Assembly: GCA_019894975.1 (NCBI GenBank) | Contig: JAGXNO010000026.1 | Span: 1-51,944, forward strand | Direction of reading: 5' to 3' | DNA: 51,944 bases | From: Promethearchaeota archaeon | GTDB taxonomy: Archaea; Asgardarchaeota; Lokiarchaeia; Sigyniarchaeales; SOKP01 | In this document: positions 1 to 51,944 of the stretch, piece by piece | Layout of the letters: the number at the start of each line of letters is the position of its first letter | Numbering within the stretch: the stretch's first letter is position 1 | The notes under the pieces: model-generated | Databases searched by the model: none | Told to the model about the DNA's origin: nothing | The model's input: only the letters and a program-made list of their open reading frames with translations | Position numbers and translations under genes: made by a program

Positions 1-622
1 CATATGGATGAGACACTGCGTTCATGGCGACTCCTCTCACCACAGGCCACTTTTTAGCTTTAGATTTAATATAGTGGAACTTATTCCCTGCTTTGAGAAA
101 CGGCTTATCCGTGCGACCGCCTCCAGCCACGACACCAACCGTAGCGAGGCACTTTTCATTAATCCATTTGGTTTTCTTTGATCGAAATAGTAGTTCGACC
201 TTATTCCCAGACTTATTTCTAACGATCGCTGAAACACCAGAAGCTCTAGCGAACTTGCCTCCATCCTGTGGGGTTGACTCAATGTTGAATACTAAAGTTC
301 CAAGAGGCATTTTTTTAAGAGGTATAATATTTCCTACTTCTATAGGTTGGCCATACCCTGTTTTAGATTGTGTGAATTCTTGTCCTATAAAAACTCCCTC
401 TGGGGGAAGCCAATATCCTTTCTCACCATTATCGTACTGAATTAGTGCAATAGGAGCACCTCTTCCCGGAGAATGGATGAAATCTAATACTGTAAATTTA
501 AATAACTTCTCATTTTTCTTAAATGGTTTATATTTTACACCATTTCCTATATGCCGATGTGAGGGCGATCGGAATGGCAGAGATCCTCTACCTTTGCGTT
601 GAGCAAGTATACGTTTTCCCAT
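1..622 (-). CDS. rpl2: 50S ribosomal protein uL2 (partial, runs off the left end; not in ORF track)
   Basis: Manual translation from ATG at 622: MGKRILAQRKGRGS...HSPGRGAP...DGGKFARASG...WPVVRGVAMNAVSHPY, classic archaeal uL2 motifs. Confidence 0.97.
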   Translation of the reverse strand, partial: MGKRILAQRKGRGSLPFRSPSHRHIGNGVKYKPFKKNEKLFKFTVLDFIHSPGRGAPIALIQYDNGEKGYWLPPEGVFIGQEFTQSKTGYGQPIEVGNIIPLKKMPLGTLVFNIESTPQDGGKFARASGVSAIVRNKSGNKVELLFRSKKTKWINEKCLATVGVVAGGGRTDKPFLKAGNKFHYIKSKAKKWPVVRGVAMNAVSHPY

Positions 623-692
623 TTACTTCACGATATTTTCTGGATAGAAATTTAAATTATTTAAACTATAAATTTTTTATTGTTTTTATGGA

Positions 693-2051
693 TTAGAGTT
701 TATTGTTTTTTAGAAGTTCATCAATATTATAGTTGAATGCAATTGGTAATTCTCTTTCAATAAATTCACCAGCAATATTTTGGAGTAATAATTTCTTAAT
801 TTCTTCAGGATCACTAGTTTGTCCTAAAACCCAGCCTAATTTAACATACCCCACCTCTGGTAATAAATTTCTTCCGGGAATTACACCAAGGCTTTTCAAT
901 TCTCGTCCCGTTGAATAAACGTTCATCCCAACGAATCCATGAAGTGTTTGGGTAGTCATGAGAATTGTCATCCCTTCTTGAGTAGCTCTATCTATTGAAT
1001 CATAGAGGGTTGTGGGTAAATGTCCTAATCCTGTTCCCGCAAAAACAATACCCTTATATCCTTTATCGACATAAAAATCAATTACTTCATTATCAATATC
1101 AGGATATGAATAAATAAGAGCAACTTTCTTTTCAAAGGTAGTTAACGCGATAGTTTTTGATTTTTTTCTTCTTCTATAATCTTGAGTAAACATTTTAATA
1201 TTTCTATCCCTAACCATTCCAAGAGGGATATTATCGATTGTTCGAAAGGTATCTCTAACCGAAGAGTGCATTTTTCTTACTAAAGTGCCCCTATGGATTA
1301 AGTCGTAATCATGTGATTTAGAACCGAGCATTGAAACGACTACTTCGGCGATATCAGAGCTGGCTACCACAGCAGCATTAATTAGATTTAAAGCTGCATC
1401 AGAAGATGGTCTATCAGAGCTTCGTTGACTGCCTACCAATACTACGGGGATTGATAGATCCTTTAGCATGAAAGATAATGCAGCACTGGTAAACGACATT
1501 GTGTCTGTTCCATGACCAATCATTATTCCCTCAACACCTGAATTTGCTGCTTCTTCAATCTTTTCTGCTAATTTCTGCCAATATTCATATTTCATATTCT
1601 CTGATAAAATTTCAAAAACCATCTCACAGTCAAGATTGCATATTTCTGCCAATTCTGGGACAGAACTGAAGAGTTCTCCAGGCGTAAAAGAGGGTATTAC
1701 TGCTCCAGTCGTATAATCCAATCTTGAGGCGACTGTTCCACCTGTACCTAATAATGTAACATTAGGGAGATTTTCATTATGAGGAAATTTCTTCTCTGGA
1801 ATTTTATAAGCAGCTTCTCTTTTCCCAATTTTTTTAATTTCTTGTATGTCAGAAACGTTAATACCGATGTTATAGTTGTTTTCTAGCTTAAGGTTAATGA
1901 AATTAGGGGCAGAATATTCACTTCTGGGTAATACTATCCCTTCATAATTAGTCTTGGATGTTTTTATGTGGATGATGTCCCAAATTTCTATTTTATTCGC
2001 TTCTAAAATCTTCTTTCCTTCTCCCTTGTAACCTTTTAACTTTTCAATCAA
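693..2051 (-). CDS. gatD: Glu-tRNA(Gln) amidotransferase subunit D
   Basis: Asparaginase-type motifs GTGGTVASRLDY, HGTDTM, GSQRSSDRPSSD, RKMHSS; directly follows gatE. Confidence 0.97.
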   Translation of the reverse strand: MIEKLKGYKGEGKKILEANKIEIWDIIHIKTSKTNYEGIVLPRSEYSAPNFINLKLENNYNIGINVSDIQEIKKIGKREAAYKIPEKKFPHNENLPNVTLLGTGGTVASRLDYTTGAVIPSFTPGELFSSVPELAEICNLDCEMVFEILSENMKYEYWQKLAEKIEEAANSGVEGIMIGHGTDTMSFTSAALSFMLKDLSIPVVLVGSQRSSDRPSSDAALNLINAAVVASSDIAEVVVSMLGSKSHDYDLIHRGTLVRKMHSSVRDTFRTIDNIPLGMVRDRNIKMFTQDYRRRKKSKTIALTTFEKKVALIYSYPDIDNEVIDFYVDKGYKGIVFAGTGLGHLPTTLYDSIDRATQEGMTILMTTQTLHGFVGMNVYSTGRELKSLGVIPGRNLLPEVGYVKLGWVLGQTSDPEEIKKLLLQNIAGEFIERELPIAFNYNIDELLKNNKL

Positions 2052-3971
2052 TTATTTCAACTCCTTTAATTTTTCTTTAATTGCAGAATCTAATTCTTTA
2101 GAAACAATGGCCCCATCGATATTTCCCCTTACTTCTTTCATGACTAATCCCATTAATGGCCCTTTAGCTCTCATTTCCTTTTCTTTTATCATTTTAGATT
2201 TGTTATTTACAATCTGAGTGATTATTTTCTTCAGTTCTTCCAATGAAATGCTCTCAATTTTTAATTTCTTTTTAATTTGATCAATAGATAATTCTGGTGA
2301 GTCTGCTTTTAAACTCATTATTTTTTCAATAGCTTCTTTACTGATTTCTTTTTTATCTAATAGTTTAAAGATACCAAGAAAATCTTTATCAGTTATTTTA
2401 TCTATATTTTTCCCCTCTCTTCTTAGGGCAGTTGTGGTTTCTAACAGAGTTGTAAGAACTAAAGAGGAATTACTCGGGTATAATTTTATCAATTCCTCAA
2501 ACAATTTGAGTCTACCTGTGAAAATTAGGTCTTTAATTAATCTTTCTTCTGTATTGAATTTCTTAGAATACAGTTTTATAGTAATCCATGGAAGCTCTGG
2601 AAGATTTTTACATATTTCTTCAATTTCTTCTTTAAAATTAAATATAGCTTCTGTATCTGTATCAGGATACAGTCTTGCCCCACCATGAAGTTCTCGCAAG
2701 AACTCTGTAGTGCCATCCTCTAGAGCTTTTCTGGTTTCTGGAGGGACTCCTTTAAATGCAAACTTTACACGATTGATAATAACTTTCATTGCCTTAGTAG
2801 TTTCCTTTTCAGTTCCTAAAACTAATACAAAACAATCATTTCCTTTGGATGTTAGCTTTTCATTGATATTATCGATATCCTCTTTTGAAAATTTGTATTT
2901 ATTTAAATTTTCGTCTGAATGTATAATCCCTTGTAGACCAGATATGATTTTTACCTTACTACTTACTTCTGTTCCAAATCTATAATTTTCCATTAATTCT
3001 TTTCCGAAGATACCCTTAAATCCGCTGAAATTAATCCCATACAGCTTTTTTCCAGATTTAATACCTTTACTTATAAAATTAGACTTAGTTTTTGCAAAAG
3101 ATTCAGATAAATCTATAAAACTTTCATTAACATCTTTCTCTTCTAATTCTCTCTTCTCAAGTTCATTTTTTATTTCAATGAGTTTTAGTTGTCTTGATAT
3201 TTCATGATTGATTAAAAGAGGGATCCACCCTAATTTTTGTACACCTTTTATTTCGATTCTCGTACCCTCTGCGATACTAACATTAATATCTTGTCTAATT
3301 GAACCAATAACTTTTTTTACATTGGTTGACCATAACAATAATCCAATTCTTTCCGCAGATTCCCGACATTCATATGGAGTGTTAATATCTGGTTTAGTAG
3401 TTACTTCAACCAATGGAATTCCTAGGCGATCTAATCGAAAGTAATTAGTTTTATTTTCAGTTTTTATTCTTCTCGCAGCTTCCTCCTCTAAGCTTAGGAT
3501 ATCTATTCCAATTTTTTTTCCATTTTCTAATTCTATATAGCCATCGGTTCCAAGAATCATTGTACGTTGAAAACCACATGGGACACTTCCATCCAAATAA
3601 TTTTTACGACACACATGCATTTCTTCAATAATATTTGCGTTAAGAAGTATAGCAATTTGTAGGGCTATTTTTCTGGCTTCAATGTTACACGAGAACGGGG
3701 GCGTGTCGTCTTGCTCGTAGGTACATACAACATCGTTATAGCCCTCGTATACAATCCCCATTCCTTTGCCGTATTCTGTTAACATTGCCTTATCATACGT
3801 CCCCATTTCGCCTAAGACGGGCCTCATTTTCCGGCTTATTGTAAATTCTGGTTCTCGAGATCCCTGAAGCTCTGTAGGGCATCTACAGAATAACTTGGTT
3901 TGTGTGTTGAGCTGCTGGTGAATCTCTAAACCGCATTTAAGACCGAGTTTTTCATAATCAAATTCTTCCAT
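2052..3971 (-). CDS. gatE: Glu-tRNA(Gln) amidotransferase subunit E
   Basis: GLKCGLEIHQQL, GFQRT, LEEEAAR, LDRLGIPLVE, IRQDINVSI, GVPPETR, GARLYPDTD. Confidence 0.97.
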   Translation of the reverse strand: MEEFDYEKLGLKCGLEIHQQLNTQTKLFCRCPTELQGSREPEFTISRKMRPVLGEMGTYDKAMLTEYGKGMGIVYEGYNDVVCTYEQDDTPPFSCNIEARKIALQIAILLNANIIEEMHVCRKNYLDGSVPCGFQRTMILGTDGYIELENGKKIGIDILSLEEEAARRIKTENKTNYFRLDRLGIPLVEVTTKPDINTPYECRESAERIGLLLWSTNVKKVIGSIRQDINVSIAEGTRIEIKGVQKLGWIPLLINHEISRQLKLIEIKNELEKRELEEKDVNESFIDLSESFAKTKSNFISKGIKSGKKLYGINFSGFKGIFGKELMENYRFGTEVSSKVKIISGLQGIIHSDENLNKYKFSKEDIDNINEKLTSKGNDCFVLVLGTEKETTKAMKVIINRVKFAFKGVPPETRKALEDGTTEFLRELHGGARLYPDTDTEAIFNFKEEIEEICKNLPELPWITIKLYSKKFNTEERLIKDLIFTGRLKLFEELIKLYPSNSSLVLTTLLETTTALRREGKNIDKITDKDFLGIFKLLDKKEISKEAIEKIMSLKADSPELSIDQIKKKLKIESISLEELKKIITQIVNNKSKMIKEKEMRAKGPLMGLVMKEVRGNIDGAIVSKELDSAIKEKLKELK

Positions 3972-4099
3972 AATAATCTGAATTGGCTCTATTTAAGACA
4001 AACAATAACCAATAATTATTATTTCTTTCTAAAATTTTAAGATCCTTCAAAATTCACCAAAAACTATTGAAAAAACGATAAATTTCACACGATTATTCA

Positions 4100-4738
4100 T
4101 CAGAAGACTTTTTGCCTGAATATGTTTTTAAGGTCTTCAGAAGTAATTTTTGAAGCCCTATCAAGATCTTTATCAAAACGTATTCTTTTTGTTCGAAATC
4201 CCAAATCATAGCCTTCTTTATCTTTTTTATACTCTTCGAACAACCTCTTCCAAAAAGAAACCTTCTCCTCCCGTAAAGATTTCAGTCTTTCTTTAAAGTA
4301 TTCAGCTATAGTGTCAATATTACCCTCATATCCAATATCAAACTCAAGAGAACTTAATCCTTCTTTTTTTTCTTTGACTAGGCTCTTAGGTAAAAAAAAA
4401 ATAAAGTCATTCAGTTTACTAATATATTTCTCTATAGAACCTTCGAGACTTCCTTGGTCGTCTAAATGATCCAAATTAAACTTCTGAAAGAGTACATTAA
4501 TAAGATTTCCGAACTCATCTTCAATGTCCTCAACATAGTTTTCAGACAGAGACTGATTCTTTACTAAATCAAAAAGCCCAAAAAATAACTCCCGACTGAG
4601 TCCAGACACATTATATGCAAATATCCATTTTTCTGGAACAATTAAATTTTCTGAGCCATCCTCAACGGTAAGATTAACATTGTAAGCATGTCTAGTAAAA
4701 ACCGAGTTTTGTCTTTCTTCTTCATTCATACAACTCAC
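4100..4738 (-). CDS. hypothetical protein
   Basis: 212-aa ORF with protein-like composition; no recognised motif. Confidence 0.7.
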   Translation of the reverse strand: MSCMNEEERQNSVFTRHAYNVNLTVEDGSENLIVPEKWIFAYNVSGLSRELFFGLFDLVKNQSLSENYVEDIEDEFGNLINVLFQKFNLDHLDDQGSLEGSIEKYISKLNDFIFFLPKSLVKEKKEGLSSLEFDIGYEGNIDTIAEYFKERLKSLREEKVSFWKRLFEEYKKDKEGYDLGFRTKRIRFDKDLDRASKITSEDLKNIFRQKVF

Positions 4739-4803
4739 TATTTATAACTTTAAAAGATTTTATATGAAAATAAAAGAATTTAGTACATATAAATTCGAAG
4801 GGT

Positions 4804-4932
4804 CTAAAGGAAACTTAACCAGTAATCGAGGTATTTTTTAGATTTCAGGTCTCTCAAAAATGGAATTCGGAATTCTTTCTTCCAATGAGCTGTTGCCGCT
4901 TCGAAATCATCTTCTTTAAATTTCTCCCACAT
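4804..4932 (-). CDS. possible 42-aa small protein or gene remnant
   Basis: ATG at 4932 to TAG at 4804: MWEKFKEDDFEAATAHWKKEFRIPFLRDLKSKKYLDYWLSFL; fills the gap between co-directional genes. Confidence 0.3.
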   Translation of the reverse strand: MWEKFKEDDFEAATAHWKKEFRIPFLRDLKSKKYLDYWLSFL

Positions 4933-4982
4933 ATATAGAGATAGAGTTTGGGATTAATACCTACGGGATTTTATACCTATTT

Positions 4983-6089
4983 TTACTGATCATACGTTCC
5001 TACCATAGTATTTTTTAAATAATAGGTACCATCAGTTTGAGAGATTTTAGCGTATTTTGAAAGAGAATCGATGAGCCATTTTCTCTGTATATCATCACTT
5101 TCTAGAACAGGTTCTAGTTGAAATGAATAATCTTTCTCCCCGGAGTGTAACCTAATCCAATGAATTTTCTCGAAAAATAATAATATTTTTCCTAAAAAGT
5201 CATCTCTTTGCCCGTATTTCTGTAAATCATTTTCTACTGTTTTTAACCACTTGTTGTAGGTATTTTTACTTTTGAAATTTATAAAAAGCATATTATCCTC
5301 AGCGAGTTTCATCCATAAATGTTTGTCATCACTATCATCCAATATTCGATTGTAGTTTATAATGAAATCTACATTTTCTTTTAAAAGTTCTATACGTTCT
5401 TTCCGGGCTAAACCCTCCCTGAATAGAAGATCAGTTTCTATAAAATCGATTCTACAATAATAATCTTTAGGAGAATAAATAAAATCAGTAAGTTTTACAC
5501 CTAAAATCCCTAATATTGCAGCAAAGAACTTACAATTCTCAAAATGTAGATTTCTCTGTTTACCAACGAATTCCAATATGCCGGTTGTATAATTTTGCCT
5601 CCGATCAGAAAAGATTTCAAGACTCATATCTTTAGATATTGGTGAAGGATTTACTCGACTTTTAATTCTCTCAAATAATATTTTTAAATCTTCATAATTA
5701 TTTTTTCTAAAATTCTTTCTCAAGAAATTTAAGTAAGATAATAAAAACCTAGTAAATCTATTAAAGGATATTTCTGAGTATCTATTATTTTCTGAAACCA
5801 TTTCATATAGTGGAACAGTAGCATTAAAAGTAAATTGCTCAAAGAAATCTTTTACTCCTTTATCTTCTACTCTCTTAAAATCGTCCAATGATTTGCCTTT
5901 TCCAAAAAGTTCCATTACATTCTCTAGTACGTGGTTATAAAAAGCTGATATGCTTTTAAATCTTTCATCATTAGGATCTTTCCTATAGTTTATATTAACA
6001 TATCGGTTTATCCACTCTTTCAAAGATGGGGAGATTGAAATCGTTTGTTGGGTTGTTTTCTTGTTGGAAAGGTATTTTTTGGTCGTCAT
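4983..6089 (-). CDS. hypothetical protein with N-terminal ribbon-helix-helix-like DNA-binding domain (paralogue 1)
   Basis: N-terminal TTQQTISISPSLKEWI...KSISAFYNHVLE fits an RHH strand-helix-helix pattern; aligns by eye over its full length with 6649..7725. Confidence 0.7.
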   Translation of the reverse strand: MTTKKYLSNKKTTQQTISISPSLKEWINRYVNINYRKDPNDERFKSISAFYNHVLENVMELFGKGKSLDDFKRVEDKGVKDFFEQFTFNATVPLYEMVSENNRYSEISFNRFTRFLLSYLNFLRKNFRKNNYEDLKILFERIKSRVNPSPISKDMSLEIFSDRRQNYTTGILEFVGKQRNLHFENCKFFAAILGILGVKLTDFIYSPKDYYCRIDFIETDLLFREGLARKERIELLKENVDFIINYNRILDDSDDKHLWMKLAEDNMLFINFKSKNTYNKWLKTVENDLQKYGQRDDFLGKILLFFEKIHWIRLHSGEKDYSFQLEPVLESDDIQRKWLIDSLSKYAKISQTDGTYYLKNTMVGTYDQ

Positions 6090-6541
6090 AATTTTTAATT
6101 TTTTTATTTAATATTAGAAGATTTAATAGATGAATACTCTAAATAAATAAGTCAGTTTGGGTTTATAAATAAAACTTACGAGTTTTTATTCTTTTATAAG
6201 ATACAATTCTCTTTTAGGATACAATTTTATTCATTTTTTTATCGCATCTTCGAGTATTGAAAATTTTTTTAAAGATCTTCACAATAAAATTTTATTTTTT
6301 TACTTTTTTAATATATTAAAAATTATAAAATTCAGGTTGAATCTTTTTATCCGTTGACATTATTATTGTTTTAGTCATTTAAGCAGTACAATTTCCCAAA
6401 AATAGAATAATAATTCTGATTTTTGTTTTTCAGTTTTTAATCGTTGTAGAAATGTCGATTTCATGGTATTTTATTTCCATTATATATCTTTAAAAGTAAC
6501 CTTATAATAATTTATTTAGACAAACTAAATCCAGAAAAATC

Positions 6542-6613
6542 AAGGGGATTGACAGGAGAAAAATGGGAAGAGAAATATAGGAGTAGGAGGACGCGATCCC
6601 CCTTTTCTTTCTT
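6542..6613 (+). ncRNA. candidate small structured RNA (terminal stem enclosing a purine-rich AGGAG-repeat loop, followed by a U-tract)
   Basis: AAGGGGATTG (6542-6551) pairs with CGATCCCCCTT (6594-6604); TTTATTTA TATA-like box at 6511-6518; T-rich tract follows; GC-rich island in an AT-rich intergenic region. Confidence 0.4.
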
Positions 6614-6648
6614 TTATAAAATCAATATCGTCTTAATTTTTCACTAAT

Positions 6649-7725
6649 TCACTCTAAATAATATTTCCCATTATTTTGCAACACTTTAGATTTTTCTGAA
6701 AGAGTATTCAATAAAAATTGTCGTTCATCAGGATGTTTTGATTCTGATAATCGAATCCGAAATATTAGTTCTTCTTCACTTTCAATATCAACCCAGTGTA
6801 ATTTTTCAAAAAATCTTAATACGTGGAGATTAAATTCCTCTTTTTCACTAAATTCTTCAATTTCTTTTCCTATTAAATCAATCCATTCTTTCCTGGTTAA
6901 AGGGTTATTAAAACTAATAAAATTGTTTTCATCATTAGCCATCTTCATCCATAAAAAGTAATCATCATCATCAAGAATTATGCGTCTGTAATTGATTAAT
7001 TGATAAACGTTATTATTCATTAGCTTTATTCTCTCTGATCTAACTAGATCTTTCCTAAAAAATAATTCGGTTGCTTCGAGATCGAATCTACAATAATTAT
7101 CTTTTTCTGAGTATAAACAGTTTGCAATTTTTACTCCTAATAAACCAAATATCGCAGCAGTATATTTACAATTTTCAAAACTCAGGTTTTGATAAAAGCC
7201 ACTAAATTCGAATATCCCCGTTAGATCAGTGCTGCTTTTACCAGTAAAGAGATCTAAATTCGAATCTTTTGTTAAATTATTTGTAAGGAGCCAATTTCTC
7301 AATCTGTCAAAAAGCTCTTTGATGCTTTCGATATCATAAGGATCCATTATGGAGAAATAGAGCCTTCTTATTGTCAAGAAAAATAACGGCAATTTATCAA
7401 AAGTTGGATCGGTGAATCTATTTGTTTTAAGTGCGGCTTCATAATATGGTATGATAGCCTTGAATGTAATTTTATCAAAAAAGTTAGATATTTCACTATC
7501 TACAAAAGTTTCAAAATCGTCCAGAGATTTTCCTTTATCAAAACAATCCATCGTTTTCTCAAGAACATAATTATAGAAAGATGAAATACTTTTTAATCTA
7601 TTGTCTTTCGCATTTTTTTTATTATTATCATTTACATATTGTTCTATTCGAGCTTTAAGGGCAGGAGATATTGAAATTGTTTGTTGAGTAGTTTTCTTTT
7701 TTGATAATTCTTTGTTTGAAGCCAT
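6649..7725 (-). CDS. hypothetical protein with N-terminal RHH-like domain (paralogue 2)
   Basis: Shares KKTTQQTISISP, KGKSLDDF, FENCK..AAI.G.LGVK, YCR.D, LWMK.A.D, FFEK.HW with 4983..6089. Confidence 0.7.
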   Translation of the reverse strand: MASNKELSKKKTTQQTISISPALKARIEQYVNDNNKKNAKDNRLKSISSFYNYVLEKTMDCFDKGKSLDDFETFVDSEISNFFDKITFKAIIPYYEAALKTNRFTDPTFDKLPLFFLTIRRLYFSIMDPYDIESIKELFDRLRNWLLTNNLTKDSNLDLFTGKSSTDLTGIFEFSGFYQNLSFENCKYTAAIFGLLGVKIANCLYSEKDNYCRFDLEATELFFRKDLVRSERIKLMNNNVYQLINYRRIILDDDDYFLWMKMANDENNFISFNNPLTRKEWIDLIGKEIEEFSEKEEFNLHVLRFFEKLHWVDIESEEELIFRIRLSESKHPDERQFLLNTLSEKSKVLQNNGKYYLE

Positions 7726-7891
7726 ATTACTAACTCACTCTTAAATATTTAATTTTAGTATAGAGCTATATTCTATACTATCTTGTATATAAAAATATAG
7801 AGAAATAAATGTATATTTTTAGGAAGTGTCTTTTTACTCAGAACATAATAAAATTTTTATTTTTCAGAATGAAGAATTAATTTATAACTAT

Positions 7892-9520
7892 TTAAAGAGC
7901 TTTTGAAACATAAACTCCATCTGAATTATATTGCATATTATAAAAAAATTGTTTTACACCAATTCCTGATATAACGGCTAGCTTTTTAGCATCAAAATCT
8001 TCTTTTGCTATTTTCTCAGCACATTGCATTAACAACTTACCAAAACCTCTATGTTGAATTTGATTGAATCTATTTGGTTTCATATCTTTAGGGACCAATT
8101 CACCAACAACCTTTATTTCCCTGACAATCATAGTTTTACCATCGTTTAATTCTGGCCTATGGGCAAATTCAGAAGGTTTTCTTAATCTTAAATAACCAAT
8201 TAAATAATTATCTTGTTGGTTTTCGTAAGATAAGAAAATTTCTTGCCCCTTCGATGCTTTATAATCCTTTCGATATAGTTTAACTTCATTTAGTGAATTC
8301 TCATCGATGATTTCTTTTCTTTTACTTATCCCAAACTCCCTACATCTTATACATTTACAAGTGTCATCCATTTCCCTTAATTTTTCTTGAATTAACTGTC
8401 TTAAATTACTTTTTTTACATCCTGCTTCGATTAGATTAGCAGGGATATCTCTCATTATTCGTTGTATTCTAACATATGGAGGAAGATTTGATTTAACCTT
8501 TGCGAGCAAACTTATTAATTCTTTATCTGAGTAAGGTGAATACTTTCCTTTCCTCCACCAATCATACAATTCAGTACCCTTTATAACTAGCGTAGGATAA
8601 ATTTTTAACATATCAGGTCGATAATCAGGGATAGAGAACAGATTTTCAAATAATTCTAAATCTTTATCTATACTAGAACCGGGCAAATTTGGCATTATAT
8701 GGGCATTAATTTTTAGCCCTGCATCCTTAGCGATTCTAATTGCTTTAATACTATCAGCAGAAGTATGACCTCTCCTAACTAGATTATATATGTCATCGTA
8801 AACTGTTTGTATCCCTAATTCAACCCTTGTAGTTCCATATTTAAGCATTCTGTCAACATCATTTTCCTTACAATAATCTGGTCGTGTTTCAATAGTGATT
8901 CCTACAATTCTTCTTTTAGAAGTTTCAGCAAGCACCATAGCTTCCTTTAAACTCTCTATGCGTTTTTCAATGATTCCTTCATAGGCACCCTTAACAAAAT
9001 TTTCTTGGAAGTTTGAATCAGTTGATAAAAAGGTGCCACCCATTATAATTAGCTCGATTTTATCAACGTCATGACCAATAACTTCTAAATCTTTTATCCT
9101 ACTTTGAACTTGAAGGTATGAATCATAATTATTGTGAATTGATCTCATGGCTGCTGGTTCTCTACCTGTATATGATTGAGCTACTTTTTCCCCTGGTTGG
9201 GAATCAGAACCAGGACAGTAAATACAAGTTCCTGGACAAGGAAGTGGTTCAGTCATTATAGCTATGACAGATACACCTGACAGTGTTCTGGTTTTTCTTC
9301 TTTTAAGAATGTGAGTAACTATTTCCTTTTCTTTTTCTGTGGCGAAATAAAGAATTGTAGCATTCTTAATTACCTTACTATGATTGTATTTTTTTCCAAT
9401 TCGGGCTTTAATGCTTGTTATTTTTCCACGAGAAATTTCTGGATTATTAAGCAAGTATTTTATTACATCTCTTGCAATTTTCCTATCAGTTTCTTGGTTT
9501 GTATTTTCAAGAGGAACCAT
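7892..9520 (-). CDS. elp3: Elp3 tRNA U34 carboxymethyltransferase (radical SAM + GNAT)
   Basis: RTLSGV, CPGTCIYCPG, QSYTGREPA, GITIETRPD, LKIYPTLV, RIQRIMRDIP, CIRCRE, QHRGFG. Confidence 0.96.
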   Translation of the reverse strand: MVPLENTNQETDRKIARDVIKYLLNNPEISRGKITSIKARIGKKYNHSKVIKNATILYFATEKEKEIVTHILKRRKTRTLSGVSVIAIMTEPLPCPGTCIYCPGSDSQPGEKVAQSYTGREPAAMRSIHNNYDSYLQVQSRIKDLEVIGHDVDKIELIIMGGTFLSTDSNFQENFVKGAYEGIIEKRIESLKEAMVLAETSKRRIVGITIETRPDYCKENDVDRMLKYGTTRVELGIQTVYDDIYNLVRRGHTSADSIKAIRIAKDAGLKINAHIMPNLPGSSIDKDLELFENLFSIPDYRPDMLKIYPTLVIKGTELYDWWRKGKYSPYSDKELISLLAKVKSNLPPYVRIQRIMRDIPANLIEAGCKKSNLRQLIQEKLREMDDTCKCIRCREFGISKRKEIIDENSLNEVKLYRKDYKASKGQEIFLSYENQQDNYLIGYLRLRKPSEFAHRPELNDGKTMIVREIKVVGELVPKDMKPNRFNQIQHRGFGKLLMQCAEKIAKEDFDAKKLAVISGIGVKQFFYNMQYNSDGVYVSKAL

Positions 9521-9697
9521 TTCTAGAAGTTATAAGATACGTATAGAAGAATTTGTATATTCAGAATAAACTAAATTCTTCATAAAAGTTATACTTTGAG
9601 GTTAAAGATTTCTCACTTTTCATTATATTTGAATAAAAAGATTTAATACAATAATCATAATTTTCTTTAAACAACTAATAATTATTAGGTTTTTAGA

Positions 9698-10573
9698 ATG
9701 ACTGATATCACAATTAAAGATGGATATATGTATGGGGGGTGGAGAGCCCCAGAAAACCTTTATAGAGCTTTTGATGGTGCAACATCGATTCATGATGACT
9801 CAGTAGCTAAGAAAGTAGGGATGCGAGGAGGGACAATTCCTGGAACTATACATTTGAGTTTGTTCGCCCCTTTAATGCTTGAAATTTTTGGACAACGATG
9901 GTTTGAGAAAGGATCCCTAAGTATGTACTATACTTTTGCAACAACAGATAAAGAAGAAGTAAGAGCAGTTGTTAAAATGCCACCTGAGGGTGTTGATAAT
10001 GTTCAAGTAGAAGCCCGAGTTGAGATGCCAAGTGGACAAGTTGTTGCTACAGGTACAGTTGCAGTAGGAGAGCCTAAAGATTTGTCTTACTTACAAGCTT
10101 TAGAACTTAGAAATAGTAATCCAGAGGATTTGCGTATTTTAGCAGGAATGAAGGTTGGAGATGCCCTTGACAAACAAAATATCTTAATTTCGCAAGATGA
10201 GGCAAGCAAGGGACTACCAGGTATAACTGATCATCTCGATTATTACAAAGGAAAATCACCATGGGGAAACTCAATACTATCACCAACAGCAATATATGGT
10301 ACAATGGCTCTAGGTTCTAACACATTGAAAGCCACAGAGATTAAAGCGGTTCCATTTTTCGGTGCCACCGAAATTCAAAATGTTAACGGTCCTGTGATGG
10401 TTGGAACTCCTTACGAAGCAAGTGGGAAAATAGCATGCGCCGGTGCTAGTAGTAAGACGGAATATTACTGGCAGGATTGTCTTTTAAAAGAAAAAGAAAG
10501 TGGAAAAGTAGTTGCCTCTATGCGTCATATGAATCGATTCATGAAAGCGGGATCAGCCGTCTATAGCAAATAG
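9698..10573 (+). CDS. double hot-dog fold (MaoC-like) dehydratase/thioesterase family protein
   Basis: SIHDDSVAKKVGMRGGTIPG resembles the MaoC hydratase motif; length fits two hot-dog domains. Confidence 0.6.
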   Translation: MTDITIKDGYMYGGWRAPENLYRAFDGATSIHDDSVAKKVGMRGGTIPGTIHLSLFAPLMLEIFGQRWFEKGSLSMYYTFATTDKEEVRAVVKMPPEGVDNVQVEARVEMPSGQVVATGTVAVGEPKDLSYLQALELRNSNPEDLRILAGMKVGDALDKQNILISQDEASKGLPGITDHLDYYKGKSPWGNSILSPTAIYGTMALGSNTLKATEIKAVPFFGATEIQNVNGPVMVGTPYEASGKIACAGASSKTEYYWQDCLLKEKESGKVVASMRHMNRFMKAGSAVYSK

Positions 10574-10651
10574 CCCAAAGATAATATTCTTAATTTTATT
10601 TTTTTTATAATAAATTGATCAATGATCTGAATGAAATCCTTAAGGGATAAT

Positions 10652-11488
10652 TCAAATACTCATTTTTTTTCCTGTAAAATCTCTTTTAAATTTCCCAAAA
10701 TCTTCAATTTTTTCTAATTGTTTAGAGTTGAAAATCGGTCCATCCTTACAAACTAACAGGCCTAATGGATCTAAAGCACATAATCCACATATTCCACAGC
10801 CACATCTCATTATCCTTTCAAGACTGGCGTAAAATTCAATATCATGCTTTACACATATTTGAAATAATTTAAACAACATAATCTCGGGACCGCAGGAATA
10901 TACTATCGTATTTTTGAGTTGTTCTAAAGTGTATTCTTTAATTAGTTTCTGAAAAATGTCTGTTGTTACTCCTTTTTCACCATAATTCCCGTCATCTGTA
11001 CAAAAATGAAATTCTGAATTTCTACGATCATATTCATATAGTTCATCCATAAAGAGCAAATCACTCTCTACCTTAGCCCCTTGTATAATTTTAAAATCCT
11101 GGTTTGATTTATTCAGTTCATAAGCTAAAAACCTAAGTGGTGCCATTCCAATACCGCCACCAATAAGAAATATGTTCTTATTCTTATTCACTGGTTTATC
11201 AAAGGAATTTCCTAATGGCCCTCGTACACCTATTAAATCATTTATCTTTAAATCATGTAATGCTTGGGTACAATCCCCGACATTTTTGACAGTAATAGCC
11301 CAATCATTTACCTCATCGCAAGCTGAAATTGACATGGGTATTTCATCTACACCTGGAACCCATACCATGACAAATTGACCAGGATTAGGTCGTAGTTCTG
11401 TTGAGTTATGAAAAATTATTGTTTTGACGTTCTTACATTCATTGATAATTCTACTTATTTTTATTGTCTTTATGGTATTTTCACTCAA
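10652..11488 (-). CDS. pyrK: dihydroorotate dehydrogenase electron transfer subunit
   Basis: PGQFVMVW, RGPLGNSF, GGGIGMAPL, CGPEIM, ERIMRCGCGICGLC, VCKDGPIF; overlaps pyrD. Confidence 0.95.
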   Translation of the reverse strand: MSENTIKTIKISRIINECKNVKTIIFHNSTELRPNPGQFVMVWVPGVDEIPMSISACDEVNDWAITVKNVGDCTQALHDLKINDLIGVRGPLGNSFDKPVNKNKNIFLIGGGIGMAPLRFLAYELNKSNQDFKIIQGAKVESDLLFMDELYEYDRRNSEFHFCTDDGNYGEKGVTTDIFQKLIKEYTLEQLKNTIVYSCGPEIMLFKLFQICVKHDIEFYASLERIMRCGCGICGLCALDPLGLLVCKDGPIFNSKQLEKIEDFGKFKRDFTGKKMSI

Positions 11489-12407
11489 AATCAGGCACCT
11501 CTTGAGTTTTAAAATGATGTGCTAATCCTTTGATGTCATTAATGGTTTTATATTCATTTTCTTTAAGGTGGTTAATTATTCCTTCATTGATTTTAGTAAG
11601 CGTTTCTGTACCTTTATATAAAGCGGTACCTACTTGAACTGCTGAGGCTCCTGCTAGAAAAAACTCGACCACGTCTTCCCAAGAATCTACTCCACCACAC
11701 CCGATTATTGGAATTTTCAGTACTTTATATAAATCATATACTTTTTTCACGGCAATTGAATGGATTGCTTTTCCGGAAAGCCCCCCACTCCCATGAGACA
11801 AAATAGGTCTTTTTGTTTTTACATCAATTACCATAGCTGCTAGAGTATTTATTGCTACAACCCCATCTGCACCACCTCTTTCGGCGGCTAAGGCAATTTC
11901 ACTCAAATTTGTTACGTTGGGATTAAGTTTTACAAAAAGTGGCACATTCAAGCCTTTTTTTAAGAATTTAACAATTTCAAAGGTTAAGTCTTTATCAATC
12001 CCAATTGATGCCACTTCAGCATGAGGGCACGAAATATTAATTTCAATGGCATCAGCACCTGCCTTTTCAGCTTTAGCTGCAACCTCAAGATAAACTTCAT
12101 CAGTATCCCCAAAAACACTTACAATTAATGGAATATTGTTATCTTTGATTTCCTTTATTTCTGAAATAAAGTTATCTATCCCCGGATTACCGAGTCCGAC
12201 TGCATTCATAAAAGTTCCGGGATATAGTTCGATTATAGAGGGATTTCTATACCCTTTCCTAGGAGTTGGTCCAATAGATTTAGTTGTTACCGCACCTGCC
12301 CCAGCATCAATTATTCTCTTCATTGAAGAATAAGACACTCCTAAAATCCCAGATGCTAAAATGAGAGGGGTTTTTAATTTTAAACCAGAGAGATTTATTT
12401 CAAGCAT
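11481..12407 (-). CDS. pyrD: dihydroorotate dehydrogenase family 1B catalytic subunit
   Basis: LASGILG, TTKS, NAVGLGNPG, EINISCPH, VKLNPN, INTL, GGLSG, GASAVQVGT. Confidence 0.96.
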   Translation of the reverse strand: MLEINLSGLKLKTPLILASGILGVSYSSMKRIIDAGAGAVTTKSIGPTPRKGYRNPSIIELYPGTFMNAVGLGNPGIDNFISEIKEIKDNNIPLIVSVFGDTDEVYLEVAAKAEKAGADAIEINISCPHAEVASIGIDKDLTFEIVKFLKKGLNVPLFVKLNPNVTNLSEIALAAERGGADGVVAINTLAAMVIDVKTKRPILSHGSGGLSGKAIHSIAVKKVYDLYKVLKIPIIGCGGVDSWEDVVEFFLAGASAVQVGTALYKGTETLTKINEGIINHLKENEYKTINDIKGLAHHFKTQEVPDFE

Positions 12408-12484
12408 TTTTTTAAGAAAATAATGATTATAATTTTATAATAATTATTAATGAAGAAGAAATAACTCTGAATCAATGTAAAAAA

Positions 12485-13690
12485 ATGAAGTCATACATCG
12501 CAGATACTTTATGTGGAATTTTTGCTTTTGATGAATCTGGAAATATATTAAATTTTATCGATTTTGAAGATGATAAACAAAAAATAATCCAATTTTATGA
12601 AGCTATTAATGAAGGAATTATTCAGAGTGTATTTGAAGATTTTTTATTAGAATTGAAGAATTCTGGTTTTGATGAATTTATATTTGATAATAAGGATTTA
12701 CACACATTAACTTCACAAACACTTGGATACAAAACTGAATTAAAGAGTATCTCGCTGGAACTTAAAGATTTTCGTTTAAATTTGCTAATCCAATTAAAGA
12801 AAGTTGGAATAATCAAAACAAAAGATGAAATCCTCGCACAATACAAAGAGATTAATGAAGAATTATCCAAGAAAAAGGTAAGTTTAGCGAGTGGGCACTC
12901 TGATAATATGATAATTCAAATTATTAGTATATTAGATGTGATTAAGAAATCTATAAGTCTATTATCTAGTCACCTTAGAGAATGGTATGGATTACACTTC
13001 CCAGAATTAACTGATAAAGTGATCGATGATAATATGCTATTAGCAAAAATGATTTCTACCCTCGGTGCAAGAGAGAAATTTACATATGAAAATCTTAGAA
13101 AAAATTTTGAGCTATCTGATAATAAAATCAACATTTTACAGGAATATGCATCAAACTCTATGGGAGCTAATTTTAATTTGAAGCTGGTTCAAGATTATGC
13201 GAGTCAAATACTTTCATTAGATTCATATAGTCAAGACTTGGAAGAGCGCTTGACAGTTCTAATGACTAAATCTGCGCCTAATATAAACGCAATAATTGGA
13301 TCATTAATTGGTGCAAAACTTATAGCAAAAGCAGGAGGTTTAAGAAAATTAGCCTTCATGCCTGCATCTAGAATTCAATTATTGGGGGCTGAAAAAGCTC
13401 TGTATCGCTTCCTCAAAACTGGGGAAAAACGACCAAAACATGGATTGATTTTTCAATGGAATCAAATTAGGGGCAGTAAATATTATCATAGAGGTAAAAT
13501 AGCTAGGGTGGTGGCGGGTAAAATTGGCATTGCTGCGAAAGTAGATAATTTTAATGGTGATTTCATAGGAGATGAATTAGCAAGGATTCTTGAATTAAAA
13601 ATAAAAGAAATTGAAGAAAAATATCCTAATCCCCCAAAGAAAACAGAACCAGTAAACGTTAGAAAATCTAAACCAAAAAAGAGAAGATGA
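12485..13690 (+). CDS. nop5: box C/D sRNP protein Nop5 (Nop56/58)
   Basis: REWYGLHFPEL, APN, PASRIQLLGAEKALYR, PKHGLIFQ, RGKIAR; precedes fibrillarin. Confidence 0.95.
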   Translation: MKSYIADTLCGIFAFDESGNILNFIDFEDDKQKIIQFYEAINEGIIQSVFEDFLLELKNSGFDEFIFDNKDLHTLTSQTLGYKTELKSISLELKDFRLNLLIQLKKVGIIKTKDEILAQYKEINEELSKKKVSLASGHSDNMIIQIISILDVIKKSISLLSSHLREWYGLHFPELTDKVIDDNMLLAKMISTLGAREKFTYENLRKNFELSDNKINILQEYASNSMGANFNLKLVQDYASQILSLDSYSQDLEERLTVLMTKSAPNINAIIGSLIGAKLIAKAGGLRKLAFMPASRIQLLGAEKALYRFLKTGEKRPKHGLIFQWNQIRGSKYYHRGKIARVVAGKIGIAAKVDNFNGDFIGDELARILELKIKEIEEKYPNPPKKTEPVNVRKSKPKKRR

Positions 13691-13706
13691 GGGATATTTT
13701 TAAAAT

Positions 13707-14405
13707 ATGTCTAATATTGAAATAAGAAATCATCCAAAATTTTATAATGTATTTATATCTGGCCCAAAGGGGAAATTCAAATTATATACAAGAAACCTTG
13801 ATAAGGGAAATAGAATCTATGGAGAGAGATTGGTAAATTCAAAAGAAATTGAATATAGAGAATGGGATCCTTACCGAAGTAAGTTAGCAGCATTATTATT
13901 GGAAAATCCTATTACCAACTTTTTATCGGAAGATTTAAATTGCCTTTATTTAGGAGCCTCCTCTGGCACAACAATTTCTCATCTTTCCGATATTGCCTAC
14001 TCAGGAATTATTTATGGTGTTGAATTTGCTGAAAGAAGTATTAGACAGTTAATACAAAGCACATCTAGAAGGAACAATATTATTCCTATATTAGAAGATG
14101 TTCGATACCCTCAAAATTATGCCAAATCAATATTTTCAAATATAGACCTAATTTACCAAGATATATCTCAACCTAACCAAGCAGAAATTGCGATTAAAAA
14201 TTGTAATTATTATCTTAAAAAAGATGGAATACTAATCTTTGCGATTAAATCTCAATCCATTGATAGCATTCGAAAATCTGAGGATGTGTATGCTCAAGAG
14301 AAAAAAATTCTTGAAGAAGCGGGGTATAATATTATTGAAAGTGTAAATATACATCGGTATGCTGCCAACCATATTATATTAATCGTTAAAAGAGGGAATA
14401 CTTAG
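13707..14405 (+). CDS. flpA: fibrillarin rRNA/tRNA 2'-O-methyltransferase
   Basis: YGER, EYREWDPYRSKLAA, LYLGASSGTTISHLSD, YQDISQPNQ. Confidence 0.97.
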   Translation: MSNIEIRNHPKFYNVFISGPKGKFKLYTRNLDKGNRIYGERLVNSKEIEYREWDPYRSKLAALLLENPITNFLSEDLNCLYLGASSGTTISHLSDIAYSGIIYGVEFAERSIRQLIQSTSRRNNIIPILEDVRYPQNYAKSIFSNIDLIYQDISQPNQAEIAIKNCNYYLKKDGILIFAIKSQSIDSIRKSEDVYAQEKKILEEAGYNIIESVNIHRYAANHIILIVKRGNT

Positions 14406-15091
14406 AAAAAATCAGTTATTTTTTTATTATGTAAATCTTCAGCTATTATTTTTCTTATTGTAGCCCACGATTTCCTAGCGAAAGGGGGTGATTTTTTTTT
14501 TTCCTTTATCCATATTCGAAGGAAATCGATTGTTCTTCTATCTGAAGGATATCCTGATCCAAAATCCCCAAATTTTTCCTTTAATTCCTCGATTAATGTA
14601 TCTCGTTTATCTTTAGCCACGATTGAGGCTGCAGATACAATTGGAAAGAGATCATCAGCTTTATGTTTTGAAATGAGTTCATCTGGTTTATAGTCTAACC
14701 GTTTTAAAATAGAATCCCTAAACCTATTTTCAATTACATCAACCGCATCAACATAAATAACACTTGGTTTTAATTCTCTGATGATTTCTGCCATTTTTAA
14801 TTCTTCAAGTTCATTTAAAGTGATTTTATTCTCTTCTCTTTGGTCAATTTCTTCGGGTGGGACTACAATAATTTTAAAAGATTCACATCTTTCTACAATT
14901 AACTTTGCCAATTTACTCCTTTTATTAGCATTTAGTTTCTTAGAATCTTTTACTCCGATCTCAGTTAAATAAGGGAGATTTGCTTCTTTAAAACAGACAC
15001 CACAAAGAACCAGAGGACCAATTACGGGACCTTTTAGGATATAATTCGAAATGAATTAAATTCTCCCAGCCTCGTCTATACCACAAATCAC
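14402..15091 (-). CDS. rnhB: ribonuclease HII, split by a 30-nt intron (join of 15091-15063 and 15032-14402; 219 aa)
   Basis: GTG at 15091 gives MICGIDEAGR, then a 30-nt insert with in-frame TAA, then GPVIGPLVLCGV...GVKDSKKL continuing into the track ORF (YVDA, KADD, VSAASIVAK, GSGYPSD, C-terminal PIP box KKITDFF). Confidence 0.93.
15033..15062 (-). other. putative BHB-type mRNA intron (30 nt) in rnhB
   Basis: mRNA: C-UGGG-AG^A-AUUUAAUUC(AUUUC)GAAUUAUAU-CCUA-AA^A-G. UGGG/CCUA 4-bp helix, two 3-nt bulges, intron hairpin; cutting after bulge nt 2 restores GGG AGA GGT (G-R-G). Confidence 0.85.
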
Positions 15092-15104
15092 TTCTGATTA
15101 CCTT

Positions 15105-16106
15105 TTAAGAATCTTGGATGAGTTCGATAAATTCTTCCTCATCATCAACTTGTTCTAAATTCTTTATTTTAATAATATGAATATCCTTTCCTTTTATAGT
15201 TCCTGGAATTCTTACACTATTATCAACAATGTACAATGCTGTTTTATGAAATAAATCATTAAACATCTTTAAACAATTGAAATTTACCTCATTTACTTTC
15301 TTCTGCTCATCAGAGAGAGCTGAAAAAAGAGGATAAAAACCATCACTCCCAACTTTATCGATAGAAGAAAATAAAGATAATTTGAAAGGTACTGAGCCTT
15401 TCTTGTACCAGTAAGAAGATAATCCAATATCATTTACTATAGTTTGAACATGGGATTCGAATTCACTGAGTTCCTTTTCTTGGAGATAATCATTATCTCC
15501 CATCTCATGCTTTACATTCCACTTGAAGATATTAATTTTTTTGAAAATTTCACTATCTTCTAAGATATTTAAAATTTTCCTAGCTATTTCTTCAGAGGGA
15601 CGCATGCTTTCATTTTCATATGAGCAAACGGTTCTCTTAGTTATTCCTAACTTCTCTGATAATTCTTTTCTTGTTATTAAACGTTGTTCTCTTATCTCTT
15701 TCATTAGAACACCATCTAAAAACACAACACCACCACCTCTCTTAGCTAATATATAGGGATATATATTATTTGCAAGAATTTTTTCAAGCGTAGTTAATGT
15801 TATAAAGGGTAACCCATTTCTAACATAAATTGTGTTATCTTCTAAGTTCTGATACCTATTTTTTATACCTATCAACAAGGGTTTAGATTTTAAAATTGTT
15901 GATAAAGACTTAATATCACGTACTAGATCCTGATTTAAATTATCAATATTAGGAAAGACTTTTACACTAAAAACTAAATCATCTCTTTTTACTAAAAGAT
16001 CAAAGCAAAATTTACTTTTTTTTGATCCAAAATTTCCTAAAGAGAAAGTTTCGAAATTAGCCTTTTTCAGCAGACCATCAATTCTTTCAATAACAGTACT
16101 CGACAT
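15105..16106 (-). CDS. archaeal Cro/C1 HTH transcriptional regulator (COG1395-like)
   Basis: CFDLLVKR, VKVFPNIDNL, LEDNTIYVRNG, RGGGVVFLDG, HTH ITRKELSEKLGITKRTVCSYENE. Confidence 0.85.
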   Translation of the reverse strand: MSSTVIERIDGLLKKANFETFSLGNFGSKKSKFCFDLLVKRDDLVFSVKVFPNIDNLNQDLVRDIKSLSTILKSKPLLIGIKNRYQNLEDNTIYVRNGLPFITLTTLEKILANNIYPYILAKRGGGVVFLDGVLMKEIREQRLITRKELSEKLGITKRTVCSYENESMRPSEEIARKILNILEDSEIFKKINIFKWNVKHEMGDNDYLQEKELSEFESHVQTIVNDIGLSSYWYKKGSVPFKLSLFSSIDKVGSDGFYPLFSALSDEQKKVNEVNFNCLKMFNDLFHKTALYIVDNSVRIPGTIKGKDIHIIKIKNLEQVDDEEEFIELIQDS

Positions 16107-16228
16107 TAAACCTAATTACTTTAATGATATTTTATAATTAAACCTTATTTTGTGATAGTAATATTTTAAGACTTAATTAATTTATTTCTGTTTTTAATAA
16201 TATTCGATAGGGTTTATTGTACTTTTCA

Positions 16229-16831
16229 TTAATCTTGAGTAAGTTTAAGAAAGTCGGCATCAGTTATTATGCCAACAAAGTCATGTTGTTCATTTTTTAC
16301 CAACACTGCGGAGTATCTTATAAGTAAATTTGAGATATCCTTCACGTTCCAGTTCTCATCAACTTCAGGGAACGGTAGTTCTTTTATAAGAGATACATCC
16401 CCACCTAGAATCTCAGGATTATCTGTTATGTGTTTTTGAATTTTTTTTGAGGTAATGCTTCCAAAATTATGTTTATTTTCTATTATCGGAAGTTGGGAGA
16501 TATTTTCGTCATGCATAATTTCTACAGCTTCTCTTATGGTTGAATTCGGTTTAATAAACTTGATATCACGGCTCATGATGTCTTTAGCATATCTTTTTGA
16601 CTTTTTTCGTTTATTTTTTTCTTTCTCTAAATATTCGTATATCATTTTAAATTTAGTATAGGGAGGATCAACCAATCCACTTTCAATTCTTGAGATTGTA
16701 GATTGGGTTATATTCAATTCGTCAGCGAGTTCTTTTTGACTTATATTTAATTTCTTTCTTAAACGCCTTATTTCACTTAAAGAAGGTAAATTTATCATAT
16801 TTGGTTGGTATAATTTATGCGTGTTGTGCAT
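16229..16831 (-). CDS. HTH-XRE + CBS domain transcriptional regulator
   Basis: ISQKELADELNITQSTISRIESGLVDPPY followed by a CBS pair (ISQLPII, VGIITDADFL). Confidence 0.9.
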   Translation of the reverse strand: MHNTHKLYQPNMINLPSLSEIRRLRKKLNISQKELADELNITQSTISRIESGLVDPPYTKFKMIYEYLEKEKNKRKKSKRYAKDIMSRDIKFIKPNSTIREAVEIMHDENISQLPIIENKHNFGSITSKKIQKHITDNPEILGGDVSLIKELPFPEVDENWNVKDISNLLIRYSAVLVKNEQHDFVGIITDADFLKLTQD

Positions 16832-16996
16832 AATGAAAGTAATAAATATTTATAAATATTTTTCATACCCTAAAATTAACCATACAAAATAAATGAAACG
16901 ACTATATTTTTCATTTAATAAGGAATTTAACTGATAAATAATTTAAAAACATACTTAAAAGAACAATTTATATCATTAAGAAGTTGGTTATATGAA

Positions 16997-18241
16997 ATGT
17001 TAAAAATTACTCGAGCAAACTTTTTACCTATTGAAAAGAGTGAATTTCCTGAGATTGCGGAACGCAAAGGCCTAGGTCACCCTGATACCGTCTGTGATGC
17101 GGTCGCAGATGCTTGTTCTAGAGCCTTATGCGTTTATTATCTTGAAAATTTTGGCCGAGTTTACCACCATAATGTCGATAAGGCTGCCCTTGTTGGAGGC
17201 ACCGCAAAACCCAAATTTGGTGGGGGTCTAATTATTCAACCGCAATATTTTTTAATCGTAGGACGTGCAATAAATCAGATACTTACAGAATGTACTGATG
17301 GACCTAATAAACTTGAATATGTCCCAATCCCAACCATCTGTATCGATACACAACGCGAAGTGTTATCTAAGATTTTTAGAAATCTTAATTTAAATCGTGA
17401 CATTCAGTTTGATTACGCTGTAAGGCCTGGATCCATTGATTTAACAGGCGTATTTGATGAATCTCACCACACAGATGATGTTCCATTGGCAAATGATACT
17501 AGTTTTGGAGTAGGGTATGCTCCATATTCAGATGTTGAGAGAGTGACATTAGAGGCTGAGAACCTCATTAATTCTCCCGCATTTAAAGATAAGTGTAAGG
17601 GCTCTGGGGAGGATATAAAAGTGATGACACAGAGAATCGGAAATAACGTGGGAATTACAGTAGCAGCTGCGATGGTGAGTAAATATATTAATGATGCTGA
17701 CGAATATGTGAGTTATACTAATCAAATAAGAGATGCTGTATTGGATCTGGCGTCAGACATTATTCCTGAACGGGATGTGACCTGTCAAGTAAATGTTGCA
17801 GATAATATAGAGAAAGGAATTATGTACTTAACAATTACGGGCACATCTGCCGAAGCAGGAGATGATGGTGAGGTAGGACGTGGGAATAGGTCTAATGGCC
17901 TTATTACTCCTTGTAGAACAATGAGTTTGGAAGCTGTTTGTGGAAAAAATCCAATTAATCACGTAGGAAAAATCTACAATGTATTAAGTACTGAAATCGC
18001 AAGAGAGATTATTAATCGAGGGCAAGGAGATATAGTAGAAGCGCATATAAAATTACTCTCTCAAATAGGACATCCAATTACGGAGCCTTGGGTTAATTCT
18101 ATAGAACTAATCCCTGCAGAAAATGTAAATTTTGATTCTGTAAAGAAAATAGCTGCGGAAGTATCTGAAGAAAAATTATCTAAAGATGCGTTAATTGATT
18201 TGAGAAAGAGATTAATCGCAGGCGACGTTCAAGTATATTAG
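16997..18241 (+). CDS. mat: archaeal S-adenosylmethionine synthetase
   Basis: [65 protein letters not shown]. Confidence 0.97.
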
Positions 18242-18341
18242 AAAATAGGTATTGATAAACAAATTTTTATTTTTTTCTCATTTTTTATATATTAGATTTT
18301 CAAATAGGAAACTAATTATTAAATATTATAATGATTATTAT

Positions 18342-18599
18342 ATGGGTTTAGATAAATGGCTTAACTCTGAGGAAGTAGAAAAACAGAAGAAGAAAAAGCC
18401 CACTGAGGTTGGAAAAAAGAAGAATGAAGGAAAGCAAGCTCCTGAGTCGAAAACCAACATTGTGAAATTGATGAAATACACTCTTAATTGCCCTAATTCA
18501 AAATGCAAATACCAGAAAACAGTTATGAAAAAAATTCTTACAGATTTGGATAAGATCTGTCCTAGATGTGATAAAGAAATGAAAGTTAAAAGTATCTAA
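18342..18599 (+). CDS. small Lys-rich zinc-ribbon protein
   Basis: Likely start ATG 18342 (MGLDKWL); CPNSKC...CPRC; the track's upstream extension is low-complexity T-rich sequence. Confidence 0.65.
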   Translation: MGLDKWLNSEEVEKQKKKKPTEVGKKKNEGKQAPESKTNIVKLMKYTLNCPNSKCKYQKTVMKKILTDLDKICPRCDKEMKVKSI

Positions 18600-18615
18600 T
18601 GATATCCAAATTAAC

Positions 18616-18876
18616 TTATCGTTGTTTTTTTACGTATTCAACGGGTTTAAGAGTTTTTAAGTCAAAAACCGATTCACAATTAGGGCAAGTGTTCGGTTTC
18701 TTACTGTATTTGAGAATAAAATAGATTATAAAGCCCAGACCTATGGTCATGATAACCAGGAACATTAAAATTTCATGATATTGATGGTCGAAAGTTTTTC
18801 GACGCAGTTCGACGGTTTGCTCGCATGTTGGACAAAACACTTTATGTCCCATTTGTCGGTTCTCCTCAATTAACAT
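18616..18876 (-). CDS. LITAF-like zinc ribbon membrane protein
   Basis: CPTC - hydrophobic segment - CPNC architecture. Confidence 0.6.
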   Translation of the reverse strand: MLIEENRQMGHKVFCPTCEQTVELRRKTFDHQYHEILMFLVIMTIGLGFIIYFILKYSKKPNTCPNCESVFDLKTLKPVEYVKKQR

Positions 18877-18924
18877 ACAAAAACAAATTGAATATAATGT
18901 TAAAATAAATACAGTGAAACTTAA

Positions 18925-19686
18925 TTATATTTGGTTTGAAATCGAATTATTTCTAATCTCATTTAAATTTTTTGCTGATCTGCCAATGTAAATGGAGTGC
19001 GCCTTAAGATGTTGATTAATTTTAGTGTAGCTTCCCATCCCTAGAATAGCTCCCTTTTCCACTATTGTACCAGGAGAAATCACGCTAAATGCCCCTATTG
19101 TGCTTCCTTCTTCTAAAATCACTCTTTTGATGATTAAAAATTCTCCTACAATCATAGAACTCATGATGATTGATCCTTCACCAAGAATAACATTATCCTT
19201 AATTATTACGAAATCTGAATCGATATAGCTGTCTAGAACACCACTATTGTATGAAACCTTTACTCCTAGTGTTTTCAAGGCTAGTAATTTTGCCCAAGGT
19301 AAAGGGAAGTAATTAAATATTTTTAAAATCAAACTTTTTAAATTTTTTCTTAGAATGTAGAAAATATAATCTTTATTTTTTAAAGATCTCAAAAAAAATC
19401 CTTCTTTTGGCTTATGAATTAAATTTATAATTATCAAAAACAGTTTTGAAAATAGGAGGAGAAAAAGAATGAAAATTCCATAATAGAGAACAATAGAAAC
19501 GGGCAAAAAACACAATATTACTATAGTTGGGATAAATGAGGAGAAAATATTGAAAAAAAGCGAAAAAATTAGACTTGTTGGGAAAATTGAAAGCCAAATC
19601 AAGAGGATATAAAGCCATAAAAGACTGTAAGGGGTTGTACTGTTGTTTGTCACAATTATATCGTTAATCGGTATGATTATCACCAA
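18925..19686 (-). CDS. membrane protein with left-handed beta-helix (hexapeptide) acyltransferase-like domain
   Basis: Two TM segments, PKEG, then IKDNVILGEGS / LEEGSTIGAFSVISPGT repeats; true start uncertain. Confidence 0.75.
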   Translation of the reverse strand: MVIIIPINDIIVTNNSTTPYSLLWLYILLIWLSIFPTSLIFSLFFNIFSSFIPTIVILCFLPVSIVLYYGIFILFLLLFSKLFLIIINLIHKPKEGFFLRSLKNKDYIFYILRKNLKSLILKIFNYFPLPWAKLLALKTLGVKVSYNSGVLDSYIDSDFVIIKDNVILGEGSIIMSSMIVGEFLIIKRVILEEGSTIGAFSVISPGTIVEKGAILGMGSYTKINQHLKAHSIYIGRSAKNLNEIRNNSISNQI

Positions 19687-21217
19687 TGTTATTATTATAA
19701 TTATACGTTGAATTGGGGCTTAATTTTTCGTTTTTCGAAGTAACAACGAGGGGGAGAATGGTTACATTATTCTCGATTTCTGTTCCTGGAGCAATACAAC
19801 AATTATCTGAAATAGCAACATTATCTCCAATAATGATACGTTTAATAGTTAAATTCTTATCCCACAGATGATTTGCAAGTAATGCTTTTCCCAAATATGA
19901 GTTTCGTCCAACTTTTAAGAACTCCTTTGCAATAAAGCAATTTTCGATTACGGAATCTTTCCCAAATTGACAGTTACCTATGAAATTAAATGCGGGTTTC
20001 ATTAACCACGGAAAGGGGCTCTTTTGTATTTTCCATTTGGCATATCTTAGAAAAAAAGAGCGTTTAAAGTAATTGTTGAAATCAGGGGTTTTATTACTCC
20101 AATGATAGATCCCTTCTTTAGCGGGATTGTTATATTGGGATATTTTATACACTAATTTAGTAAGTAATATGACAACGAATAGATTTACAAGTAAAAGAAT
20201 AATAATAAATAAGGGGGTTATTAAAAGTATTAACAATGTGTGAAGATCTATAAAAACATGGATAATTGTTGGTTTTAGTAAATAAATAGGTAAAATAAAT
20301 TCATTGAAATAATAAAATGTGCCTAATATTGGAATTATATTTGATAAAAAATAGATGATTCCAAAAGTTAGGACGTTTAAGGGTAAATTTTTCACAAATT
20401 TCTCTTCTGAATCGTTGGGAATTGGATTATAAATCTTATCAGAGGGGTTCAAAAATTCCATTTCTTTTCGAATTTTCGTCTGATTCTGGGGAGAATAATG
20501 TAATTTTTCTGCAGGATTCCCAATATAGACTGTATTTGATTCTAAATTTTGGTTAATTTTCGTTACTGACATGGCACCCAATACAGTGTTAGACCCTATA
20601 TGAGTACCTGGGGCAATGAATGAATTCGAACCAATAATTACGTTATCTCCAATTGATATTTTAGTAATAATTAGATGTCCCTTAATTATCATGCTTGATC
20701 TTATAGAACATCCTTGACCAATGCTTATATTGCTTCCTAGTTCGATGAATTCGGTGTCTATATTGCCGTTAGATATATTGTTGGAGTAGTCCGTTTTTAT
20801 TCCTAAAAGCTTCAATATAAGATTATGGATAAATGAAGAAGGAATTAAATTTGCTGTCCATATCGGTAATTTCTTAACAACTGCTCTTAAACTCCAATAA
20901 TAATAGTCCTTATCGATTCTTTCCATTCTAAACTTCCCTTGTTTTGGTTCATGAAGATTTTTGATAATAATAAGCCCCAGCTTTGATAAAAGAGTTGAAG
21001 TTATGATAAGTGTTAAGAATCCAAAACAAATTATTAAGGGGAAAAGATAATAAAAAAGTAAAATAAAATCTTTAATTAAGGTCCAAAATACAAAAATTTC
21101 AATTAGAACTGGTAAGAGAGACCCCCAAATAATTAAAATGTAGACAAGAAGAAATTTTTTAGATGCCAATGTATTTGTCGTAAAAAGGCCATCTTGAATT
21201 GAGACCGGGGAAGACAA
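19664..21217 (-). CDS. membrane protein with two TM + hexapeptide-repeat modules
   Basis: IGDNVIIGSNSFIAPGTHIGSNTVLG and IGDNVAISDNCCIAPGT, each preceded by TM helices and PKQG/PAKEG. Confidence 0.78.
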   Translation of the reverse strand: MSSPVSIQDGLFTTNTLASKKFLLVYILIIWGSLLPVLIEIFVFWTLIKDFILLFYYLFPLIICFGFLTLIITSTLLSKLGLIIIKNLHEPKQGKFRMERIDKDYYYWSLRAVVKKLPIWTANLIPSSFIHNLILKLLGIKTDYSNNISNGNIDTEFIELGSNISIGQGCSIRSSMIIKGHLIITKISIGDNVIIGSNSFIAPGTHIGSNTVLGAMSVTKINQNLESNTVYIGNPAEKLHYSPQNQTKIRKEMEFLNPSDKIYNPIPNDSEEKFVKNLPLNVLTFGIIYFLSNIIPILGTFYYFNEFILPIYLLKPTIIHVFIDLHTLLILLITPLFIIILLLVNLFVVILLTKLVYKISQYNNPAKEGIYHWSNKTPDFNNYFKRSFFLRYAKWKIQKSPFPWLMKPAFNFIGNCQFGKDSVIENCFIAKEFLKVGRNSYLGKALLANHLWDKNLTIKRIIIGDNVAISDNCCIAPGTEIENNVTILPLVVTSKNEKLSPNSTYNYNNNIGDNHTD

Positions 21218-21354
21218 CGTTCAATTTATCTTAAATTGAATTAGAATTGTAGATTTAATATTTTTCACAAGAATTAAACTTTTGTAATTGTTTTGTTCAT
21301 GGCTTATAATCTCTGCCAAAAACTTGCCAAGCGAATAAAATAATTATACTTAGA

Positions 21355-21540
21355 TTATTTGAACCCTCGAAATGGTTTTTTCTCTGGTTCTTTTCTTTTT
21401 TTCTCTCCTGTTGTCAGTAAGTTAAAAGTATTTTCTACTCCTAATTCGTTTAATTTTTGTCTTTCCTCCTCTAAAGAATATTCTTCCTGATTTAAGGAAT
21501 TTTCTTCTTCTTCATTTTCTTCCTCACTCATTATACTCAC
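21355..21540 (-). CDS. small acidic-then-basic hypothetical protein
   Basis: 61-aa ORF, Glu-rich N-terminus, Lys/Arg-rich C-terminus. Confidence 0.55.
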   Translation of the reverse strand: MSIMSEEENEEEENSLNQEEYSLEEERQKLNELGVENTFNLLTTGEKKRKEPEKKPFRGFK

Positions 21541-21729
21541 TTACAATTTATCAAACTCTATCTAAATAGTATACTTCATATTAATAAAATTTAGCAAAAA
21601 TAAGGAGAAAAGAAATTTCCCAAATTTGTTGCTCTTATCATCATTACAGAAAAGAAGATACTAAATAATATTTTAAATCTGCAATTTAATAATTAATTAA
21701 AAATAATACTTTTTAAAAAAAAGATAATT

Positions 21730-22719
21730 ATGTCAAATTGCGCTCATTGTGGGGATGAAATTATTGGGGAACCTTTTTATTGTGATAGTTGTGGATACAA
21801 TTATTGTTTAAGACATAAAGATCCCATAAATCACGATTGTAATATTATTAGAGAAAGTTCAGGAGTACAACAATCTACAACAATACCACAAACTTATGAT
21901 CAGGAACCACAAGTAATATCTATCTCTCAGAGTCAACCATATCAATCCTCAAGTACTTCCGAAGTTACTCGAGGAACTACAGACGGTACTTATACATGGT
22001 ATCGTCAAGAATCTCAAGTTCCTGTTGATGCTTTTGATCCTGATTCTGGAATTGAATTTAAGGGAATATTGTTACCTCACAAGTCAGAATTATTTCATTT
22101 TGTTGTTGGTGTTTCATTAATATTTATTATTGGATTATTAACATTCTATCCTAGTTTAATCGGATCTGGATATGAATGGGCAATTTTCATGTTAGCAGGA
22201 TTTTATGCCACAGCCTTTTTCTTTCATGAATTAGGGCATCGACAAGTAGCAGTACATTTTAATCTTCAAACTAAATTTAGGCTTTTAAAGTTTGGAATCA
22301 TGTTAACTGTTATTGGAGTAGTCTTTAATTTATTTTCATTAACAACAGGGGGAGCAAGTTTTCCTTCATTAGCTTTACCTGGAGCTGTTGTAGTTTTGGG
22401 TTTGAGTAAGATAGATCGAACTACTGGGCTTTGCAAAGCTGCTGGTCCTATCGTTAATCTTGTATATGGATTGATTCTTTTTGTGATCTCCTTCCTAATC
22501 CCAACATATCCACTTAATATGTTGATAGGGCTTGCAGCAAATTTAAACTTCATGTTAGGTAGCTTCAACATGATTCCCTTGGGTATTCTAGACGGACAGA
22601 ACATCTGGAAATGGAATAAAAAATTATATGTTGCGTTATGTGGTACATTGGTGACGCTGTTAATACTTACATATATGATTATTTATGCTCCGCCCAGCAC
22701 CAATCTTTATCTTGCTTAA
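21730..22719 (+). CDS. AN1 zinc finger + site-2 protease (M50) family intramembrane metalloprotease
   Basis: CAHC...CDSC...YCLRHKDPINHDC (AN1); FFHELGH (HExxH), AGP, FNMIPLGILDG. Confidence 0.88.
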   Translation: MSNCAHCGDEIIGEPFYCDSCGYNYCLRHKDPINHDCNIIRESSGVQQSTTIPQTYDQEPQVISISQSQPYQSSSTSEVTRGTTDGTYTWYRQESQVPVDAFDPDSGIEFKGILLPHKSELFHFVVGVSLIFIIGLLTFYPSLIGSGYEWAIFMLAGFYATAFFFHELGHRQVAVHFNLQTKFRLLKFGIMLTVIGVVFNLFSLTTGGASFPSLALPGAVVVLGLSKIDRTTGLCKAAGPIVNLVYGLILFVISFLIPTYPLNMLIGLAANLNFMLGSFNMIPLGILDGQNIWKWNKKLYVALCGTLVTLLILTYMIIYAPPSTNLYLA

Positions 22720-22897
22720 TGGGGCAAATATGATCATAATCTCAAATAGATCTTTTATTATTTTTACTTTTTATTTTATGAAAGTTAATTTATTTTATAA
22801 AAGTAAAAATTATGAAGGATGATAATTTTAATAAATTATACTTTTCTATTCATAAACAATAATTTTGAAAAAATGAATGAAGTTTTGGTGAAATAAA

Positions 22898-23872
22898 CTG
22901 ACTTTTTGCGAATTCTGTGGTGAACAAATTAGTTATCTTCCATTTACATGTAAGTATTGCGGTGGAACTTATTGTAAGAAACATAGACTGCCAGAAAACC
23001 ATGAATGCACTTTCGAATTAAAACATGTATCAGTTGTTCCAACTACTGCAAGAGGTAAAGTTAAACGTCGTCAAGATGTTGTTCTAAAGAAGCCTACTTC
23101 TCAAGAATATTTGGATCAAGAGCCTAGGAGATTAAGAAAATATCTTAGGAGACAAGACAAACAAAGCAAAAAAACACTAAAATTTTACGGTAAATCACAG
23201 AGGGGAACAACCAAATATAATTATACAAAGATATTGTTTGGAATAATAATAATAACTTCAATAACTGCCTTAATCTTTGATTATTCTGGGATCTCTCAAT
23301 ATATTTACTTGAGTATAGATAAAGTAGTTTCTGAATTCACAATTCACACGTTTATTACAAGTCTTTTTATAAGTAACAGTAGTGCTGGTGGCGCTAATAT
23401 TATTAATTTGTTCTTTTTATTCTTTATGTTGTTCTTCTTATATTTTATGGCAAGAAATATAGAGCTTAGTTATGGTCCCTCCTTTTTAATTAAATTGTTT
23501 ATTATTAGTGGGTTATTTTCAGCATTATTATATATTTTACTAAGAATATCTTTACTTGGAATTTATCCGTTTAATGAACCAATCCCGGTTGGTTCTGTAT
23601 ATATATCCGGGGTGTATATAGGATTAGCATGGGGTGGGATTTATGGTTTACTCTCATATATAATCTTCCCTATGATGAGACGTGAAGTAAGAGCATTTAT
23701 TCCTATGAGGATGTCAGGAAGATCTTTTCTGATTACGTTAATTATTATACGTTTAATGTTTGGATTAATATATGCGTTTTCTGGTCTCTTTTATTTATTA
23801 ATCTATTTACCGGAGCTAGGAGGGATTTTAGGCTCCTATTTAGTTTATAAATACAATTTTATAAAAAAATAA
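22898..23872 (+). CDS. AN1 zinc finger + rhomboid-like (apparently inactive) membrane protein; probable CTG start
   Basis: Frame open from CTG 22898 (GGTGA SD upstream): [36 protein letters not shown], in frame with track ORF 23111; rhomboid-like TM pattern ([27 protein letters not shown]). Confidence 0.8.
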
Positions 23873-23895
23873 TATCTCTTTTTTGGTATTCTAGC

Positions 23896-24552
23896 ATGCC
23901 TGAAAAAGAACATTCAAAAGTAATTGAATTAAATGAAGATTTAATTGCTAACAATGATAAATTAGCAGAACAAAATAAGAATAATTTAAGAGAACTTAAG
24001 GTAAAGTCAGTTGATTTTGTGGGAGCGATTGGTGCTGGAAAAACTGCTATCATTGAAAATATTGTAAAAGAAATTTCAAAGGAATATAAAGTGCTTGTTA
24101 TTAATGGTGATGCTGCTACAAGAGTCGATGCCGATAGGATTGAAAAACATGGAGTCAAGGCAATACAGATTAACACAGGTCGAGAGTGTGCTCTTAATTC
24201 ATATCACATATCTCAAGTGATAAAAAATCATGATTTAAAAGGCGTTGATCTTCTTTTTATCGAAAATGTGGGAAATTTAATCTGTCCATCGGATTTTATC
24301 TTGGGTGCTGATAAACGAGTTGTTGTAGTTTCTATTACCGAGGGTCCCTGGGTTATACGCAAACACCCAATGTTGTTTAAATCCTCTGATGTTGCGGTTA
24401 TCAATAAAATAGATTTAAAAGATGTAATGGATGTAGATATTGAGGAAATGATAAATGATGGAAAAAAGATTAACCCAAACCTTAAGATTATAACTACAAG
24501 CGCTTTAACTGGAGAAAATATCCCTCAGTTAATAACTGAGATAATGAAATAA
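23896..24552 (+). CDS. hypB: hydrogenase nickel-incorporation GTPase HypB
   Basis: GAIGAGKT, DADRI, QINTGREC, ENVGNLICP, SITEG, KHP, NKIDL. Confidence 0.93.
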   Translation: MPEKEHSKVIELNEDLIANNDKLAEQNKNNLRELKVKSVDFVGAIGAGKTAIIENIVKEISKEYKVLVINGDAATRVDADRIEKHGVKAIQINTGRECALNSYHISQVIKNHDLKGVDLLFIENVGNLICPSDFILGADKRVVVVSITEGPWVIRKHPMLFKSSDVAVINKIDLKDVMDVDIEEMINDGKKINPNLKIITTSALTGENIPQLITEIMK

Positions 24553-24612
24553 ATAAAAAATAAAAGTAAAAGAATATAATATAATAATTAAGGAAAATTG
24601 TTCTGATGTATC

Positions 24613-25029
24613 ATGTCAATAAGGCAATATAATACAGAGATAGGAACTCTAATTGATAAAATCGTTAAAGTTTATATCGATAAAGATAAGTTTTTTGTAG
24701 GACAATTGAAGGGAATTTCAGAGGATTCAAACCTTATTCTTGTTAATGTTAAAAACGAAAAAAGCAAAGTATTCCCTAAGTTGTTCATAAGAAGTAACTT
24801 CTATAATTACGTGAGTTTGGAGGAAGAACCTTTCCCAATGGTTGCTTTAAGTGAACGCATTGCTGCAATATTCTCAAAGGGTCATGTTAATTATATTGAA
24901 GATCAAAATATTATATCCATTTTAAGTGGGAAAATAGTTGTGGATGAATCCGGTGTTAAAGGGACTGGACCTTCAGCAGAAAGAGTTAAGAAGATTTACG
25001 ATCAATTCAAATTGGATTTAGAAGAATAA
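24613..25029 (+). CDS. Sm-like (Lsm) protein with C-terminal domain, SmAP3 type
   Basis: Sm1 FVGQLKGISEDSNLILVNV, Sm2 LFIRS, C-terminal GVKGTGPSAERVKKIYDQF. Confidence 0.8.
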   Translation: MSIRQYNTEIGTLIDKIVKVYIDKDKFFVGQLKGISEDSNLILVNVKNEKSKVFPKLFIRSNFYNYVSLEEEPFPMVALSERIAAIFSKGHVNYIEDQNIISILSGKIVVDESGVKGTGPSAERVKKIYDQFKLDLEE

Positions 25030-25052
25030 TTTTTTTTTATTTTTTACTAATT

Positions 25053-25559
25053 TTACTCACTAAACAGATTCAATAAGTTTTTCAGTTTTAAATCTGCTAT
25101 AATATTTTTCATGATAGCTTTTCCTAATGGTGCCACCTTAGTTATTCCTAGCTCATCAAAAGTTCTTATATAATCATTTTCGATGAGAAATTTAATATCA
25201 GTGTCCCATACATTAGAAAAAATATCTTTTAAATCTTCAGTTTTTATATTTTCATCAACTTCTTTGCTTAAGGCTACTATTAAAGCTAAAGTACCGTATT
25301 GAGAGGGGGTCACATTATCATCTTTCCCCTCAGAAGTCAAAATATAAAATGTTTGCTCAAGAAATTTAGTTTTAATCAGTTCAAATCCAATATTTATTAA
25401 TTTCACATAGATTTCACTCATTACTTCTTCATAGTTGTAATCCTTGCTCAAATTCTTGAGATCTTCTTCTCTTATCATCTTTTGAGGATTGTTTAAGATG
25501 ATTTTGGTTATATTTTTTATAGTTTCTTCAAATTCTTCTACTGCCATTATAAGTATCAT
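25053..25559 (-). CDS. tandem winged-helix protein, possible kite (ScpB/Nse1/Nse3-like)
   Basis: LINIGFELI...FYILT, VTPSQYGTLALIVAL, LIENDYI, APLG pattern; overlaps the stop of the SMC-like gene. Confidence 0.45.
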   Translation of the reverse strand: MILIMAVEEFEETIKNITKIILNNPQKMIREEDLKNLSKDYNYEEVMSEIYVKLINIGFELIKTKFLEQTFYILTSEGKDDNVTPSQYGTLALIVALSKEVDENIKTEDLKDIFSNVWDTDIKFLIENDYIRTFDELGITKVAPLGKAIMKNIIADLKLKNLLNLFSE

Positions 25560-27166
25560 CCATTTTCTTGTATTGTAACTGTTTTTACATTTTTTATTTC
25601 TTTTTTCATTTCTAGATTTGAAAAGATAAAAATGAGATTGAATTTAGATAGGTATTCTTCAGTATCAAATAGAGGTAGAATTTTTCTGATAGTTCTGAAT
25701 ATTGATCCTGCTTTATTATAAACACTAGGAATGAACAGATTCGAAAATACAATATTATGATTTTTAACCTGTAGCCCAATTGAAATATTACATACGATTA
25801 TGAAAAATATCTTTTCGGGAGTAGTTAATTCATCAAATATAATTTTTTCCTTCATATTCCGAGTGAATCTAATTTGTATAAAAAAGTTTATATTATCCTC
25901 ACTCAAAAGAATTCTAAATTGTGATTTTAGATTAATCTGGGATAAGAATCTGTTAATAAAGGTTTCAAGATCATCCATAAGGGCTTCTAATTTTTGAAAG
26001 GAATCAAAAATTTGAATAACTTCTTTTTCATTTTTCCTAATCTTAATTTTATTTTGATTTTTTTTCAAGTTGTTATTAAAAACCTTTAACTTCTCTATTA
26101 TTTTTGATAAATCTTCTGGATCCTGAAGATCTGATTTACTATTTGGAACGGAGATTGTTTCTATCTCATTATTAATTTTTTTGATATCGTTTTTGACTTC
26201 TTCGATCGATCTAACTGATTTTAAATTAAATTCATTATAATCATGAAGAGAATTATTTTTATTTAGAAATTTTGTCTTAAGTTCAAGCTCTAACTCTCTT
26301 ATTTTTTTATTATCAGTACTAATTATGTCTTTAAGTTTTTCATAATCATTTTTATAGGCTTCATAAAGCGGATTGAAGTCTTTGAATTTCAGATTAGTTT
26401 CCTCGACTTTCTGATTGAGATTATTAATATCACGTTGGGTTTCTTTTGCTTTCTTTTGGAAAGCCTTTATTTTTTGTGCATTCGTTAAACTCTCGTCAAT
26501 TTCTGGAATTATTTGCTGTTCTTCCCTTTCCTTGTTAGAATTTCCAGACATTTCACGCGTTATTCTATTAATTTGACTAAAGAATTCTTTTTTCTTCTTA
26601 GTTAAATTTTGAATTTGTTGCTTGTAATTGTTGATTGCATTATTAAGCTGGTCAATTTGATTTTTTCGTTGAAAATAATCTTCTTCAAGGTATTTTAATC
26701 TTTTCTTATTATCACTCATAGACTTATTTAACTTTTCTAATAAATCAGATATCGCAGAGATATCACTGTATTTTTCATATTCTTCAGTAATTTCCAATTC
26801 TTTTAGAAATTTTTCCTTTTCTTTTAGAAGAAAATTCAGTCTTATTTTTGCTAATAATTTATCTATAATTTCACTGTACTGAGAGATTATTTTAATGTTT
26901 TTTTCCATTGAACCATGAAACTCGTTAACAAGGTTTATCAAATTTAGTGATTTTTCTAGATCACTGAAATCTTCTAATTGGTTCAAGTAAATATCGGTAA
27001 ATTTGGCGATGGGAATTAAGTTTAAATCTTCAAGAATTTCTGAGATTTTTTCACTTTTATCATCTTTAATTAAATTTCTTTTAAATTTTCCATTTATAAT
27101 AGTGAATCTATCTTGAATTAAAATTTCTCTAGAACCGATGGAAATAGTAAATTTCTTCGTCTGAAT
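25556..27166 (-). CDS. long coiled-coil protein resembling a degenerate SMC/Rad50; probable ATT start
   Basis: Frame open 60 codons upstream of track start 26986 (IQTKKFTISIG...DRFTIINGKFK); central coiled coil; C-terminal FDELTTPEKIFF resembles a degenerate LSGGEK signature. Confidence 0.55.
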   Translation of the reverse strand: MQTKKFTISIGSREILIQDRFTIINGKFKRNLIKDDKSEKISEILEDLNLIPIAKFTDIYLNQLEDFSDLEKSLNLINLVNEFHGSMEKNIKIISQYSEIIDKLLAKIRLNFLLKEKEKFLKELEITEEYEKYSDISAISDLLEKLNKSMSDNKKRLKYLEEDYFQRKNQIDQLNNAINNYKQQIQNLTKKKKEFFSQINRITREMSGNSNKEREEQQIIPEIDESLTNAQKIKAFQKKAKETQRDINNLNQKVEETNLKFKDFNPLYEAYKNDYEKLKDIISTDNKKIRELELELKTKFLNKNNSLHDYNEFNLKSVRSIEEVKNDIKKINNEIETISVPNSKSDLQDPEDLSKIIEKLKVFNNNLKKNQNKIKIRKNEKEVIQIFDSFQKLEALMDDLETFINRFLSQINLKSQFRILLSEDNINFFIQIRFTRNMKEKIIFDELTTPEKIFFIIVCNISIGLQVKNHNIVFSNLFIPSVYNKAGSIFRTIRKILPLFDTEEYLSKFNLIFIFSNLEMKKEIKNVKTVTIQENG

Positions 27167-27189
27167 CTGTAAACACTTCTTTTTATAGT

Positions 27190-28251
27190 TTAAGAGTTTT
27201 CAAAATGATCCTTGTATTTCTTATATTCCTTTTGTTTTTTCACTTTTCTTTCCCTGATTAAATCAAGAGGATCTAGTTCATCCTCTTTCTGGATCAAATA
27301 TTTATCTTCAAAACTTTTATCTAATTTTGATTTAAATTTCTCAATTTTTTCGGTTATTTCGTCACTTATTTCTATTTTTTTGCCTTCTTTATCAGTAGTT
27401 TTTATATCTCTTAACTTTTCTCTAGACTTTTTACGAGTCTTTCTCTCAAAGGCTTTATCTGATAATTTCATGTAGTCATTGTAACCTTCTCTTTGTTCCT
27501 CCTGCGTCTTTTTTAATTTTTCTAATTCTTCTTGTTCCTTTGCCTTAGCTATAAATTGTCTTTTTGTTTTTAATTCTTTCTGTGTTAATTTACTCTCAAA
27601 GTCTTGAATAAATTCTGAAAAAGTAATATAGGGATCTTCATAAAACGCTTTTTCAAAGTCTTTTATTAGTGTATGGTCAGCGTCTTTTGGGATTTTACTT
27701 AATTCTAATTTGAGTTTATCTTGAATTACATTTTCATAATATAATTCAAATTTTTTTATAATACCTAAGAATAAAGAGTTTTGCTTTAAAGAATCTAGAA
27801 GTTCTAACCATCGAAAGACATCTATTGAAGGGATATATGAAATCTTATGTATGGTTTTATTAATTTTTCTTTGATCAATTAAATGTAATCCAATTTCTCT
27901 TAATCGTGATTGGTTTAATTCTAATCGTTTTAATTTTAATTGTTTTTTTTCCTTATATTTTTTAATAAGATTCTCTTGAAGGATTAAAAAACTAATGATA
28001 TTATCCATTGATATTTTTTCTAATGCATTACTTGTGGTCATCATTAAATCTGTTATTTCTTCAATTTGAGAAAGAAGAATTTCACTTGTAAAATTAGGGA
28101 TAACTGATTGTTTATAGTTTTTAAAGTTATCAGAATCTTCATTTAGCTGATGCATTTTTGCTTGAAGCACATCTAAAGAAGATGTTAATTCCTTAATTTT
28201 CTCGAGATTGAATAATTGATTTCCTGTCATATTTGAATAAAATAACTTCAT
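27190..28251 (-). CDS. coiled-coil, Lys/Glu-rich hypothetical protein
   Basis: 353-aa ORF with heptad-like charged composition. Confidence 0.75.
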   Translation of the reverse strand: MKLFYSNMTGNQLFNLEKIKELTSSLDVLQAKMHQLNEDSDNFKNYKQSVIPNFTSEILLSQIEEITDLMMTTSNALEKISMDNIISFLILQENLIKKYKEKKQLKLKRLELNQSRLREIGLHLIDQRKINKTIHKISYIPSIDVFRWLELLDSLKQNSLFLGIIKKFELYYENVIQDKLKLELSKIPKDADHTLIKDFEKAFYEDPYITFSEFIQDFESKLTQKELKTKRQFIAKAKEQEELEKLKKTQEEQREGYNDYMKLSDKAFERKTRKKSREKLRDIKTTDKEGKKIEISDEITEKIEKFKSKLDKSFEDKYLIQKEDELDPLDLIRERKVKKQKEYKKYKDHFENS

Positions 28252-28267
28252 TTACACTACATTTTTG

Positions 28268-29377
28268 TTAAATTTCTGGTGGACGGGGTAAGTTTTTTCT
28301 TCCTTTTTCGCTAGCTTTAGTCCTATTAGCAATAATCTTGGAACTACTTAAAACATCTTGTCGTTCGACATGGATAGCGGTTCCACCGACTAAACGCATT
28401 GAACTATAGAAAATTTCATATGTAAGCCGTTCTGAACTAATAGCTTTTAATAGGGCTACTTTAGTCCCCCTTTCAATATCAGATCCAGAATATCCATAAG
28501 TCAATTTCAAAAGCCCTTCGTTTTTGCTCCTTTTAGTAATCTCATCCCATAAGACACTATCATCAAACTCGGATATATTTCGTCCTAATTTATTTTGTAG
28601 TTCTTTAGCACTCACTTGGAATTCTTCATATTCATCGTTTAAATTCGAAAAAATAGTATCATCAACGCCTATTTTTGCTTTTTTTACCTTATTAACAAAA
28701 GCTTCTATGATTAATTTACGCAAGTGATAATTAGGGAAATTGAATTCAAAGTGAAATGTGAAACGACGCCATATCGCAGAATCGAGTTGATGTTGATGAT
28801 TAGTCGCTCCAAAAATCGCCAAAGGAACACCTTCATAGTTAACTCTGTCAATAACCTGCAAAAAAGAAATAACAGCTCTTTTAATTTCTCCAACTTCATG
28901 GATGTTAGACCTTTCAGAACCAATAGCATCAATTTCATCAAAGAAAAGAACAAAGGCACCTCGCTCTTTTGCAATTTCTGCTGATAGTTCGACAACCCCT
29001 CTAATATTTTTAATTGTGTCTCCTAACAGGGGTGATACAAGTCTGTCAGATTCCACAATACATATCGGGATATCATATTTTTTAGCAAAACCTCTTGTTA
29101 AAGAGGTCTTGCCCGTACCGGGAGGGCCATATAGAAGTACCGTTAAATTAGGTGTAAGTTTTGTATCTCTTAATTGTTCCATAAATTCTTCATATTTTAA
29201 CAGGGCTTTAAAAAAATCATCTAGAATTTCTTTTTTCGTTTCGTTACCTAAAATGTCTTCTACCTCTTCTTTTATGTCTGCTGAAAGATAGACAGCACCA
29301 TATTTACCAAGACGTTCTTTAATTACATCATCTGTATAGGTTATTTTTACTTCATTCCCATCATTTTTTTTACTAAT
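28268..29377 (-). CDS. AAA+ ATPase (classic AAA clade); probable ATT start
   Basis: GPPGTGKT, FFDEID, ATNHQHQLDSAIWRRF, GYSGSDIE; frame open 65 codons upstream of ATG 29182, including EDILGNETKKEI, the usual pre-Walker A segment. Confidence 0.88.
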   Translation of the reverse strand: MSKKNDGNEVKITYTDDVIKERLGKYGAVYLSADIKEEVEDILGNETKKEILDDFFKALLKYEEFMEQLRDTKLTPNLTVLLYGPPGTGKTSLTRGFAKKYDIPICIVESDRLVSPLLGDTIKNIRGVVELSAEIAKERGAFVLFFDEIDAIGSERSNIHEVGEIKRAVISFLQVIDRVNYEGVPLAIFGATNHQHQLDSAIWRRFTFHFEFNFPNYHLRKLIIEAFVNKVKKAKIGVDDTIFSNLNDEYEEFQVSAKELQNKLGRNISEFDDSVLWDEITKRSKNEGLLKLTYGYSGSDIERGTKVALLKAISSERLTYEIFYSSMRLVGGTAIHVERQDVLSSSKIIANRTKASEKGRKNLPRPPEI

Positions 29378-29406
29378 TTTCTCTCAACTCCATTAATATA
29401 TATAAA

Positions 29407-30705
29407 TTACTTTCTATTGTCGAATTTTGTACAAAATTCAGCAATTTCATTAATAAATTCTTTAAGGTTATCAATTTGAGATCCAATAAAGTTGAAAATT
29501 TCTTTTCGATATTGAATGGAATCTCTAATTTTCATTTTATCTAATCCCAAATAATTAGGAAAGCATATAAGTTTCATTAAATAGGGGAGGATTTTCTCAT
29601 TAGTCTGTAAGTCTTTAAATATTGCATAAAAAATATTTTCATCAGATAATTTCCATTTCAAAATACTCATATAAATCAAAAAAGAAAAATTCATAGAAAC
29701 CCAATTTACTAATTCTTTTGATAGAAAACCTCTTCTCTGTGCCGCAAATGCTAAATAATAAGTAATTAGAGTTTCATTACTAAACTGAGGCAAATATCTT
29801 ATGGTTCCATCAGTTTGTGTATTTTCACGAAGAAAATTGTTATCAATTAGAATATCAACAAAATCTTCTTGCGGTGCCAGAAATATTCCATCTATTAACC
29901 GTAAGCCTATCCTTTCGGCTACTTTTTCTATTGCTTCTTCTTCAGCATTCGCAATTGAATCAATATATGGCAAGAATACTTCATTTTTTAAAATCATTGG
30001 AATTTCATAATTTTGTTTTTCAGGAAATTCCCCAAAATTAGGATCTAAGTTATAAAGGGAGGTTATATTGTTGATAATTTGATATATCTTAGGAGAAATA
30101 ACAGGAATTTCAAAAAAATCTGGACTTTCTAATTTTTCTCTATAATATGTATGAGATTGTAATAGATGACGCTGGCATTCATAGAGATTAAGAGAATTAT
30201 CTAATAATTTCTCATATATAATTTTGAGATTTGTCCCTTTTGGAAATATTTTCTCCTCAATGAATTTAACTAGTTGATAAAGATAAGTATTTTCTATATT
30301 GAGCTCATCAGGATTAGTTATATGACGTAATACGTTTAAGGCATCTACAGATTCATGTAAAAATTCTATAATATAATCTTTAATATCAATAATTGGAATT
30401 TCTTCTCTATATTTTATTATAAAATCTTTAATTATATCATATACATTTGACCTATACATAGCAGAGAATTCTGAAAGTGCCCTAACTTTACGAATATTTC
30501 TTTTTTCTTCCTCCTGGCGGATTTTATCAAGAATTTCTGTATCAAGTAGCAAATCAGGATCCAAATCAATAATTATCCTTCTTGTTTCTCTTAAAATTGG
30601 GCGCATATGACTTATAAAAGTTAAATACCTAGGAAGAATATCAGTCCATTTTTCTCTTCTCCTTCCGGATTTTACCATTCTTGTTGATTTCTTTTTGTAA
30701 CTCAT
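29407..30705 (-). CDS. hypothetical protein
   Basis: 432-aa ORF in a tightly packed minus-strand gene run. Confidence 0.8.
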   Translation of the reverse strand: MSYKKKSTRMVKSGRRREKWTDILPRYLTFISHMRPILRETRRIIIDLDPDLLLDTEILDKIRQEEEKRNIRKVRALSEFSAMYRSNVYDIIKDFIIKYREEIPIIDIKDYIIEFLHESVDALNVLRHITNPDELNIENTYLYQLVKFIEEKIFPKGTNLKIIYEKLLDNSLNLYECQRHLLQSHTYYREKLESPDFFEIPVISPKIYQIINNITSLYNLDPNFGEFPEKQNYEIPMILKNEVFLPYIDSIANAEEEAIEKVAERIGLRLIDGIFLAPQEDFVDILIDNNFLRENTQTDGTIRYLPQFSNETLITYYLAFAAQRRGFLSKELVNWVSMNFSFLIYMSILKWKLSDENIFYAIFKDLQTNEKILPYLMKLICFPNYLGLDKMKIRDSIQYRKEIFNFIGSQIDNLKEFINEIAEFCTKFDNRK

Positions 30706-30732
30706 TTTTTAATTATTCAACTCAATCTTATC

Positions 30733-31872
30733 TTATTCCTCATCATATCCTACTAAAATTTCAGTGAAGATGTTAGAAATTTCAACAAATATAGGTATTT
30801 CTACTCTGCATAAATTCCCCAGGATCCATTTATTAACATCTTTAAGGAGAAATTTTATCTGATTATGAATTTTTTTATTGATTTCGGAATCTATTATTTT
30901 TGAGAACCACAAACCCCCTCCTACTCTATATGCTACAATCTTAATGAGTGGTCCAAATAAAGGCTCTAAAACCTGTCTTAACATCCATGATTTTGGAATA
31001 ACACTCATACTCTCGGCTTTAAATGTAGGATCATTTAAAATTGGATTTGTTTCATCAACAGATAATTTGGGCATAAAACTTAATAATAATATTAACGCAA
31101 AAATTGCTGAGATGCCATTAATTGTATATGATCCCCCGATTTTTTCGAGATCATCTCTATAAATAGCAATATTAGCAAGAAACATACACATAAACACGTT
31201 TCTATCAAAATCTTCAGAAATGTAAGCATATCCTAATTCTTCATCAATAACAAGATATTTTTCTTCAAGTATTTTTATTATATCATCGGGAAAAGTATAA
31301 AATGTATATACTTTTTCCTCACTCCTTCTCACATCTTTTTCAATTTTAAGCTCTTTTGAAATGAGTCCAAACATATTCACTAATTCATCAAGTTGCTTCT
31401 GTATATAATGTCGAGGTTTATTCGGGTTACCAAACATTGCGAAAAATTGATGATCAACTATGTGAAAATCATTTCTTTTGCCAAAAGCCTCTACCATTCT
31501 ATCTATTATCGGCCCCTGAGATTCCGAGGCAATAATTTTAGCTTTTGAGGTTACAAATCCATTTAATAATTCATTTATTATGAAATCTTGCTCATGAGTT
31601 CTCGATTTTAAAATAAGTCCAAAGGCTTCAGAAAAACTTTTGGAGTTTGGGAAAAAAGCATTTTGGATTTTTTCATTTATAGATTTTATGAAAATATCTC
31701 CATCATTTTTTGGGAAATGAAGTTTCATATTATTAAGCCTTTGAATAAGTGCTTCTTTAGCACCTGGGATATTTTCAACATCTCTTTTTTGTAATTCTTC
31801 TATTGCGTTTTCGAGTCCGTTTTCAAAATCGCTCATTAACATTTTCCAAGTTGTATCTTGAACTTCTCCCAT
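30733..31872 (-). CDS. hypothetical protein
   Basis: 379-aa ORF in the same gene run. Confidence 0.8.
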   Translation of the reverse strand: MGEVQDTTWKMLMSDFENGLENAIEELQKRDVENIPGAKEALIQRLNNMKLHFPKNDGDIFIKSINEKIQNAFFPNSKSFSEAFGLILKSRTHEQDFIINELLNGFVTSKAKIIASESQGPIIDRMVEAFGKRNDFHIVDHQFFAMFGNPNKPRHYIQKQLDELVNMFGLISKELKIEKDVRRSEEKVYTFYTFPDDIIKILEEKYLVIDEELGYAYISEDFDRNVFMCMFLANIAIYRDDLEKIGGSYTINGISAIFALILLLSFMPKLSVDETNPILNDPTFKAESMSVIPKSWMLRQVLEPLFGPLIKIVAYRVGGGLWFSKIIDSEINKKIHNQIKFLLKDVNKWILGNLCRVEIPIFVEISNIFTEILVGYDEE

Positions 31873-31901
31873 GTTTTTTTCTCAGCTTTTAATAGAATTT
31901 A

Positions 31902-32867
31902 TTAATTAATATCCCAATTTAATTCTGTTGATATTTTTTTTAATGCGTTAATTAAAGGTTTAATTAGCTTTCTATCATAAATATTTGGGGAAGATACACC
32001 TTTTTGGGCTTTCCAGCCCATTTGAGTACCTTCACCCATTTCTCTTTGTCCGTATCTTAAAATGTTACTAAGATCTCGTACCCACCAGTAAAATCTTAAC
32101 CATTTCCTATTTGGATTATCTTTTGAATAGATAACTACTATTGCTTTCCATTCACCCATCAACCATTTTACTGTAACTCCACTTACGGGCAAGTAAAAGT
32201 TTATAGGAAAATTTCCATGAAATCGTAAATCGAGGTCAGTCGATGAAATATTAAAGATTGGTTGATTATATCCTTCTAATATTACTATTTCCCCACAATG
32301 TTGACATTCATAATGGGATTTCATCTTATCCATCTTTTTGCCACATTTTGGACATGTCCTGTTTTCAATAATTCTATATTTGATGATTTCTAAATATTTT
32401 TCTTTTTCTAAATCTTCTTCTGACTTCGGTTCTCTTATTCCATAACTGCCACTCCAATTCCATATATCGTCAAAAGTTTCATCAAAAGTTTCTAAAGAAA
32501 CAATGATATTATTAAGGACTGCTTTATCATAAATTTTAATCATACCTGCGTGCCGTAAATTTTTCCACCAGGATAGTCTTACGTACTTTTCCTCTTTTAA
32601 ATAACCACTATGACAAATTAAAGCAGCAAATAATCGCTCTTCTGTTTTGCTAAGGATTATCCCAGACTCAGCAACTTCATAAGTTTTATTAAGTGACATA
32701 TTAGTATGAAACCACTCTCCATCAACCATGTTTCCAATTAGAAAGTCTTCTTTTTTCGCTTTCTCGTCATCTACACTTTTGGCTTTAATGATTTTCTTAC
32801 AACTTGTGCATTGGAAAATCCCCTCAATCAGCATCTCCATCTCGATATCACATGCAGGACATTTCAT
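31902..32867 (-). CDS. zinc-ribbon protein with an internally duplicated domain
   Basis: CPAC..CTSC and CPKC..CQHC ribbons, each followed by a repeat (YVRLSWWK..IYDKAVL / WLRFYWWV..IYDRKLI). Confidence 0.75.
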   Translation of the reverse strand: MKCPACDIEMEMLIEGIFQCTSCKKIIKAKSVDDEKAKKEDFLIGNMVDGEWFHTNMSLNKTYEVAESGIILSKTEERLFAALICHSGYLKEEKYVRLSWWKNLRHAGMIKIYDKAVLNNIIVSLETFDETFDDIWNWSGSYGIREPKSEEDLEKEKYLEIIKYRIIENRTCPKCGKKMDKMKSHYECQHCGEIVILEGYNQPIFNISSTDLDLRFHGNFPINFYLPVSGVTVKWLMGEWKAIVVIYSKDNPNRKWLRFYWWVRDLSNILRYGQREMGEGTQMGWKAQKGVSSPNIYDRKLIKPLINALKKISTELNWDIN

Positions 32868-33138
32868 ATTTAATATTTACTCACTATGATATTATTAACT
32901 TATCCTAAAATCCACTACCTTATAATATAAGTCTGCTTTAAAAAGAGTTAAAAGACATAATAAAACATTTCAAATAAATTTTTTGGTTTATAATGTTTAG
33001 ATATATTAGGTTATAAAAAAATGTAATACTGATTTTTATCTTTATAAACAATTTATTAGAAATTGAAAACCTTGTCTAATTGTTTGAATAAATAAAAAAT
33101 AATACTCATGTGAATAAGATAGCAACATAGACAATTTA

Positions 33139-36100
33139 TTAGTGATTAATTACTTTATTTAATTCACCATAAAGGTCTTTTCTAATTTTTAATGTGTTTG
33201 TAGGTACAGTTTGAAGATTTGCCAACCCTTCTAATTGTCTTTCTTTATTTTCGGATTCAATAAATTCTAAAAGTCGTGGTCCTAATATTACAGGATTAAA
33301 CTCGATTGCTAAATCCTCACAAAATTCAACACATTTAATGTTAATATTTGCTAATTTAGGAGAATAATTTATAAGTATTTCTTTTAGAAGCATTGCATAT
33401 ACAATTATTTGGGGTAAGCCCTCTTTTATTTTTCGTAAATTCATTTTATAGTCTCCAATTATGAGATCTATTCCATCAAAAAACAAGAGATCTATATGGC
33501 CAGTAACAAATTCCTTAAAAAAAATTTTCCATACTGGTATTTCAGCTGCAACAGCATAAGGATAATCTCTTAAAACTCTACCAAGAATTTTAGGGTGATC
33601 TATAGTTAAATTTGAGGCTTTAACTACTTCACATACCTCGCATAATTGAAAAAATGGAGAATCCGCCTTCGATTTTATAAATTTCAAATTTTCTTTGAAA
33701 AAATTCAAAGTCTTTCTTACACTTATGGGTCTTGCTCTATCTCCTCTTAATTTTAATAACGACGCTCTAGTAAATTCTTCATTATTAAAAATTTTTATAG
33801 GGTGTTTTTTTCCCCTAAAATCCTCAAAAAAATTGAGAAGTGCATTTCGTATAATTGGATTCTCAATATTCAAAATACGATTCTCGAGCCATATAAAATC
33901 AAAGGGGAGGTTATTATCAATTAAGGCTTTTTCTTTCAAATGTAGATAATCATAATAGATATCCGATGCATCATCTTTTCTTTGAGAATTCACTTCCGTA
34001 AAATATTCATCGATAAAAAGTTTAATTTTTGTTATTGTGTCTTTTCGCCTGAAAGATATATGTTCAGCAAGTGATTTTACCAAGAAAGAAGCCTTAGGAT
34101 AGAAGTTTTTAACAAATGCATTTGGTGATAAATCAGTAAGCTTATACAACTTAAGAACTAAATCAGTAGCTAAATGATAGTTATCTTCTAAAATCTGTTC
34201 TAATTCATTTATAAACGTTGTGCGATCATATTGGGTATATGTTTGAAAGTATTTATCATAATCTTCTCCCAAAATCTCGTGAGTTAATCTGGAAGCTGTA
34301 GCATGACTAATGTTATTTTGAACACTCCCTAAACGGACTTCTTCAACTGTAATAGGAGTTTCAATCTCACCATCTTTGATGGCCTTAACTTTTTGTTTTA
34401 GATGTCTTCTAAACTGTTTTACTATAGAACGGGGGATGGGAGAGCTAGTTTCGAGAAGCCATTTATCAGCATCTATTTCAGGAAAAATTTCACCTAAAAG
34501 TGGAATATATTCATTAATATTTCTCCAAACTTGATTATCACTTAGTTTAGTAAGCTCTTTTAAGTCTTCGGTCAGAGAATAATAATCTACACTACTAAGT
34601 AATGCTAAGGATATAACTTGTATTATTCTCAGCACCTGAGTTGAGTGGAAATATCCCGTTCTTTTGATCTCCGTAGAAAATTGAATAATGAAAGATTCTG
34701 AGAGAATTTCTTGGAGTATCCCATCATTGTTCAGACCCTGTTCTTGTAAATCTTCAATAATACTTACGATTTTAGAAATTACATCTTTAATTCGTTTTTC
34801 AAGATCATATATGCATTTTTTACACCCCCAGTGCCTTTGTTGTAATCTATTGCCTGTACTGGCAAATTCTTTATGATTCGGGTTTTGACACCATATCTCC
34901 AATGGAACAAGAGTGGGTGAATATATTTCAGCTAATTCATTGAATTTTTCTTCGGTTTCAGGTTTTTTTATAACACCAGGATGACCAGATTTCTCTATCC
35001 CGACATCTCTAGCTAAATCTTCCGCTTTTTCCAATGAAAATAAAGTGCTTTTATAGAACCATTTATCTACGTTTAAATCAGATTTCACTTGCTTTAAAAG
35101 GGGGATATAATCCCTAATTAATTTAGAGACTTGTGCTGCCTTTAAATTTGTTAAATGTTCTAAAATTTTTTTTAAACAATCATAATCGGGACACTTAAGA
35201 ATCGCTAATCCAATAGTCTGTAAACATCTTGTCGCTTGCATCCATCTGTGCCCCCCTTCATATATTTTTGTGATATTAAAGAGCTCCATCAATGTTGCAT
35301 TATCTAGCACAATTTTAAGAACTTCATTTTCGTCAATGTTATTCTCAGTTAAGAATTGCAAATATTCATCAAAATTATTATTATTTAATAGATCTCTATT
35401 ATCCCCTCCATACAGTGATAAAAGTTCATTCTTGATCCGATTAATAAACGCATTGATCAAATTAATCAATTCTACCTCAGTCAACCTCCGTTCAGCACGA
35501 TCTTTAAAATATTTGAAATGATTTTTAAGTTCTTGCAAATTTTTAAAAGGTAAGTCTGGATTTTTTTTAATCCAGTTTCTAATAGCTAACCCAACTCGCT
35601 GTTTAAGACCTTTTATTGTTTGTTGATCGTTAATTCCTTCAAAAAATGACTTAACCTGAGGGGATTCATTAATAATATTATTTAATGAGGGGATAAACAG
35701 TCCTGTAACAATTTGCTCCTTTTTTAAGTTTAAAAGCCTAATAACTTCGCTATATAGCTTGGGTTCAGGTAAAGCTTGACCGGATTCCTCCAATTCTTCT
35801 AGTTTTTTTTCAGCCCTTGCAATTCTTAATCCTAGCTCCTCACTATCAAATATCGCTTGTAAAATCTCTCGGGAAATTGGAATCTTTGATTTTAATTTAC
35901 TAAATGAAATTTTATCACGCTCTAACTTTCGAAGAAACGATTCAAAGCCCAACACTTTAAAATCATCATATCTTAATCTAGGATTTACAAATAAATATGG
36001 ACCGAATACAAACTTAAAATATTCTACAGTTAATTCATTATCCAACCATTCCCATTTTGAATTTAAAATATTAGGACAAATATTGATACTTGAGAGAAAA

Positions 36101-36819
36101 TCTAATTCTTCCTCATTGAATTCATGTTTTGTCTCAGTCTTAGGCAGATTTTTGAAATTTAATTCAAAAGTTTTCAGATCATCACGTATAACTTCTTCGA
36201 ATCTCGCGAGTTCAGGCTCATCCCAAAGTTCGGTAATTATGATAAACGCTTCACTTATTAGCCAGCGCAAATATAAGACAAAGTCTTGGGAATATTTATT
36301 ATTTACTTTAATTTTTTTTTGTAATACTTTTAACCACTTATCGAATTCTTTCACACGCATGTTATATAAGTTTATTAAAAATTTATCTTTAACATTAACT
36401 CGATGGTCCATAATTGGGTTAATCTTTTCATAGAGATCATCGAGGATTTCTTGGTTTAACTCCAATCCTTCTTTATCTTGAATCGATTCATATTTTAGTG
36501 ATTGTATATGAGGATAAACAAGTCGAGAAACCACAATTTTAAAATCATCTTTAAACCTTATGGGGAAATCAGAGTCATAAAATATTCTTTCTATTGGGCT
36601 CTTTCGGTTTCGGAGCTTTTCATAAACACGTCGGAAAAAGCCGTTTGTTTGATTATTATCATCACTTCTATTATCATCTTCAATGGTTTCATGTGGTTTA
36701 TTGCTAATTTTTACACCACAATTTTGACAGACAATCGAATCATTACTATTTGTAGTGTTTAGAAGTTCTGTTGGAATTTCAGTTCCACAATATCTGCAAG
36801 TTTCTTCCATAGATCTCAA
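33139..36819 (-). CDS. large multidomain protein with zinc ribbons, internal repeat and C-terminal PD-(D/E)xK nuclease
   Basis: N-terminal CRYC...CQNC; internal WCQNPNH...CKKC; C-terminal AEIPVW...GHIDLL...IIGDYK...QIIVYA; likely start ATG 36810. Confidence 0.7.
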   Translation of the reverse strand: MRSMEETCRYCGTEIPTELLNTTNSNDSIVCQNCGVKISNKPHETIEDDNRSDDNNQTNGFFRRVYEKLRNRKSPIERIFYDSDFPIRFKDDFKIVVSRLVYPHIQSLKYESIQDKEGLELNQEILDDLYEKINPIMDHRVNVKDKFLINLYNMRVKEFDKWLKVLQKKIKVNNKYSQDFVLYLRWLISEAFIIITELWDEPELARFEEVIRDDLKTFELNFKNLPKTETKHEFNEEELDFLSSINICPNILNSKWEWLDNELTVEYFKFVFGPYLFVNPRLRYDDFKVLGFESFLRKLERDKISFSKLKSKIPISREILQAIFDSEELGLRIARAEKKLEELEESGQALPEPKLYSEVIRLLNLKKEQIVTGLFIPSLNNIINESPQVKSFFEGINDQQTIKGLKQRVGLAIRNWIKKNPDLPFKNLQELKNHFKYFKDRAERRLTEVELINLINAFINRIKNELLSLYGGDNRDLLNNNNFDEYLQFLTENNIDENEVLKIVLDNATLMELFNITKIYEGGHRWMQATRCLQTIGLAILKCPDYDCLKKILEHLTNLKAAQVSKLIRDYIPLLKQVKSDLNVDKWFYKSTLFSLEKAEDLARDVGIEKSGHPGVIKKPETEEKFNELAEIYSPTLVPLEIWCQNPNHKEFASTGNRLQQRHWGCKKCIYDLEKRIKDVISKIVSIIEDLQEQGLNNDGILQEILSESFIIQFSTEIKRTGYFHSTQVLRIIQVISLALLSSVDYYSLTEDLKELTKLSDNQVWRNINEYIPLLGEIFPEIDADKWLLETSSPIPRSIVKQFRRHLKQKVKAIKDGEIETPITVEEVRLGSVQNNISHATASRLTHEILGEDYDKYFQTYTQYDRTTFINELEQILEDNYHLATDLVLKLYKLTDLSPNAFVKNFYPKASFLVKSLAEHISFRRKDTITKIKLFIDEYFTEVNSQRKDDASDIYYDYLHLKEKALIDNNLPFDFIWLENRILNIENPIIRNALLNFFEDFRGKKHPIKIFNNEEFTRASLLKLRGDRARPISVRKTLNFFKENLKFIKSKADSPFFQLCEVCEVVKASNLTIDHPKILGRVLRDYPYAVAAEIPVWKIFFKEFVTGHIDLLFFDGIDLIIGDYKMNLRKIKEGLPQIIVYAMLLKEILINYSPKLANINIKCVEFCEDLAIEFNPVILGPRLLEFIESENKERQLEGLANLQTVPTNTLKIRKDLYGELNKVINH

Positions 36820-36877
36820 TATAATCCAGAATTATTTAAACAAAAAAAGGGGAATTTTGATTTGCTCTTGTTTGAGT

Positions 36878-37153
36878 TCACCTTTTCAAACGCTTTCTAC
36901 CAAAGTATATCATTTCACAGCAAAAGATCCCTGCTAATATGATTATGCCATATAAGAGAATATCATTTATAGTAATTTGATTATTACTAGAATTAACATC
37001 AGTAATTTCTTCTGCTTCCTCATACTGAAAGATGTAAAGTGTTTTCCATGGAGCACTATTTCCGACTGTATCTTTAGTGCTGACTCTTAAATAATAAGTG
37101 CCGTTAGAAACTGTTGGGGGATCGAAAACGGTGTAAGCTGTAAACGAAATTAA
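36878..37153 (-). pseudogene. C-terminal remnant of a cell-surface protein (Ig-like strand + TM anchor)
   Basis: Start-less frame: ...NGTYYLRVSTKDTVGNS...ILLYGIIILAGIFCCEMIYFGRKRLKR*; in-frame TAG immediately upstream. Confidence 0.6.
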
Positions 37154-37316
37154 CTACCATAGGAGAGTATATTGCATTTAAAAGATTTAAAACTTAGCAC
37201 ATCACATTAATCAAAGATTTGTCAACTTCTAATTTCCAAAATATTAAATAGAGAAAAAAATAAAAATAAATGTACAATTAAGTAAAATTGAAATTCAATA
37301 GATCAAGTTACCTCTG

Positions 37317-39197
37317 ATGATGAAAAGAACTCATAAAGAATTTTTACATGTTCTAATATTTTGTATACTTCTCTTTTCCATCAATCCCTATAAAAATTCA
37401 ATTTTTGTTAATATTGAGGGTAACCTAAGGAATAATGGAAGCTATGAACCATCTGGTTTAATTGCGTTATGGTCCGGACCATTAAATACCATCCCAGATG
37501 GGTGGAAGTTATGTGATGGCAGCGATGGGACGCTAAACATAAGTAATCGGTTTGTCTGCGGTACTGATAATATGGAAGAACCTGGAATCACAGGTGGTAG
37601 TAGTTCACATAACCACAATTATACAACAGTTCCTTACCACGATCATGGCGAAACAGATACCGCAACTTGTAGACATTCTCACAATTGGGATGGACCAGGA
37701 GCCAGACTGCAGGTTATGGAAGGTAACACTGTCGGTCTTTTTAATAATGGTGTCACGGGGTCCGATCCTGCCAATCATTCACATAATGTGGACTATACAG
37801 GTCAAGCTATCTCTTATACGTCTGAAGAGGAAAATATTTTACCCCCTTATTACAAGTTGGTATTTATCGAGAAAGAAAAAAAGGATGCCGTTATACCTAT
37901 TGGGTTGATCACAATGTGGGCAGGAACTATTGAAAATATTCCTGAGGGTTGGGCATTTTGTAATGGATTGAACGGAACACCCGATCTTCGGGAGAAATTC
38001 ATTCGGGGAGTCCTTCCAGGAGAAGATCCTGGATCTTTAGGTGGAAATTTGTCCCATATTCATACATATACAGATATTCCAAATCATACACACTCTCTTT
38101 CTATCGGAGGATATAATCACGTTCATCCAGGCGCATTCGCACATATTCCTCGGTATCTTCATTATGTTGGTCCAGGATCTGTAAGAATTTCTGGCCTTTC
38201 AAGTGCCTCTTACACGGATTATACTGATACACCACATACACATACCATAAACGAAATTGGAATGGAGAATTGCACAACACAACATACCGAACACTTACCT
38301 CCCTATTTCAAGATGGCATTCATAATGAATAAGGAAGTAACAGATGCATTACCAGTGGGATCTATTTCTATGTGGGGAGATTCAATAATGGATATACCTT
38401 CAGGTTGGAACCAATGCAATGGAACGCATAACACTCCTAACATGCTTAACAGATTCCCGAGAGGAATTGCATCTGGAGAACAACCCGGAATTATTGGAGG
38501 ATCGACCACTCATCGTCATATCTATACAGAAGTTCCCTTACACACGCACATTGTTTTCGAGGATCCGATGCGTCATCGTCACTCCATGGTTGGAGTTGCC
38601 ACTCCATGGGTGGAATTCCCTTCAATGCCTTCAATTAGTGGCATTGGTTTTCCAGTCCTTATTCCTAGTCAAGCGAGTTATAGCTCTCAAAGTAACGCCC
38701 CTCATAATCATACTGTAAATCCTACAGGTTCCATGTCTTGCTATACTTCAAATGAAAGCAATCTTCCCCCATTCATTAAACTTGTTTTTATACAAAAAAA
38801 CTTACTCATCTCCAACCCTTCTCCTGCTGATGGGGCTTTTGGTGTTGGAAATAATCCTACATTAAGCGTAGATGCTTTAAAGTTAGAAGGAGATGACTTA
38901 ATCATTACTTTTTATAATGCTTCCGACAATAGTATAATTGAAGCAGATGTTATCTTGGGTGGAAGTGGTACCGCATCAATAACATGGTCCGGACTCTCTT
39001 ATGGTACGAGGCATTCGTGGTATGTAATAGTGGATGATGGTTTGAAAAGTATCCAATTTGAGACATGGTCATTTACGACAAAAAGCCCTGAAAGCTTTCC
39101 ATTCCCATTAATAATTACGATTTCTATGGTAAGCGCTGGAGCGATTGTAGGAGCTACAACGATGATCTGGTTAAAGCGGAGGAGAAAAAGAGCATAG
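37317..39197 (+). CDS. membrane-anchored surface protein with three phage tail-collar/His-rich fibre-like repeats
   Basis: N-terminal hydrophobic signal; three repeats of P.G.I..W.G...IP.GW..C.G..T....RF..G...H.H...LPP...L.FI; C-terminal TM + KRRRKRA. Confidence 0.8.
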   Translation: MMKRTHKEFLHVLIFCILLFSINPYKNSIFVNIEGNLRNNGSYEPSGLIALWSGPLNTIPDGWKLCDGSDGTLNISNRFVCGTDNMEEPGITGGSSSHNHNYTTVPYHDHGETDTATCRHSHNWDGPGARLQVMEGNTVGLFNNGVTGSDPANHSHNVDYTGQAISYTSEEENILPPYYKLVFIEKEKKDAVIPIGLITMWAGTIENIPEGWAFCNGLNGTPDLREKFIRGVLPGEDPGSLGGNLSHIHTYTDIPNHTHSLSIGGYNHVHPGAFAHIPRYLHYVGPGSVRISGLSSASYTDYTDTPHTHTINEIGMENCTTQHTEHLPPYFKMAFIMNKEVTDALPVGSISMWGDSIMDIPSGWNQCNGTHNTPNMLNRFPRGIASGEQPGIIGGSTTHRHIYTEVPLHTHIVFEDPMRHRHSMVGVATPWVEFPSMPSISGIGFPVLIPSQASYSSQSNAPHNHTVNPTGSMSCYTSNESNLPPFIKLVFIQKNLLISNPSPADGAFGVGNNPTLSVDALKLEGDDLIITFYNASDNSIIEADVILGGSGTASITWSGLSYGTRHSWYVIVDDGLKSIQFETWSFTTKSPESFPFPLIITISMVSAGAIVGATTMIWLKRRRKRA

Positions 39198-39471
39198 ATA
39201 TATCTATTAAAAAAGATTTTAAGACGAAATCTGAATGTTAAAGATTAAAACATATCGAGTTGTGTTAACAAATTTATAAACTGTATAGACAGATATACAA
39301 AATTATCACTCCATAGGAGTATTTTAGATCTCATTTATTTGTAACCTCTTGAGTAATTGAGCATGGTATCTTAATGAGGGAAACTTTTTACTCCTCTTTT
39401 TCTTAAATGAACAAATAAAAAACTCATATCCATTATGGAAAGACTAGATTTTGAAATTCAAATACACAAAT

Positions 39472-40572
39472 TTACTCTTCACTGGTAGTTAGTATTAATC
39501 TTTCATAATCTAAATTCAATAATTTTATTTCTTTCTTTGTTAATTCTGAAATTTTATCGTTAATAGTCTTTACCTCTTTTCTAAGATCAACAAGTGTTTG
39601 TTGAATAGTATCTAAAATATCATCTTCATTATAGGTAACCTTCTCAATGAATTCAAGATATTTGAATTTTTTATCCTTACCTGAATAATAACTCTTTAAT
39701 TCTAAGATTTTTTTTTCAATCTGGTTCAATTGGTATCTAGTTTTTAATAGAAAGTTTAATTTGGAGAACCAATTAATAAAAATTGATTCCTCTCTATTTA
39801 TATTGTCGAAATTGAACTTATCAGATAACCCAATGTTTTCATCTTTTATATAGCTTATAACCTCTTTATCTTCTTCAAATGCTACATTTATTTTCTTTAA
39901 AGCTGGTTTTGTATTCAAAATTGGGTCAAAGATCTTTATGTATTCATTGATATCATCCTTTATTTCCTTAAATCTTTGATAAAAACCTTCTATAGTTATC
40001 TCGATTTTAATAACTTGATAGACATTCCCAAATTGATCCAATATATAATATAAATCGTCTGCTAACGTATAATCATGTTCGCCAATTTCATAGATTAATG
40101 AGTGTACAACATTACTCTTTTCACACCTTACACCCTTTATTCTCGTTAACGCTAAATTAAAATTTCTTCTTGTGAGAGATTTAAATTTCTTGTTTATTAT
40201 CAAAAACAAGGTGTCATCTGGAACAGAGATAGTATCTTGTTCAATCGTTATCGTTTCTTCTCCTATCTTTATTATGAAGTCATCCTCTTTCTGTTCAAAC
40301 TCTCTCATACTACGAATATTCTTAATTAATCCTAAATCGATATAAATTTCAATAAACTCTTCATCCCAGAGTTTAACTATATTGCTTTTGTAAATTTCAT
40401 CTAATATTAAAATACGGCTGTAGGATTCAATTAGATTCTCCTCTGCTAAATCCTTAAGTAAATCATTCCTAATAACATACAGGAATAGTAAGATATATCT
40501 TATATCAACATCATTCATGATGTTATCTATTAATTTAGCATCATCTTCTATTGTCAAGGTTTTATGTTCCAT
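39472..40572 (-). CDS. hypothetical protein with C-terminal coiled coil
   Basis: Track ORF 39472..40647; the downstream ATG at 40572 (MEHKTL) looks a more plausible start. Confidence 0.75.
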   Translation of the reverse strand: MEHKTLTIEDDAKLIDNIMNDVDIRYILLFLYVIRNDLLKDLAEENLIESYSRILILDEIYKSNIVKLWDEEFIEIYIDLGLIKNIRSMREFEQKEDDFIIKIGEETITIEQDTISVPDDTLFLIINKKFKSLTRRNFNLALTRIKGVRCEKSNVVHSLIYEIGEHDYTLADDLYYILDQFGNVYQVIKIEITIEGFYQRFKEIKDDINEYIKIFDPILNTKPALKKINVAFEEDKEVISYIKDENIGLSDKFNFDNINREESIFINWFSKLNFLLKTRYQLNQIEKKILELKSYYSGKDKKFKYLEFIEKVTYNEDDILDTIQQTLVDLRKEVKTINDKISELTKKEIKLLNLDYERLILTTSEE

Positions 40573-40783
40573 ACCTAAAATCCACTTACTATTTTTTAAA
40601 CTATGATAACATTTCAGTGAAAAAGAGTACTTGAAGTAATTAACCATTCCTAAAAAATTTTTCTATATTCATCGAAATAATTTAAAAGAAAAGCAAAAAT
40701 TTTTAGTTCTTGTTTCCATTTAATAACATAGAAATTTAGCTTTCATTATTATAAATAATTTCAATTTATTGGTGTTAACTAAT

Positions 40784-41393
40784 ATGGGTCGTCGTAAAAG
40801 GAAACAAGTCTCACCTAAAAGAGTTAAAAGAGTACCTAAAATTTTCACCTGCCCTGAATGATAAAATTAATTCCTAATTTTTCAAGGATTGCGGTGAAAA
40901 GAGTGTTAAGGTTACTGATATTAAGAAGAAAGGTGCTTTTGCTACTGTGAAATGTGGAAATTGTGATTTGACTAAGGTAGTGCTAGTAAATTCTATTTCA
41001 GAACCAGTTGATGCTTTTGGAGACTTTATAGATATTTTTTATGCAGATCAGGAGCTCCAACGGTTAGAGAAGCGAATTCAGAAATTAAAAGATGAAAACG
41101 AATATGGGGAACTTGCATTATCCTACTCAATTTTATCAGATCTATGTAAGGTCAAGGCTGGAATATTACTAGAAGAAGAAGATGTTAATTTGGATGAAGT
41201 GAATGAGTGGAAGATGAGAAATGAGCATTATAAAAACCTTGAAAAGGAGGCATTATTGAAGCTTGAAACTGATGAATTAGAGAGAGGTTTAAAAACTGAT
41301 GAAGAATCATTATTCGCAGAAAGAGATTCCAAGATAAAGAAAGAAAGAAAAATAGAAGATATATTTGATGATCCAGGCTTTTTAGAATTTTAG
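40784..41393 (+). CDS. elf1: transcription elongation factor Elf1 with C-terminal extension, split by a 31-nt intron (join of 40784-40858 and 40890-41393; 192 aa)
   Basis: ATG 40784 (GGTG SD): MGRRKRK...PKIFTCPE, 31-nt insert with TGA TAA, then CGEKSVKV...VKCGNC...SEPVDAFGDFID, the full Elf1 signature. Confidence 0.92.
40859..40889 (+). other. putative BHB-type mRNA intron (31 nt) in elf1
   Basis: Exon-exon stem UUUUCACC-U-GC / GC-GGUGAAAA; central helix CCUG/AAGG (3 pairs + G.A); bulges AA^U and AU^U; intron hairpin AAAAUUA(AUUCC)UAAUUUU; excision gives GAA TGC (CPEC). Confidence 0.85.
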
Positions 41394-41525
41394 ATAAAAT
41401 ACTGTTTCTCTTTATTATTAATTTAAATCATAAAACTATGTAATTCTCTTTCGAAAATAGAATTTAGGAGAATAATTTAATAGTTTTGAAAGAGATTACT
41501 GGAATATTATGTTTGGTTGATCTCC

Positions 41526-41978
41526 TTATCCAGGTTGAGATCTGCGTTTAAAAAGTTCTTTAAGCTCCCCCATTATAGCTCCTCTTAGAGAAACTGGACT
41601 TGCGGGTCTAGCAGGACCAGGACCTCCAGGCGGACCTCCAGGCGGACCTCCGGGTGGTGCTCCGGGTGCAGGGGGAGCGTTTCTAGGAGGGGGTCCAGGC
41701 GGCCCAGGGGGAGCGCCTGCTGCTGAGGGAGCAGAGGTACTTGGAGTTATTCCAGAACCTGACTTTAGAGATCTTATGTCATTATTTACGGAAGTTAATT
41801 GATTTTGCAAATTAGTGACTTTCGAATTGATACCTTGTAAACTATTATCTACGAGGTCTGGTATTTTTAACACAATTTGCATTATCTTTTCAATAACATC
41901 ACCGAATGCATTTAATTTTTCTTCCATTGGTGCTTTTCTTGTACTATCCATAAATGAAGCAAATTCTTCTGCACACAT
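41526..41978 (-). CDS. coiled-coil + polyproline + C-terminal amphipathic helix protein (actin-regulator-like)
   Basis: Heptad N-terminus, PPGPPGPPP/PPGGPP tract, terminal LRGAIMGELKELFKRR. Confidence 0.75.
   Translation of the reverse strand: MCAEEFASFMDSTRKAPMEEKLNAFGDVIEKIMQIVLKIPDLVDNSLQGINSKVTNLQNQLTSVNNDIRSLKSGSGITPSTSAPSAAGAPPGPPGPPPRNAPPAPGAPPGGPPGGPPGGPGPARPASPVSLRGAIMGELKELFKRRSQPG
41620..41651. repeat. 12-bp tandem repeat encoding the PPGG tract
   Basis: GGACCTCCAGGC twice plus GGACCTCC. Confidence 0.85.
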
Positions 41979-42109
41979 TTTTCTATACTTTTTGTAATTT
42001 AAAATCTAATTTTTCTATTAACTATATAGATTTTTATTTAATAAATTTAAGTCTAGGCATAGTAAGGAAAATTTGATAATAAATAGAAAAAAAGAAGATT
42101 GTATTTTTT

Positions 42110-42733
42110 TTAACTTAATTCTGTAATCGTATCTTTTAATTTTAGCCATAAGGCATTTATCTCACTTTTTACCTCTTTATATTGATGGATTTTTTTAAGT
42201 AAAATATCTCGGGCTCTATCGAAATCCCTTTGAACATCATTTAATTCTTGGTCAAGAATATTCAATTTATCACCATCAATTAACTTATTTTTGGCTTTTT
42301 CAGCATCTAAAGCTTTTTTAATAACTACAGCCCTTTTACTTGCAACATCAGATAGAGCATCTATAAATTCATCTTTCTTAGCAACTAGATATTCTTTTTG
42401 AACTGCTAAATCTTTAATTGCATTCAAATATATATTATTACCTTTAATATAATCATCATTTTGTTTGATTATTTCCTGGAACAACTTTACTTCTTCGTCT
42501 TTAATATTCGATCTGTGCTCTCGAGCAAGGGTTTGCATTTGTTTTAAGACGTCTCTAAAAGTCCGATTCAGCATTTCTCTTGTGATATTTGCTTTTGAAA
42601 TGTTTTCAGCATACTTCATTTGGGCACTGATCAGAGAGCTCTGTGCTCTAGACAATTTTTTAAACTGTGAAACAAGCTCCTTCTCTTGTTTGGCTAATTC
42701 TAGTTCATCTTCATGGGTTATGATTGGGCTCAT
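42110..42733 (-). CDS. all-helical coiled-coil protein, BAR-domain-like
   Basis: 207 aa, three long amphipathic helices with a basic patch (SKRAVVIKKALDAEKAKNK) before DKLNILDQEL. Confidence 0.55.
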   Translation of the reverse strand: MSPIITHEDELELAKQEKELVSQFKKLSRAQSSLISAQMKYAENISKANITREMLNRTFRDVLKQMQTLAREHRSNIKDEEVKLFQEIIKQNDDYIKGNNIYLNAIKDLAVQKEYLVAKKDEFIDALSDVASKRAVVIKKALDAEKAKNKLIDGDKLNILDQELNDVQRDFDRARDILLKKIHQYKEVKSEINALWLKLKDTITELS

Positions 42734-42827
42734 CTTAATCTAATCTCTCTATAAATTTTAAAATTCTATGAAATGTATCTTAAAAGAAAACTTACTTTGA
42801 TTTATATAATTTTTTTACTATTTAAGT

Positions 42828-43862
42828 TTATATTGGAAATACTGCCGTTAAAATGTTGTCTCTATAGTTGGCTTTTATGATTCTCACAGCTACCTTCTTC
42901 CCAATAAAATTCTCAGAGGTGATTGAAGGTTCCCTTAGAAGTACTTTTACTCCAAAATTGTTATTGATTTTTCCAATATATTCATTTTTCCAACGACCTT
43001 TAGAGATAATGGTCAGTTTTATGGATTGATTCTTTTTAATATCTAATGATGCAACATTTTTCCGTTTATGAATATTGAAATCTCTTGGTCCAAGTTTTAG
43101 CTTAATCTTGTATTTTTTTTCTAATCTGGTTAATTGTTTATAGAAGTAATCCCAGGTTTTAGGTCTGATTTTTTTTAATTTTCTTCCTGTCTTATAAATT
43201 AGGTATTTTTGGATTCCAAGTTGAAGTTTTTTTTCAGAATACCCTTGTTCTCTTAAATTAATTACGAACTTAATAATATCTTCGATATCTTGATCATTTT
43301 CTCCTGGAAACCATACTGGGGCTATTAACACGTTAATTTTCGTGTTTATAAGGATATTTAAACTTTTTACAAGGGTATCTATATTAAAACTCTCTGAATT
43401 GCTTAAATAACTTGATTTTTCTTGATCTAATGAATTTAGACTAATATTGATACGAGTGAGTCCTACATTTTCAAGTTGTTTAATTGTTTCGTGCTTTAGA
43501 AGCATACCGTTAGATTGCATAGAAATAGTTTCGATTCCATCTATTTTCCATAGATTTTCAATTAATTCTATAAGTTTAGGATAGAGTAAAATTTCTCCGT
43601 ATGGAGCGATGTGGATTTCAATATTATCCCTTCCTTTTATTTTTATAATTTCGTCTACTTTTTCGATTAGGTAATCTGGATCGACCATAAAATTGTTAGT
43701 ATAATCTCCAGCTCTTACAAAACAATATTTGCATTTTAGATTACACAATGTTAAGGGTTTTAACTCTATAACATTTGTACCTCGATCAATTACTCCTATA
43801 TAATCTATTCCATATAGGGGAATTCCCGATTGTTTATTTACATGGATTAGTTCGGTTTTCAT
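42828..43862 (-). CDS. radical SAM protein (archaeal COG2100-like)
   Basis: GVIDRGTNVIE, CNLKCKYCFV, ISMQSNG, RINISL, LIAPVW.PGEND. Confidence 0.88.
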   Translation of the reverse strand: MKTELIHVNKQSGIPLYGIDYIGVIDRGTNVIELKPLTLCNLKCKYCFVRAGDYTNNFMVDPDYLIEKVDEIIKIKGRDNIEIHIAPYGEILLYPKLIELIENLWKIDGIETISMQSNGMLLKHETIKQLENVGLTRINISLNSLDQEKSSYLSNSESFNIDTLVKSLNILINTKINVLIAPVWFPGENDQDIEDIIKFVINLREQGYSEKKLQLGIQKYLIYKTGRKLKKIRPKTWDYFYKQLTRLEKKYKIKLKLGPRDFNIHKRKNVASLDIKKNQSIKLTIISKGRWKNEYIGKINNNFGVKVLLREPSITSENFIGKKVAVRIIKANYRDNILTAVFPI

Positions 43863-43871
43863 ATTACTATA

Positions 43872-44945
43872 CTATAGTTTATATCTTAAAATTCCAACAA
43901 GAGATCCTAAATCTACTAATCGTTCTCCAGTAATATTTTCGGTACTCATAATATTTACTGTTCCTCCTGAATTTTCCACGTTAGTTATGATCTCTTCAAT
44001 TTTTAACTTACGATCTTTTGAGGTGCCACGAATCATTATATCCGCTATTAGAAGTTGTTTTATAGCACCTTTCATTGAAGCATCAGAGACTTCATCTATT
44101 CCTATTACGATAAGATCTGCGTCAAGAGCGAATTGGGTTAAGATATTTTCAATAAGCTCAGCTTCTTGTATAATTTTAACTTCATTTTTTAGGTTTGCTA
44201 ACTTTTTGGATTTAAGAGTTTCAATGATCGCACTTTCTGTTCCTGAACTGGCATGATAATTCTCTATTCGGATTGAATCGCTTATATTAAAATTTTTCCT
44301 TAGATGGTCGATTAAATGGTCTTTAGTATTTCCTGGGCCACAAATTATCATTAGATTTATATCCTGTATTTTAAGATTTTCTGTAACCACCTTCCCGACA
44401 TCCTCATAAAATTCTAATAATGCTTTATTACGATGTGTTTGTTCGTATCTTTTTCCAGGAATGTGGTTCTTGATAGTAGCTATTCTTTTATGGCTAAAAT
44501 TTGTTATAAGAGCGATTGTTGCTAAACCTGTTTCTATTGCGACAAGCAGTATAATGAAGTTGTTTTCAAATTTCGAACTTTCTTTTAACCGTTTTATTTC
44601 GAATTTTGACCATTTTTCCTTAATAATAGTAACTTTGTGCAATTTTTCTAGGTTAAAGGTGTGATAAGATCCATAGTTGACAAAATCAGTTGGACCCTCC
44701 AGAATTTTTCCTTTCACTCTTAATCGATTTGAAAACTCATGAAAAGATATTGATTCAACTCTTAATTTCAAGGTCATTGTCTTTCTTTCCCCTTTGGACC
44801 CTTCTTTTAAGATAACTCTTCTCTGTGTACGGGCGGATACCTCATCACCCTCACGTATGATGTTATAAAGTGTCCATAAATCGTTAAGGTTCTCCGGTTT
44901 AACTATAGCTTCTCTAAGTTTTTGATCAATTTCTAGAATTTTCAA
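43872..44945 (-). CDS. pelA: mRNA surveillance protein Pelota
   Basis: PENLNDLWTLYNII..GD, RLRVKGKI, GSYHTFNL, GAIKQLLI, LGSLVGILRY. Confidence 0.94.
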   Translation of the reverse strand: MKILEIDQKLREAIVKPENLNDLWTLYNIIREGDEVSARTQRRVILKEGSKGERKTMTLKLRVESISFHEFSNRLRVKGKILEGPTDFVNYGSYHTFNLEKLHKVTIIKEKWSKFEIKRLKESSKFENNFIILLVAIETGLATIALITNFSHKRIATIKNHIPGKRYEQTHRNKALLEFYEDVGKVVTENLKIQDINLMIICGPGNTKDHLIDHLRKNFNISDSIRIENYHASSGTESAIIETLKSKKLANLKNEVKIIQEAELIENILTQFALDADLIVIGIDEVSDASMKGAIKQLLIADIMIRGTSKDRKLKIEEIITNVENSGGTVNIMSTENITGERLVDLGSLVGILRYKL

Positions 44946-45084
44946 ATACTAAAACTAACTCCGATTAAGTGCTAATAAAATTAATCTAGAGTTTAAAATA
45001 AGCTTAATTCAATTTGAAATTATGAGATATTAAACTAAAATAATGAAAAAAAGATTAAAAATAACCTGATTTAACAATTATACA

Positions 45085-45240
45085 TTACTCTTTTTGCCCT
45101 AAAGCTGCTTTTACTTTTTCTAGTTCTTCCATGCGTTTCTTCTTTTCTTCTTCGCGTCTTAGGAGATCGTCTTCATCAACTTTATCGAGCGAAACACCTT
45201 TCTTAATTTGGTCTTGAAGTTCTTTATCTATGGGTGCCAT
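45085..45240 (-). CDS. 51-aa protein with a WH2-like motif (below ORF-track cut-off)
   Basis: ATG 45240 with GAGG SD: MAPIDKELQDQIKKGVSLDKVDEDDLLRREEEKKKRMEELEKVKAALGQKE*. Confidence 0.7.
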   Translation of the reverse strand: MAPIDKELQDQIKKGVSLDKVDEDDLLRREEEKKKRMEELEKVKAALGQKE

Positions 45241-45338
45241 TTTTTTATCAACCCTTTTTCTTTAAAATTGATCTAAAATAATTAATGTTGATATTTACAC
45301 ATATTATAATAGAATTTATTTATAAATGCTTACAAAAG

Positions 45339-45788
45339 TTAAATTTCTAATTCCATGAAATACGCACTTTCTCTAGAGGGATAGTAATTAATTATTTCGT
45401 TGGTGTTTTTTACGAAATTAAATTTCTCATACAATTTTATTGCGGGTAAATTGCTAACTTGAACATTTAATACCATTTTTTTAATCTCTTTTAGTTGCAT
45501 TGTTCTCTCAATAATATTTTTTAAAAGATGAGCACCAAATCCTTTATTTTGAAATCTTGGGGCTATGAGAAAATTTATAATATTGATCCTATCTATTTTG
45601 TCTCTTATTGCAATTATAAATCCAATTAGCTTGTATTTGTTCTTATCATCAACTAGCTTTAAAAAGAAAGTATTATGCCGGATTAAATCTTCCATTATTT
45701 GCTTAGAAAATGCATTTTCCTTGAATATTTCTTTTTCAAGAATTATTATTTCTTTTAAATCTTTCGAATTAACGCTTTGAATCTCCAT
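45339..45788 (-). CDS. RimI/Ard1-like GNAT N-acetyltransferase
   Basis: FQNKGFG, LNVQVSNLPAIKLYEKFNF, NYY...AYFM. Confidence 0.88.
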   Translation of the reverse strand: MEIQSVNSKDLKEIIILEKEIFKENAFSKQIMEDLIRHNTFFLKLVDDKNKYKLIGFIIAIRDKIDRINIINFLIAPRFQNKGFGAHLLKNIIERTMQLKEIKKMVLNVQVSNLPAIKLYEKFNFVKNTNEIINYYPSRESAYFMELEI

Positions 45789-46929
45789 TTAAATCAAATT
45801 GTTCCTTGAATAATTTTATTGGGGTTTTTTCCGTTATTTGTTGATATTTTGACTCTCTAAAAGGTGTCATTTCGACAATAAATCCTTTGAGTTGAAATTT
45901 TTCAATTAAAAATATAGTATGATCATCTATTGAAAGGTAAAAGGGCATTTTTAAGTTATTCTCCTTAATTAAAAGCATATTTTTGTCAATTTTCAATTCT
46001 GATACTAACAAATTGTAGAATTTTTCTAAATCCTTTTTAGGACCTTCAATTTGGGCAAATATTAAAAGACCCTCCTCAGTAATTACCTCAAATGGTAATC
46101 TTATATTTTTTGCTCTTCGAAGATATCTATTTCTTAACTGATGATAATCCTTTGAACGTATAGGGCAAAAATGGATTTTAATAGATACTCTCTTACTTAA
46201 GTTGTTCATTATATCAATTCCAGCCTCATAACTATTAACAACTGACGCAATAGATCCTTTTTTCAATTGAAATCCCTTGTTTTTTAATGCTTCGCTATTA
46301 GGAAAACAAAATTCAAATTCATTTAAATTAATGAAATCTACTCCAATTCTGTCCAGATAGAGAATTAGATCTTGAAGATCTTTTATTTTATCTTTATTTG
46401 GTATAACGGGAACTTCTGATCCAACAACGATTCCCTTATTCAAAGCAAATTCAATATTTGACCATTTTTCTCTAGGAGGGTGGAATCTTATCTCATCTAA
46501 TCCTGTGATAGCGAGTCTACTAGCAATTGATTCATCAAAATTAATACCATTGGTGTAGAGGTGAACATGGAATTTTTTACCTTTTTCAGTTTTAACGTAT
46601 TTAATATAATCAAGAGTTCTATCTAAATTTAATTCGGAAAGCGGTTCACCCCCGGTAATACTCATTCCTTTCGCATCGATTTTATTAATTTCTTCTAATA
46701 AATCCTCTTTAGAGGTAATTTCAATCTCGTTTGCATAAGTTAAATCTTTATCTCTTCTTTCTGTTGAGATTGGGCAATACCAAGAGCAGTGATCAGGTTT
46801 TTGACATATCCCGTTTAAAAAAAGAACCGCTTTTTGTCCTTTTAAACAAAATTTACATCCCTTAGGAACTCCCCTTCCTTTAATATATAAATTATTTTCT
46901 TTTGAATTGACAATCTTAGCTGTTTTCAT
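45769..46929 (-). CDS. radical SAM protein (COG2108-like)
   Basis: PKGCKFCLKGQKAVLF, C..C..YCP, ITGGEPL, HVHLYT, GLDEIRFHP, NLNEFE. Confidence 0.88.
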   Translation of the reverse strand: MKTAKIVNSKENNLYIKGRGVPKGCKFCLKGQKAVLFLNGICQKPDHCSWYCPISTERRDKDLTYANEIEITSKEDLLEEINKIDAKGMSITGGEPLSELNLDRTLDYIKYVKTEKGKKFHVHLYTNGINFDESIASRLAITGLDEIRFHPPREKWSNIEFALNKGIVVGSEVPVIPNKDKIKDLQDLILYLDRIGVDFINLNEFEFCFPNSEALKNKGFQLKKGSIASVVNSYEAGIDIMNNLSKRVSIKIHFCPIRSKDYHQLRNRYLRRAKNIRLPFEVITEEGLLIFAQIEGPKKDLEKFYNLLVSELKIDKNMLLIKENNLKMPFYLSIDDHTIFLIEKFQLKGFIVEMTPFRESKYQQITEKTPIKLFKEQFDLNGDSKR

Positions 46930-47633
46930 GATTTCAGTAGTTTTTTTCTCACTATTGCCTTTTTTTTAGCCAATTTTTTTAATGCTTCTTCAGTTGATTC
47001 ATTTAATTGGAGAGTTTGTTTTAAATAAACTCCAGTTTTCCCGTATTTTTCTCTTCTTAATAATACTCTTATACGCTCATTTACAGTATTAATACCTACA
47101 CCTACTTGCTTAGCCGCCAGAGCTTCATTTCCAATAACTGAACTTTCTTCATGCCCATCTTGGTTAGGTTTAATCAGTACGAGTCTTTTATCTATTCCTG
47201 ACACTCGATTTCCTGATTGTAACTCATTCAAAGCTATCTTTCCCCCAAAATTATAGAATTCGATTGCTTTTTTTTCAAATTTTGTAAGAGGAACTGTAAT
47301 GCTTTCTAGTTCGCTCAAATGAATATATAATTTAATGGAGTCTAATGGAGTTGCCATAATTATTTCTCGAAAATAATTTTCATAACCATTCTTATGCAAG
47401 ATATACTCAACTTGGAATGATGGGATTTTTTGAACAAAAGTGATATCAATATCACTAGATTCATGAACATCTCCACGGGCAATGCTACCATATACAAAGG
47501 GATTAAATCCTTCTTTAACAAATATTTCTAACAGTTTTATAGCATTACTTCTTTTATCTTTTAATAATGCCCAACTATCTTTCGAATAGGTTATAAGGTT
47601 ATTATAATCTCTTAAGATTTTTTTTTCTTTCAT
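46926..47633 (-). CDS. archaeal minimal nucleotidyltransferase family protein (COG2413-like)
   Basis: VYGSIARGDVHESSDIDI, EFYNFGG, RVSGIDKRL, ERIRVLLRR..GKTGV. Confidence 0.88.
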   Translation of the reverse strand: MKEKKILRDYNNLITYSKDSWALLKDKRSNAIKLLEIFVKEGFNPFVYGSIARGDVHESSDIDITFVQKIPSFQVEYILHKNGYENYFREIIMATPLDSIKLYIHLSELESITVPLTKFEKKAIEFYNFGGKIALNELQSGNRVSGIDKRLVLIKPNQDGHEESSVIGNEALAAKQVGVGINTVNERIRVLLRREKYGKTGVYLKQTLQLNESTEEALKKLAKKKAIVRKKLLKS

Positions 47634-47648
47634 GAATTAAGAGTGGTT

Positions 47649-48473
47649 TTAAGATTTCAATAATTTATTTTCGATTATATCAATAATAATTCCTAATAGA
47701 ATCGTTTCATAATATTTAAAATTTCTAGTGGATTTCTCTAGTGTTATTAATTCTACTTTACTTGTGGTAATTTCAGCAAATTCATTAATAAAACATTTTA
47801 AGTTAGGATTCTTTAAAAGAAACAAGTTTCTTCTACTAAAAATATAAAATATTTGAGGATATTGTGGATTGTCATCAAAAATATCTTCCATATTTCTGAT
47901 CTTATGTTTAGTTATTCTTGGATTAATACACAATAATCCATCATTCATAGGATCTGATAGTATTTTTTCGGCAGAAATAAAGAATTTTGAGTAATTAATT
48001 AAAATATATCTCGGAATACTAATAATTGCTTCGCGATTACAATAACCAATTACTGAATAAATTAAGGAATTCATCTCATCATCAATTAATCCATTTGAGA
48101 TCTTAGTTCTGGAGTTAATTTTTAGTTTTAAGTTAATAATATTGAATCCATAACAACTTAAACCCTCGGTTATGATTTTAGTTAAACGTTTTTTAAATTT
48201 CGTTCTTATCATAAAAATTATAGGGATATCTTGGTACTCTTTATACAAAGATGAATTTCTGGTTAAACTACAATGTTTTATATCTAAAAAACGACCAGTT
48301 CCATCGTTATACGACTTTGGAAGAGGATAATTTTCTAAAGCCTCGTTAGAAAATTTTAAACGCCACCGATGAGAGGATTTAAAAAATTTTACACTAATTA
48401 AGAGTAAAAATAATAGAAAAATGATAACTACATCAATAAGAACCCAATTCACTTGATATATTTCAGTAAGCAT
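47649..48473 (-). CDS. hypothetical protein with N-terminal TM anchor
   Basis: 274-aa ORF with a hydrophobic N-terminus. Confidence 0.65.
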   Translation of the reverse strand: MLTEIYQVNWVLIDVVIIFLLFLLLISVKFFKSSHRWRLKFSNEALENYPLPKSYNDGTGRFLDIKHCSLTRNSSLYKEYQDIPIIFMIRTKFKKRLTKIITEGLSCYGFNIINLKLKINSRTKISNGLIDDEMNSLIYSVIGYCNREAIISIPRYILINYSKFFISAEKILSDPMNDGLLCINPRITKHKIRNMEDIFDDNPQYPQIFYIFSRRNLFLLKNPNLKCFINEFAEITTSKVELITLEKSTRNFKYYETILLGIIIDIIENKLLKS

Positions 48474-48497
48474 GATTTAGGATAAATTATATATTAG

Positions 48498-48812
48498 TCA
48501 ATCAACAACGTCTTTAATCCAATTTAAATATTTTTCAGAAGCTTTTTCTATCTTAAAACCGATACATTCAGGTACAGAATATGAGTGAATTTCATTAATT
48601 TTTTGAATTATTGCTTCACTCTTCTCTTCTGTTGATTTGATCAACAGCAAGTGTTCATTATCCTCTTCAATTTCTCCTTTCCATCTATAAATTGAGGAGA
48701 CGTTTTTAACGATATTTACGCAGGCAGCAAGTTTACTTTCTACTAAATTCTTTGCAATATGATGCCCTTCATCTATATTCGGAACAGTGACTATGAAAAG
48801 ATAATAGCTCAT
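48498..48812 (-). CDS. cutA: divalent cation tolerance protein CutA
   Basis: LAACVNI, SIYRWKGEIE, HSYSVPE, YLNWI. Confidence 0.95.
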   Translation of the reverse strand: MSYYLFIVTVPNIDEGHHIAKNLVESKLAACVNIVKNVSSIYRWKGEIEEDNEHLLLIKSTEEKSEAIIQKINEIHSYSVPECIGFKIEKASEKYLNWIKDVVD

Positions 48813-48929
48813 TTTAAATCATGATTATATTTGTAGTTTTGGTTAATACGTTACTTGATATCAATTTATTTAAGATTTATTTCATTTTAAATCTATAATT
48901 TCATTTTTCAATCTTACTATATCTAAGAG

Positions 48930-51563
48930 TTGGTAGAAATAACGCAAAAAGTCGAAAAATTTTCATTAGACGGACAGTGGGTAATAAGAAATTCAGAAAA
49001 ATCTGTTGAAATAAATGCTCAAGTACCCGGTACTGTTTTTGAAGCTCTAATTGAGAATAATAAAATTGAAGACCCGTTTTATGGTGAAAATGAACATGAA
49101 ATGAAATGGATTTTTGAATCTAATTGGATTTATGAAAAAAAATTCAGCTTAGAACCAGAATTTTTAGAACATAACCACATTTTGTTACGATTTAAGGGAT
49201 TAGATACTATTGCAGAAGTATTCTTAAACGGTGAGCAATTAGGCTCTGTAGACAATATGTTTGTTGAATATGATTATGATGTGAAATCTAAACTAAAACA
49301 ATCAGATAATAAATTAGTAATCGAATTTAAGAGTCCTACTGCAAAAAGTCGTGAGTATTTAGAAAATACTAAATTTAAACTAAACACTGGTTATGCAGCA
49401 ATTCCGGGGGTTCCTTATTTGAGGAAAGCTCAGTATTCTTTCGGTTGGGATTGGGGTCCGAAATTACCAGATATTGGAATATGGAAAACTGTTGAGATAG
49501 TAGGATTCGATGATATTAAAATCAATTCAGTTTTTCCTTATACAAAGCTCGAATATAATAGAAGTCCATTGGATATTAGAGATCCTGCTGATTTTTCTAC
49601 GATAGAAGCAAAATCAGCAAAGATATCAATAGAAATTGATTTTGCATTAAAGATTGAAAACATTAAAGGGAAAGATTATAGAATCAAAGTCCAATTAAAA
49701 GCTCCAGATAAAGAAATAATTGTAAAGGAAATCCCTTTGAGTAAACCAAAGGAAATTCTCAGTTTTGATATTAAAAAACCTCTATTATGGTGGACACACG
49801 ATCTAGGTGTCCCAAATCTTTATAAATTGGAAGTTTCAGTCATAAAAGACGGTGTTTTAGAGAGTATAACTCAAGAGATAGGTTTACGAGATATTCAACT
49901 TGTTAGAAAACTGGATAGATGGGGGGAAAGTTTCTATTTTCTTCTAAATGGGATTCCTGTCTTTGCCAAAGGAGCAAATTGGATCCCCATCGATAGTTTT
50001 ATCCCGAGAGGTAAGAAGCTTGGTCTTTACTTAATGAATTTAAGTTATGCTAAACAAGCTAATATGAATATGGTTCGTGTGTGGGGTGGTGGGATTTATG
50101 AGGATGAGACTTTTTACAACATTTGTGATGAATTGGGATTACTGGTCTGGCAAGATTTCCCGTTCGCTTGTGCACTATATCCGTATAATGCTGAATTCAT
50201 TGAAAATGTAGAACAAGAAGCAATTCAAAATATTAAGAGATTACGTAGGCATCCTAGTCTTGCATTATGGTGTGGTAATAATGAAATTGAAGGATTATGG
50301 AAGAGAGAATTAATTAGCTCTGGAATAGTAGAAGATAACACAGAAAGACATAATTTTCTAGTTAATTTTTATTTGAAAATATTTGAAGAATTGTTGCCTA
50401 GGTTAATCCAGAATCTTGACCCAACTCGACCATATTGGCCTAGTTCACCATCAAGTGGTTTTATTATTGAAAATCTAGCATCGAGGAGTTCAAATAATCC
50501 TAATGCAGGTGATTCACACTACTGGGCTGTTTGGCATGGTAATTTACCATTCTCTGCTTATAGAGACTTCAATTCTCGTTTTATGTCTGAATTCGGTTTT
50601 GAATCTTTTCCTTCCTTGAAAACTATTGAACAATTTTGTCCCATTGATCAGTATGATTTCAATTCCCCAATTATGGAAAATCATCAGAAAAATGGAGCTG
50701 GTAATAAAAAAATTAGGGATTATATGGATAAGCGTTTTTCGATACCAGAAGATTTCGAGCATCAAGTGATTTTGTCACAAATTACTCAAGCAGAAGCAAT
50801 TGAATATGGTGTTGAATATTGGAGGCAAAATCGTAGTGATTATCATTGTATGGGTGCTCTTTATTGGCAATTGAATGATTGCTGGCCTGTTGCAAGTTGG
50901 TCATCATTAGACTATTATGGCAGATGGAAAGCGCTTCACTATTTTGCAAAGCGATTTTATCAACCATTATTTGCCAGTGTTAAGGAGGATCCTAACCAAA
51001 TAGAATTCTGGGTGACAAATGATTTAAAGAAATCTTGCGAAATAGAATTGGAATGGAAGATGCTGCATTCAGATGGGAATCTACTCATTCAGGGTGTTTA
51101 TAATTCCAAAGTTTCTCCTTGCAGCTCGTTAAAACTAGGGTTAGAGGATGTTAGCGAGATGAACGAGAAACAATTAAACATGCATAATAATATTATCTTC
51201 TATAAATTGTATTCTAATAATGGAAAAAAAAAATTAATACATAAAGGATTTCGTTTATTTGATGCACCAAAATTCTTTAATTTAAGAGATCCAGAAATAG
51301 AGCTTTCTTTGGGAGAGATAAAAGGAGAGAAGAATCTTAAAATTCAACTGAAGTTGAAAGCTAAGAATATTGCTTTATATATCAATATTGACTCAGATTT
51401 AATTGATTTTATAGCTTCTGATAACTTTTTTTCTATGGAACCTGATGAAACTAGGGATATTGATATTGAGGTAAAAAAAGATTTTGAATCTGGTAAAACT
51501 TATTCGAAACAAGATATTATAAAGTCCTTTAAGATTCAGTCTCTTTATGATATCATTAAATAA
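48930..51563 (+). CDS. beta-mannosidase, glycoside hydrolase family 2
   Basis: RKAQYSFGWDWGP, KGANWIP, RVWGGGIYE, WQDFPFAC, WCGNNE, SEFG, YWQLNDCWP. Confidence 0.95.
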   Translation: MVEITQKVEKFSLDGQWVIRNSEKSVEINAQVPGTVFEALIENNKIEDPFYGENEHEMKWIFESNWIYEKKFSLEPEFLEHNHILLRFKGLDTIAEVFLNGEQLGSVDNMFVEYDYDVKSKLKQSDNKLVIEFKSPTAKSREYLENTKFKLNTGYAAIPGVPYLRKAQYSFGWDWGPKLPDIGIWKTVEIVGFDDIKINSVFPYTKLEYNRSPLDIRDPADFSTIEAKSAKISIEIDFALKIENIKGKDYRIKVQLKAPDKEIIVKEIPLSKPKEILSFDIKKPLLWWTHDLGVPNLYKLEVSVIKDGVLESITQEIGLRDIQLVRKLDRWGESFYFLLNGIPVFAKGANWIPIDSFIPRGKKLGLYLMNLSYAKQANMNMVRVWGGGIYEDETFYNICDELGLLVWQDFPFACALYPYNAEFIENVEQEAIQNIKRLRRHPSLALWCGNNEIEGLWKRELISSGIVEDNTERHNFLVNFYLKIFEELLPRLIQNLDPTRPYWPSSPSSGFIIENLASRSSNNPNAGDSHYWAVWHGNLPFSAYRDFNSRFMSEFGFESFPSLKTIEQFCPIDQYDFNSPIMENHQKNGAGNKKIRDYMDKRFSIPEDFEHQVILSQITQAEAIEYGVEYWRQNRSDYHCMGALYWQLNDCWPVASWSSLDYYGRWKALHYFAKRFYQPLFASVKEDPNQIEFWVTNDLKKSCEIELEWKMLHSDGNLLIQGVYNSKVSPCSSLKLGLEDVSEMNEKQLNMHNNIIFYKLYSNNGKKKLIHKGFRLFDAPKFFNLRDPEIELSLGEIKGEKNLKIQLKLKAKNIALYINIDSDLIDFIASDNFFSMEPDETRDIDIEVKKDFESGKTYSKQDIIKSFKIQSLYDIIK

Positions 51564-51665
51564 ACATCATTTTTTTTTGCTCATGAAGAGATTTAAATTA
51601 TCATAATCTTATTAAAGTAATAACTTTAAGAATAAAGTTATAAAATTAGTGTTGAGGTTTTAAAT

Positions 51666-51944
51666 TTGTTACATAATTTTTACTTGATTCATCAATATAC
51701 AGGGATTTGTTTAATCCATAGAAAGTATGGTAGGATAGAATTTAATCAGGATTTAGTCAGTGGTTTTCTCACCGCACTTAAAGACTTTAGTGTCGAATTT
51801 TCAAAGGGATCGGGCGAATTGAAGGTAATCGACATGCAAGTATTCTATTTATTACTTGTTTTTAAGGAGGGTGTGTTATGTACTGCTGCTGCTGACAAGA
51901 ATGATGATGCCAAAATTACTCATAAAGTTTTAACCGATATTATT
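51666..51944 (+). CDS. longin-like domain protein (partial, runs off the right end)
   Basis: TTG 51666 after GAGGT SD: MLHNFYLIHQYTGICLIHRKYG...DLVSGFLTALKDFSVE...ELKVIDM, a pattern typical of Asgard longin domains. Confidence 0.75.
   Translation, partial: MLHNFYLIHQYTGICLIHRKYGRIEFNQDLVSGFLTALKDFSVEFSKGSGELKVIDMQVFYLLLVFKEGVLCTAAADKNDDAKITHKVLTDII

Follow-up and report, generated by a model that had tools for sequence, protein, structure and literature searches.

Short tRNA-type introns predicted in rnhB, elf1 and other protein-coding genes of one Promethearchaeia family

Results

The window analysed here, a whole stretch of 51,944 nt of DNA, carries genes for RNase HII (rnhB) and for the zinc-ribbon protein Elf1 (elf1), each broken by a stop-containing insert of 30-31 nt (Table 1). 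A preliminary description of this DNA had placed the two inserts in the first 80 nt of the coding sequences of an Asgard-like archaeon. Its coordinates proved exact and the relatives are Promethearchaeota (Loki) MAGs; the early position is true for these two genes, the other inserts of the genome lying at codons 7 to 321.

Table 1. Exons, predicted introns and bulge-helix-bulge (BHB) elements of rnhB and elf1 in the window.
Feature	Position	Strand	Description
rnhB exon 1	15063..15091	-	GTG start at 15091; 29 nt; bears the catalytic Asp-Glu of DEAG
rnhB predicted BHB intron	15033..15062	-	30 nt; phase 2, inside an Arg codon
rnhB BHB 5' side	15062..15068	-	Central-helix strand UGGG (15068-15065); 3-nt bulge AG^A; predicted cut 15063/15062
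rnhB BHB 3' side	15032..15038	-	Central-helix strand CCUA (15038-15035); 3-nt bulge AA^A; predicted cut 15033/15032
rnhB exon 2	14402..15032	-	Remainder of RNase HII; earliest in-frame start codon 40 codons in, 14911
elf1 exon 1	40784..40858	+	ATG 40784; 25 codons; holds the first zinc-ribbon Cys
elf1 predicted BHB intron	40859..40889	+	31 nt; phase 0; opens with TGA TAA; frame-shifting
elf1 BHB 5' side	40853..40859	+	Central-helix strand CCUG (40853-40856); bulge AA^U; predicted cut 40858/40859
elf1 BHB 3' side	40884..40890	+	Central-helix strand AAGG (40884-40887, one G.A mismatch); bulge AU^U; predicted cut 40889/40890
elf1 exon 2	40890..41393	+	From the second Cys on; gene-caller start GTG 40947 drops the first CxxC

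Read without splicing, rnhB stops after 11 codons at a TAA (15058-15056), and elf1 stops at TGA TAA directly after codon 25. Cuts at the BHB positions restore frame and consensus in both genes (DEAGRGP and CPEC), as had been proposed: translation without 15062-15033 gives a 219-aa RNase HII with DEAGRGP, and without 40859-40889 a 192-aa protein with CPECG. The Pfam RNase_HII match falls on rnhB exon 2, and the Zn_ribbon_Elf1 match is divided between elf1 exons 1 and 2. The RNase HII peptide GPVIGPLVLCGVCFK is encoded upstream of every in-frame start.

The predicted fold of rnhB has a fully paired central helix (4/4), an inner stem of 9 bp with a 5-nt loop (15061-15039; 8/9 paired) and a weak exon-exon helix. 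In elf1, the insert of this genome folds weakly, with a central helix of 3/4 (G.A mismatch), an inner stem of 7 bp with a 5-nt loop and an exon-exon helix of 4/4. For both genes the cut sites given by the BHB rule coincide with the borders in protein alignments (shift 0). The rnhB geometry is matched by 0.015% of random coding sites. Its score was attained by 4 of 20,000 shuffled inserts and that of elf1 by 135 of 20,000, shuffle counts that are not usable as probabilities because the 38 rnhB sequences compared below are kin.

The rnhB gene is single-copy, and no intact second copy was found in the genome. The bin does hold an intact second elf1, on a 6.4-kb contig. Since all eight genes of this contig duplicate window genes at 56-89% identity and the contig's DNA is nearer to that of another species (85% identity), we consider it a contaminant and rejected its elf1 as a redundant copy. 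Intact copies accompanied by decay of the interrupted ones, an outcome that the preliminary description had allowed for, did not occur.

Of 154 genomes, 81 carry the rnhB insert (28-31 nt) at the identical base, and every one of these belongs to one Promethearchaeia family; among congeners it is present in 49 of 53. An in-frame stop is present in all 38 distinct junctions, and its kind, number and place vary. The wobble base of the exonic Gly codon is matched by a pairing base in the intron in every copy (38/38), via four pair types, and the stems co-vary, with two-sided changes at 9 pairs. In total, 90% of alignment cells are paired, as against 24-46% for a slid alignment, and the 4-bp central helix reaches 93% (37 sequences); these pair counts are slightly too low, row L056 of alignment A1 being misaligned. 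The rnhB exons are under purifying selection (median dN/dS ~0.17), DEAG is unchanged in 41 insert-bearing orthologues, and constraint is tightest in exon 1 (dN/dS 0.08).

The elf1 insert (31-32 nt) was detected in 19 of 54 congeners, scattered on the tree, with a search pattern that itself required TGA. All 17 distinct copies have a mismatch in the central helix, and most have a 3/4 helix, which is the relaxed BHB form. Near-sister elf1 alleles differ by the exact presence or absence of the insert, so precise DNA-level removal occurs over evolutionary time. An assembly artefact, which had been considered at the outset, is ruled out by the recurrence of the rnhB and elf1 inserts with diverged sequence in dozens of independent genomes.

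The earlier expectation of a genome-wide spread was borne out. We found at least 17 candidate insert-bearing genes, rnhB and elf1 included (~15 further), a count that is a rough lower bound because the de novo BHB scan was noisy and returned two selenocysteine false positives. The candidates include primase and a histone. The sole EF-1alpha gene of the genome is also interrupted, and among four genomes the EF-1alpha inserts occupy three different sites, each with a 4/4 central helix. A motif-free census, with 2.4 of the 4.36 Mb of the reference genome covered, yielded seven stop-bearing inserts of 29-37 nt within conserved motifs, all seven with a 3-4/4 helix no more than 2 nt from the alignment border. 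The reverse census, of 954 loci of an outgroup genome from another family, found no inserts, and in the genomes examined the trait is limited to one family of the order. As for the de novo scan, shifted-geometry controls nearly matched the true-geometry counts at all but the strictest settings, and elf1, dnaG and two others were not recovered. Its false positives, HdrA (C103) and an MvhD-like gene (C110), have TGA codons that we take to encode selenocysteine; the genome contains tRNA-Sec and TGA selenoproteins.

Introns of 29-32 nt also occur in the tRNAs for Thr, Asn, Lys, Arg and Gln, and the mRNA inserts match them in size and build. No common sequence of more than 8 nt was found among the mRNA and tRNA introns of this genome, and recent copying between them is therefore unsupported.

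The genome encodes the enzymes of the EndA/RtcB route put forward in the preliminary description. It has an intact two-subunit EndA, encoded by two paralogues (PF01974 genes), and RtcB is intact and full length. The alpha subunit is nearest to Aeropyrum pernix EndA (3p1z/3ajv) and retains the broad-specificity K-P-R loop (PMC12397907). Four marine-sediment runs compared with positions 12400-18300 gave no spliced read, no contig that spans the rnhB insert and no joint that fits it; the runs are probably DNA, and this result neither supports nor opposes splicing. A 194-nt contig (X2, depth 4.8) terminating where the 5' cut is predicted, at 15063, was not used as evidence because about 100 contig ends fall on 5.9 kb (~3% coincidence) and the run is probably DNA.

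Discussion

These observations point to the rnhB and elf1 inserts being archaeal tRNA-type introns that would be cut by EndA and joined by RtcB, a reading to which we give a probability of roughly 0.92. The pre-mRNA would form a 4-bp helix flanked by two 3-nt bulges, one side being closed by the AU-rich hairpin of the intron. A two-subunit EndA would cleave each bulge between its second and third bases and RtcB would ligate the exons, after which the full-length protein could be translated; unspliced rnhB and elf1 messages would yield stubs of 11 and 25 residues. Spliceosomal introns were rejected, as the inserts have no GT...AG and end in AA...AA (rnhB) and TG...AT (elf1). Group I and II introns have a ribozyme core of more than 100 nt, and IS elements have a transposase and terminal repeats; both were rejected for inserts that consist, in whole, of 30-31 nt with one hairpin.

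In programmed ribosome hopping, as known from T4 gene 60 and mitochondrial byps, the RNA would stay uncut while the ribosome leaves before the stop and lands past a hairpin on a matching codon. We think this very improbable here, least so for elf1. It would suit elf1 in that the stop directly adjoins the last exon codon, the skipped segment contains a hairpin, and take-off and landing codons are the same in 13 of the 17 distinct copies (GAA/GAA in 12, GAT/GAT in 1). However, the adjoining TGA was a requirement of the search pattern, the G and AA of the landing codon are already predicted by BHB pairing alone, and the codons differ in the elf1 of this genome (GAA to GAT) and in three other copies (AAA). 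Hopping fails for rnhB, where AGA would have to match AAA, ATA, GTA or ACA, and identical codons are seen in just one of 16 genome-wide inserts. It has no need of exon-intron pairing, yet the pairing co-varies, and it leaves the same elements in tRNAs unexplained.

We rate equally low the chance that the inserts are spliced by some other enzyme or route than EndA and RtcB, such as a dedicated nuclease or ligase or DNA excision in part of the population. The many relaxed helices (3/4) and the precise loss from near-sister elf1 alleles could be taken in its favour, but the EndA cutting rule fits the borders in every well-supported case, the inserts are without terminal repeats or coding capacity, and the tRNAs contain the same intron class. 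Moreover, the EndA of this genome belongs to the type for which cleavage of relaxed motifs and of cbf5 is established (PMC2738675).

Slightly less probable again is that the inserts are retained, in genes that are dead or that make truncated proteins from downstream starts. The in-frame stops, the available starts (TTG 14911 and GTG 40947) and the intact elf1 in the bin would agree with retention. Restarting, however, would leave RNase HII without its catalytic Asp-Glu and Elf1 without its first CxxC, and the strongest constraint is on exon 1 (dN/dS 0.08); the intact elf1 sits on the contaminant contig, and the sole EF-1alpha is likewise interrupted. Stop recoding (selenocysteine, pyrrolysine or read-through), which would give proteins with a 10-residue insertion, can be dismissed, for although the rnhB insert is mostly 30 nt and in frame and this genome uses selenocysteine (tRNA-Sec, TGA selenoproteins), recoding is contradicted by the non-triplet variants (28, 29 and 31 nt in rnhB, 31-32 nt in elf1), the stop here is TAA, its kind, number and place vary among copies, and ten extra residues would divide the active-site motif.

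To our knowledge, the protein-coding genes of archaea are regarded as lacking introns, with the exception of cbf5, the sole archaeal coding sequence with a reported BHB intron in the searchable literature. Splicing of the cbf5 pre-mRNA in Desulfurococcales and Sulfolobales has been proven by cDNA (Yokobori 2009, PMC2738675; Watanabe 2002 cited there), whereas here we infer it from sequence. Both systems have a short BHB-like intron within a conserved catalytic motif, a cut, predicted here, between the second and third bulge residues, a two-subunit EndA of Aeropyrum type and lineage-specific loss. In contrast to cbf5, which is one gene with one old site, the present genome has 17 or more candidates, EF-1alpha and a histone among them, with a near-uniform insert length of 29-32 nt, several sites per gene across species, and frequent gain and loss. 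The BHB intron in the 5'-UTR of Haloferax HVO_1309, on which EndA acts in vivo and in vitro (PMC7714728), is an EndA target in mRNA, but lies outside coding sequence and is a single case. Non-canonical introns described in Asgard archaea (bioRxiv 10.64898/2026.10.13.758758) concern tRNA genes only, with Jordiarchaeia and Atabeyarchaeia as focal classes, and share BHB borders, repeated gains and two EndA paralogues with our system. The searchable literature, which mostly leaves subscription journals outside its coverage, yielded no account of mRNA introns in Asgard archaea; only the cbf5 and Haloferax 5'-UTR introns were found.

The preliminary description had also drawn a link to eukaryotic IRE1-HAC1/XBP1 splicing. 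In that system, IRE1, a nuclease unrelated to EndA, cuts one regulated target in two separate loops, and RtcB ligates in animals. Both cases would remove a short frame-breaking mRNA intron without a spliceosome and close the gap with a tRNA ligase, the closure here being a prediction. The link is an analogy through ligase type with no evidence of common descent; descent is unsupported because the trait is limited to one family of the order in the genomes examined and was not found in the 954 loci of another family's genome.

It is very probable that splicing affects many mRNAs of this lineage. It also seems likely that one Loki-type family has genome-wide, spliceosome-free mRNA splicing, with tens of EndA-dependent introns of ~30 nt in essential genes (EF-1alpha, RNase HII, Elf1, primase and histone), which would tie their expression to tRNA-splicing capacity. 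These introns would form one mobile class common to mRNAs and non-canonical tRNA introns, with precise, frequent and ongoing gain and loss; their mode of spread and any regulatory role are speculative. If this is true, coding genes rich in introns can evolve, and are tolerated, with neither spliceosome nor nucleus, here in one of the prokaryotic lineages closest to eukaryotes, and the competition of splicing with coupled translation becomes testable. The elf1 alleles of near-sisters and the three EF-1alpha sites would provide a living system for intron gain and precise loss. Gene callers truncate the interrupted genes and thereby distort Asgard marker sets, completeness estimates and metabolic models (purA, cdhC, gyrB, dnaG).

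Results and discussion

The window (contig C94) belongs to a 3.9 Mb bin, here called G000, that is 95% complete and 8.6% contaminated; Promethearchaeota (Loki) MAGs are its closest relatives. Re-reading of the rnhB and elf1 coordinates confirmed that each gene carries a short insert where the preliminary description had placed it. Excision of the inserts in silico gives otherwise unbroken proteins of 219 (rnhB) and 192 (elf1) residues, and Pfam detects RNase_HII on rnhB exon 2 and Zn_ribbon_Elf1 divided between both elf1 exons.

Positions of starts, inserts and intron-bearing tRNA genes (no prefix, window; C-numbers, contigs of the G000 bin)
Feature	Location	Strand	Description
rnhB start	GTG 15091	minus	sequence reading
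rnhB insert	15062-15033	minus	30 nt, between DEAG-R and GPVIG; TAA two codons in
elf1 start	ATG 40784	plus	sequence reading
elf1 insert	40859-40889	plus	31 nt, between CPE and CG; TGA TAA at its head; frame shifted
EF-1alpha insert	G000:C107:21244	minus	30-nt BHB insert at GHAD|F; 11-bp hairpin
Histone insert	G000:C110:33279	plus	32-nt BHB insert with TAG; joined protein aligns gap-free to intact histones
Intron-bearing tRNA genes	G000:C111:16478, C111:16323, C104:7820, C149:267, C164:44816, C97:25003, C90:15793		29-31-nt non-canonical introns; same build as the mRNA inserts

We consider it highly probable (roughly 0.9) that both inserts are removed by splicing of the mRNA; EndA would cleave at the insert borders and RtcB would ligate the exons. 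This interpretation, already proposed from the sequence, is supported by bulge-helix-bulge (BHB) geometry, covariation, selection on the exons, single copy, the enzymes present and counterparts in tRNA genes. With borders for folding fixed from protein alignment alone, rnhB forms a central helix UGGG/CCUA (4/4) with bulges AG^A and AA^A and 8/9 inner pairs; in elf1, the central helix CCUG/AAGG (3/4) has bulges AA^U and AU^U, the inner stem measures 7 bp and the exon-exon helix 4 bp. All predicted cuts fall directly 3' of the second base in each bulge, which is the EndA cutting rule (PMC2738675). The rnhB geometry was matched by 0.015% of random coding sites, and shuffled inserts attained the observed score in 4/20,000 (rnhB) and 135/20,000 (elf1) cases.

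Among 154 genomes of the order, 81 carry the rnhB insert at the identical base, with carriers in 49/53 congeners and in 80/134 family members other than G000 (eight genera including that of G000); these counts come from an exact pattern and are lower bounds. The same exact-pattern search found it in 0/19 genomes from three other families. It is 30 nt long, with variants of 28, 29 and 31 nt, and an in-frame stop is retained in all 38 distinct junctions while its kind and position vary as the sequence drifts. Across 37 aligned copies, 90% of cells are paired and nine pairs have changed on both sides; pairing falls to 24-46% when partners are slid along. Shuffle counts are not usable as probabilities since the carriers are related by descent. 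The exonic Gly codon has its third base paired with the intron partner in 38/38 junctions, as U-G, U-A, G-C or C-G. In the RNase HII protein tree, carriers lie within one well-supported clade with insert-free rows interspersed, forcing at least two changes. We also observed Ser for Pro after the junction (GS vs GP) in 21 of the 37 carriers in the junction alignment (A1); this adds one A-U pair to the exon-exon helix and is found in some insert-free relatives too.

Within the genus, 19 of 54 genomes carry the elf1 insert (31-32 nt). Its hairpins have diverged yet retain pairing, and 16 of the 17 distinct copies have a 3/4 helix. Carriers are dispersed on the tree (nine changes, at least five forced by strong branches), and near-sister alleles differ by exact presence versus absence of the insert, a scatter that could stem from repeated precise loss, from repeated gain or from allele exchange. 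By eye, the elf1 insert of relative G003 (locus L274) and the tRNA-Trp intron of G000 (C108:3488) agree over 15 nt of AU-rich sequence surrounding the hairpin loop, a likeness that may hint at a common origin.

G000 has two paralogous EndA genes and an RtcB gene of full length. Its catalytic EndA subunit is closest to that of Aeropyrum pernix (E 1e-34), in which cbf5 is spliced, and retains the K-P-R loop that has been linked to broad substrate range (PMC12397907). An additional RtcB gene, incomplete and lying at the end of a contig (G000:C48:320-1171), may be contamination. The tRNAs Thr, Asn, Gln, Lys and Arg carry 29-32-nt introns at non-canonical sites, with the hairpin and bulge pattern of the mRNA inserts; ARAGORN overlooks or misplaces such genes in G000. 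By the established pathway, tRNA introns must be cut by EndA, and because these are of the same build, the G000 enzyme very probably accepts the build of the mRNA inserts.

The preliminary description had also suggested that such splicing may be common genome-wide, and 17 candidate genes in G000 are in line with this. A census of 2,456 ORFs (2.4 Mb, from an outgroup genome of another family) against G000 with a splice-aware, BHB-blind aligner gave 1,196 ORFs with hits and seven stop-bearing 29-37-nt inserts inside strongly conserved motifs, in rnhB, elf1, EF-1alpha, purA, dnaG, a JAB/MPN protein and a small zinc finger. All seven have a 3-4/4 helix at most 2 nt from the alignment border, five exactly on it. 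Run the other way, on 954 outgroup loci, the census returned zero such inserts. A de novo BHB scan, which is noisy, adds a dehydratase activase, an IorB-like subunit, a UXS-like SDR, cdhC, cobA, the histone, gamma-carbonic anhydrase, an acyl-CoA ligase and one further gene, and gyrB contains a 53-nt insert. Nine of the 17 candidates align gap-free to intact homologues across the junction and four have a nearby gap; cobA is supported by Pfam, and UXS, cdhC and gyrB by recognised motifs. Each of the 16 tabulated inserts holds an in-frame stop; together they represent all three phases, at positions from codon 7 to codon 321. By extrapolation, a genome would hold some tens of such introns. They may sit in invariant motifs because the helix requires fixed exon bases, or through homing-like persistence. 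The HdrA-like (G000:C103:9512) and MvhD-like (C110:24862) genes were rejected as scan false positives, their in-frame TGA probably encoding selenocysteine.

EF-1alpha is present in one copy in G000, and its insert at GHAD|F is confined to G000 among the genomes searched. In three congeners the inserts lie at two other sites, 32 nt in the P-loop (G001 and G004) and 30 nt near the start (G018), all with 4/4 helices, making three separate insert sites. G018 EF-1alpha (L233), otherwise intact, also has a single in-frame TAA that no insert accompanies, probably an assembly error.

Ribosome hopping, by which the insert would be skipped in translation, would fit many relatives, as codons match in 13 of 17 elf1 copies; however, it misfits both elf1 and rnhB of G000, suits just 1 of the 16 inserts in the genome-wide set and is inapplicable to tRNA introns, and we regard it as very improbable. 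Stop-codon recoding fails on the TAA stop and on the non-triplet insert lengths. Dead genes are contradicted by the interrupted EF-1alpha and by purifying selection on the rnhB exons (median dN/dS 0.17 in 52 close pairs; exon 1, 0.08), in which DEAG is invariant. Among contigs assembled over rnhB from sediment runs (probably DNA), none spans the insert site.

As to intact second copies of both genes, which the preliminary description held would, together with decay of the present copies, count against splicing, RNase HII has a single locus in G000, carrying the insert, and the extra elf1, insert-free and intact, lies on C171 (6.4 kb). We read this contig as contamination from a congener, because all eight of its genes duplicate those of the window in the same order (56-89% identity; C171:1-6400 collinear with window 30.4-43.1 kb) and it matches another species with 85% DNA identity. 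Its elf1 was accordingly dismissed as a back-up copy.

In the literature searched, reports of mRNA splicing in archaea cover cbf5 and one Haloferax 5'-UTR intron (HVO_1309; PMC7714728), and introns in further archaeal protein genes are predictions only (PMC2738675). A preprint of October 2026 on tRNA introns in Asgard archaea (bioRxiv 10.64898/2026.10.13.758758) nowhere mentions mRNA. The mechanism is of a known kind; its scale, essential targets and turnover are, as far as could be found, not in print.

Elsewhere in the window, genes at 25053-32867 (minus) form a conserved cluster, in which an SMC-like coiled-coil protein and an AAA ATPase were identified by eye; Pfam gives no match for 29407-30705 within it. 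A conserved proline-rich coiled-coil protein with no Pfam family over the cut-off adjoins elf1 (41526-41978, minus). The region 33139-39197 comprises an ORF of 1226 aa and a repeat protein of 626 aa that has a membrane anchor at its C-terminus; it looks like an inserted island, since on C171 its flanking genes occur without it between them.

What the first reader, a model, noticed from the sequence alone, without database searches (positions are those of the whole stretch)
15033..15062. 30-nt intron in the catalytic DEAGR|GP motif of RNase HII
The minus strand reads GAC GAG GCT GGG AG[AATTTAATTCATTTCGAATTATATCCTAAA]A GGT CCC GTA ATT GGT CCT. Unspliced translation stops at TAA after 11 residues. 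Fold: 4-bp central helix UGGG/CCUA, bulges AGA and AAA, intron stem with one U.U mismatch and an AUUUC loop. Canonical cuts remove exactly 30 nt and give DEAGRGPVIGP. The exon-side stem is weak (one C-G pair), so this is a relaxed BHB form. The ORF track misses the first 50 residues, including the catalytic D and E.
Basis: partly seen in the sequence, partly recalled or inferred. Interest (0 to 1): 0.92.

Follow-up and report, generated by a model that had tools for sequence, protein, structure and literature searches.

The report
tRNA-type intron splits Asgard RNase HII
The only RNase HII gene found in this Lokiarchaeia-type (Asgard) archaeon is broken inside its active-site motif by a 30-base hairpin shaped like a tRNA intron, so its messenger RNA very probably has to be cut and rejoined by the tRNA-splicing enzymes, which the papers I could search show inside a coding sequence for one archaeal gene only (cbf5).

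Summary
Confirmed. A 30-nt insert (15062-15033, minus strand) with an in-frame TAA splits rnhB, the only RNase HII found in the genome. Removing it at the bulge-helix-bulge (BHB) cut sites gives a 219-aa enzyme with its catalytic D6/E7. About 83 of 126 genomes of the family show a break here. I read 74 inserts at base level: same site, 28-31 nt, four of them frameshifting, all 73 fully parsed ones with a stop (TAA, TAG or TGA). None of 21 orthologues from other families has it. The central helix covaries with exon wobble bases (93% paired, 25-50% when slid), and the interrupted genes stay under purifying selection (dN/dS 0.17; intronless 0.16). Readthrough, pseudogene and assembly error are rejected. 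One correction: the exon-side helix is about 6 bp with a bulged G, not one pair. Two EndA subunits and RtcB are encoded. A second such intron lies in elf1 (40859-40889). No spliced RNA was seen, so splicing is inferred (0.92). Works like the crenarchaeal cbf5 intron. This scan has noted the same rnhB intron before on other genomes.

The parts
15063..15091 (-). rnhB exon 1: GTG start, 9 codons plus the first two bases of the Arg codon; encodes catalytic D6 and E7
   Evidence: D6/E7 invariant in 108 family sequences; aligns with the DEAGRG motif of solved archaeal RNase HII structures
15033..15062 (-). 30-nt BHB intron, in-frame TAA at 15058-15056
   Evidence: single copy in the genome
14402..15032 (-). 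rnhB exon 2, third base of the Arg codon then 209 codons and the stop; holds D105 and D136
   Evidence: TIGR00729 197.6 bits over cut-off 123.3; only PF01351 match in the genome
15065..15068 (-). 5' strand of the 4-bp central helix (exon; Ala and Gly wobble bases at its two ends)
   Evidence: covaries with 15038-15035
15062..15064 (-). 5' 3-nt bulge; predicted cut between 15063 and 15062
   Evidence: BHB rule; the register is also fixed by keeping Arg in relatives whose intron begins with T (L083, L114, L118)
15039..15061 (-). intron hairpin: 9-bp stem (one U.U) and 5-nt loop closed by C-G
   Evidence: 88.5% of cells paired, 8 of 9 pairs with changes on both sides
15035..15038 (-). 3' strand of the central helix (intron)
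15032..15034 (-). 3' 3-nt bulge; predicted cut between 15033 and 15032
   Evidence: BHB rule
15024..15031 (-). 3' strand of the exon-exon helix (pairs with 15075-15069; G15030 bulged)
   Evidence: 5.8 pairs on average in intron-bearing genes, 4.7 in intronless family genes, 3.8 in outgroups
15105..16106 (-). upstream HTH transcription regulator (PRK04140-like, below cut-off); ends 13 nt before the rnhB start, probably the same transcript (inferred)

Best explanation
The insert is a genuine tRNA-type (BHB) intron in the rnhB pre-mRNA. SHOWN from sequence and comparison: the insert sits at one site and phase across the family, always blocks the frame, and keeps a BHB fold by compensating changes; the two exons encode an intact enzyme under purifying selection; the genome encodes two EndA paralogues and RtcB. 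INFERRED from established archaeal tRNA splicing: the transcript folds into exon helix, bulge, 4-bp helix, bulge, intron hairpin; a heterotetrameric (alpha-beta)2 EndA cuts after the second base of each bulge (after 15063 and after 15033); RtcB joins the 2',3'-cyclic phosphate to the 5'-OH, rebuilding the Arg codon and the DEAGRG motif; the 30-nt piece is released, perhaps as a circle. Unspliced mRNA yields an 11-residue peptide, so all RNase HII activity (ribonucleotide removal from DNA, RNA:DNA hybrid cleavage) depends on splicing. History (inferred): one gain near the base of this Lokiarchaeia family and several precise losses.
For: Removal restores DEAGRG and a 219-aa frame. Only PF01351 copy. 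About 83 of 126 family genomes show a stop or frameshift here (my count of the table); 74 read at base level share the site, lengths 28, 29, 29, 31 and 30 in the rest. In-frame stop in 73 of 73, of all three kinds. Central helix 93% paired against 25-50% when slid 1-3 nt. The pair at the Gly wobble takes U-G 34, C-G 11, G-C 11, U-A 8 with one unpaired case in 65; 65 cells change on both sides against 15.5 in shuffles, 0 of 500 reach it (kin inflate this test). That exon base changes 13 times and its intron partner 9 times on the tree while staying paired in 70 of 71. dN/dS 0.17 with intron, 0.16 without; D6, E7, D105, D136 invariant. Glu codon is GAG in 72 of 73 intron genes, 21 of 37 intronless, 18% elsewhere in the gene. 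EndA alpha- and beta-like genes and RtcB present; Asgard EndA is reported as (alpha-beta)2 with the L1 loop linked to broad specificity (PMC5829648). An independent contig (93% identical) spans the insert without a gap (record 13).
Against: No spliced transcript or peptide observed. The BHB conformer lies 6.8 kcal/mol above the predicted minimum. 19 of 69 distinct junctions have one mismatch in the central helix. The exon-helix codon bias rests on only 5 well-supported independent contrasts and is not significant. Cleavage by an Asgard EndA has not been measured here, and a recent preprint states that none of its newly identified Asgard tRNA inserts has been shown spliced in a cell (10.64898/2026.10.13.758758).
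Confidence: 0.92

Rival explanations
1. Translational recoding: stop-codon readthrough or a reassigned stop puts 10 extra residues into the motif.
For: 69 of 73 inserts are 30 nt and in frame; 62 have the stop at the same codon.
Against: 28-, 29-, 29- and 31-nt variants shift the frame yet keep intact exons. Stops are TAA, TAG and TGA, and several inserts carry two. The insert would fall between E7 and the conserved G-P turn of the active site. Its bases covary as a helix rather than as codons.
Confidence: 0.01
2. Ribosomal bypassing: the ribosome hops over the hairpin, as in T4 gene 60, without RNA cleavage.
For: A hairpin and a stop follow the Arg codon; hopping tolerates any gap length.
Against: No matching landing codon: the last triplet of the insert varies (AAA, ACA, ATA, GTA, AGG). 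The stop does not directly follow the take-off codon and lies at five other positions in 11 loci. Only 10 codons precede it, too few for a nascent-peptide signal (own knowledge). What is conserved is the exact BHB geometry, including exon-intron pairs.
Confidence: 0.02
3. The insert is removed from RNA, but by another route (self-cleavage, an IRE1-like or unknown nuclease), or precisely excised from DNA in some cells.
For: Constraint exceeds what cleavage of a BHB seems to need: fixed length, slow evolution (p-distance 0.094 against pS 0.31), C-G closed 5-nt loop in 63 of 65. Precise intronless versions occur repeatedly.
Against: Two 3-nt bulges around 4 bp with cuts after the second bulge base predict the only register that keeps Arg in all relatives. 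No terminal repeats and no second copy in the genome. At 30 nt it is too short for a group I or II ribozyme.
Confidence: 0.03
4. Pseudogene, split gene or assembly artefact.
For: The genome is a MAG with 8.55% contamination; public annotations list truncated proteins starting in or after the insert (53 of 120 hits).
Against: Same insert in 74 separately assembled genomes and in an independent contig; purifying selection equal to intronless genes, exon 1 included (24.5 synonymous against 3.5 non-synonymous differences); no second RNase HII, and no PF13456 RNase HI-type gene found in a 95% complete genome. The next start codon is 50 residues in and would lose D6/E7.
Confidence: 0.02

Closest known systems
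cbf5 pre-mRNA intron of Crenarchaeota (Desulfurococcales, Sulfolobales; Watanabe 2002, Yoshinari 2006, Yokobori 2009 PMC2738675)
   Same: Short BHB intron inside a coding sequence, placed in the catalytic motif so that splicing is obligatory; often imperfect BHB; hetero-oligomeric EndA; ancient gain with lineage-specific precise loss; missed by gene callers.
   Different: Other gene (RNase HII), other site (Arg of DEAGRG, after base 2; cbf5: catalytic Asp, after base 1), other lineage (Asgard). Not alone in its genome: elf1 in the same window has one. This genome's cbf5 has an open 344-codon frame. cbf5 splicing is shown by cDNA; this one is not.
Archaeal tRNA and rRNA BHB introns cut by EndA and joined by RtcB, abundant in some Asgard classes (bioRxiv 10.64898/2026.10.13.758758)
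   Same: Same motif, predicted chemistry and size range; ARAGORN calls introns in 12 of 30 tRNAs of this genome.
   Different: The host is an mRNA, so the exon halves of the motif must also encode protein and are held by wobble bases. No sequence donor found in the genome.
BHB intron in the 5' UTR of Haloferax HVO_1309 (PMC7714728)
   Same: EndA-processed intron in an mRNA.
   Different: 46 nt, in an untranslated leader, does not interrupt a frame.
HAC1/XBP1 unconventional mRNA splicing in eukaryotes (own knowledge; RtcB link also cited)
   Same: Short intron removed by a protein nuclease and closed by a tRNA ligase, switching a protein on.
   Different: IRE1 cuts two stem-loops, not a BHB; regulation is proven there and untested here. 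Analogy only.

Membership tests
Archaeal BHB intron (EndA substrate) | 4-bp central helix between two 3-nt bulges on opposite strands | tested here: met
   4/4 in the window; 93% paired across 69 junctions against 25-50% slid; compensating changes
Archaeal BHB intron (EndA substrate) | Flanking helices (intron-side and exon-side) | tested here: met
   intron stem 88.5% paired; exon helix of about 6 bp with one bulged G, so slightly relaxed
Archaeal BHB intron (EndA substrate) | Cuts after the second base of each bulge restore the host molecule exactly | tested here: met
   full-length 217-225 aa proteins restored for 28-, 29-, 30- and 31-nt inserts
Archaeal BHB intron (EndA substrate) | Host encodes EndA and an RNA ligase | tested here: met
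   two TIGR00324 EndA genes over cut-off, RtcB E 6e-169; the alpha/beta assignment and L1 loop are read by eye and from PMC5829648
Archaeal BHB intron (EndA substrate) | Intron is actually excised and exons ligated in the cell | tested here: inconclusive
   no true RNA run holds the stretch; laid contigs show no 30-nt gap and the three metatranscriptome-labelled runs do not cover the junction
Archaeal BHB intron (EndA substrate) | Cleavage by purified EndA | not testable with these tools
   needs an in vitro assay
Archaeal RNase HII (TIGR00729, PF01351) | Family score over cut-off and the acidic tetrad D-E-D-D | tested here: met
   197.6 bits on exon 2 alone; D6, E7, D105, D136 invariant after splicing; their catalytic role is from own knowledge of the family
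Group I / group II self-splicing intron | Ribozyme core of over 100 nt | tested here: not met
   28-31 nt single hairpin
MITE or other mobile repeat | Multiple copies, terminal repeats, target duplication | tested here: not met
   one copy; next best genomic match 22 of 30 in AT-rich DNA

The most novel reading that the evidence does not exclude
In this Lokiarchaeia family, EndA/RtcB splicing of mRNAs is routine across housekeeping genes, and the rnhB intron is also a control point: its fixed length, conserved loop and retained stop codon let splicing efficiency set the level of RNase HII, tying genome ribonucleotide repair to tRNA-splicing capacity, an archaeal counterpart of HAC1/XBP1-type regulation in the sister group of eukaryotes. 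The multi-gene part alone I put near 0.85 (two genes tested here); the regulatory part is what lowers the figure.
Probability: 0.2. Interest if true: 0.93.

Novelty: new member of a known kind. Interest (0 to 1): 0.78.

Why it matters
In the library I could search, archaeal splicing inside a coding sequence is documented for cbf5 only (PMC2738675; PMC7714728 still calls it the one example in 2020), and no paper on an rnhB or Lokiarchaeia mRNA intron turned up (subscription journals are mostly not covered). A conserved, obligatory intron in a genome-maintenance enzyme of Asgard archaea would show protein-catalysed mRNA splicing in the prokaryotic relatives of eukaryotes, apart from the group II/spliceosome line, and gives a sharp test (one junction, one peptide, one in vitro assay). 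It also matters for annotation: public RNase HII entries from these genomes lack the catalytic residues (53 of 120 top hits), so other Asgard genes called truncated or absent may hide 30-nt introns.

Tried and rejected
1) Search for spliced RNA: no RNA holder listed. Four runs laid: three labelled metatranscriptomic but probably DNA, none covering the junction; one contig stops at 15063 and another at 15071 at depth under 5, which I treat as coverage gaps, not evidence. 2) Two exact-pattern scans of metagenome contigs for the spliced junction of the two main clades of the genus: no match; uninformative for splicing. 3) No intact protein at 90% or more identity to an intron-bearing gene among the top 120 homologues, so no cDNA-derived form there. 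4) De novo genome-wide BHB scan: 25,408 loose motifs, no excess of frame restoration in register over off register; it cannot count introns without homology, and it missed the elf1 intron. 6) Independent-contrast tests of codon bias: direction agrees, only 5 supported pairs, not significant. 7) Donor search for the intron in the genome: none. 8) Sigma-70-type promoter/terminator scan: nothing, and unsuited to archaea. 9) Literature search for residue-level RNase HII mutagenesis returned unrelated papers. 10) The tree is the quick version with 46 open forks; 14 presence changes (at least 5 forced) cannot by themselves separate repeated loss from repeated gain.

Full report
Observation. On the minus strand a GTG at 15091 reads 11 residues to a TAA at 15058-15056. 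Removing 15062-15033 gives a 219-aa frame ending at the stop shared with the ORF track's 169-aa call, with the motif DEAGR|GPVIGP. Exon 2 alone scores 197.6 bits on TIGR00729 (cut-off 123.3) and this is the only PF01351 match in a 95% complete genome. The nearest named proteins come from Lokiarchaeota/Promethearchaeota, and neighbours are nop5, fibrillarin, elp3 and an HTH regulator by their sequences (the first three named by eye).

Structure. The RNA can form a 4-bp central helix (15068-15065 with 15038-15035), two 3-nt bulges, a 9-bp intron stem with one U.U and a 5-nt loop. Shuffling the insert reproduces helix plus stem in 2.2 of 10,000 trials. Against this, the strict BHB conformer is 6.8 kcal/mol above the predicted minimum, and loose BHB shapes occur 25,408 times in this genome with no excess of frame-restoring cuts. 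The fold alone therefore proves little.

Distribution. In 135 genomes of the family, 127 have the gene; by my count of the table 83 show a stop or frameshift at the start of the domain, 43 are clean and one is a fragment. I read 74 inserts at base level: all follow the second base of the Arg codon (Lys in one). Of the 73 fully parsed, 69 are 30 nt, two 29, one 28 and one 31; the 74th is a 30-nt insert followed by an assembly gap. The 41 intronless family genes read have a clean junction. None of 21 orthologues from other families of the order and class has the insert. On a quick protein tree presence changes 14 times, at least 5 forced by strong branches. One gain plus precise losses is the simplest reading, since the inserts are alike in sequence, but the tree does not prove it.

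It is removed, not translated. All 73 inserts carry an in-frame stop, TAA, TAG or TGA, sometimes two, and the four non-triplet inserts shift the frame while leaving exons that join to 218-225 aa. The interrupted genes have dN/dS 0.17 over 23 disjoint pairs against 0.16 over 11 intronless pairs; exon 1 shows 24.5 synonymous and 3.5 non-synonymous differences; D6, E7, D105 and D136 are invariant. The protein also fixes the cut site independently of the fold: shifting one base upstream gives Lys in the window and Thr or Ile in some relatives, and shifting one base downstream gives Ser where the intron starts with T (L083, L114, L118). The only register that keeps the residue everywhere is the one the BHB rule predicts.

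Covariation. Over 69 distinct junctions the central helix is 93% paired, against 25-50% when slid by 1-3 bases. On 65 aligned 30-nt cases, 87.5% of cells pair, 65 cells change on both sides (shuffled mean 15.5, 0 of 500; relatedness inflates this control), and 8 of 9 intron-stem pairs show two-sided changes. The clearest pair joins the Gly wobble base in exon 1 to an intron base: U-G, C-G, G-C and U-A all occur, and the window's G-C is one of the compensated forms. On the tree the exon base changes 13 times and its partner 9 times, with 70 of 71 still paired. Exon wobble bases that build the exon helix pair in 81, 100 and 97% of intron-bearing genes against 49, 59 and 59% of intronless ones; the direction holds in independent contrasts but only 5 are well supported, so this is suggestive.

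Machinery and mechanism. The genome encodes two EndA paralogues of 202 and 200 aa, the first with a recognisable Tyr-His-Lys triad by eye, and RtcB; ARAGORN calls introns in 12 of 30 tRNAs. Asgard EndA is described as (alpha-beta)2 with the L1 loop that goes with relaxed substrates (PMC5829648). The inferred path is cleavage in both bulges, ligation by RtcB, and translation of the repaired mRNA. One independent contig spans the insert without a gap, which rules out a local assembly error.

Unexplained. The intron is more constrained than cleavage alone seems to need: exact length, p-distance 0.094 against pS 0.31, a C-G closed 5-nt loop in 63 of 65. About six lineages of 30-nt introns that lack the common stop have one at another codon, each with a chance of 0.47-0.67 by shuffling (product near 0.04, suggestive only). 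Selection to terminate unspliced mRNA quickly is a plausible cause (inference). A regulatory role is possible and untested.

Context and comparison. A second insert of the same build splits the zinc-binding CxxC of elf1 at 40859-40889; 3 of 29 relatives have one at the same site with different sequence, 26 have none. The closest published case is the crenarchaeal cbf5 intron, also in a catalytic motif, also gained once and lost repeatedly (PMC2738675); PMC7714728 adds a 5' UTR case and calls cbf5 the only other example. I found no paper on rnhB or Lokiarchaeia mRNA introns. It works like the cbf5 intron and meets every sequence-level criterion of a BHB intron; the in-cell criterion is open. 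Earlier notes of this scan report the same rnhB intron on other genomes and similar inserts in other genes; they are unchecked notes and I do not count them as support, apart from the elf1 lead, which I tested.

Verdict. Real feature; BHB pre-mRNA intron at 0.92; new member of a kind with one published coding-sequence member; interest 0.78.

Noticed in passing
window 40859-40889 (+): 31-nt BHB-type insert splitting the CxxC motif of elf1 (PRK14892-like); central helix 3/4, good exon helix; same-site inserts in L146, L149 (31 nt) and L156 (30 nt), absent in 26 other relatives.
   Followed up: partly
G000:C171:3803-4111: Second elf1 copy, 90% identical, with a 195-codon open frame like the intronless relatives; paralogue or bin contamination (8.55%). 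Not read at base level.
   Followed up: no
L007, L010-L033, L050, L068, L084, L085 (exon 2, second codon): One clade changes the conserved Pro of DEAGRGP to Ser; both residues allow the exon helix. Genus g18 has Cys there and no intron.
   Followed up: partly
public proteins P0001-P0120: 53 of the top 120 homologues lack the DEAGRG motif; many start at a spurious Met inside the intron, yet are named ribonuclease HII.
   Followed up: yes
L061 (G106): The one genus member found without the intron; sister to intron-bearing L008, L009, L066 (support 93), with a different Arg codon and a precise junction: a likely loss or gene replacement.
   Followed up: partly
L034 (G021:C43): 30-nt intron followed by a run of N and a scrambled exon 2 start: scaffold artefact in that assembly.
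   Followed up: yes
window 14402-14405: rnhB (-) and the fibrillarin-like gene (+) converge with overlapping stop codons.
   Followed up: no
G000:C90:16156-16497: cbf5-like gene lies in an open 344-codon frame, so no stop-bearing cbf5 intron is seen in this genome.
   Followed up: partly
G003:C18, G017:C9, G146:C1, G067:C43, G077:C51, G080:C21: Some family genomes carry a second, distant PF01351 match in 277-587-codon frames (RNase HIII-like or fused), not seen in G000.
   Followed up: no
window 18925-21217 (-): Two adjacent membrane proteins with hexapeptide-repeat-like acyltransferase segments, by eye.
   Followed up: no

What the first reader, a model, noticed from the sequence alone, without database searches (positions are those of the whole stretch)
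40842..40900. 31-nt intron in the first zinc knuckle (CPE|C) of Elf1, clamped by an exon-exon stem
TGC CCT GAA [TGATAAAATTAATTCCTAATTTTTCAAGGAT] TGC GGT GAA AAG. The insert begins TGA TAA and shifts the frame by 1, so readthrough cannot rescue it; only removal of 31 nt restores FTCPECG. The coding flanks TTTTCACC-T-GC and GC-GGTGAAAA form a 10-bp stem that positions two 3-nt bulges around a CCUG/AAGG helix with one G.A mismatch. The coding sequence thus appears to double as the splice signal.
Basis: partly seen in the sequence, partly recalled or inferred. Interest (0 to 1): 0.92.

Follow-up and report, generated by a model that had tools for sequence, protein, structure and literature searches.

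The report
tRNA-type mini-intron in Asgard elf1
The gene for transcription elongation factor Elf1 of a Loki-type Asgard archaeon is broken by a 31-base insert with the shape that the tRNA-splicing enzyme cuts, kept with compensating changes in 35 related gene variants, so the message very probably has to be spliced, something documented in print for only one other archaeal coding sequence (cbf5).

Summary
Observation confirmed. elf1 (40784-41393) of a Promethearchaeota genome carries a 31-nt insert (40859-40889) between Cys23 and Cys26. The standard bulge-helix-bulge (BHB) cut rule removes exactly these bases and yields an intact 192-aa Elf1. 35 of 82 distinct orthologues carry a 28-32-nt insert at the same codon boundary, with varied sequence but the same fold (8 pairs with two-sided changes; the Pro codon's third base co-varies with its intron partner). 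The synonymous-codon exon stem is kept in intron-bearing genes and weaker in intronless ones. The genes are under purifying selection (dN/dS about 0.06). The genome has a two-subunit EndA with the relaxed-substrate loop, RtcB, and at least six more such inserts, including rnhB and its only EF-1alpha gene. Splicing itself is NOT shown: joined contigs occur in RNA runs, but come from relatives, and intronless alleles exist as DNA. It works like, and meets the testable criteria of, the cbf5-type pre-mRNA intron; the gene, lineage, number per genome and turnover are new. I found nothing in print on Asgard mRNA introns; this scan has noted the same elf1 intron in other genomes several times.

The parts
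40784..40858 (+). elf1 exon 1 (Met1-Glu25, includes first zinc ligand Cys23)
   Evidence: PRK14892 positions 1-26, E 1.4e-4
40842..40852 (+). 5' arm of exon-exon stem (8 pairs, bulged U, 2 pairs), made of Ile-Phe-Thr-Cys codons
   Evidence: helix 1 is 95.9% paired in 32 distinct alignment rows; synonymous constraint
40853..40856 (+). exon strand of the 4-bp central helix (Pro codon plus first base of Glu)
   Evidence: column pair 15/46 is A-U 25, U-A 4, G-C 3, never unpaired
40857..40859 (+). 5' three-base bulge; predicted cut between 40858 and 40859
   Evidence: cut rule from PMC2738675
40859..40889 (+). 31-nt BHB-type intron: inner hairpin 40860-40883 (9 pairs, 5-nt loop 40870-40874), intron strand of central helix 40884-40887; two in-frame stops at its start
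40888..40890 (+). 3' three-base bulge; predicted cut between 40889 and 40890
40891..40900 (+). 3' arm of exon-exon stem (Cys-Gly-Glu-Lys codons)
40890..41393 (+). elf1 exon 2 (Cys26 to stop; Cys47/Cys50 knuckle and an acidic C-terminal extension of about 110 aa)
   Evidence: PF05129 E 1.5e-8; PRK14892 27-93; open to full length in all intron-bearing orthologues whose contig reaches the end
15033..15062 (-). second intron of the same kind in this window, 30 nt, in the DEAGR-GP motif of rnhB (RNase HII)
   Evidence: TIGR00729 from position 10 for exon 2; insert in 29 of 30 genus loci, central helix 4/4 in 22 and 3/4 in 6

Best explanation
A tRNA-type (bulge-helix-bulge) intron in the elf1 mRNA. 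The transcript folds so that the last codons of exon 1 pair with the first codons of exon 2 (10-bp stem) and with the end of the intron (4-bp central helix, one mismatch), leaving two 3-nt bulges. The two-subunit splicing endonuclease EndA cuts after the second base of each bulge, RtcB joins the exons, and the joined message (a hairpin with a 7-nt loop, the geometry of a tRNA anticodon arm) codes for 192-aa Elf1 with its first CxxC knuckle restored. Unspliced message gives a 25-aa peptide, so Elf1 synthesis depends on splicing. Shown: sequence, frame restoration, conserved fold with covariation, codon constraint, purifying selection, presence of the enzymes. Inferred: cleavage by EndA, ligation by RtcB, production of the protein. 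The intron is most likely a tolerated resident with no dedicated function: it is present and absent in close sister genes (16 changes of state on a 78-row tree), and any regulatory role is untested.
For: Cut rule and frame restoration coincide. Same position in 35 of 82 distinct orthologues, lengths 28 (1), 30 (9), 31 (19), 32 (6), each breaking the frame or carrying an in-frame stop. Structure over 32 distinct rows: 92% of cells paired, 8 pairs with two-sided change, covariation 0.286 against at most 0.073 for slid registers, 0/500 shuffles. Central helix 4/4 in 7, 3/4 in 27, 2/4 in 1, the mismatch moving between positions. Exon stem tracks intron state. dN/dS 0.062 in intron-bearing versus 0.052 in intronless genes. 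In eight intron-bearing congeners the interrupted gene is the only Elf1 match. EndA alpha with Tyr/His/Lys catalytic residues and the crenarchaeal-type loop, plus a beta subunit; such enzymes cut relaxed motifs and are the Asgard type (PMC5829648); RtcB present. Same architecture in rnhB, EF-1alpha (only copy in the bin, two in-frame stops), cdhC, a UXS-type dehydratase, a BcrAD/BadFG activase and a CobA, with profile positions contiguous or nearly so across each insert where both exons hit.
Against: No spliced RNA from an intron-bearing genome was shown. Joined contigs in RNA runs (X2 skips 40858 to 40890; X6, X7) differ from the window by about 10% and match intron-bearing and intronless relatives about equally. 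A 14.5-kb DNA contig carries the joined form with the full stem, so a joined contig is not proof. For this allele the MFE is a slipped conformer whose literal cutting would remove 32 nt. The bin also holds an intronless elf1 on C171, though that contig is a co-binned congener (75-78% identical, syntenic). No run laid showed the insert itself, so raw-read support for this allele was not obtained.
Confidence: 0.9

Rival explanations
1. Translational bypassing (T4 gene 60 or mitochondrial byp type, from my own knowledge): the ribosome takes off at Glu25, slides over the hairpin and lands before Cys26, with no RNA cutting.
For: A stop follows the take-off codon in all 19 CPE/CPD-type inserts; take-off and landing codons are identical in 15 of 35; a hairpin follows.
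Against: No matched landing codon in 20 of 35, including this allele (GAA versus GAT); no stop directly after take-off in the 16 CPN-type inserts. Bypassing does not need an exon-exon stem or a 4-bp helix between exon and insert end, yet both are conserved and co-vary. In rnhB, the activase and CobA the BHB register splits a codon.
Confidence: 0.03
2. The BHB is cut by EndA but the exons are rarely joined: a decay or silencing element (as for yeast TSEN on mRNAs), Elf1 being dispensable in these lineages.
For: EndA-family enzymes can start mRNA decay without ligation in yeast (PMC10485636). One RNA contig identical to exon 1 ends at 40858, which may be a graph artefact.
Against: Both exons are under strong purifying selection in intron-bearing genes; the cut sites restore the frame exactly for four different insert lengths; the same design sits in the only EF-1alpha gene.
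Confidence: 0.03
3. Pseudogene created by insertion of a small hairpin element, the function being supplied by the intronless copy on C171.
For: The bin holds a second, intact elf1; presence is patchy on the tree.
Against: C171 is a 6.4-kb syntenic contig at 75-78% identity, consistent with the bin's 8.55% contamination; no decay in 35 insert-bearing genes; single copy in other insert-bearing genomes; compensatory changes inside the insert.
Confidence: 0.03
4. Assembly or sequencing artefact.
For: Metagenome-assembled genome; no reads of this allele were inspected.
Against: Same site, divergent sequences, in 35 distinct genes from many studies.
Confidence: 0.01

Closest known systems
BHB intron in the cbf5 pre-mRNA of Crenarchaeota (Desulfurococcales, Sulfolobales; Watanabe 2002, Yoshinari 2006, Yokobori 2009 PMC2738675)
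   Same: Short intron (16-44 nt there, 28-32 nt here) inside a coding sequence at an essential motif; relaxed BHB; cuts between second and third bulge base; two-subunit EndA; lineage-specific precise loss.
   Different: Different gene and phylum (Asgard). cbf5 splicing is shown by cDNA and in vitro cleavage; here it is inferred. cbf5 is one gene with one gain and about two losses; here at least seven genes in one genome and 16 changes of state in elf1 alone. The cbf5 intron splits the catalytic Asp codon; this one lies between codons.
5' UTR BHB intron of Haloferax volcanii HVO_1309 (PMC7714728; PMC10485636)
   Same: mRNA substrate of the tRNA splicing endonuclease.
   Different: Lies in an untranslated region, so the protein does not depend on exact joining; homodimeric enzyme.
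Archaeal tRNA introns, including the many non-canonical ones of Asgard archaea (bioRxiv 10.64898/2026.10.13.758758)
   Same: Same motif, partly built from exon sequence; repeated gains; this genome's own tRNA genes carry hairpin inserts of similar size and look; the joined elf1 RNA folds as a stem with a 7-nt loop like an anticodon arm.
   Different: Host is an mRNA, so the exon half of the motif has to be written in synonymous codons. That preprint has no occurrence of 'mRNA', 'cbf5' or 'Elf1' and says none of its inserts has been shown spliced.
HAC1/XBP1 non-spliceosomal mRNA splicing of eukaryotes (own knowledge; RtcB link in reference titles)
   Same: Short frame-shifting intron removed from a transcription-factor mRNA by an endonuclease and a tRNA ligase.
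   Different: Cut by Ire1 at two separate stem-loops, not a BHB; stress-regulated. No evidence of homology or of regulation here.

Membership tests
Archaeal BHB (EndA-type) pre-mRNA intron, cbf5 kind | Short intervening sequence interrupting an otherwise intact, conserved coding sequence | tested here: met
Archaeal BHB (EndA-type) pre-mRNA intron, cbf5 kind | Two 3-nt bulges on opposite strands around a 4-bp helix, strict or relaxed, with outer helices | tested here: met
   Relaxed here (3 of 4 pairs); 34 of 35 orthologues have at least 3 of 4; covariation
Archaeal BHB (EndA-type) pre-mRNA intron, cbf5 kind | Cuts after the second base of each bulge coincide with the borders that restore the protein | tested here: met
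   holds for 28-, 30-, 31- and 32-nt inserts
Archaeal BHB (EndA-type) pre-mRNA intron, cbf5 kind | Host encodes a hetero-oligomeric EndA able to cut relaxed motifs, and a ligase | tested here: met
   alpha with catalytic residues and L1/CSL-like loop aligned to crenarchaeal alpha subunit chain 3p1z_B, E 1e-34; beta; RtcB. Presence only; activity untested.
Archaeal BHB (EndA-type) pre-mRNA intron, cbf5 kind | Spliced mRNA detected from an intron-bearing gene | tested here: inconclusive
   Joined contigs in RNA runs cannot be assigned to intron-bearing genomes; joined form also exists as DNA
Archaeal BHB (EndA-type) pre-mRNA intron, cbf5 kind | Cleavage by EndA in vitro at the predicted bonds | not testable with these tools
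   needs an assay
Group I / group II self-splicing introns and other curated RNA families | Ribozyme core of some hundreds of bases; Rfam match | tested here: not met
   31 nt; no Rfam match at E up to 1 in 40500-41500
Translational bypass element (gene 60 / byp) | Matched take-off and landing codons with a stop or unused codon after take-off | tested here: not met
   matched in 15 of 35, not in this allele; no stop after take-off in 16 of 35
Elf1 (PF05129, PRK14892) | Basic N-terminus plus two CxxC zinc knuckles | tested here: met
   after joining; intronless orthologues at 80-90% identity score above the Pfam cut-off

The most novel reading that the evidence does not exclude
Loki-type Asgard archaea routinely splice protein-coding messages with the tRNA machinery: a population of about 30-nt BHB introns that keeps entering and leaving conserved motifs of housekeeping genes (elf1, rnhB, EF-1alpha, cdhC and others), each entry recruiting synonymous codons as splice signal. 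Split protein genes would then be an ordinary feature of this lineage close to eukaryotes, with ongoing intron gain (the EF-1alpha insert is in 1 of 30 congeners).
Probability: 0.8. Interest if true: 0.85.

Novelty: new variant of a known kind. Interest (0 to 1): 0.74.

Why it matters
Reviews to 2023 list only two archaeal mRNAs spliced this way, cbf5 and a Haloferax 5' UTR (PMC10485636, PMC7714728), and my eight searches on archaeal or Asgard introns found no report for Asgard protein genes (the library lacks most subscription papers). If these inserts are spliced, (1) the closest prokaryotic relatives of eukaryotes have intron-split protein genes with coupled transcription and translation to manage, a natural test case for how nuclease-and-ligase mRNA splicing and intron spread work without a nucleus; (2) gene callers truncate or miss core genes (the tool's ORF here starts at Cys47's upstream codon and lacks the first knuckle), which biases completeness and gene-content claims for Asgard genomes; (3) with 35 intron-bearing and 47 intronless variants of one small gene, gain, loss and splice-signal constraint on codons can be measured directly.

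Tried and rejected
RNA evidence: only assembled contigs were served. X2 joins 40858 to 40890, X7 and X6 and X1 also show the joined form, none shows the insert. X2's upstream 30 bases are identical to intron-bearing L010/L099 but its neighbouring contig fits intronless L063 best; X6's downstream 30 bases equal intron-bearing L044 but differ by one from intronless L026/L055. Rejected as proof. An X7 contig identical to exon 1 ends at 40858, but it is a fold-back chimera and may mark a graph branch; not used. A metagenome scan for the joined junction found one 14.5-kb DNA contig, an intronless allele with the full stem. First script used a start one base off, so its list of open deletions is void (corrected); one search skipped 14 minus-strand loci (corrected). 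A structure-only genome scan gave 4,824 candidates and is non-specific; even the filtered scan (2,776) needs homology to confirm, ranks elf1 only 125th, and missed purA, cdhD, gyrB and histone cases noted by others, so seven genes is a floor and not a census. Horizontal transfer of intron plus flanks: junction divergence is higher in mixed sister pairs (0.132 versus 0.071 elsewhere; L075/L078 p 8e-5, L028/L062 p 0.008), but relaxed constraint after loss explains this too; left open. I first read the C131 candidate as a GGGtGRT protein from memory; Pfam shows cdhC. Rfam: nothing. The sigma-70 promoter scan does not suit archaea and was at chance level.

Full report
Host and gene. Relatives of the gene lie in Promethearchaeota (Lokiarchaeia) assemblies; the bin has 3.93 Mb, 31.6% G+C, 95.4% completeness and 8.55% contamination. 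The gene starts at ATG 40784. Exon 1 (40784-40858) matches positions 1-26 of the Elf1 model PRK14892 and exon 2 (40890-41393) positions 27-93. Between them lie 31 bases that begin with two stop codons and shift the frame by one. Removing them gives 192 aa with both CxxC knuckles. A plain ORF list finds only a 148-aa fragment starting at 40947.

Fold. The 59 bases 40842-40900 form an exon-exon stem of 10 Watson-Crick pairs, a central helix of three pairs and one G.A, two 3-nt bulges and a 9-pair inner hairpin. Cutting between the second and third base of each bulge, the rule for archaeal splicing endonuclease substrates (PMC2738675), removes exactly 40859-40889. Shuffling the insert reproduces both helices in 34 of 200,000 trials, and recoding the flanks by the genome's codon usage gives the 10-pair stem in 0.035%.

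Orthologues. Of 103 loci parsed, 82 are distinct and 35 have an insert at the same codon boundary, 28 to 32 nt long. The 30-nt ones keep the frame but carry an in-frame TAA; the rest shift it. Interrupted forms were seen only within the window's family among 151 genomes of the class, judged by split or stop-containing Pfam matches. On the alignment, 92% of cells pair, 8 pairs show changes on both sides, and the covariation score is 0.286 against 0.055-0.073 for slid registers (related sequences inflate the shuffle control, the slide control is the fairer one). The most telling pair joins exon and intron: the third base of the Pro codon and its partner in the intron are A-U in 25, U-A in 4 and G-C in 3 rows, never unpaired. 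The central helix has 4 pairs in 7 genes, 3 in 27 and 2 in one, with the mismatch at position 1, 2 or 4 in different lineages.

Coding sequence as splice signal. In CPE/CPD-type genes the Phe, Thr, Gly and Glu codons are single, stem-forming codons in 19 of 19 intron-bearing genes and mixed in 29 intronless ones; mean exon duplex energy -10.0 versus -5.4 kcal/mol; in CPN/CPS-type genes -6.5 versus -3.1. Because kin are not independent I used a tree built without the junction columns: in 9 independent pairs on well-supported branches the stronger stem goes with the intron 6 times, never the other way, 3 ties (p about 0.03). Sister genes that both have the intron differ less at the junction than elsewhere (0.023 versus 0.047).

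Not a dead gene. dN/dS over exon 2 is 0.062 among intron-bearing and 0.052 among intronless genes, and exon 2 is open to its normal end in every intron-bearing gene whose contig reaches it. Eight intron-bearing congeners (G001, G003, G009, G025, G026, G030, G031, G036) show one Elf1 match only. The intronless elf1 on C171 of this bin lies on a 6.4-kb contig that is syntenic with the window at 75-78% identity and groups with another species on the tree, so it is best read as contamination.

Machinery. The genome has two EndA paralogues: an alpha subunit whose best solved relatives are crenarchaeal, with the catalytic Tyr, His and Lys and the extra loop aligned (E 1e-34), and a beta-like subunit lacking the His. 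Asgard archaea are reported to have this two-subunit type with the L1 loop that allows relaxed motifs (PMC5829648). RtcB is present. Several tRNA genes of the bin carry hairpin inserts of similar size.

More than one gene. rnhB in this window has a 30-nt insert (15033-15062, minus strand) found in 29 of 30 genus loci, with a 4/4 central helix in 22 and 3/4 in 6 (lead from e1-5590369). My own scan of the bin gave 30-31-nt BHB inserts in EF-1alpha (profile 1-97 then 98 on), cdhC (1-148 then 151), a UXS-type dehydratase (1-143 then 146), a BcrAD/BadFG activase (1-135 then 137) and a CobA (exon 2 from position 14). The EF-1alpha gene is the only copy in the bin, its insert has two in-frame stops, and it is absent from 29 congeners, which points to a recent gain in an essential gene.

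Turnover. The elf1 intron changes state at least 16 times on the 78-row gene tree. Intron sequences resemble each other within clades that also hold intronless genes, which fits inheritance with repeated precise loss; some intronless genes keep the stem codons (L063, L091, L208). L062 and L078 are intron-bearing genes nested among intronless ones with altered junction codons, which fits gain with a short flank, but this is not separated from other readings.

RNA. Only contigs were available. An RNA-library contig skips exactly 40859-40889, and others show the joined form, but all come from relatives about 10% away and could be intronless alleles; the joined form with the window's own junction codons also exists in a 14.5-kb DNA contig. 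Splicing of elf1 is thus inferred, not shown.

Comparison with print. The closest case is the crenarchaeal cbf5 intron (16-44 nt, relaxed BHB, hetero-oligomeric EndA, secondary losses; PMC2738675). A 2020 paper calls cbf5 the only earlier example and adds a Haloferax 5' UTR intron (PMC7714728); a 2023 review lists these two and expects more (PMC10485636). An October 2026 preprint on Asgard tRNA introns does not mention mRNA introns. My searches found no report of Asgard mRNA introns. This scan's own notes hold the same elf1 intron in several other genomes and many similar cases, some with claimed RNA support; I did not check those RNA claims and do not count them as evidence.

Verdict. Real feature; intron spliced by EndA and RtcB at 0.9. 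The mechanism is a known kind; gene, lineage, number per genome and turnover are not described in the papers I could search.

Noticed in passing
window 15033-15062 (-): 30-nt BHB insert in rnhB, present in 29 of 30 genus loci with a co-varying 4-bp central helix; L165 lacks the usual register, L150 is intronless.
   Followed up: yes
L172 (G000:C107 21215-21244, -): 30-nt BHB insert with two in-frame stops in the only EF-1alpha gene of the bin; absent from 29 congeners, so probably a recent gain.
   Followed up: yes
L173 (G000:C164 24143-24173), L174 (C22 42270-42299), L175 (C131 19358-19387, -), L176 (C115 6328-6357, -): 30-31-nt BHB inserts in a UXS-type dehydratase, a BcrAD/BadFG activase, cdhC and CobA; profile positions continue across the insert. 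Not checked in relatives.
   Followed up: partly
L177 (G000:C120 110770-110799, -): 30-nt insert with a 4/4 central helix in a gene without an NCBIfam family; unconfirmed candidate.
   Followed up: partly
window 41040-41393 (+): Elf1 of this family has an acidic C-terminal extension of about 110 aa (192 aa against about 80 aa in other families of the class), conserved at 70-90% identity.
   Followed up: no
window 40890-41374, run X1: A contig differs from the window at about 10 places in the first 123 bases of exon 2 but at most 3 in the next 360, and neighbours joined-form contigs: possibly the same species with an intronless patch from recombination, or a chimeric contig.
   Followed up: partly
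G000:C171 (6.4 kb): Syntenic duplicate of window 30444-43009 at 75-78% identity with an intronless elf1: co-binned congener.
   Followed up: yes
window 41526-41978 (-): 150-aa protein with a coiled-coil start, a proline-rich stretch and a short C-terminal helix that recalls actin-regulator (WH2-like) layouts; resemblance from memory only, Pfam gave no such hit.
   Followed up: no
G000 tRNA genes: Several tRNA genes carry roughly 20-30-nt hairpin inserts at non-canonical positions that look like the mRNA inserts (A+U-rich stem, 5-nt loop); ARAGORN misplaces them.
   Followed up: no
L073, L035, L040, L047, L057 and others: Record titles name other taxa (Hodarchaeota, Odinarchaeota, Thorarchaeota, one actinobacterium) although the genes fall among Promethearchaeota sequences; the labels are probably wrong, so they were not used to widen the range.
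   Followed up: partly
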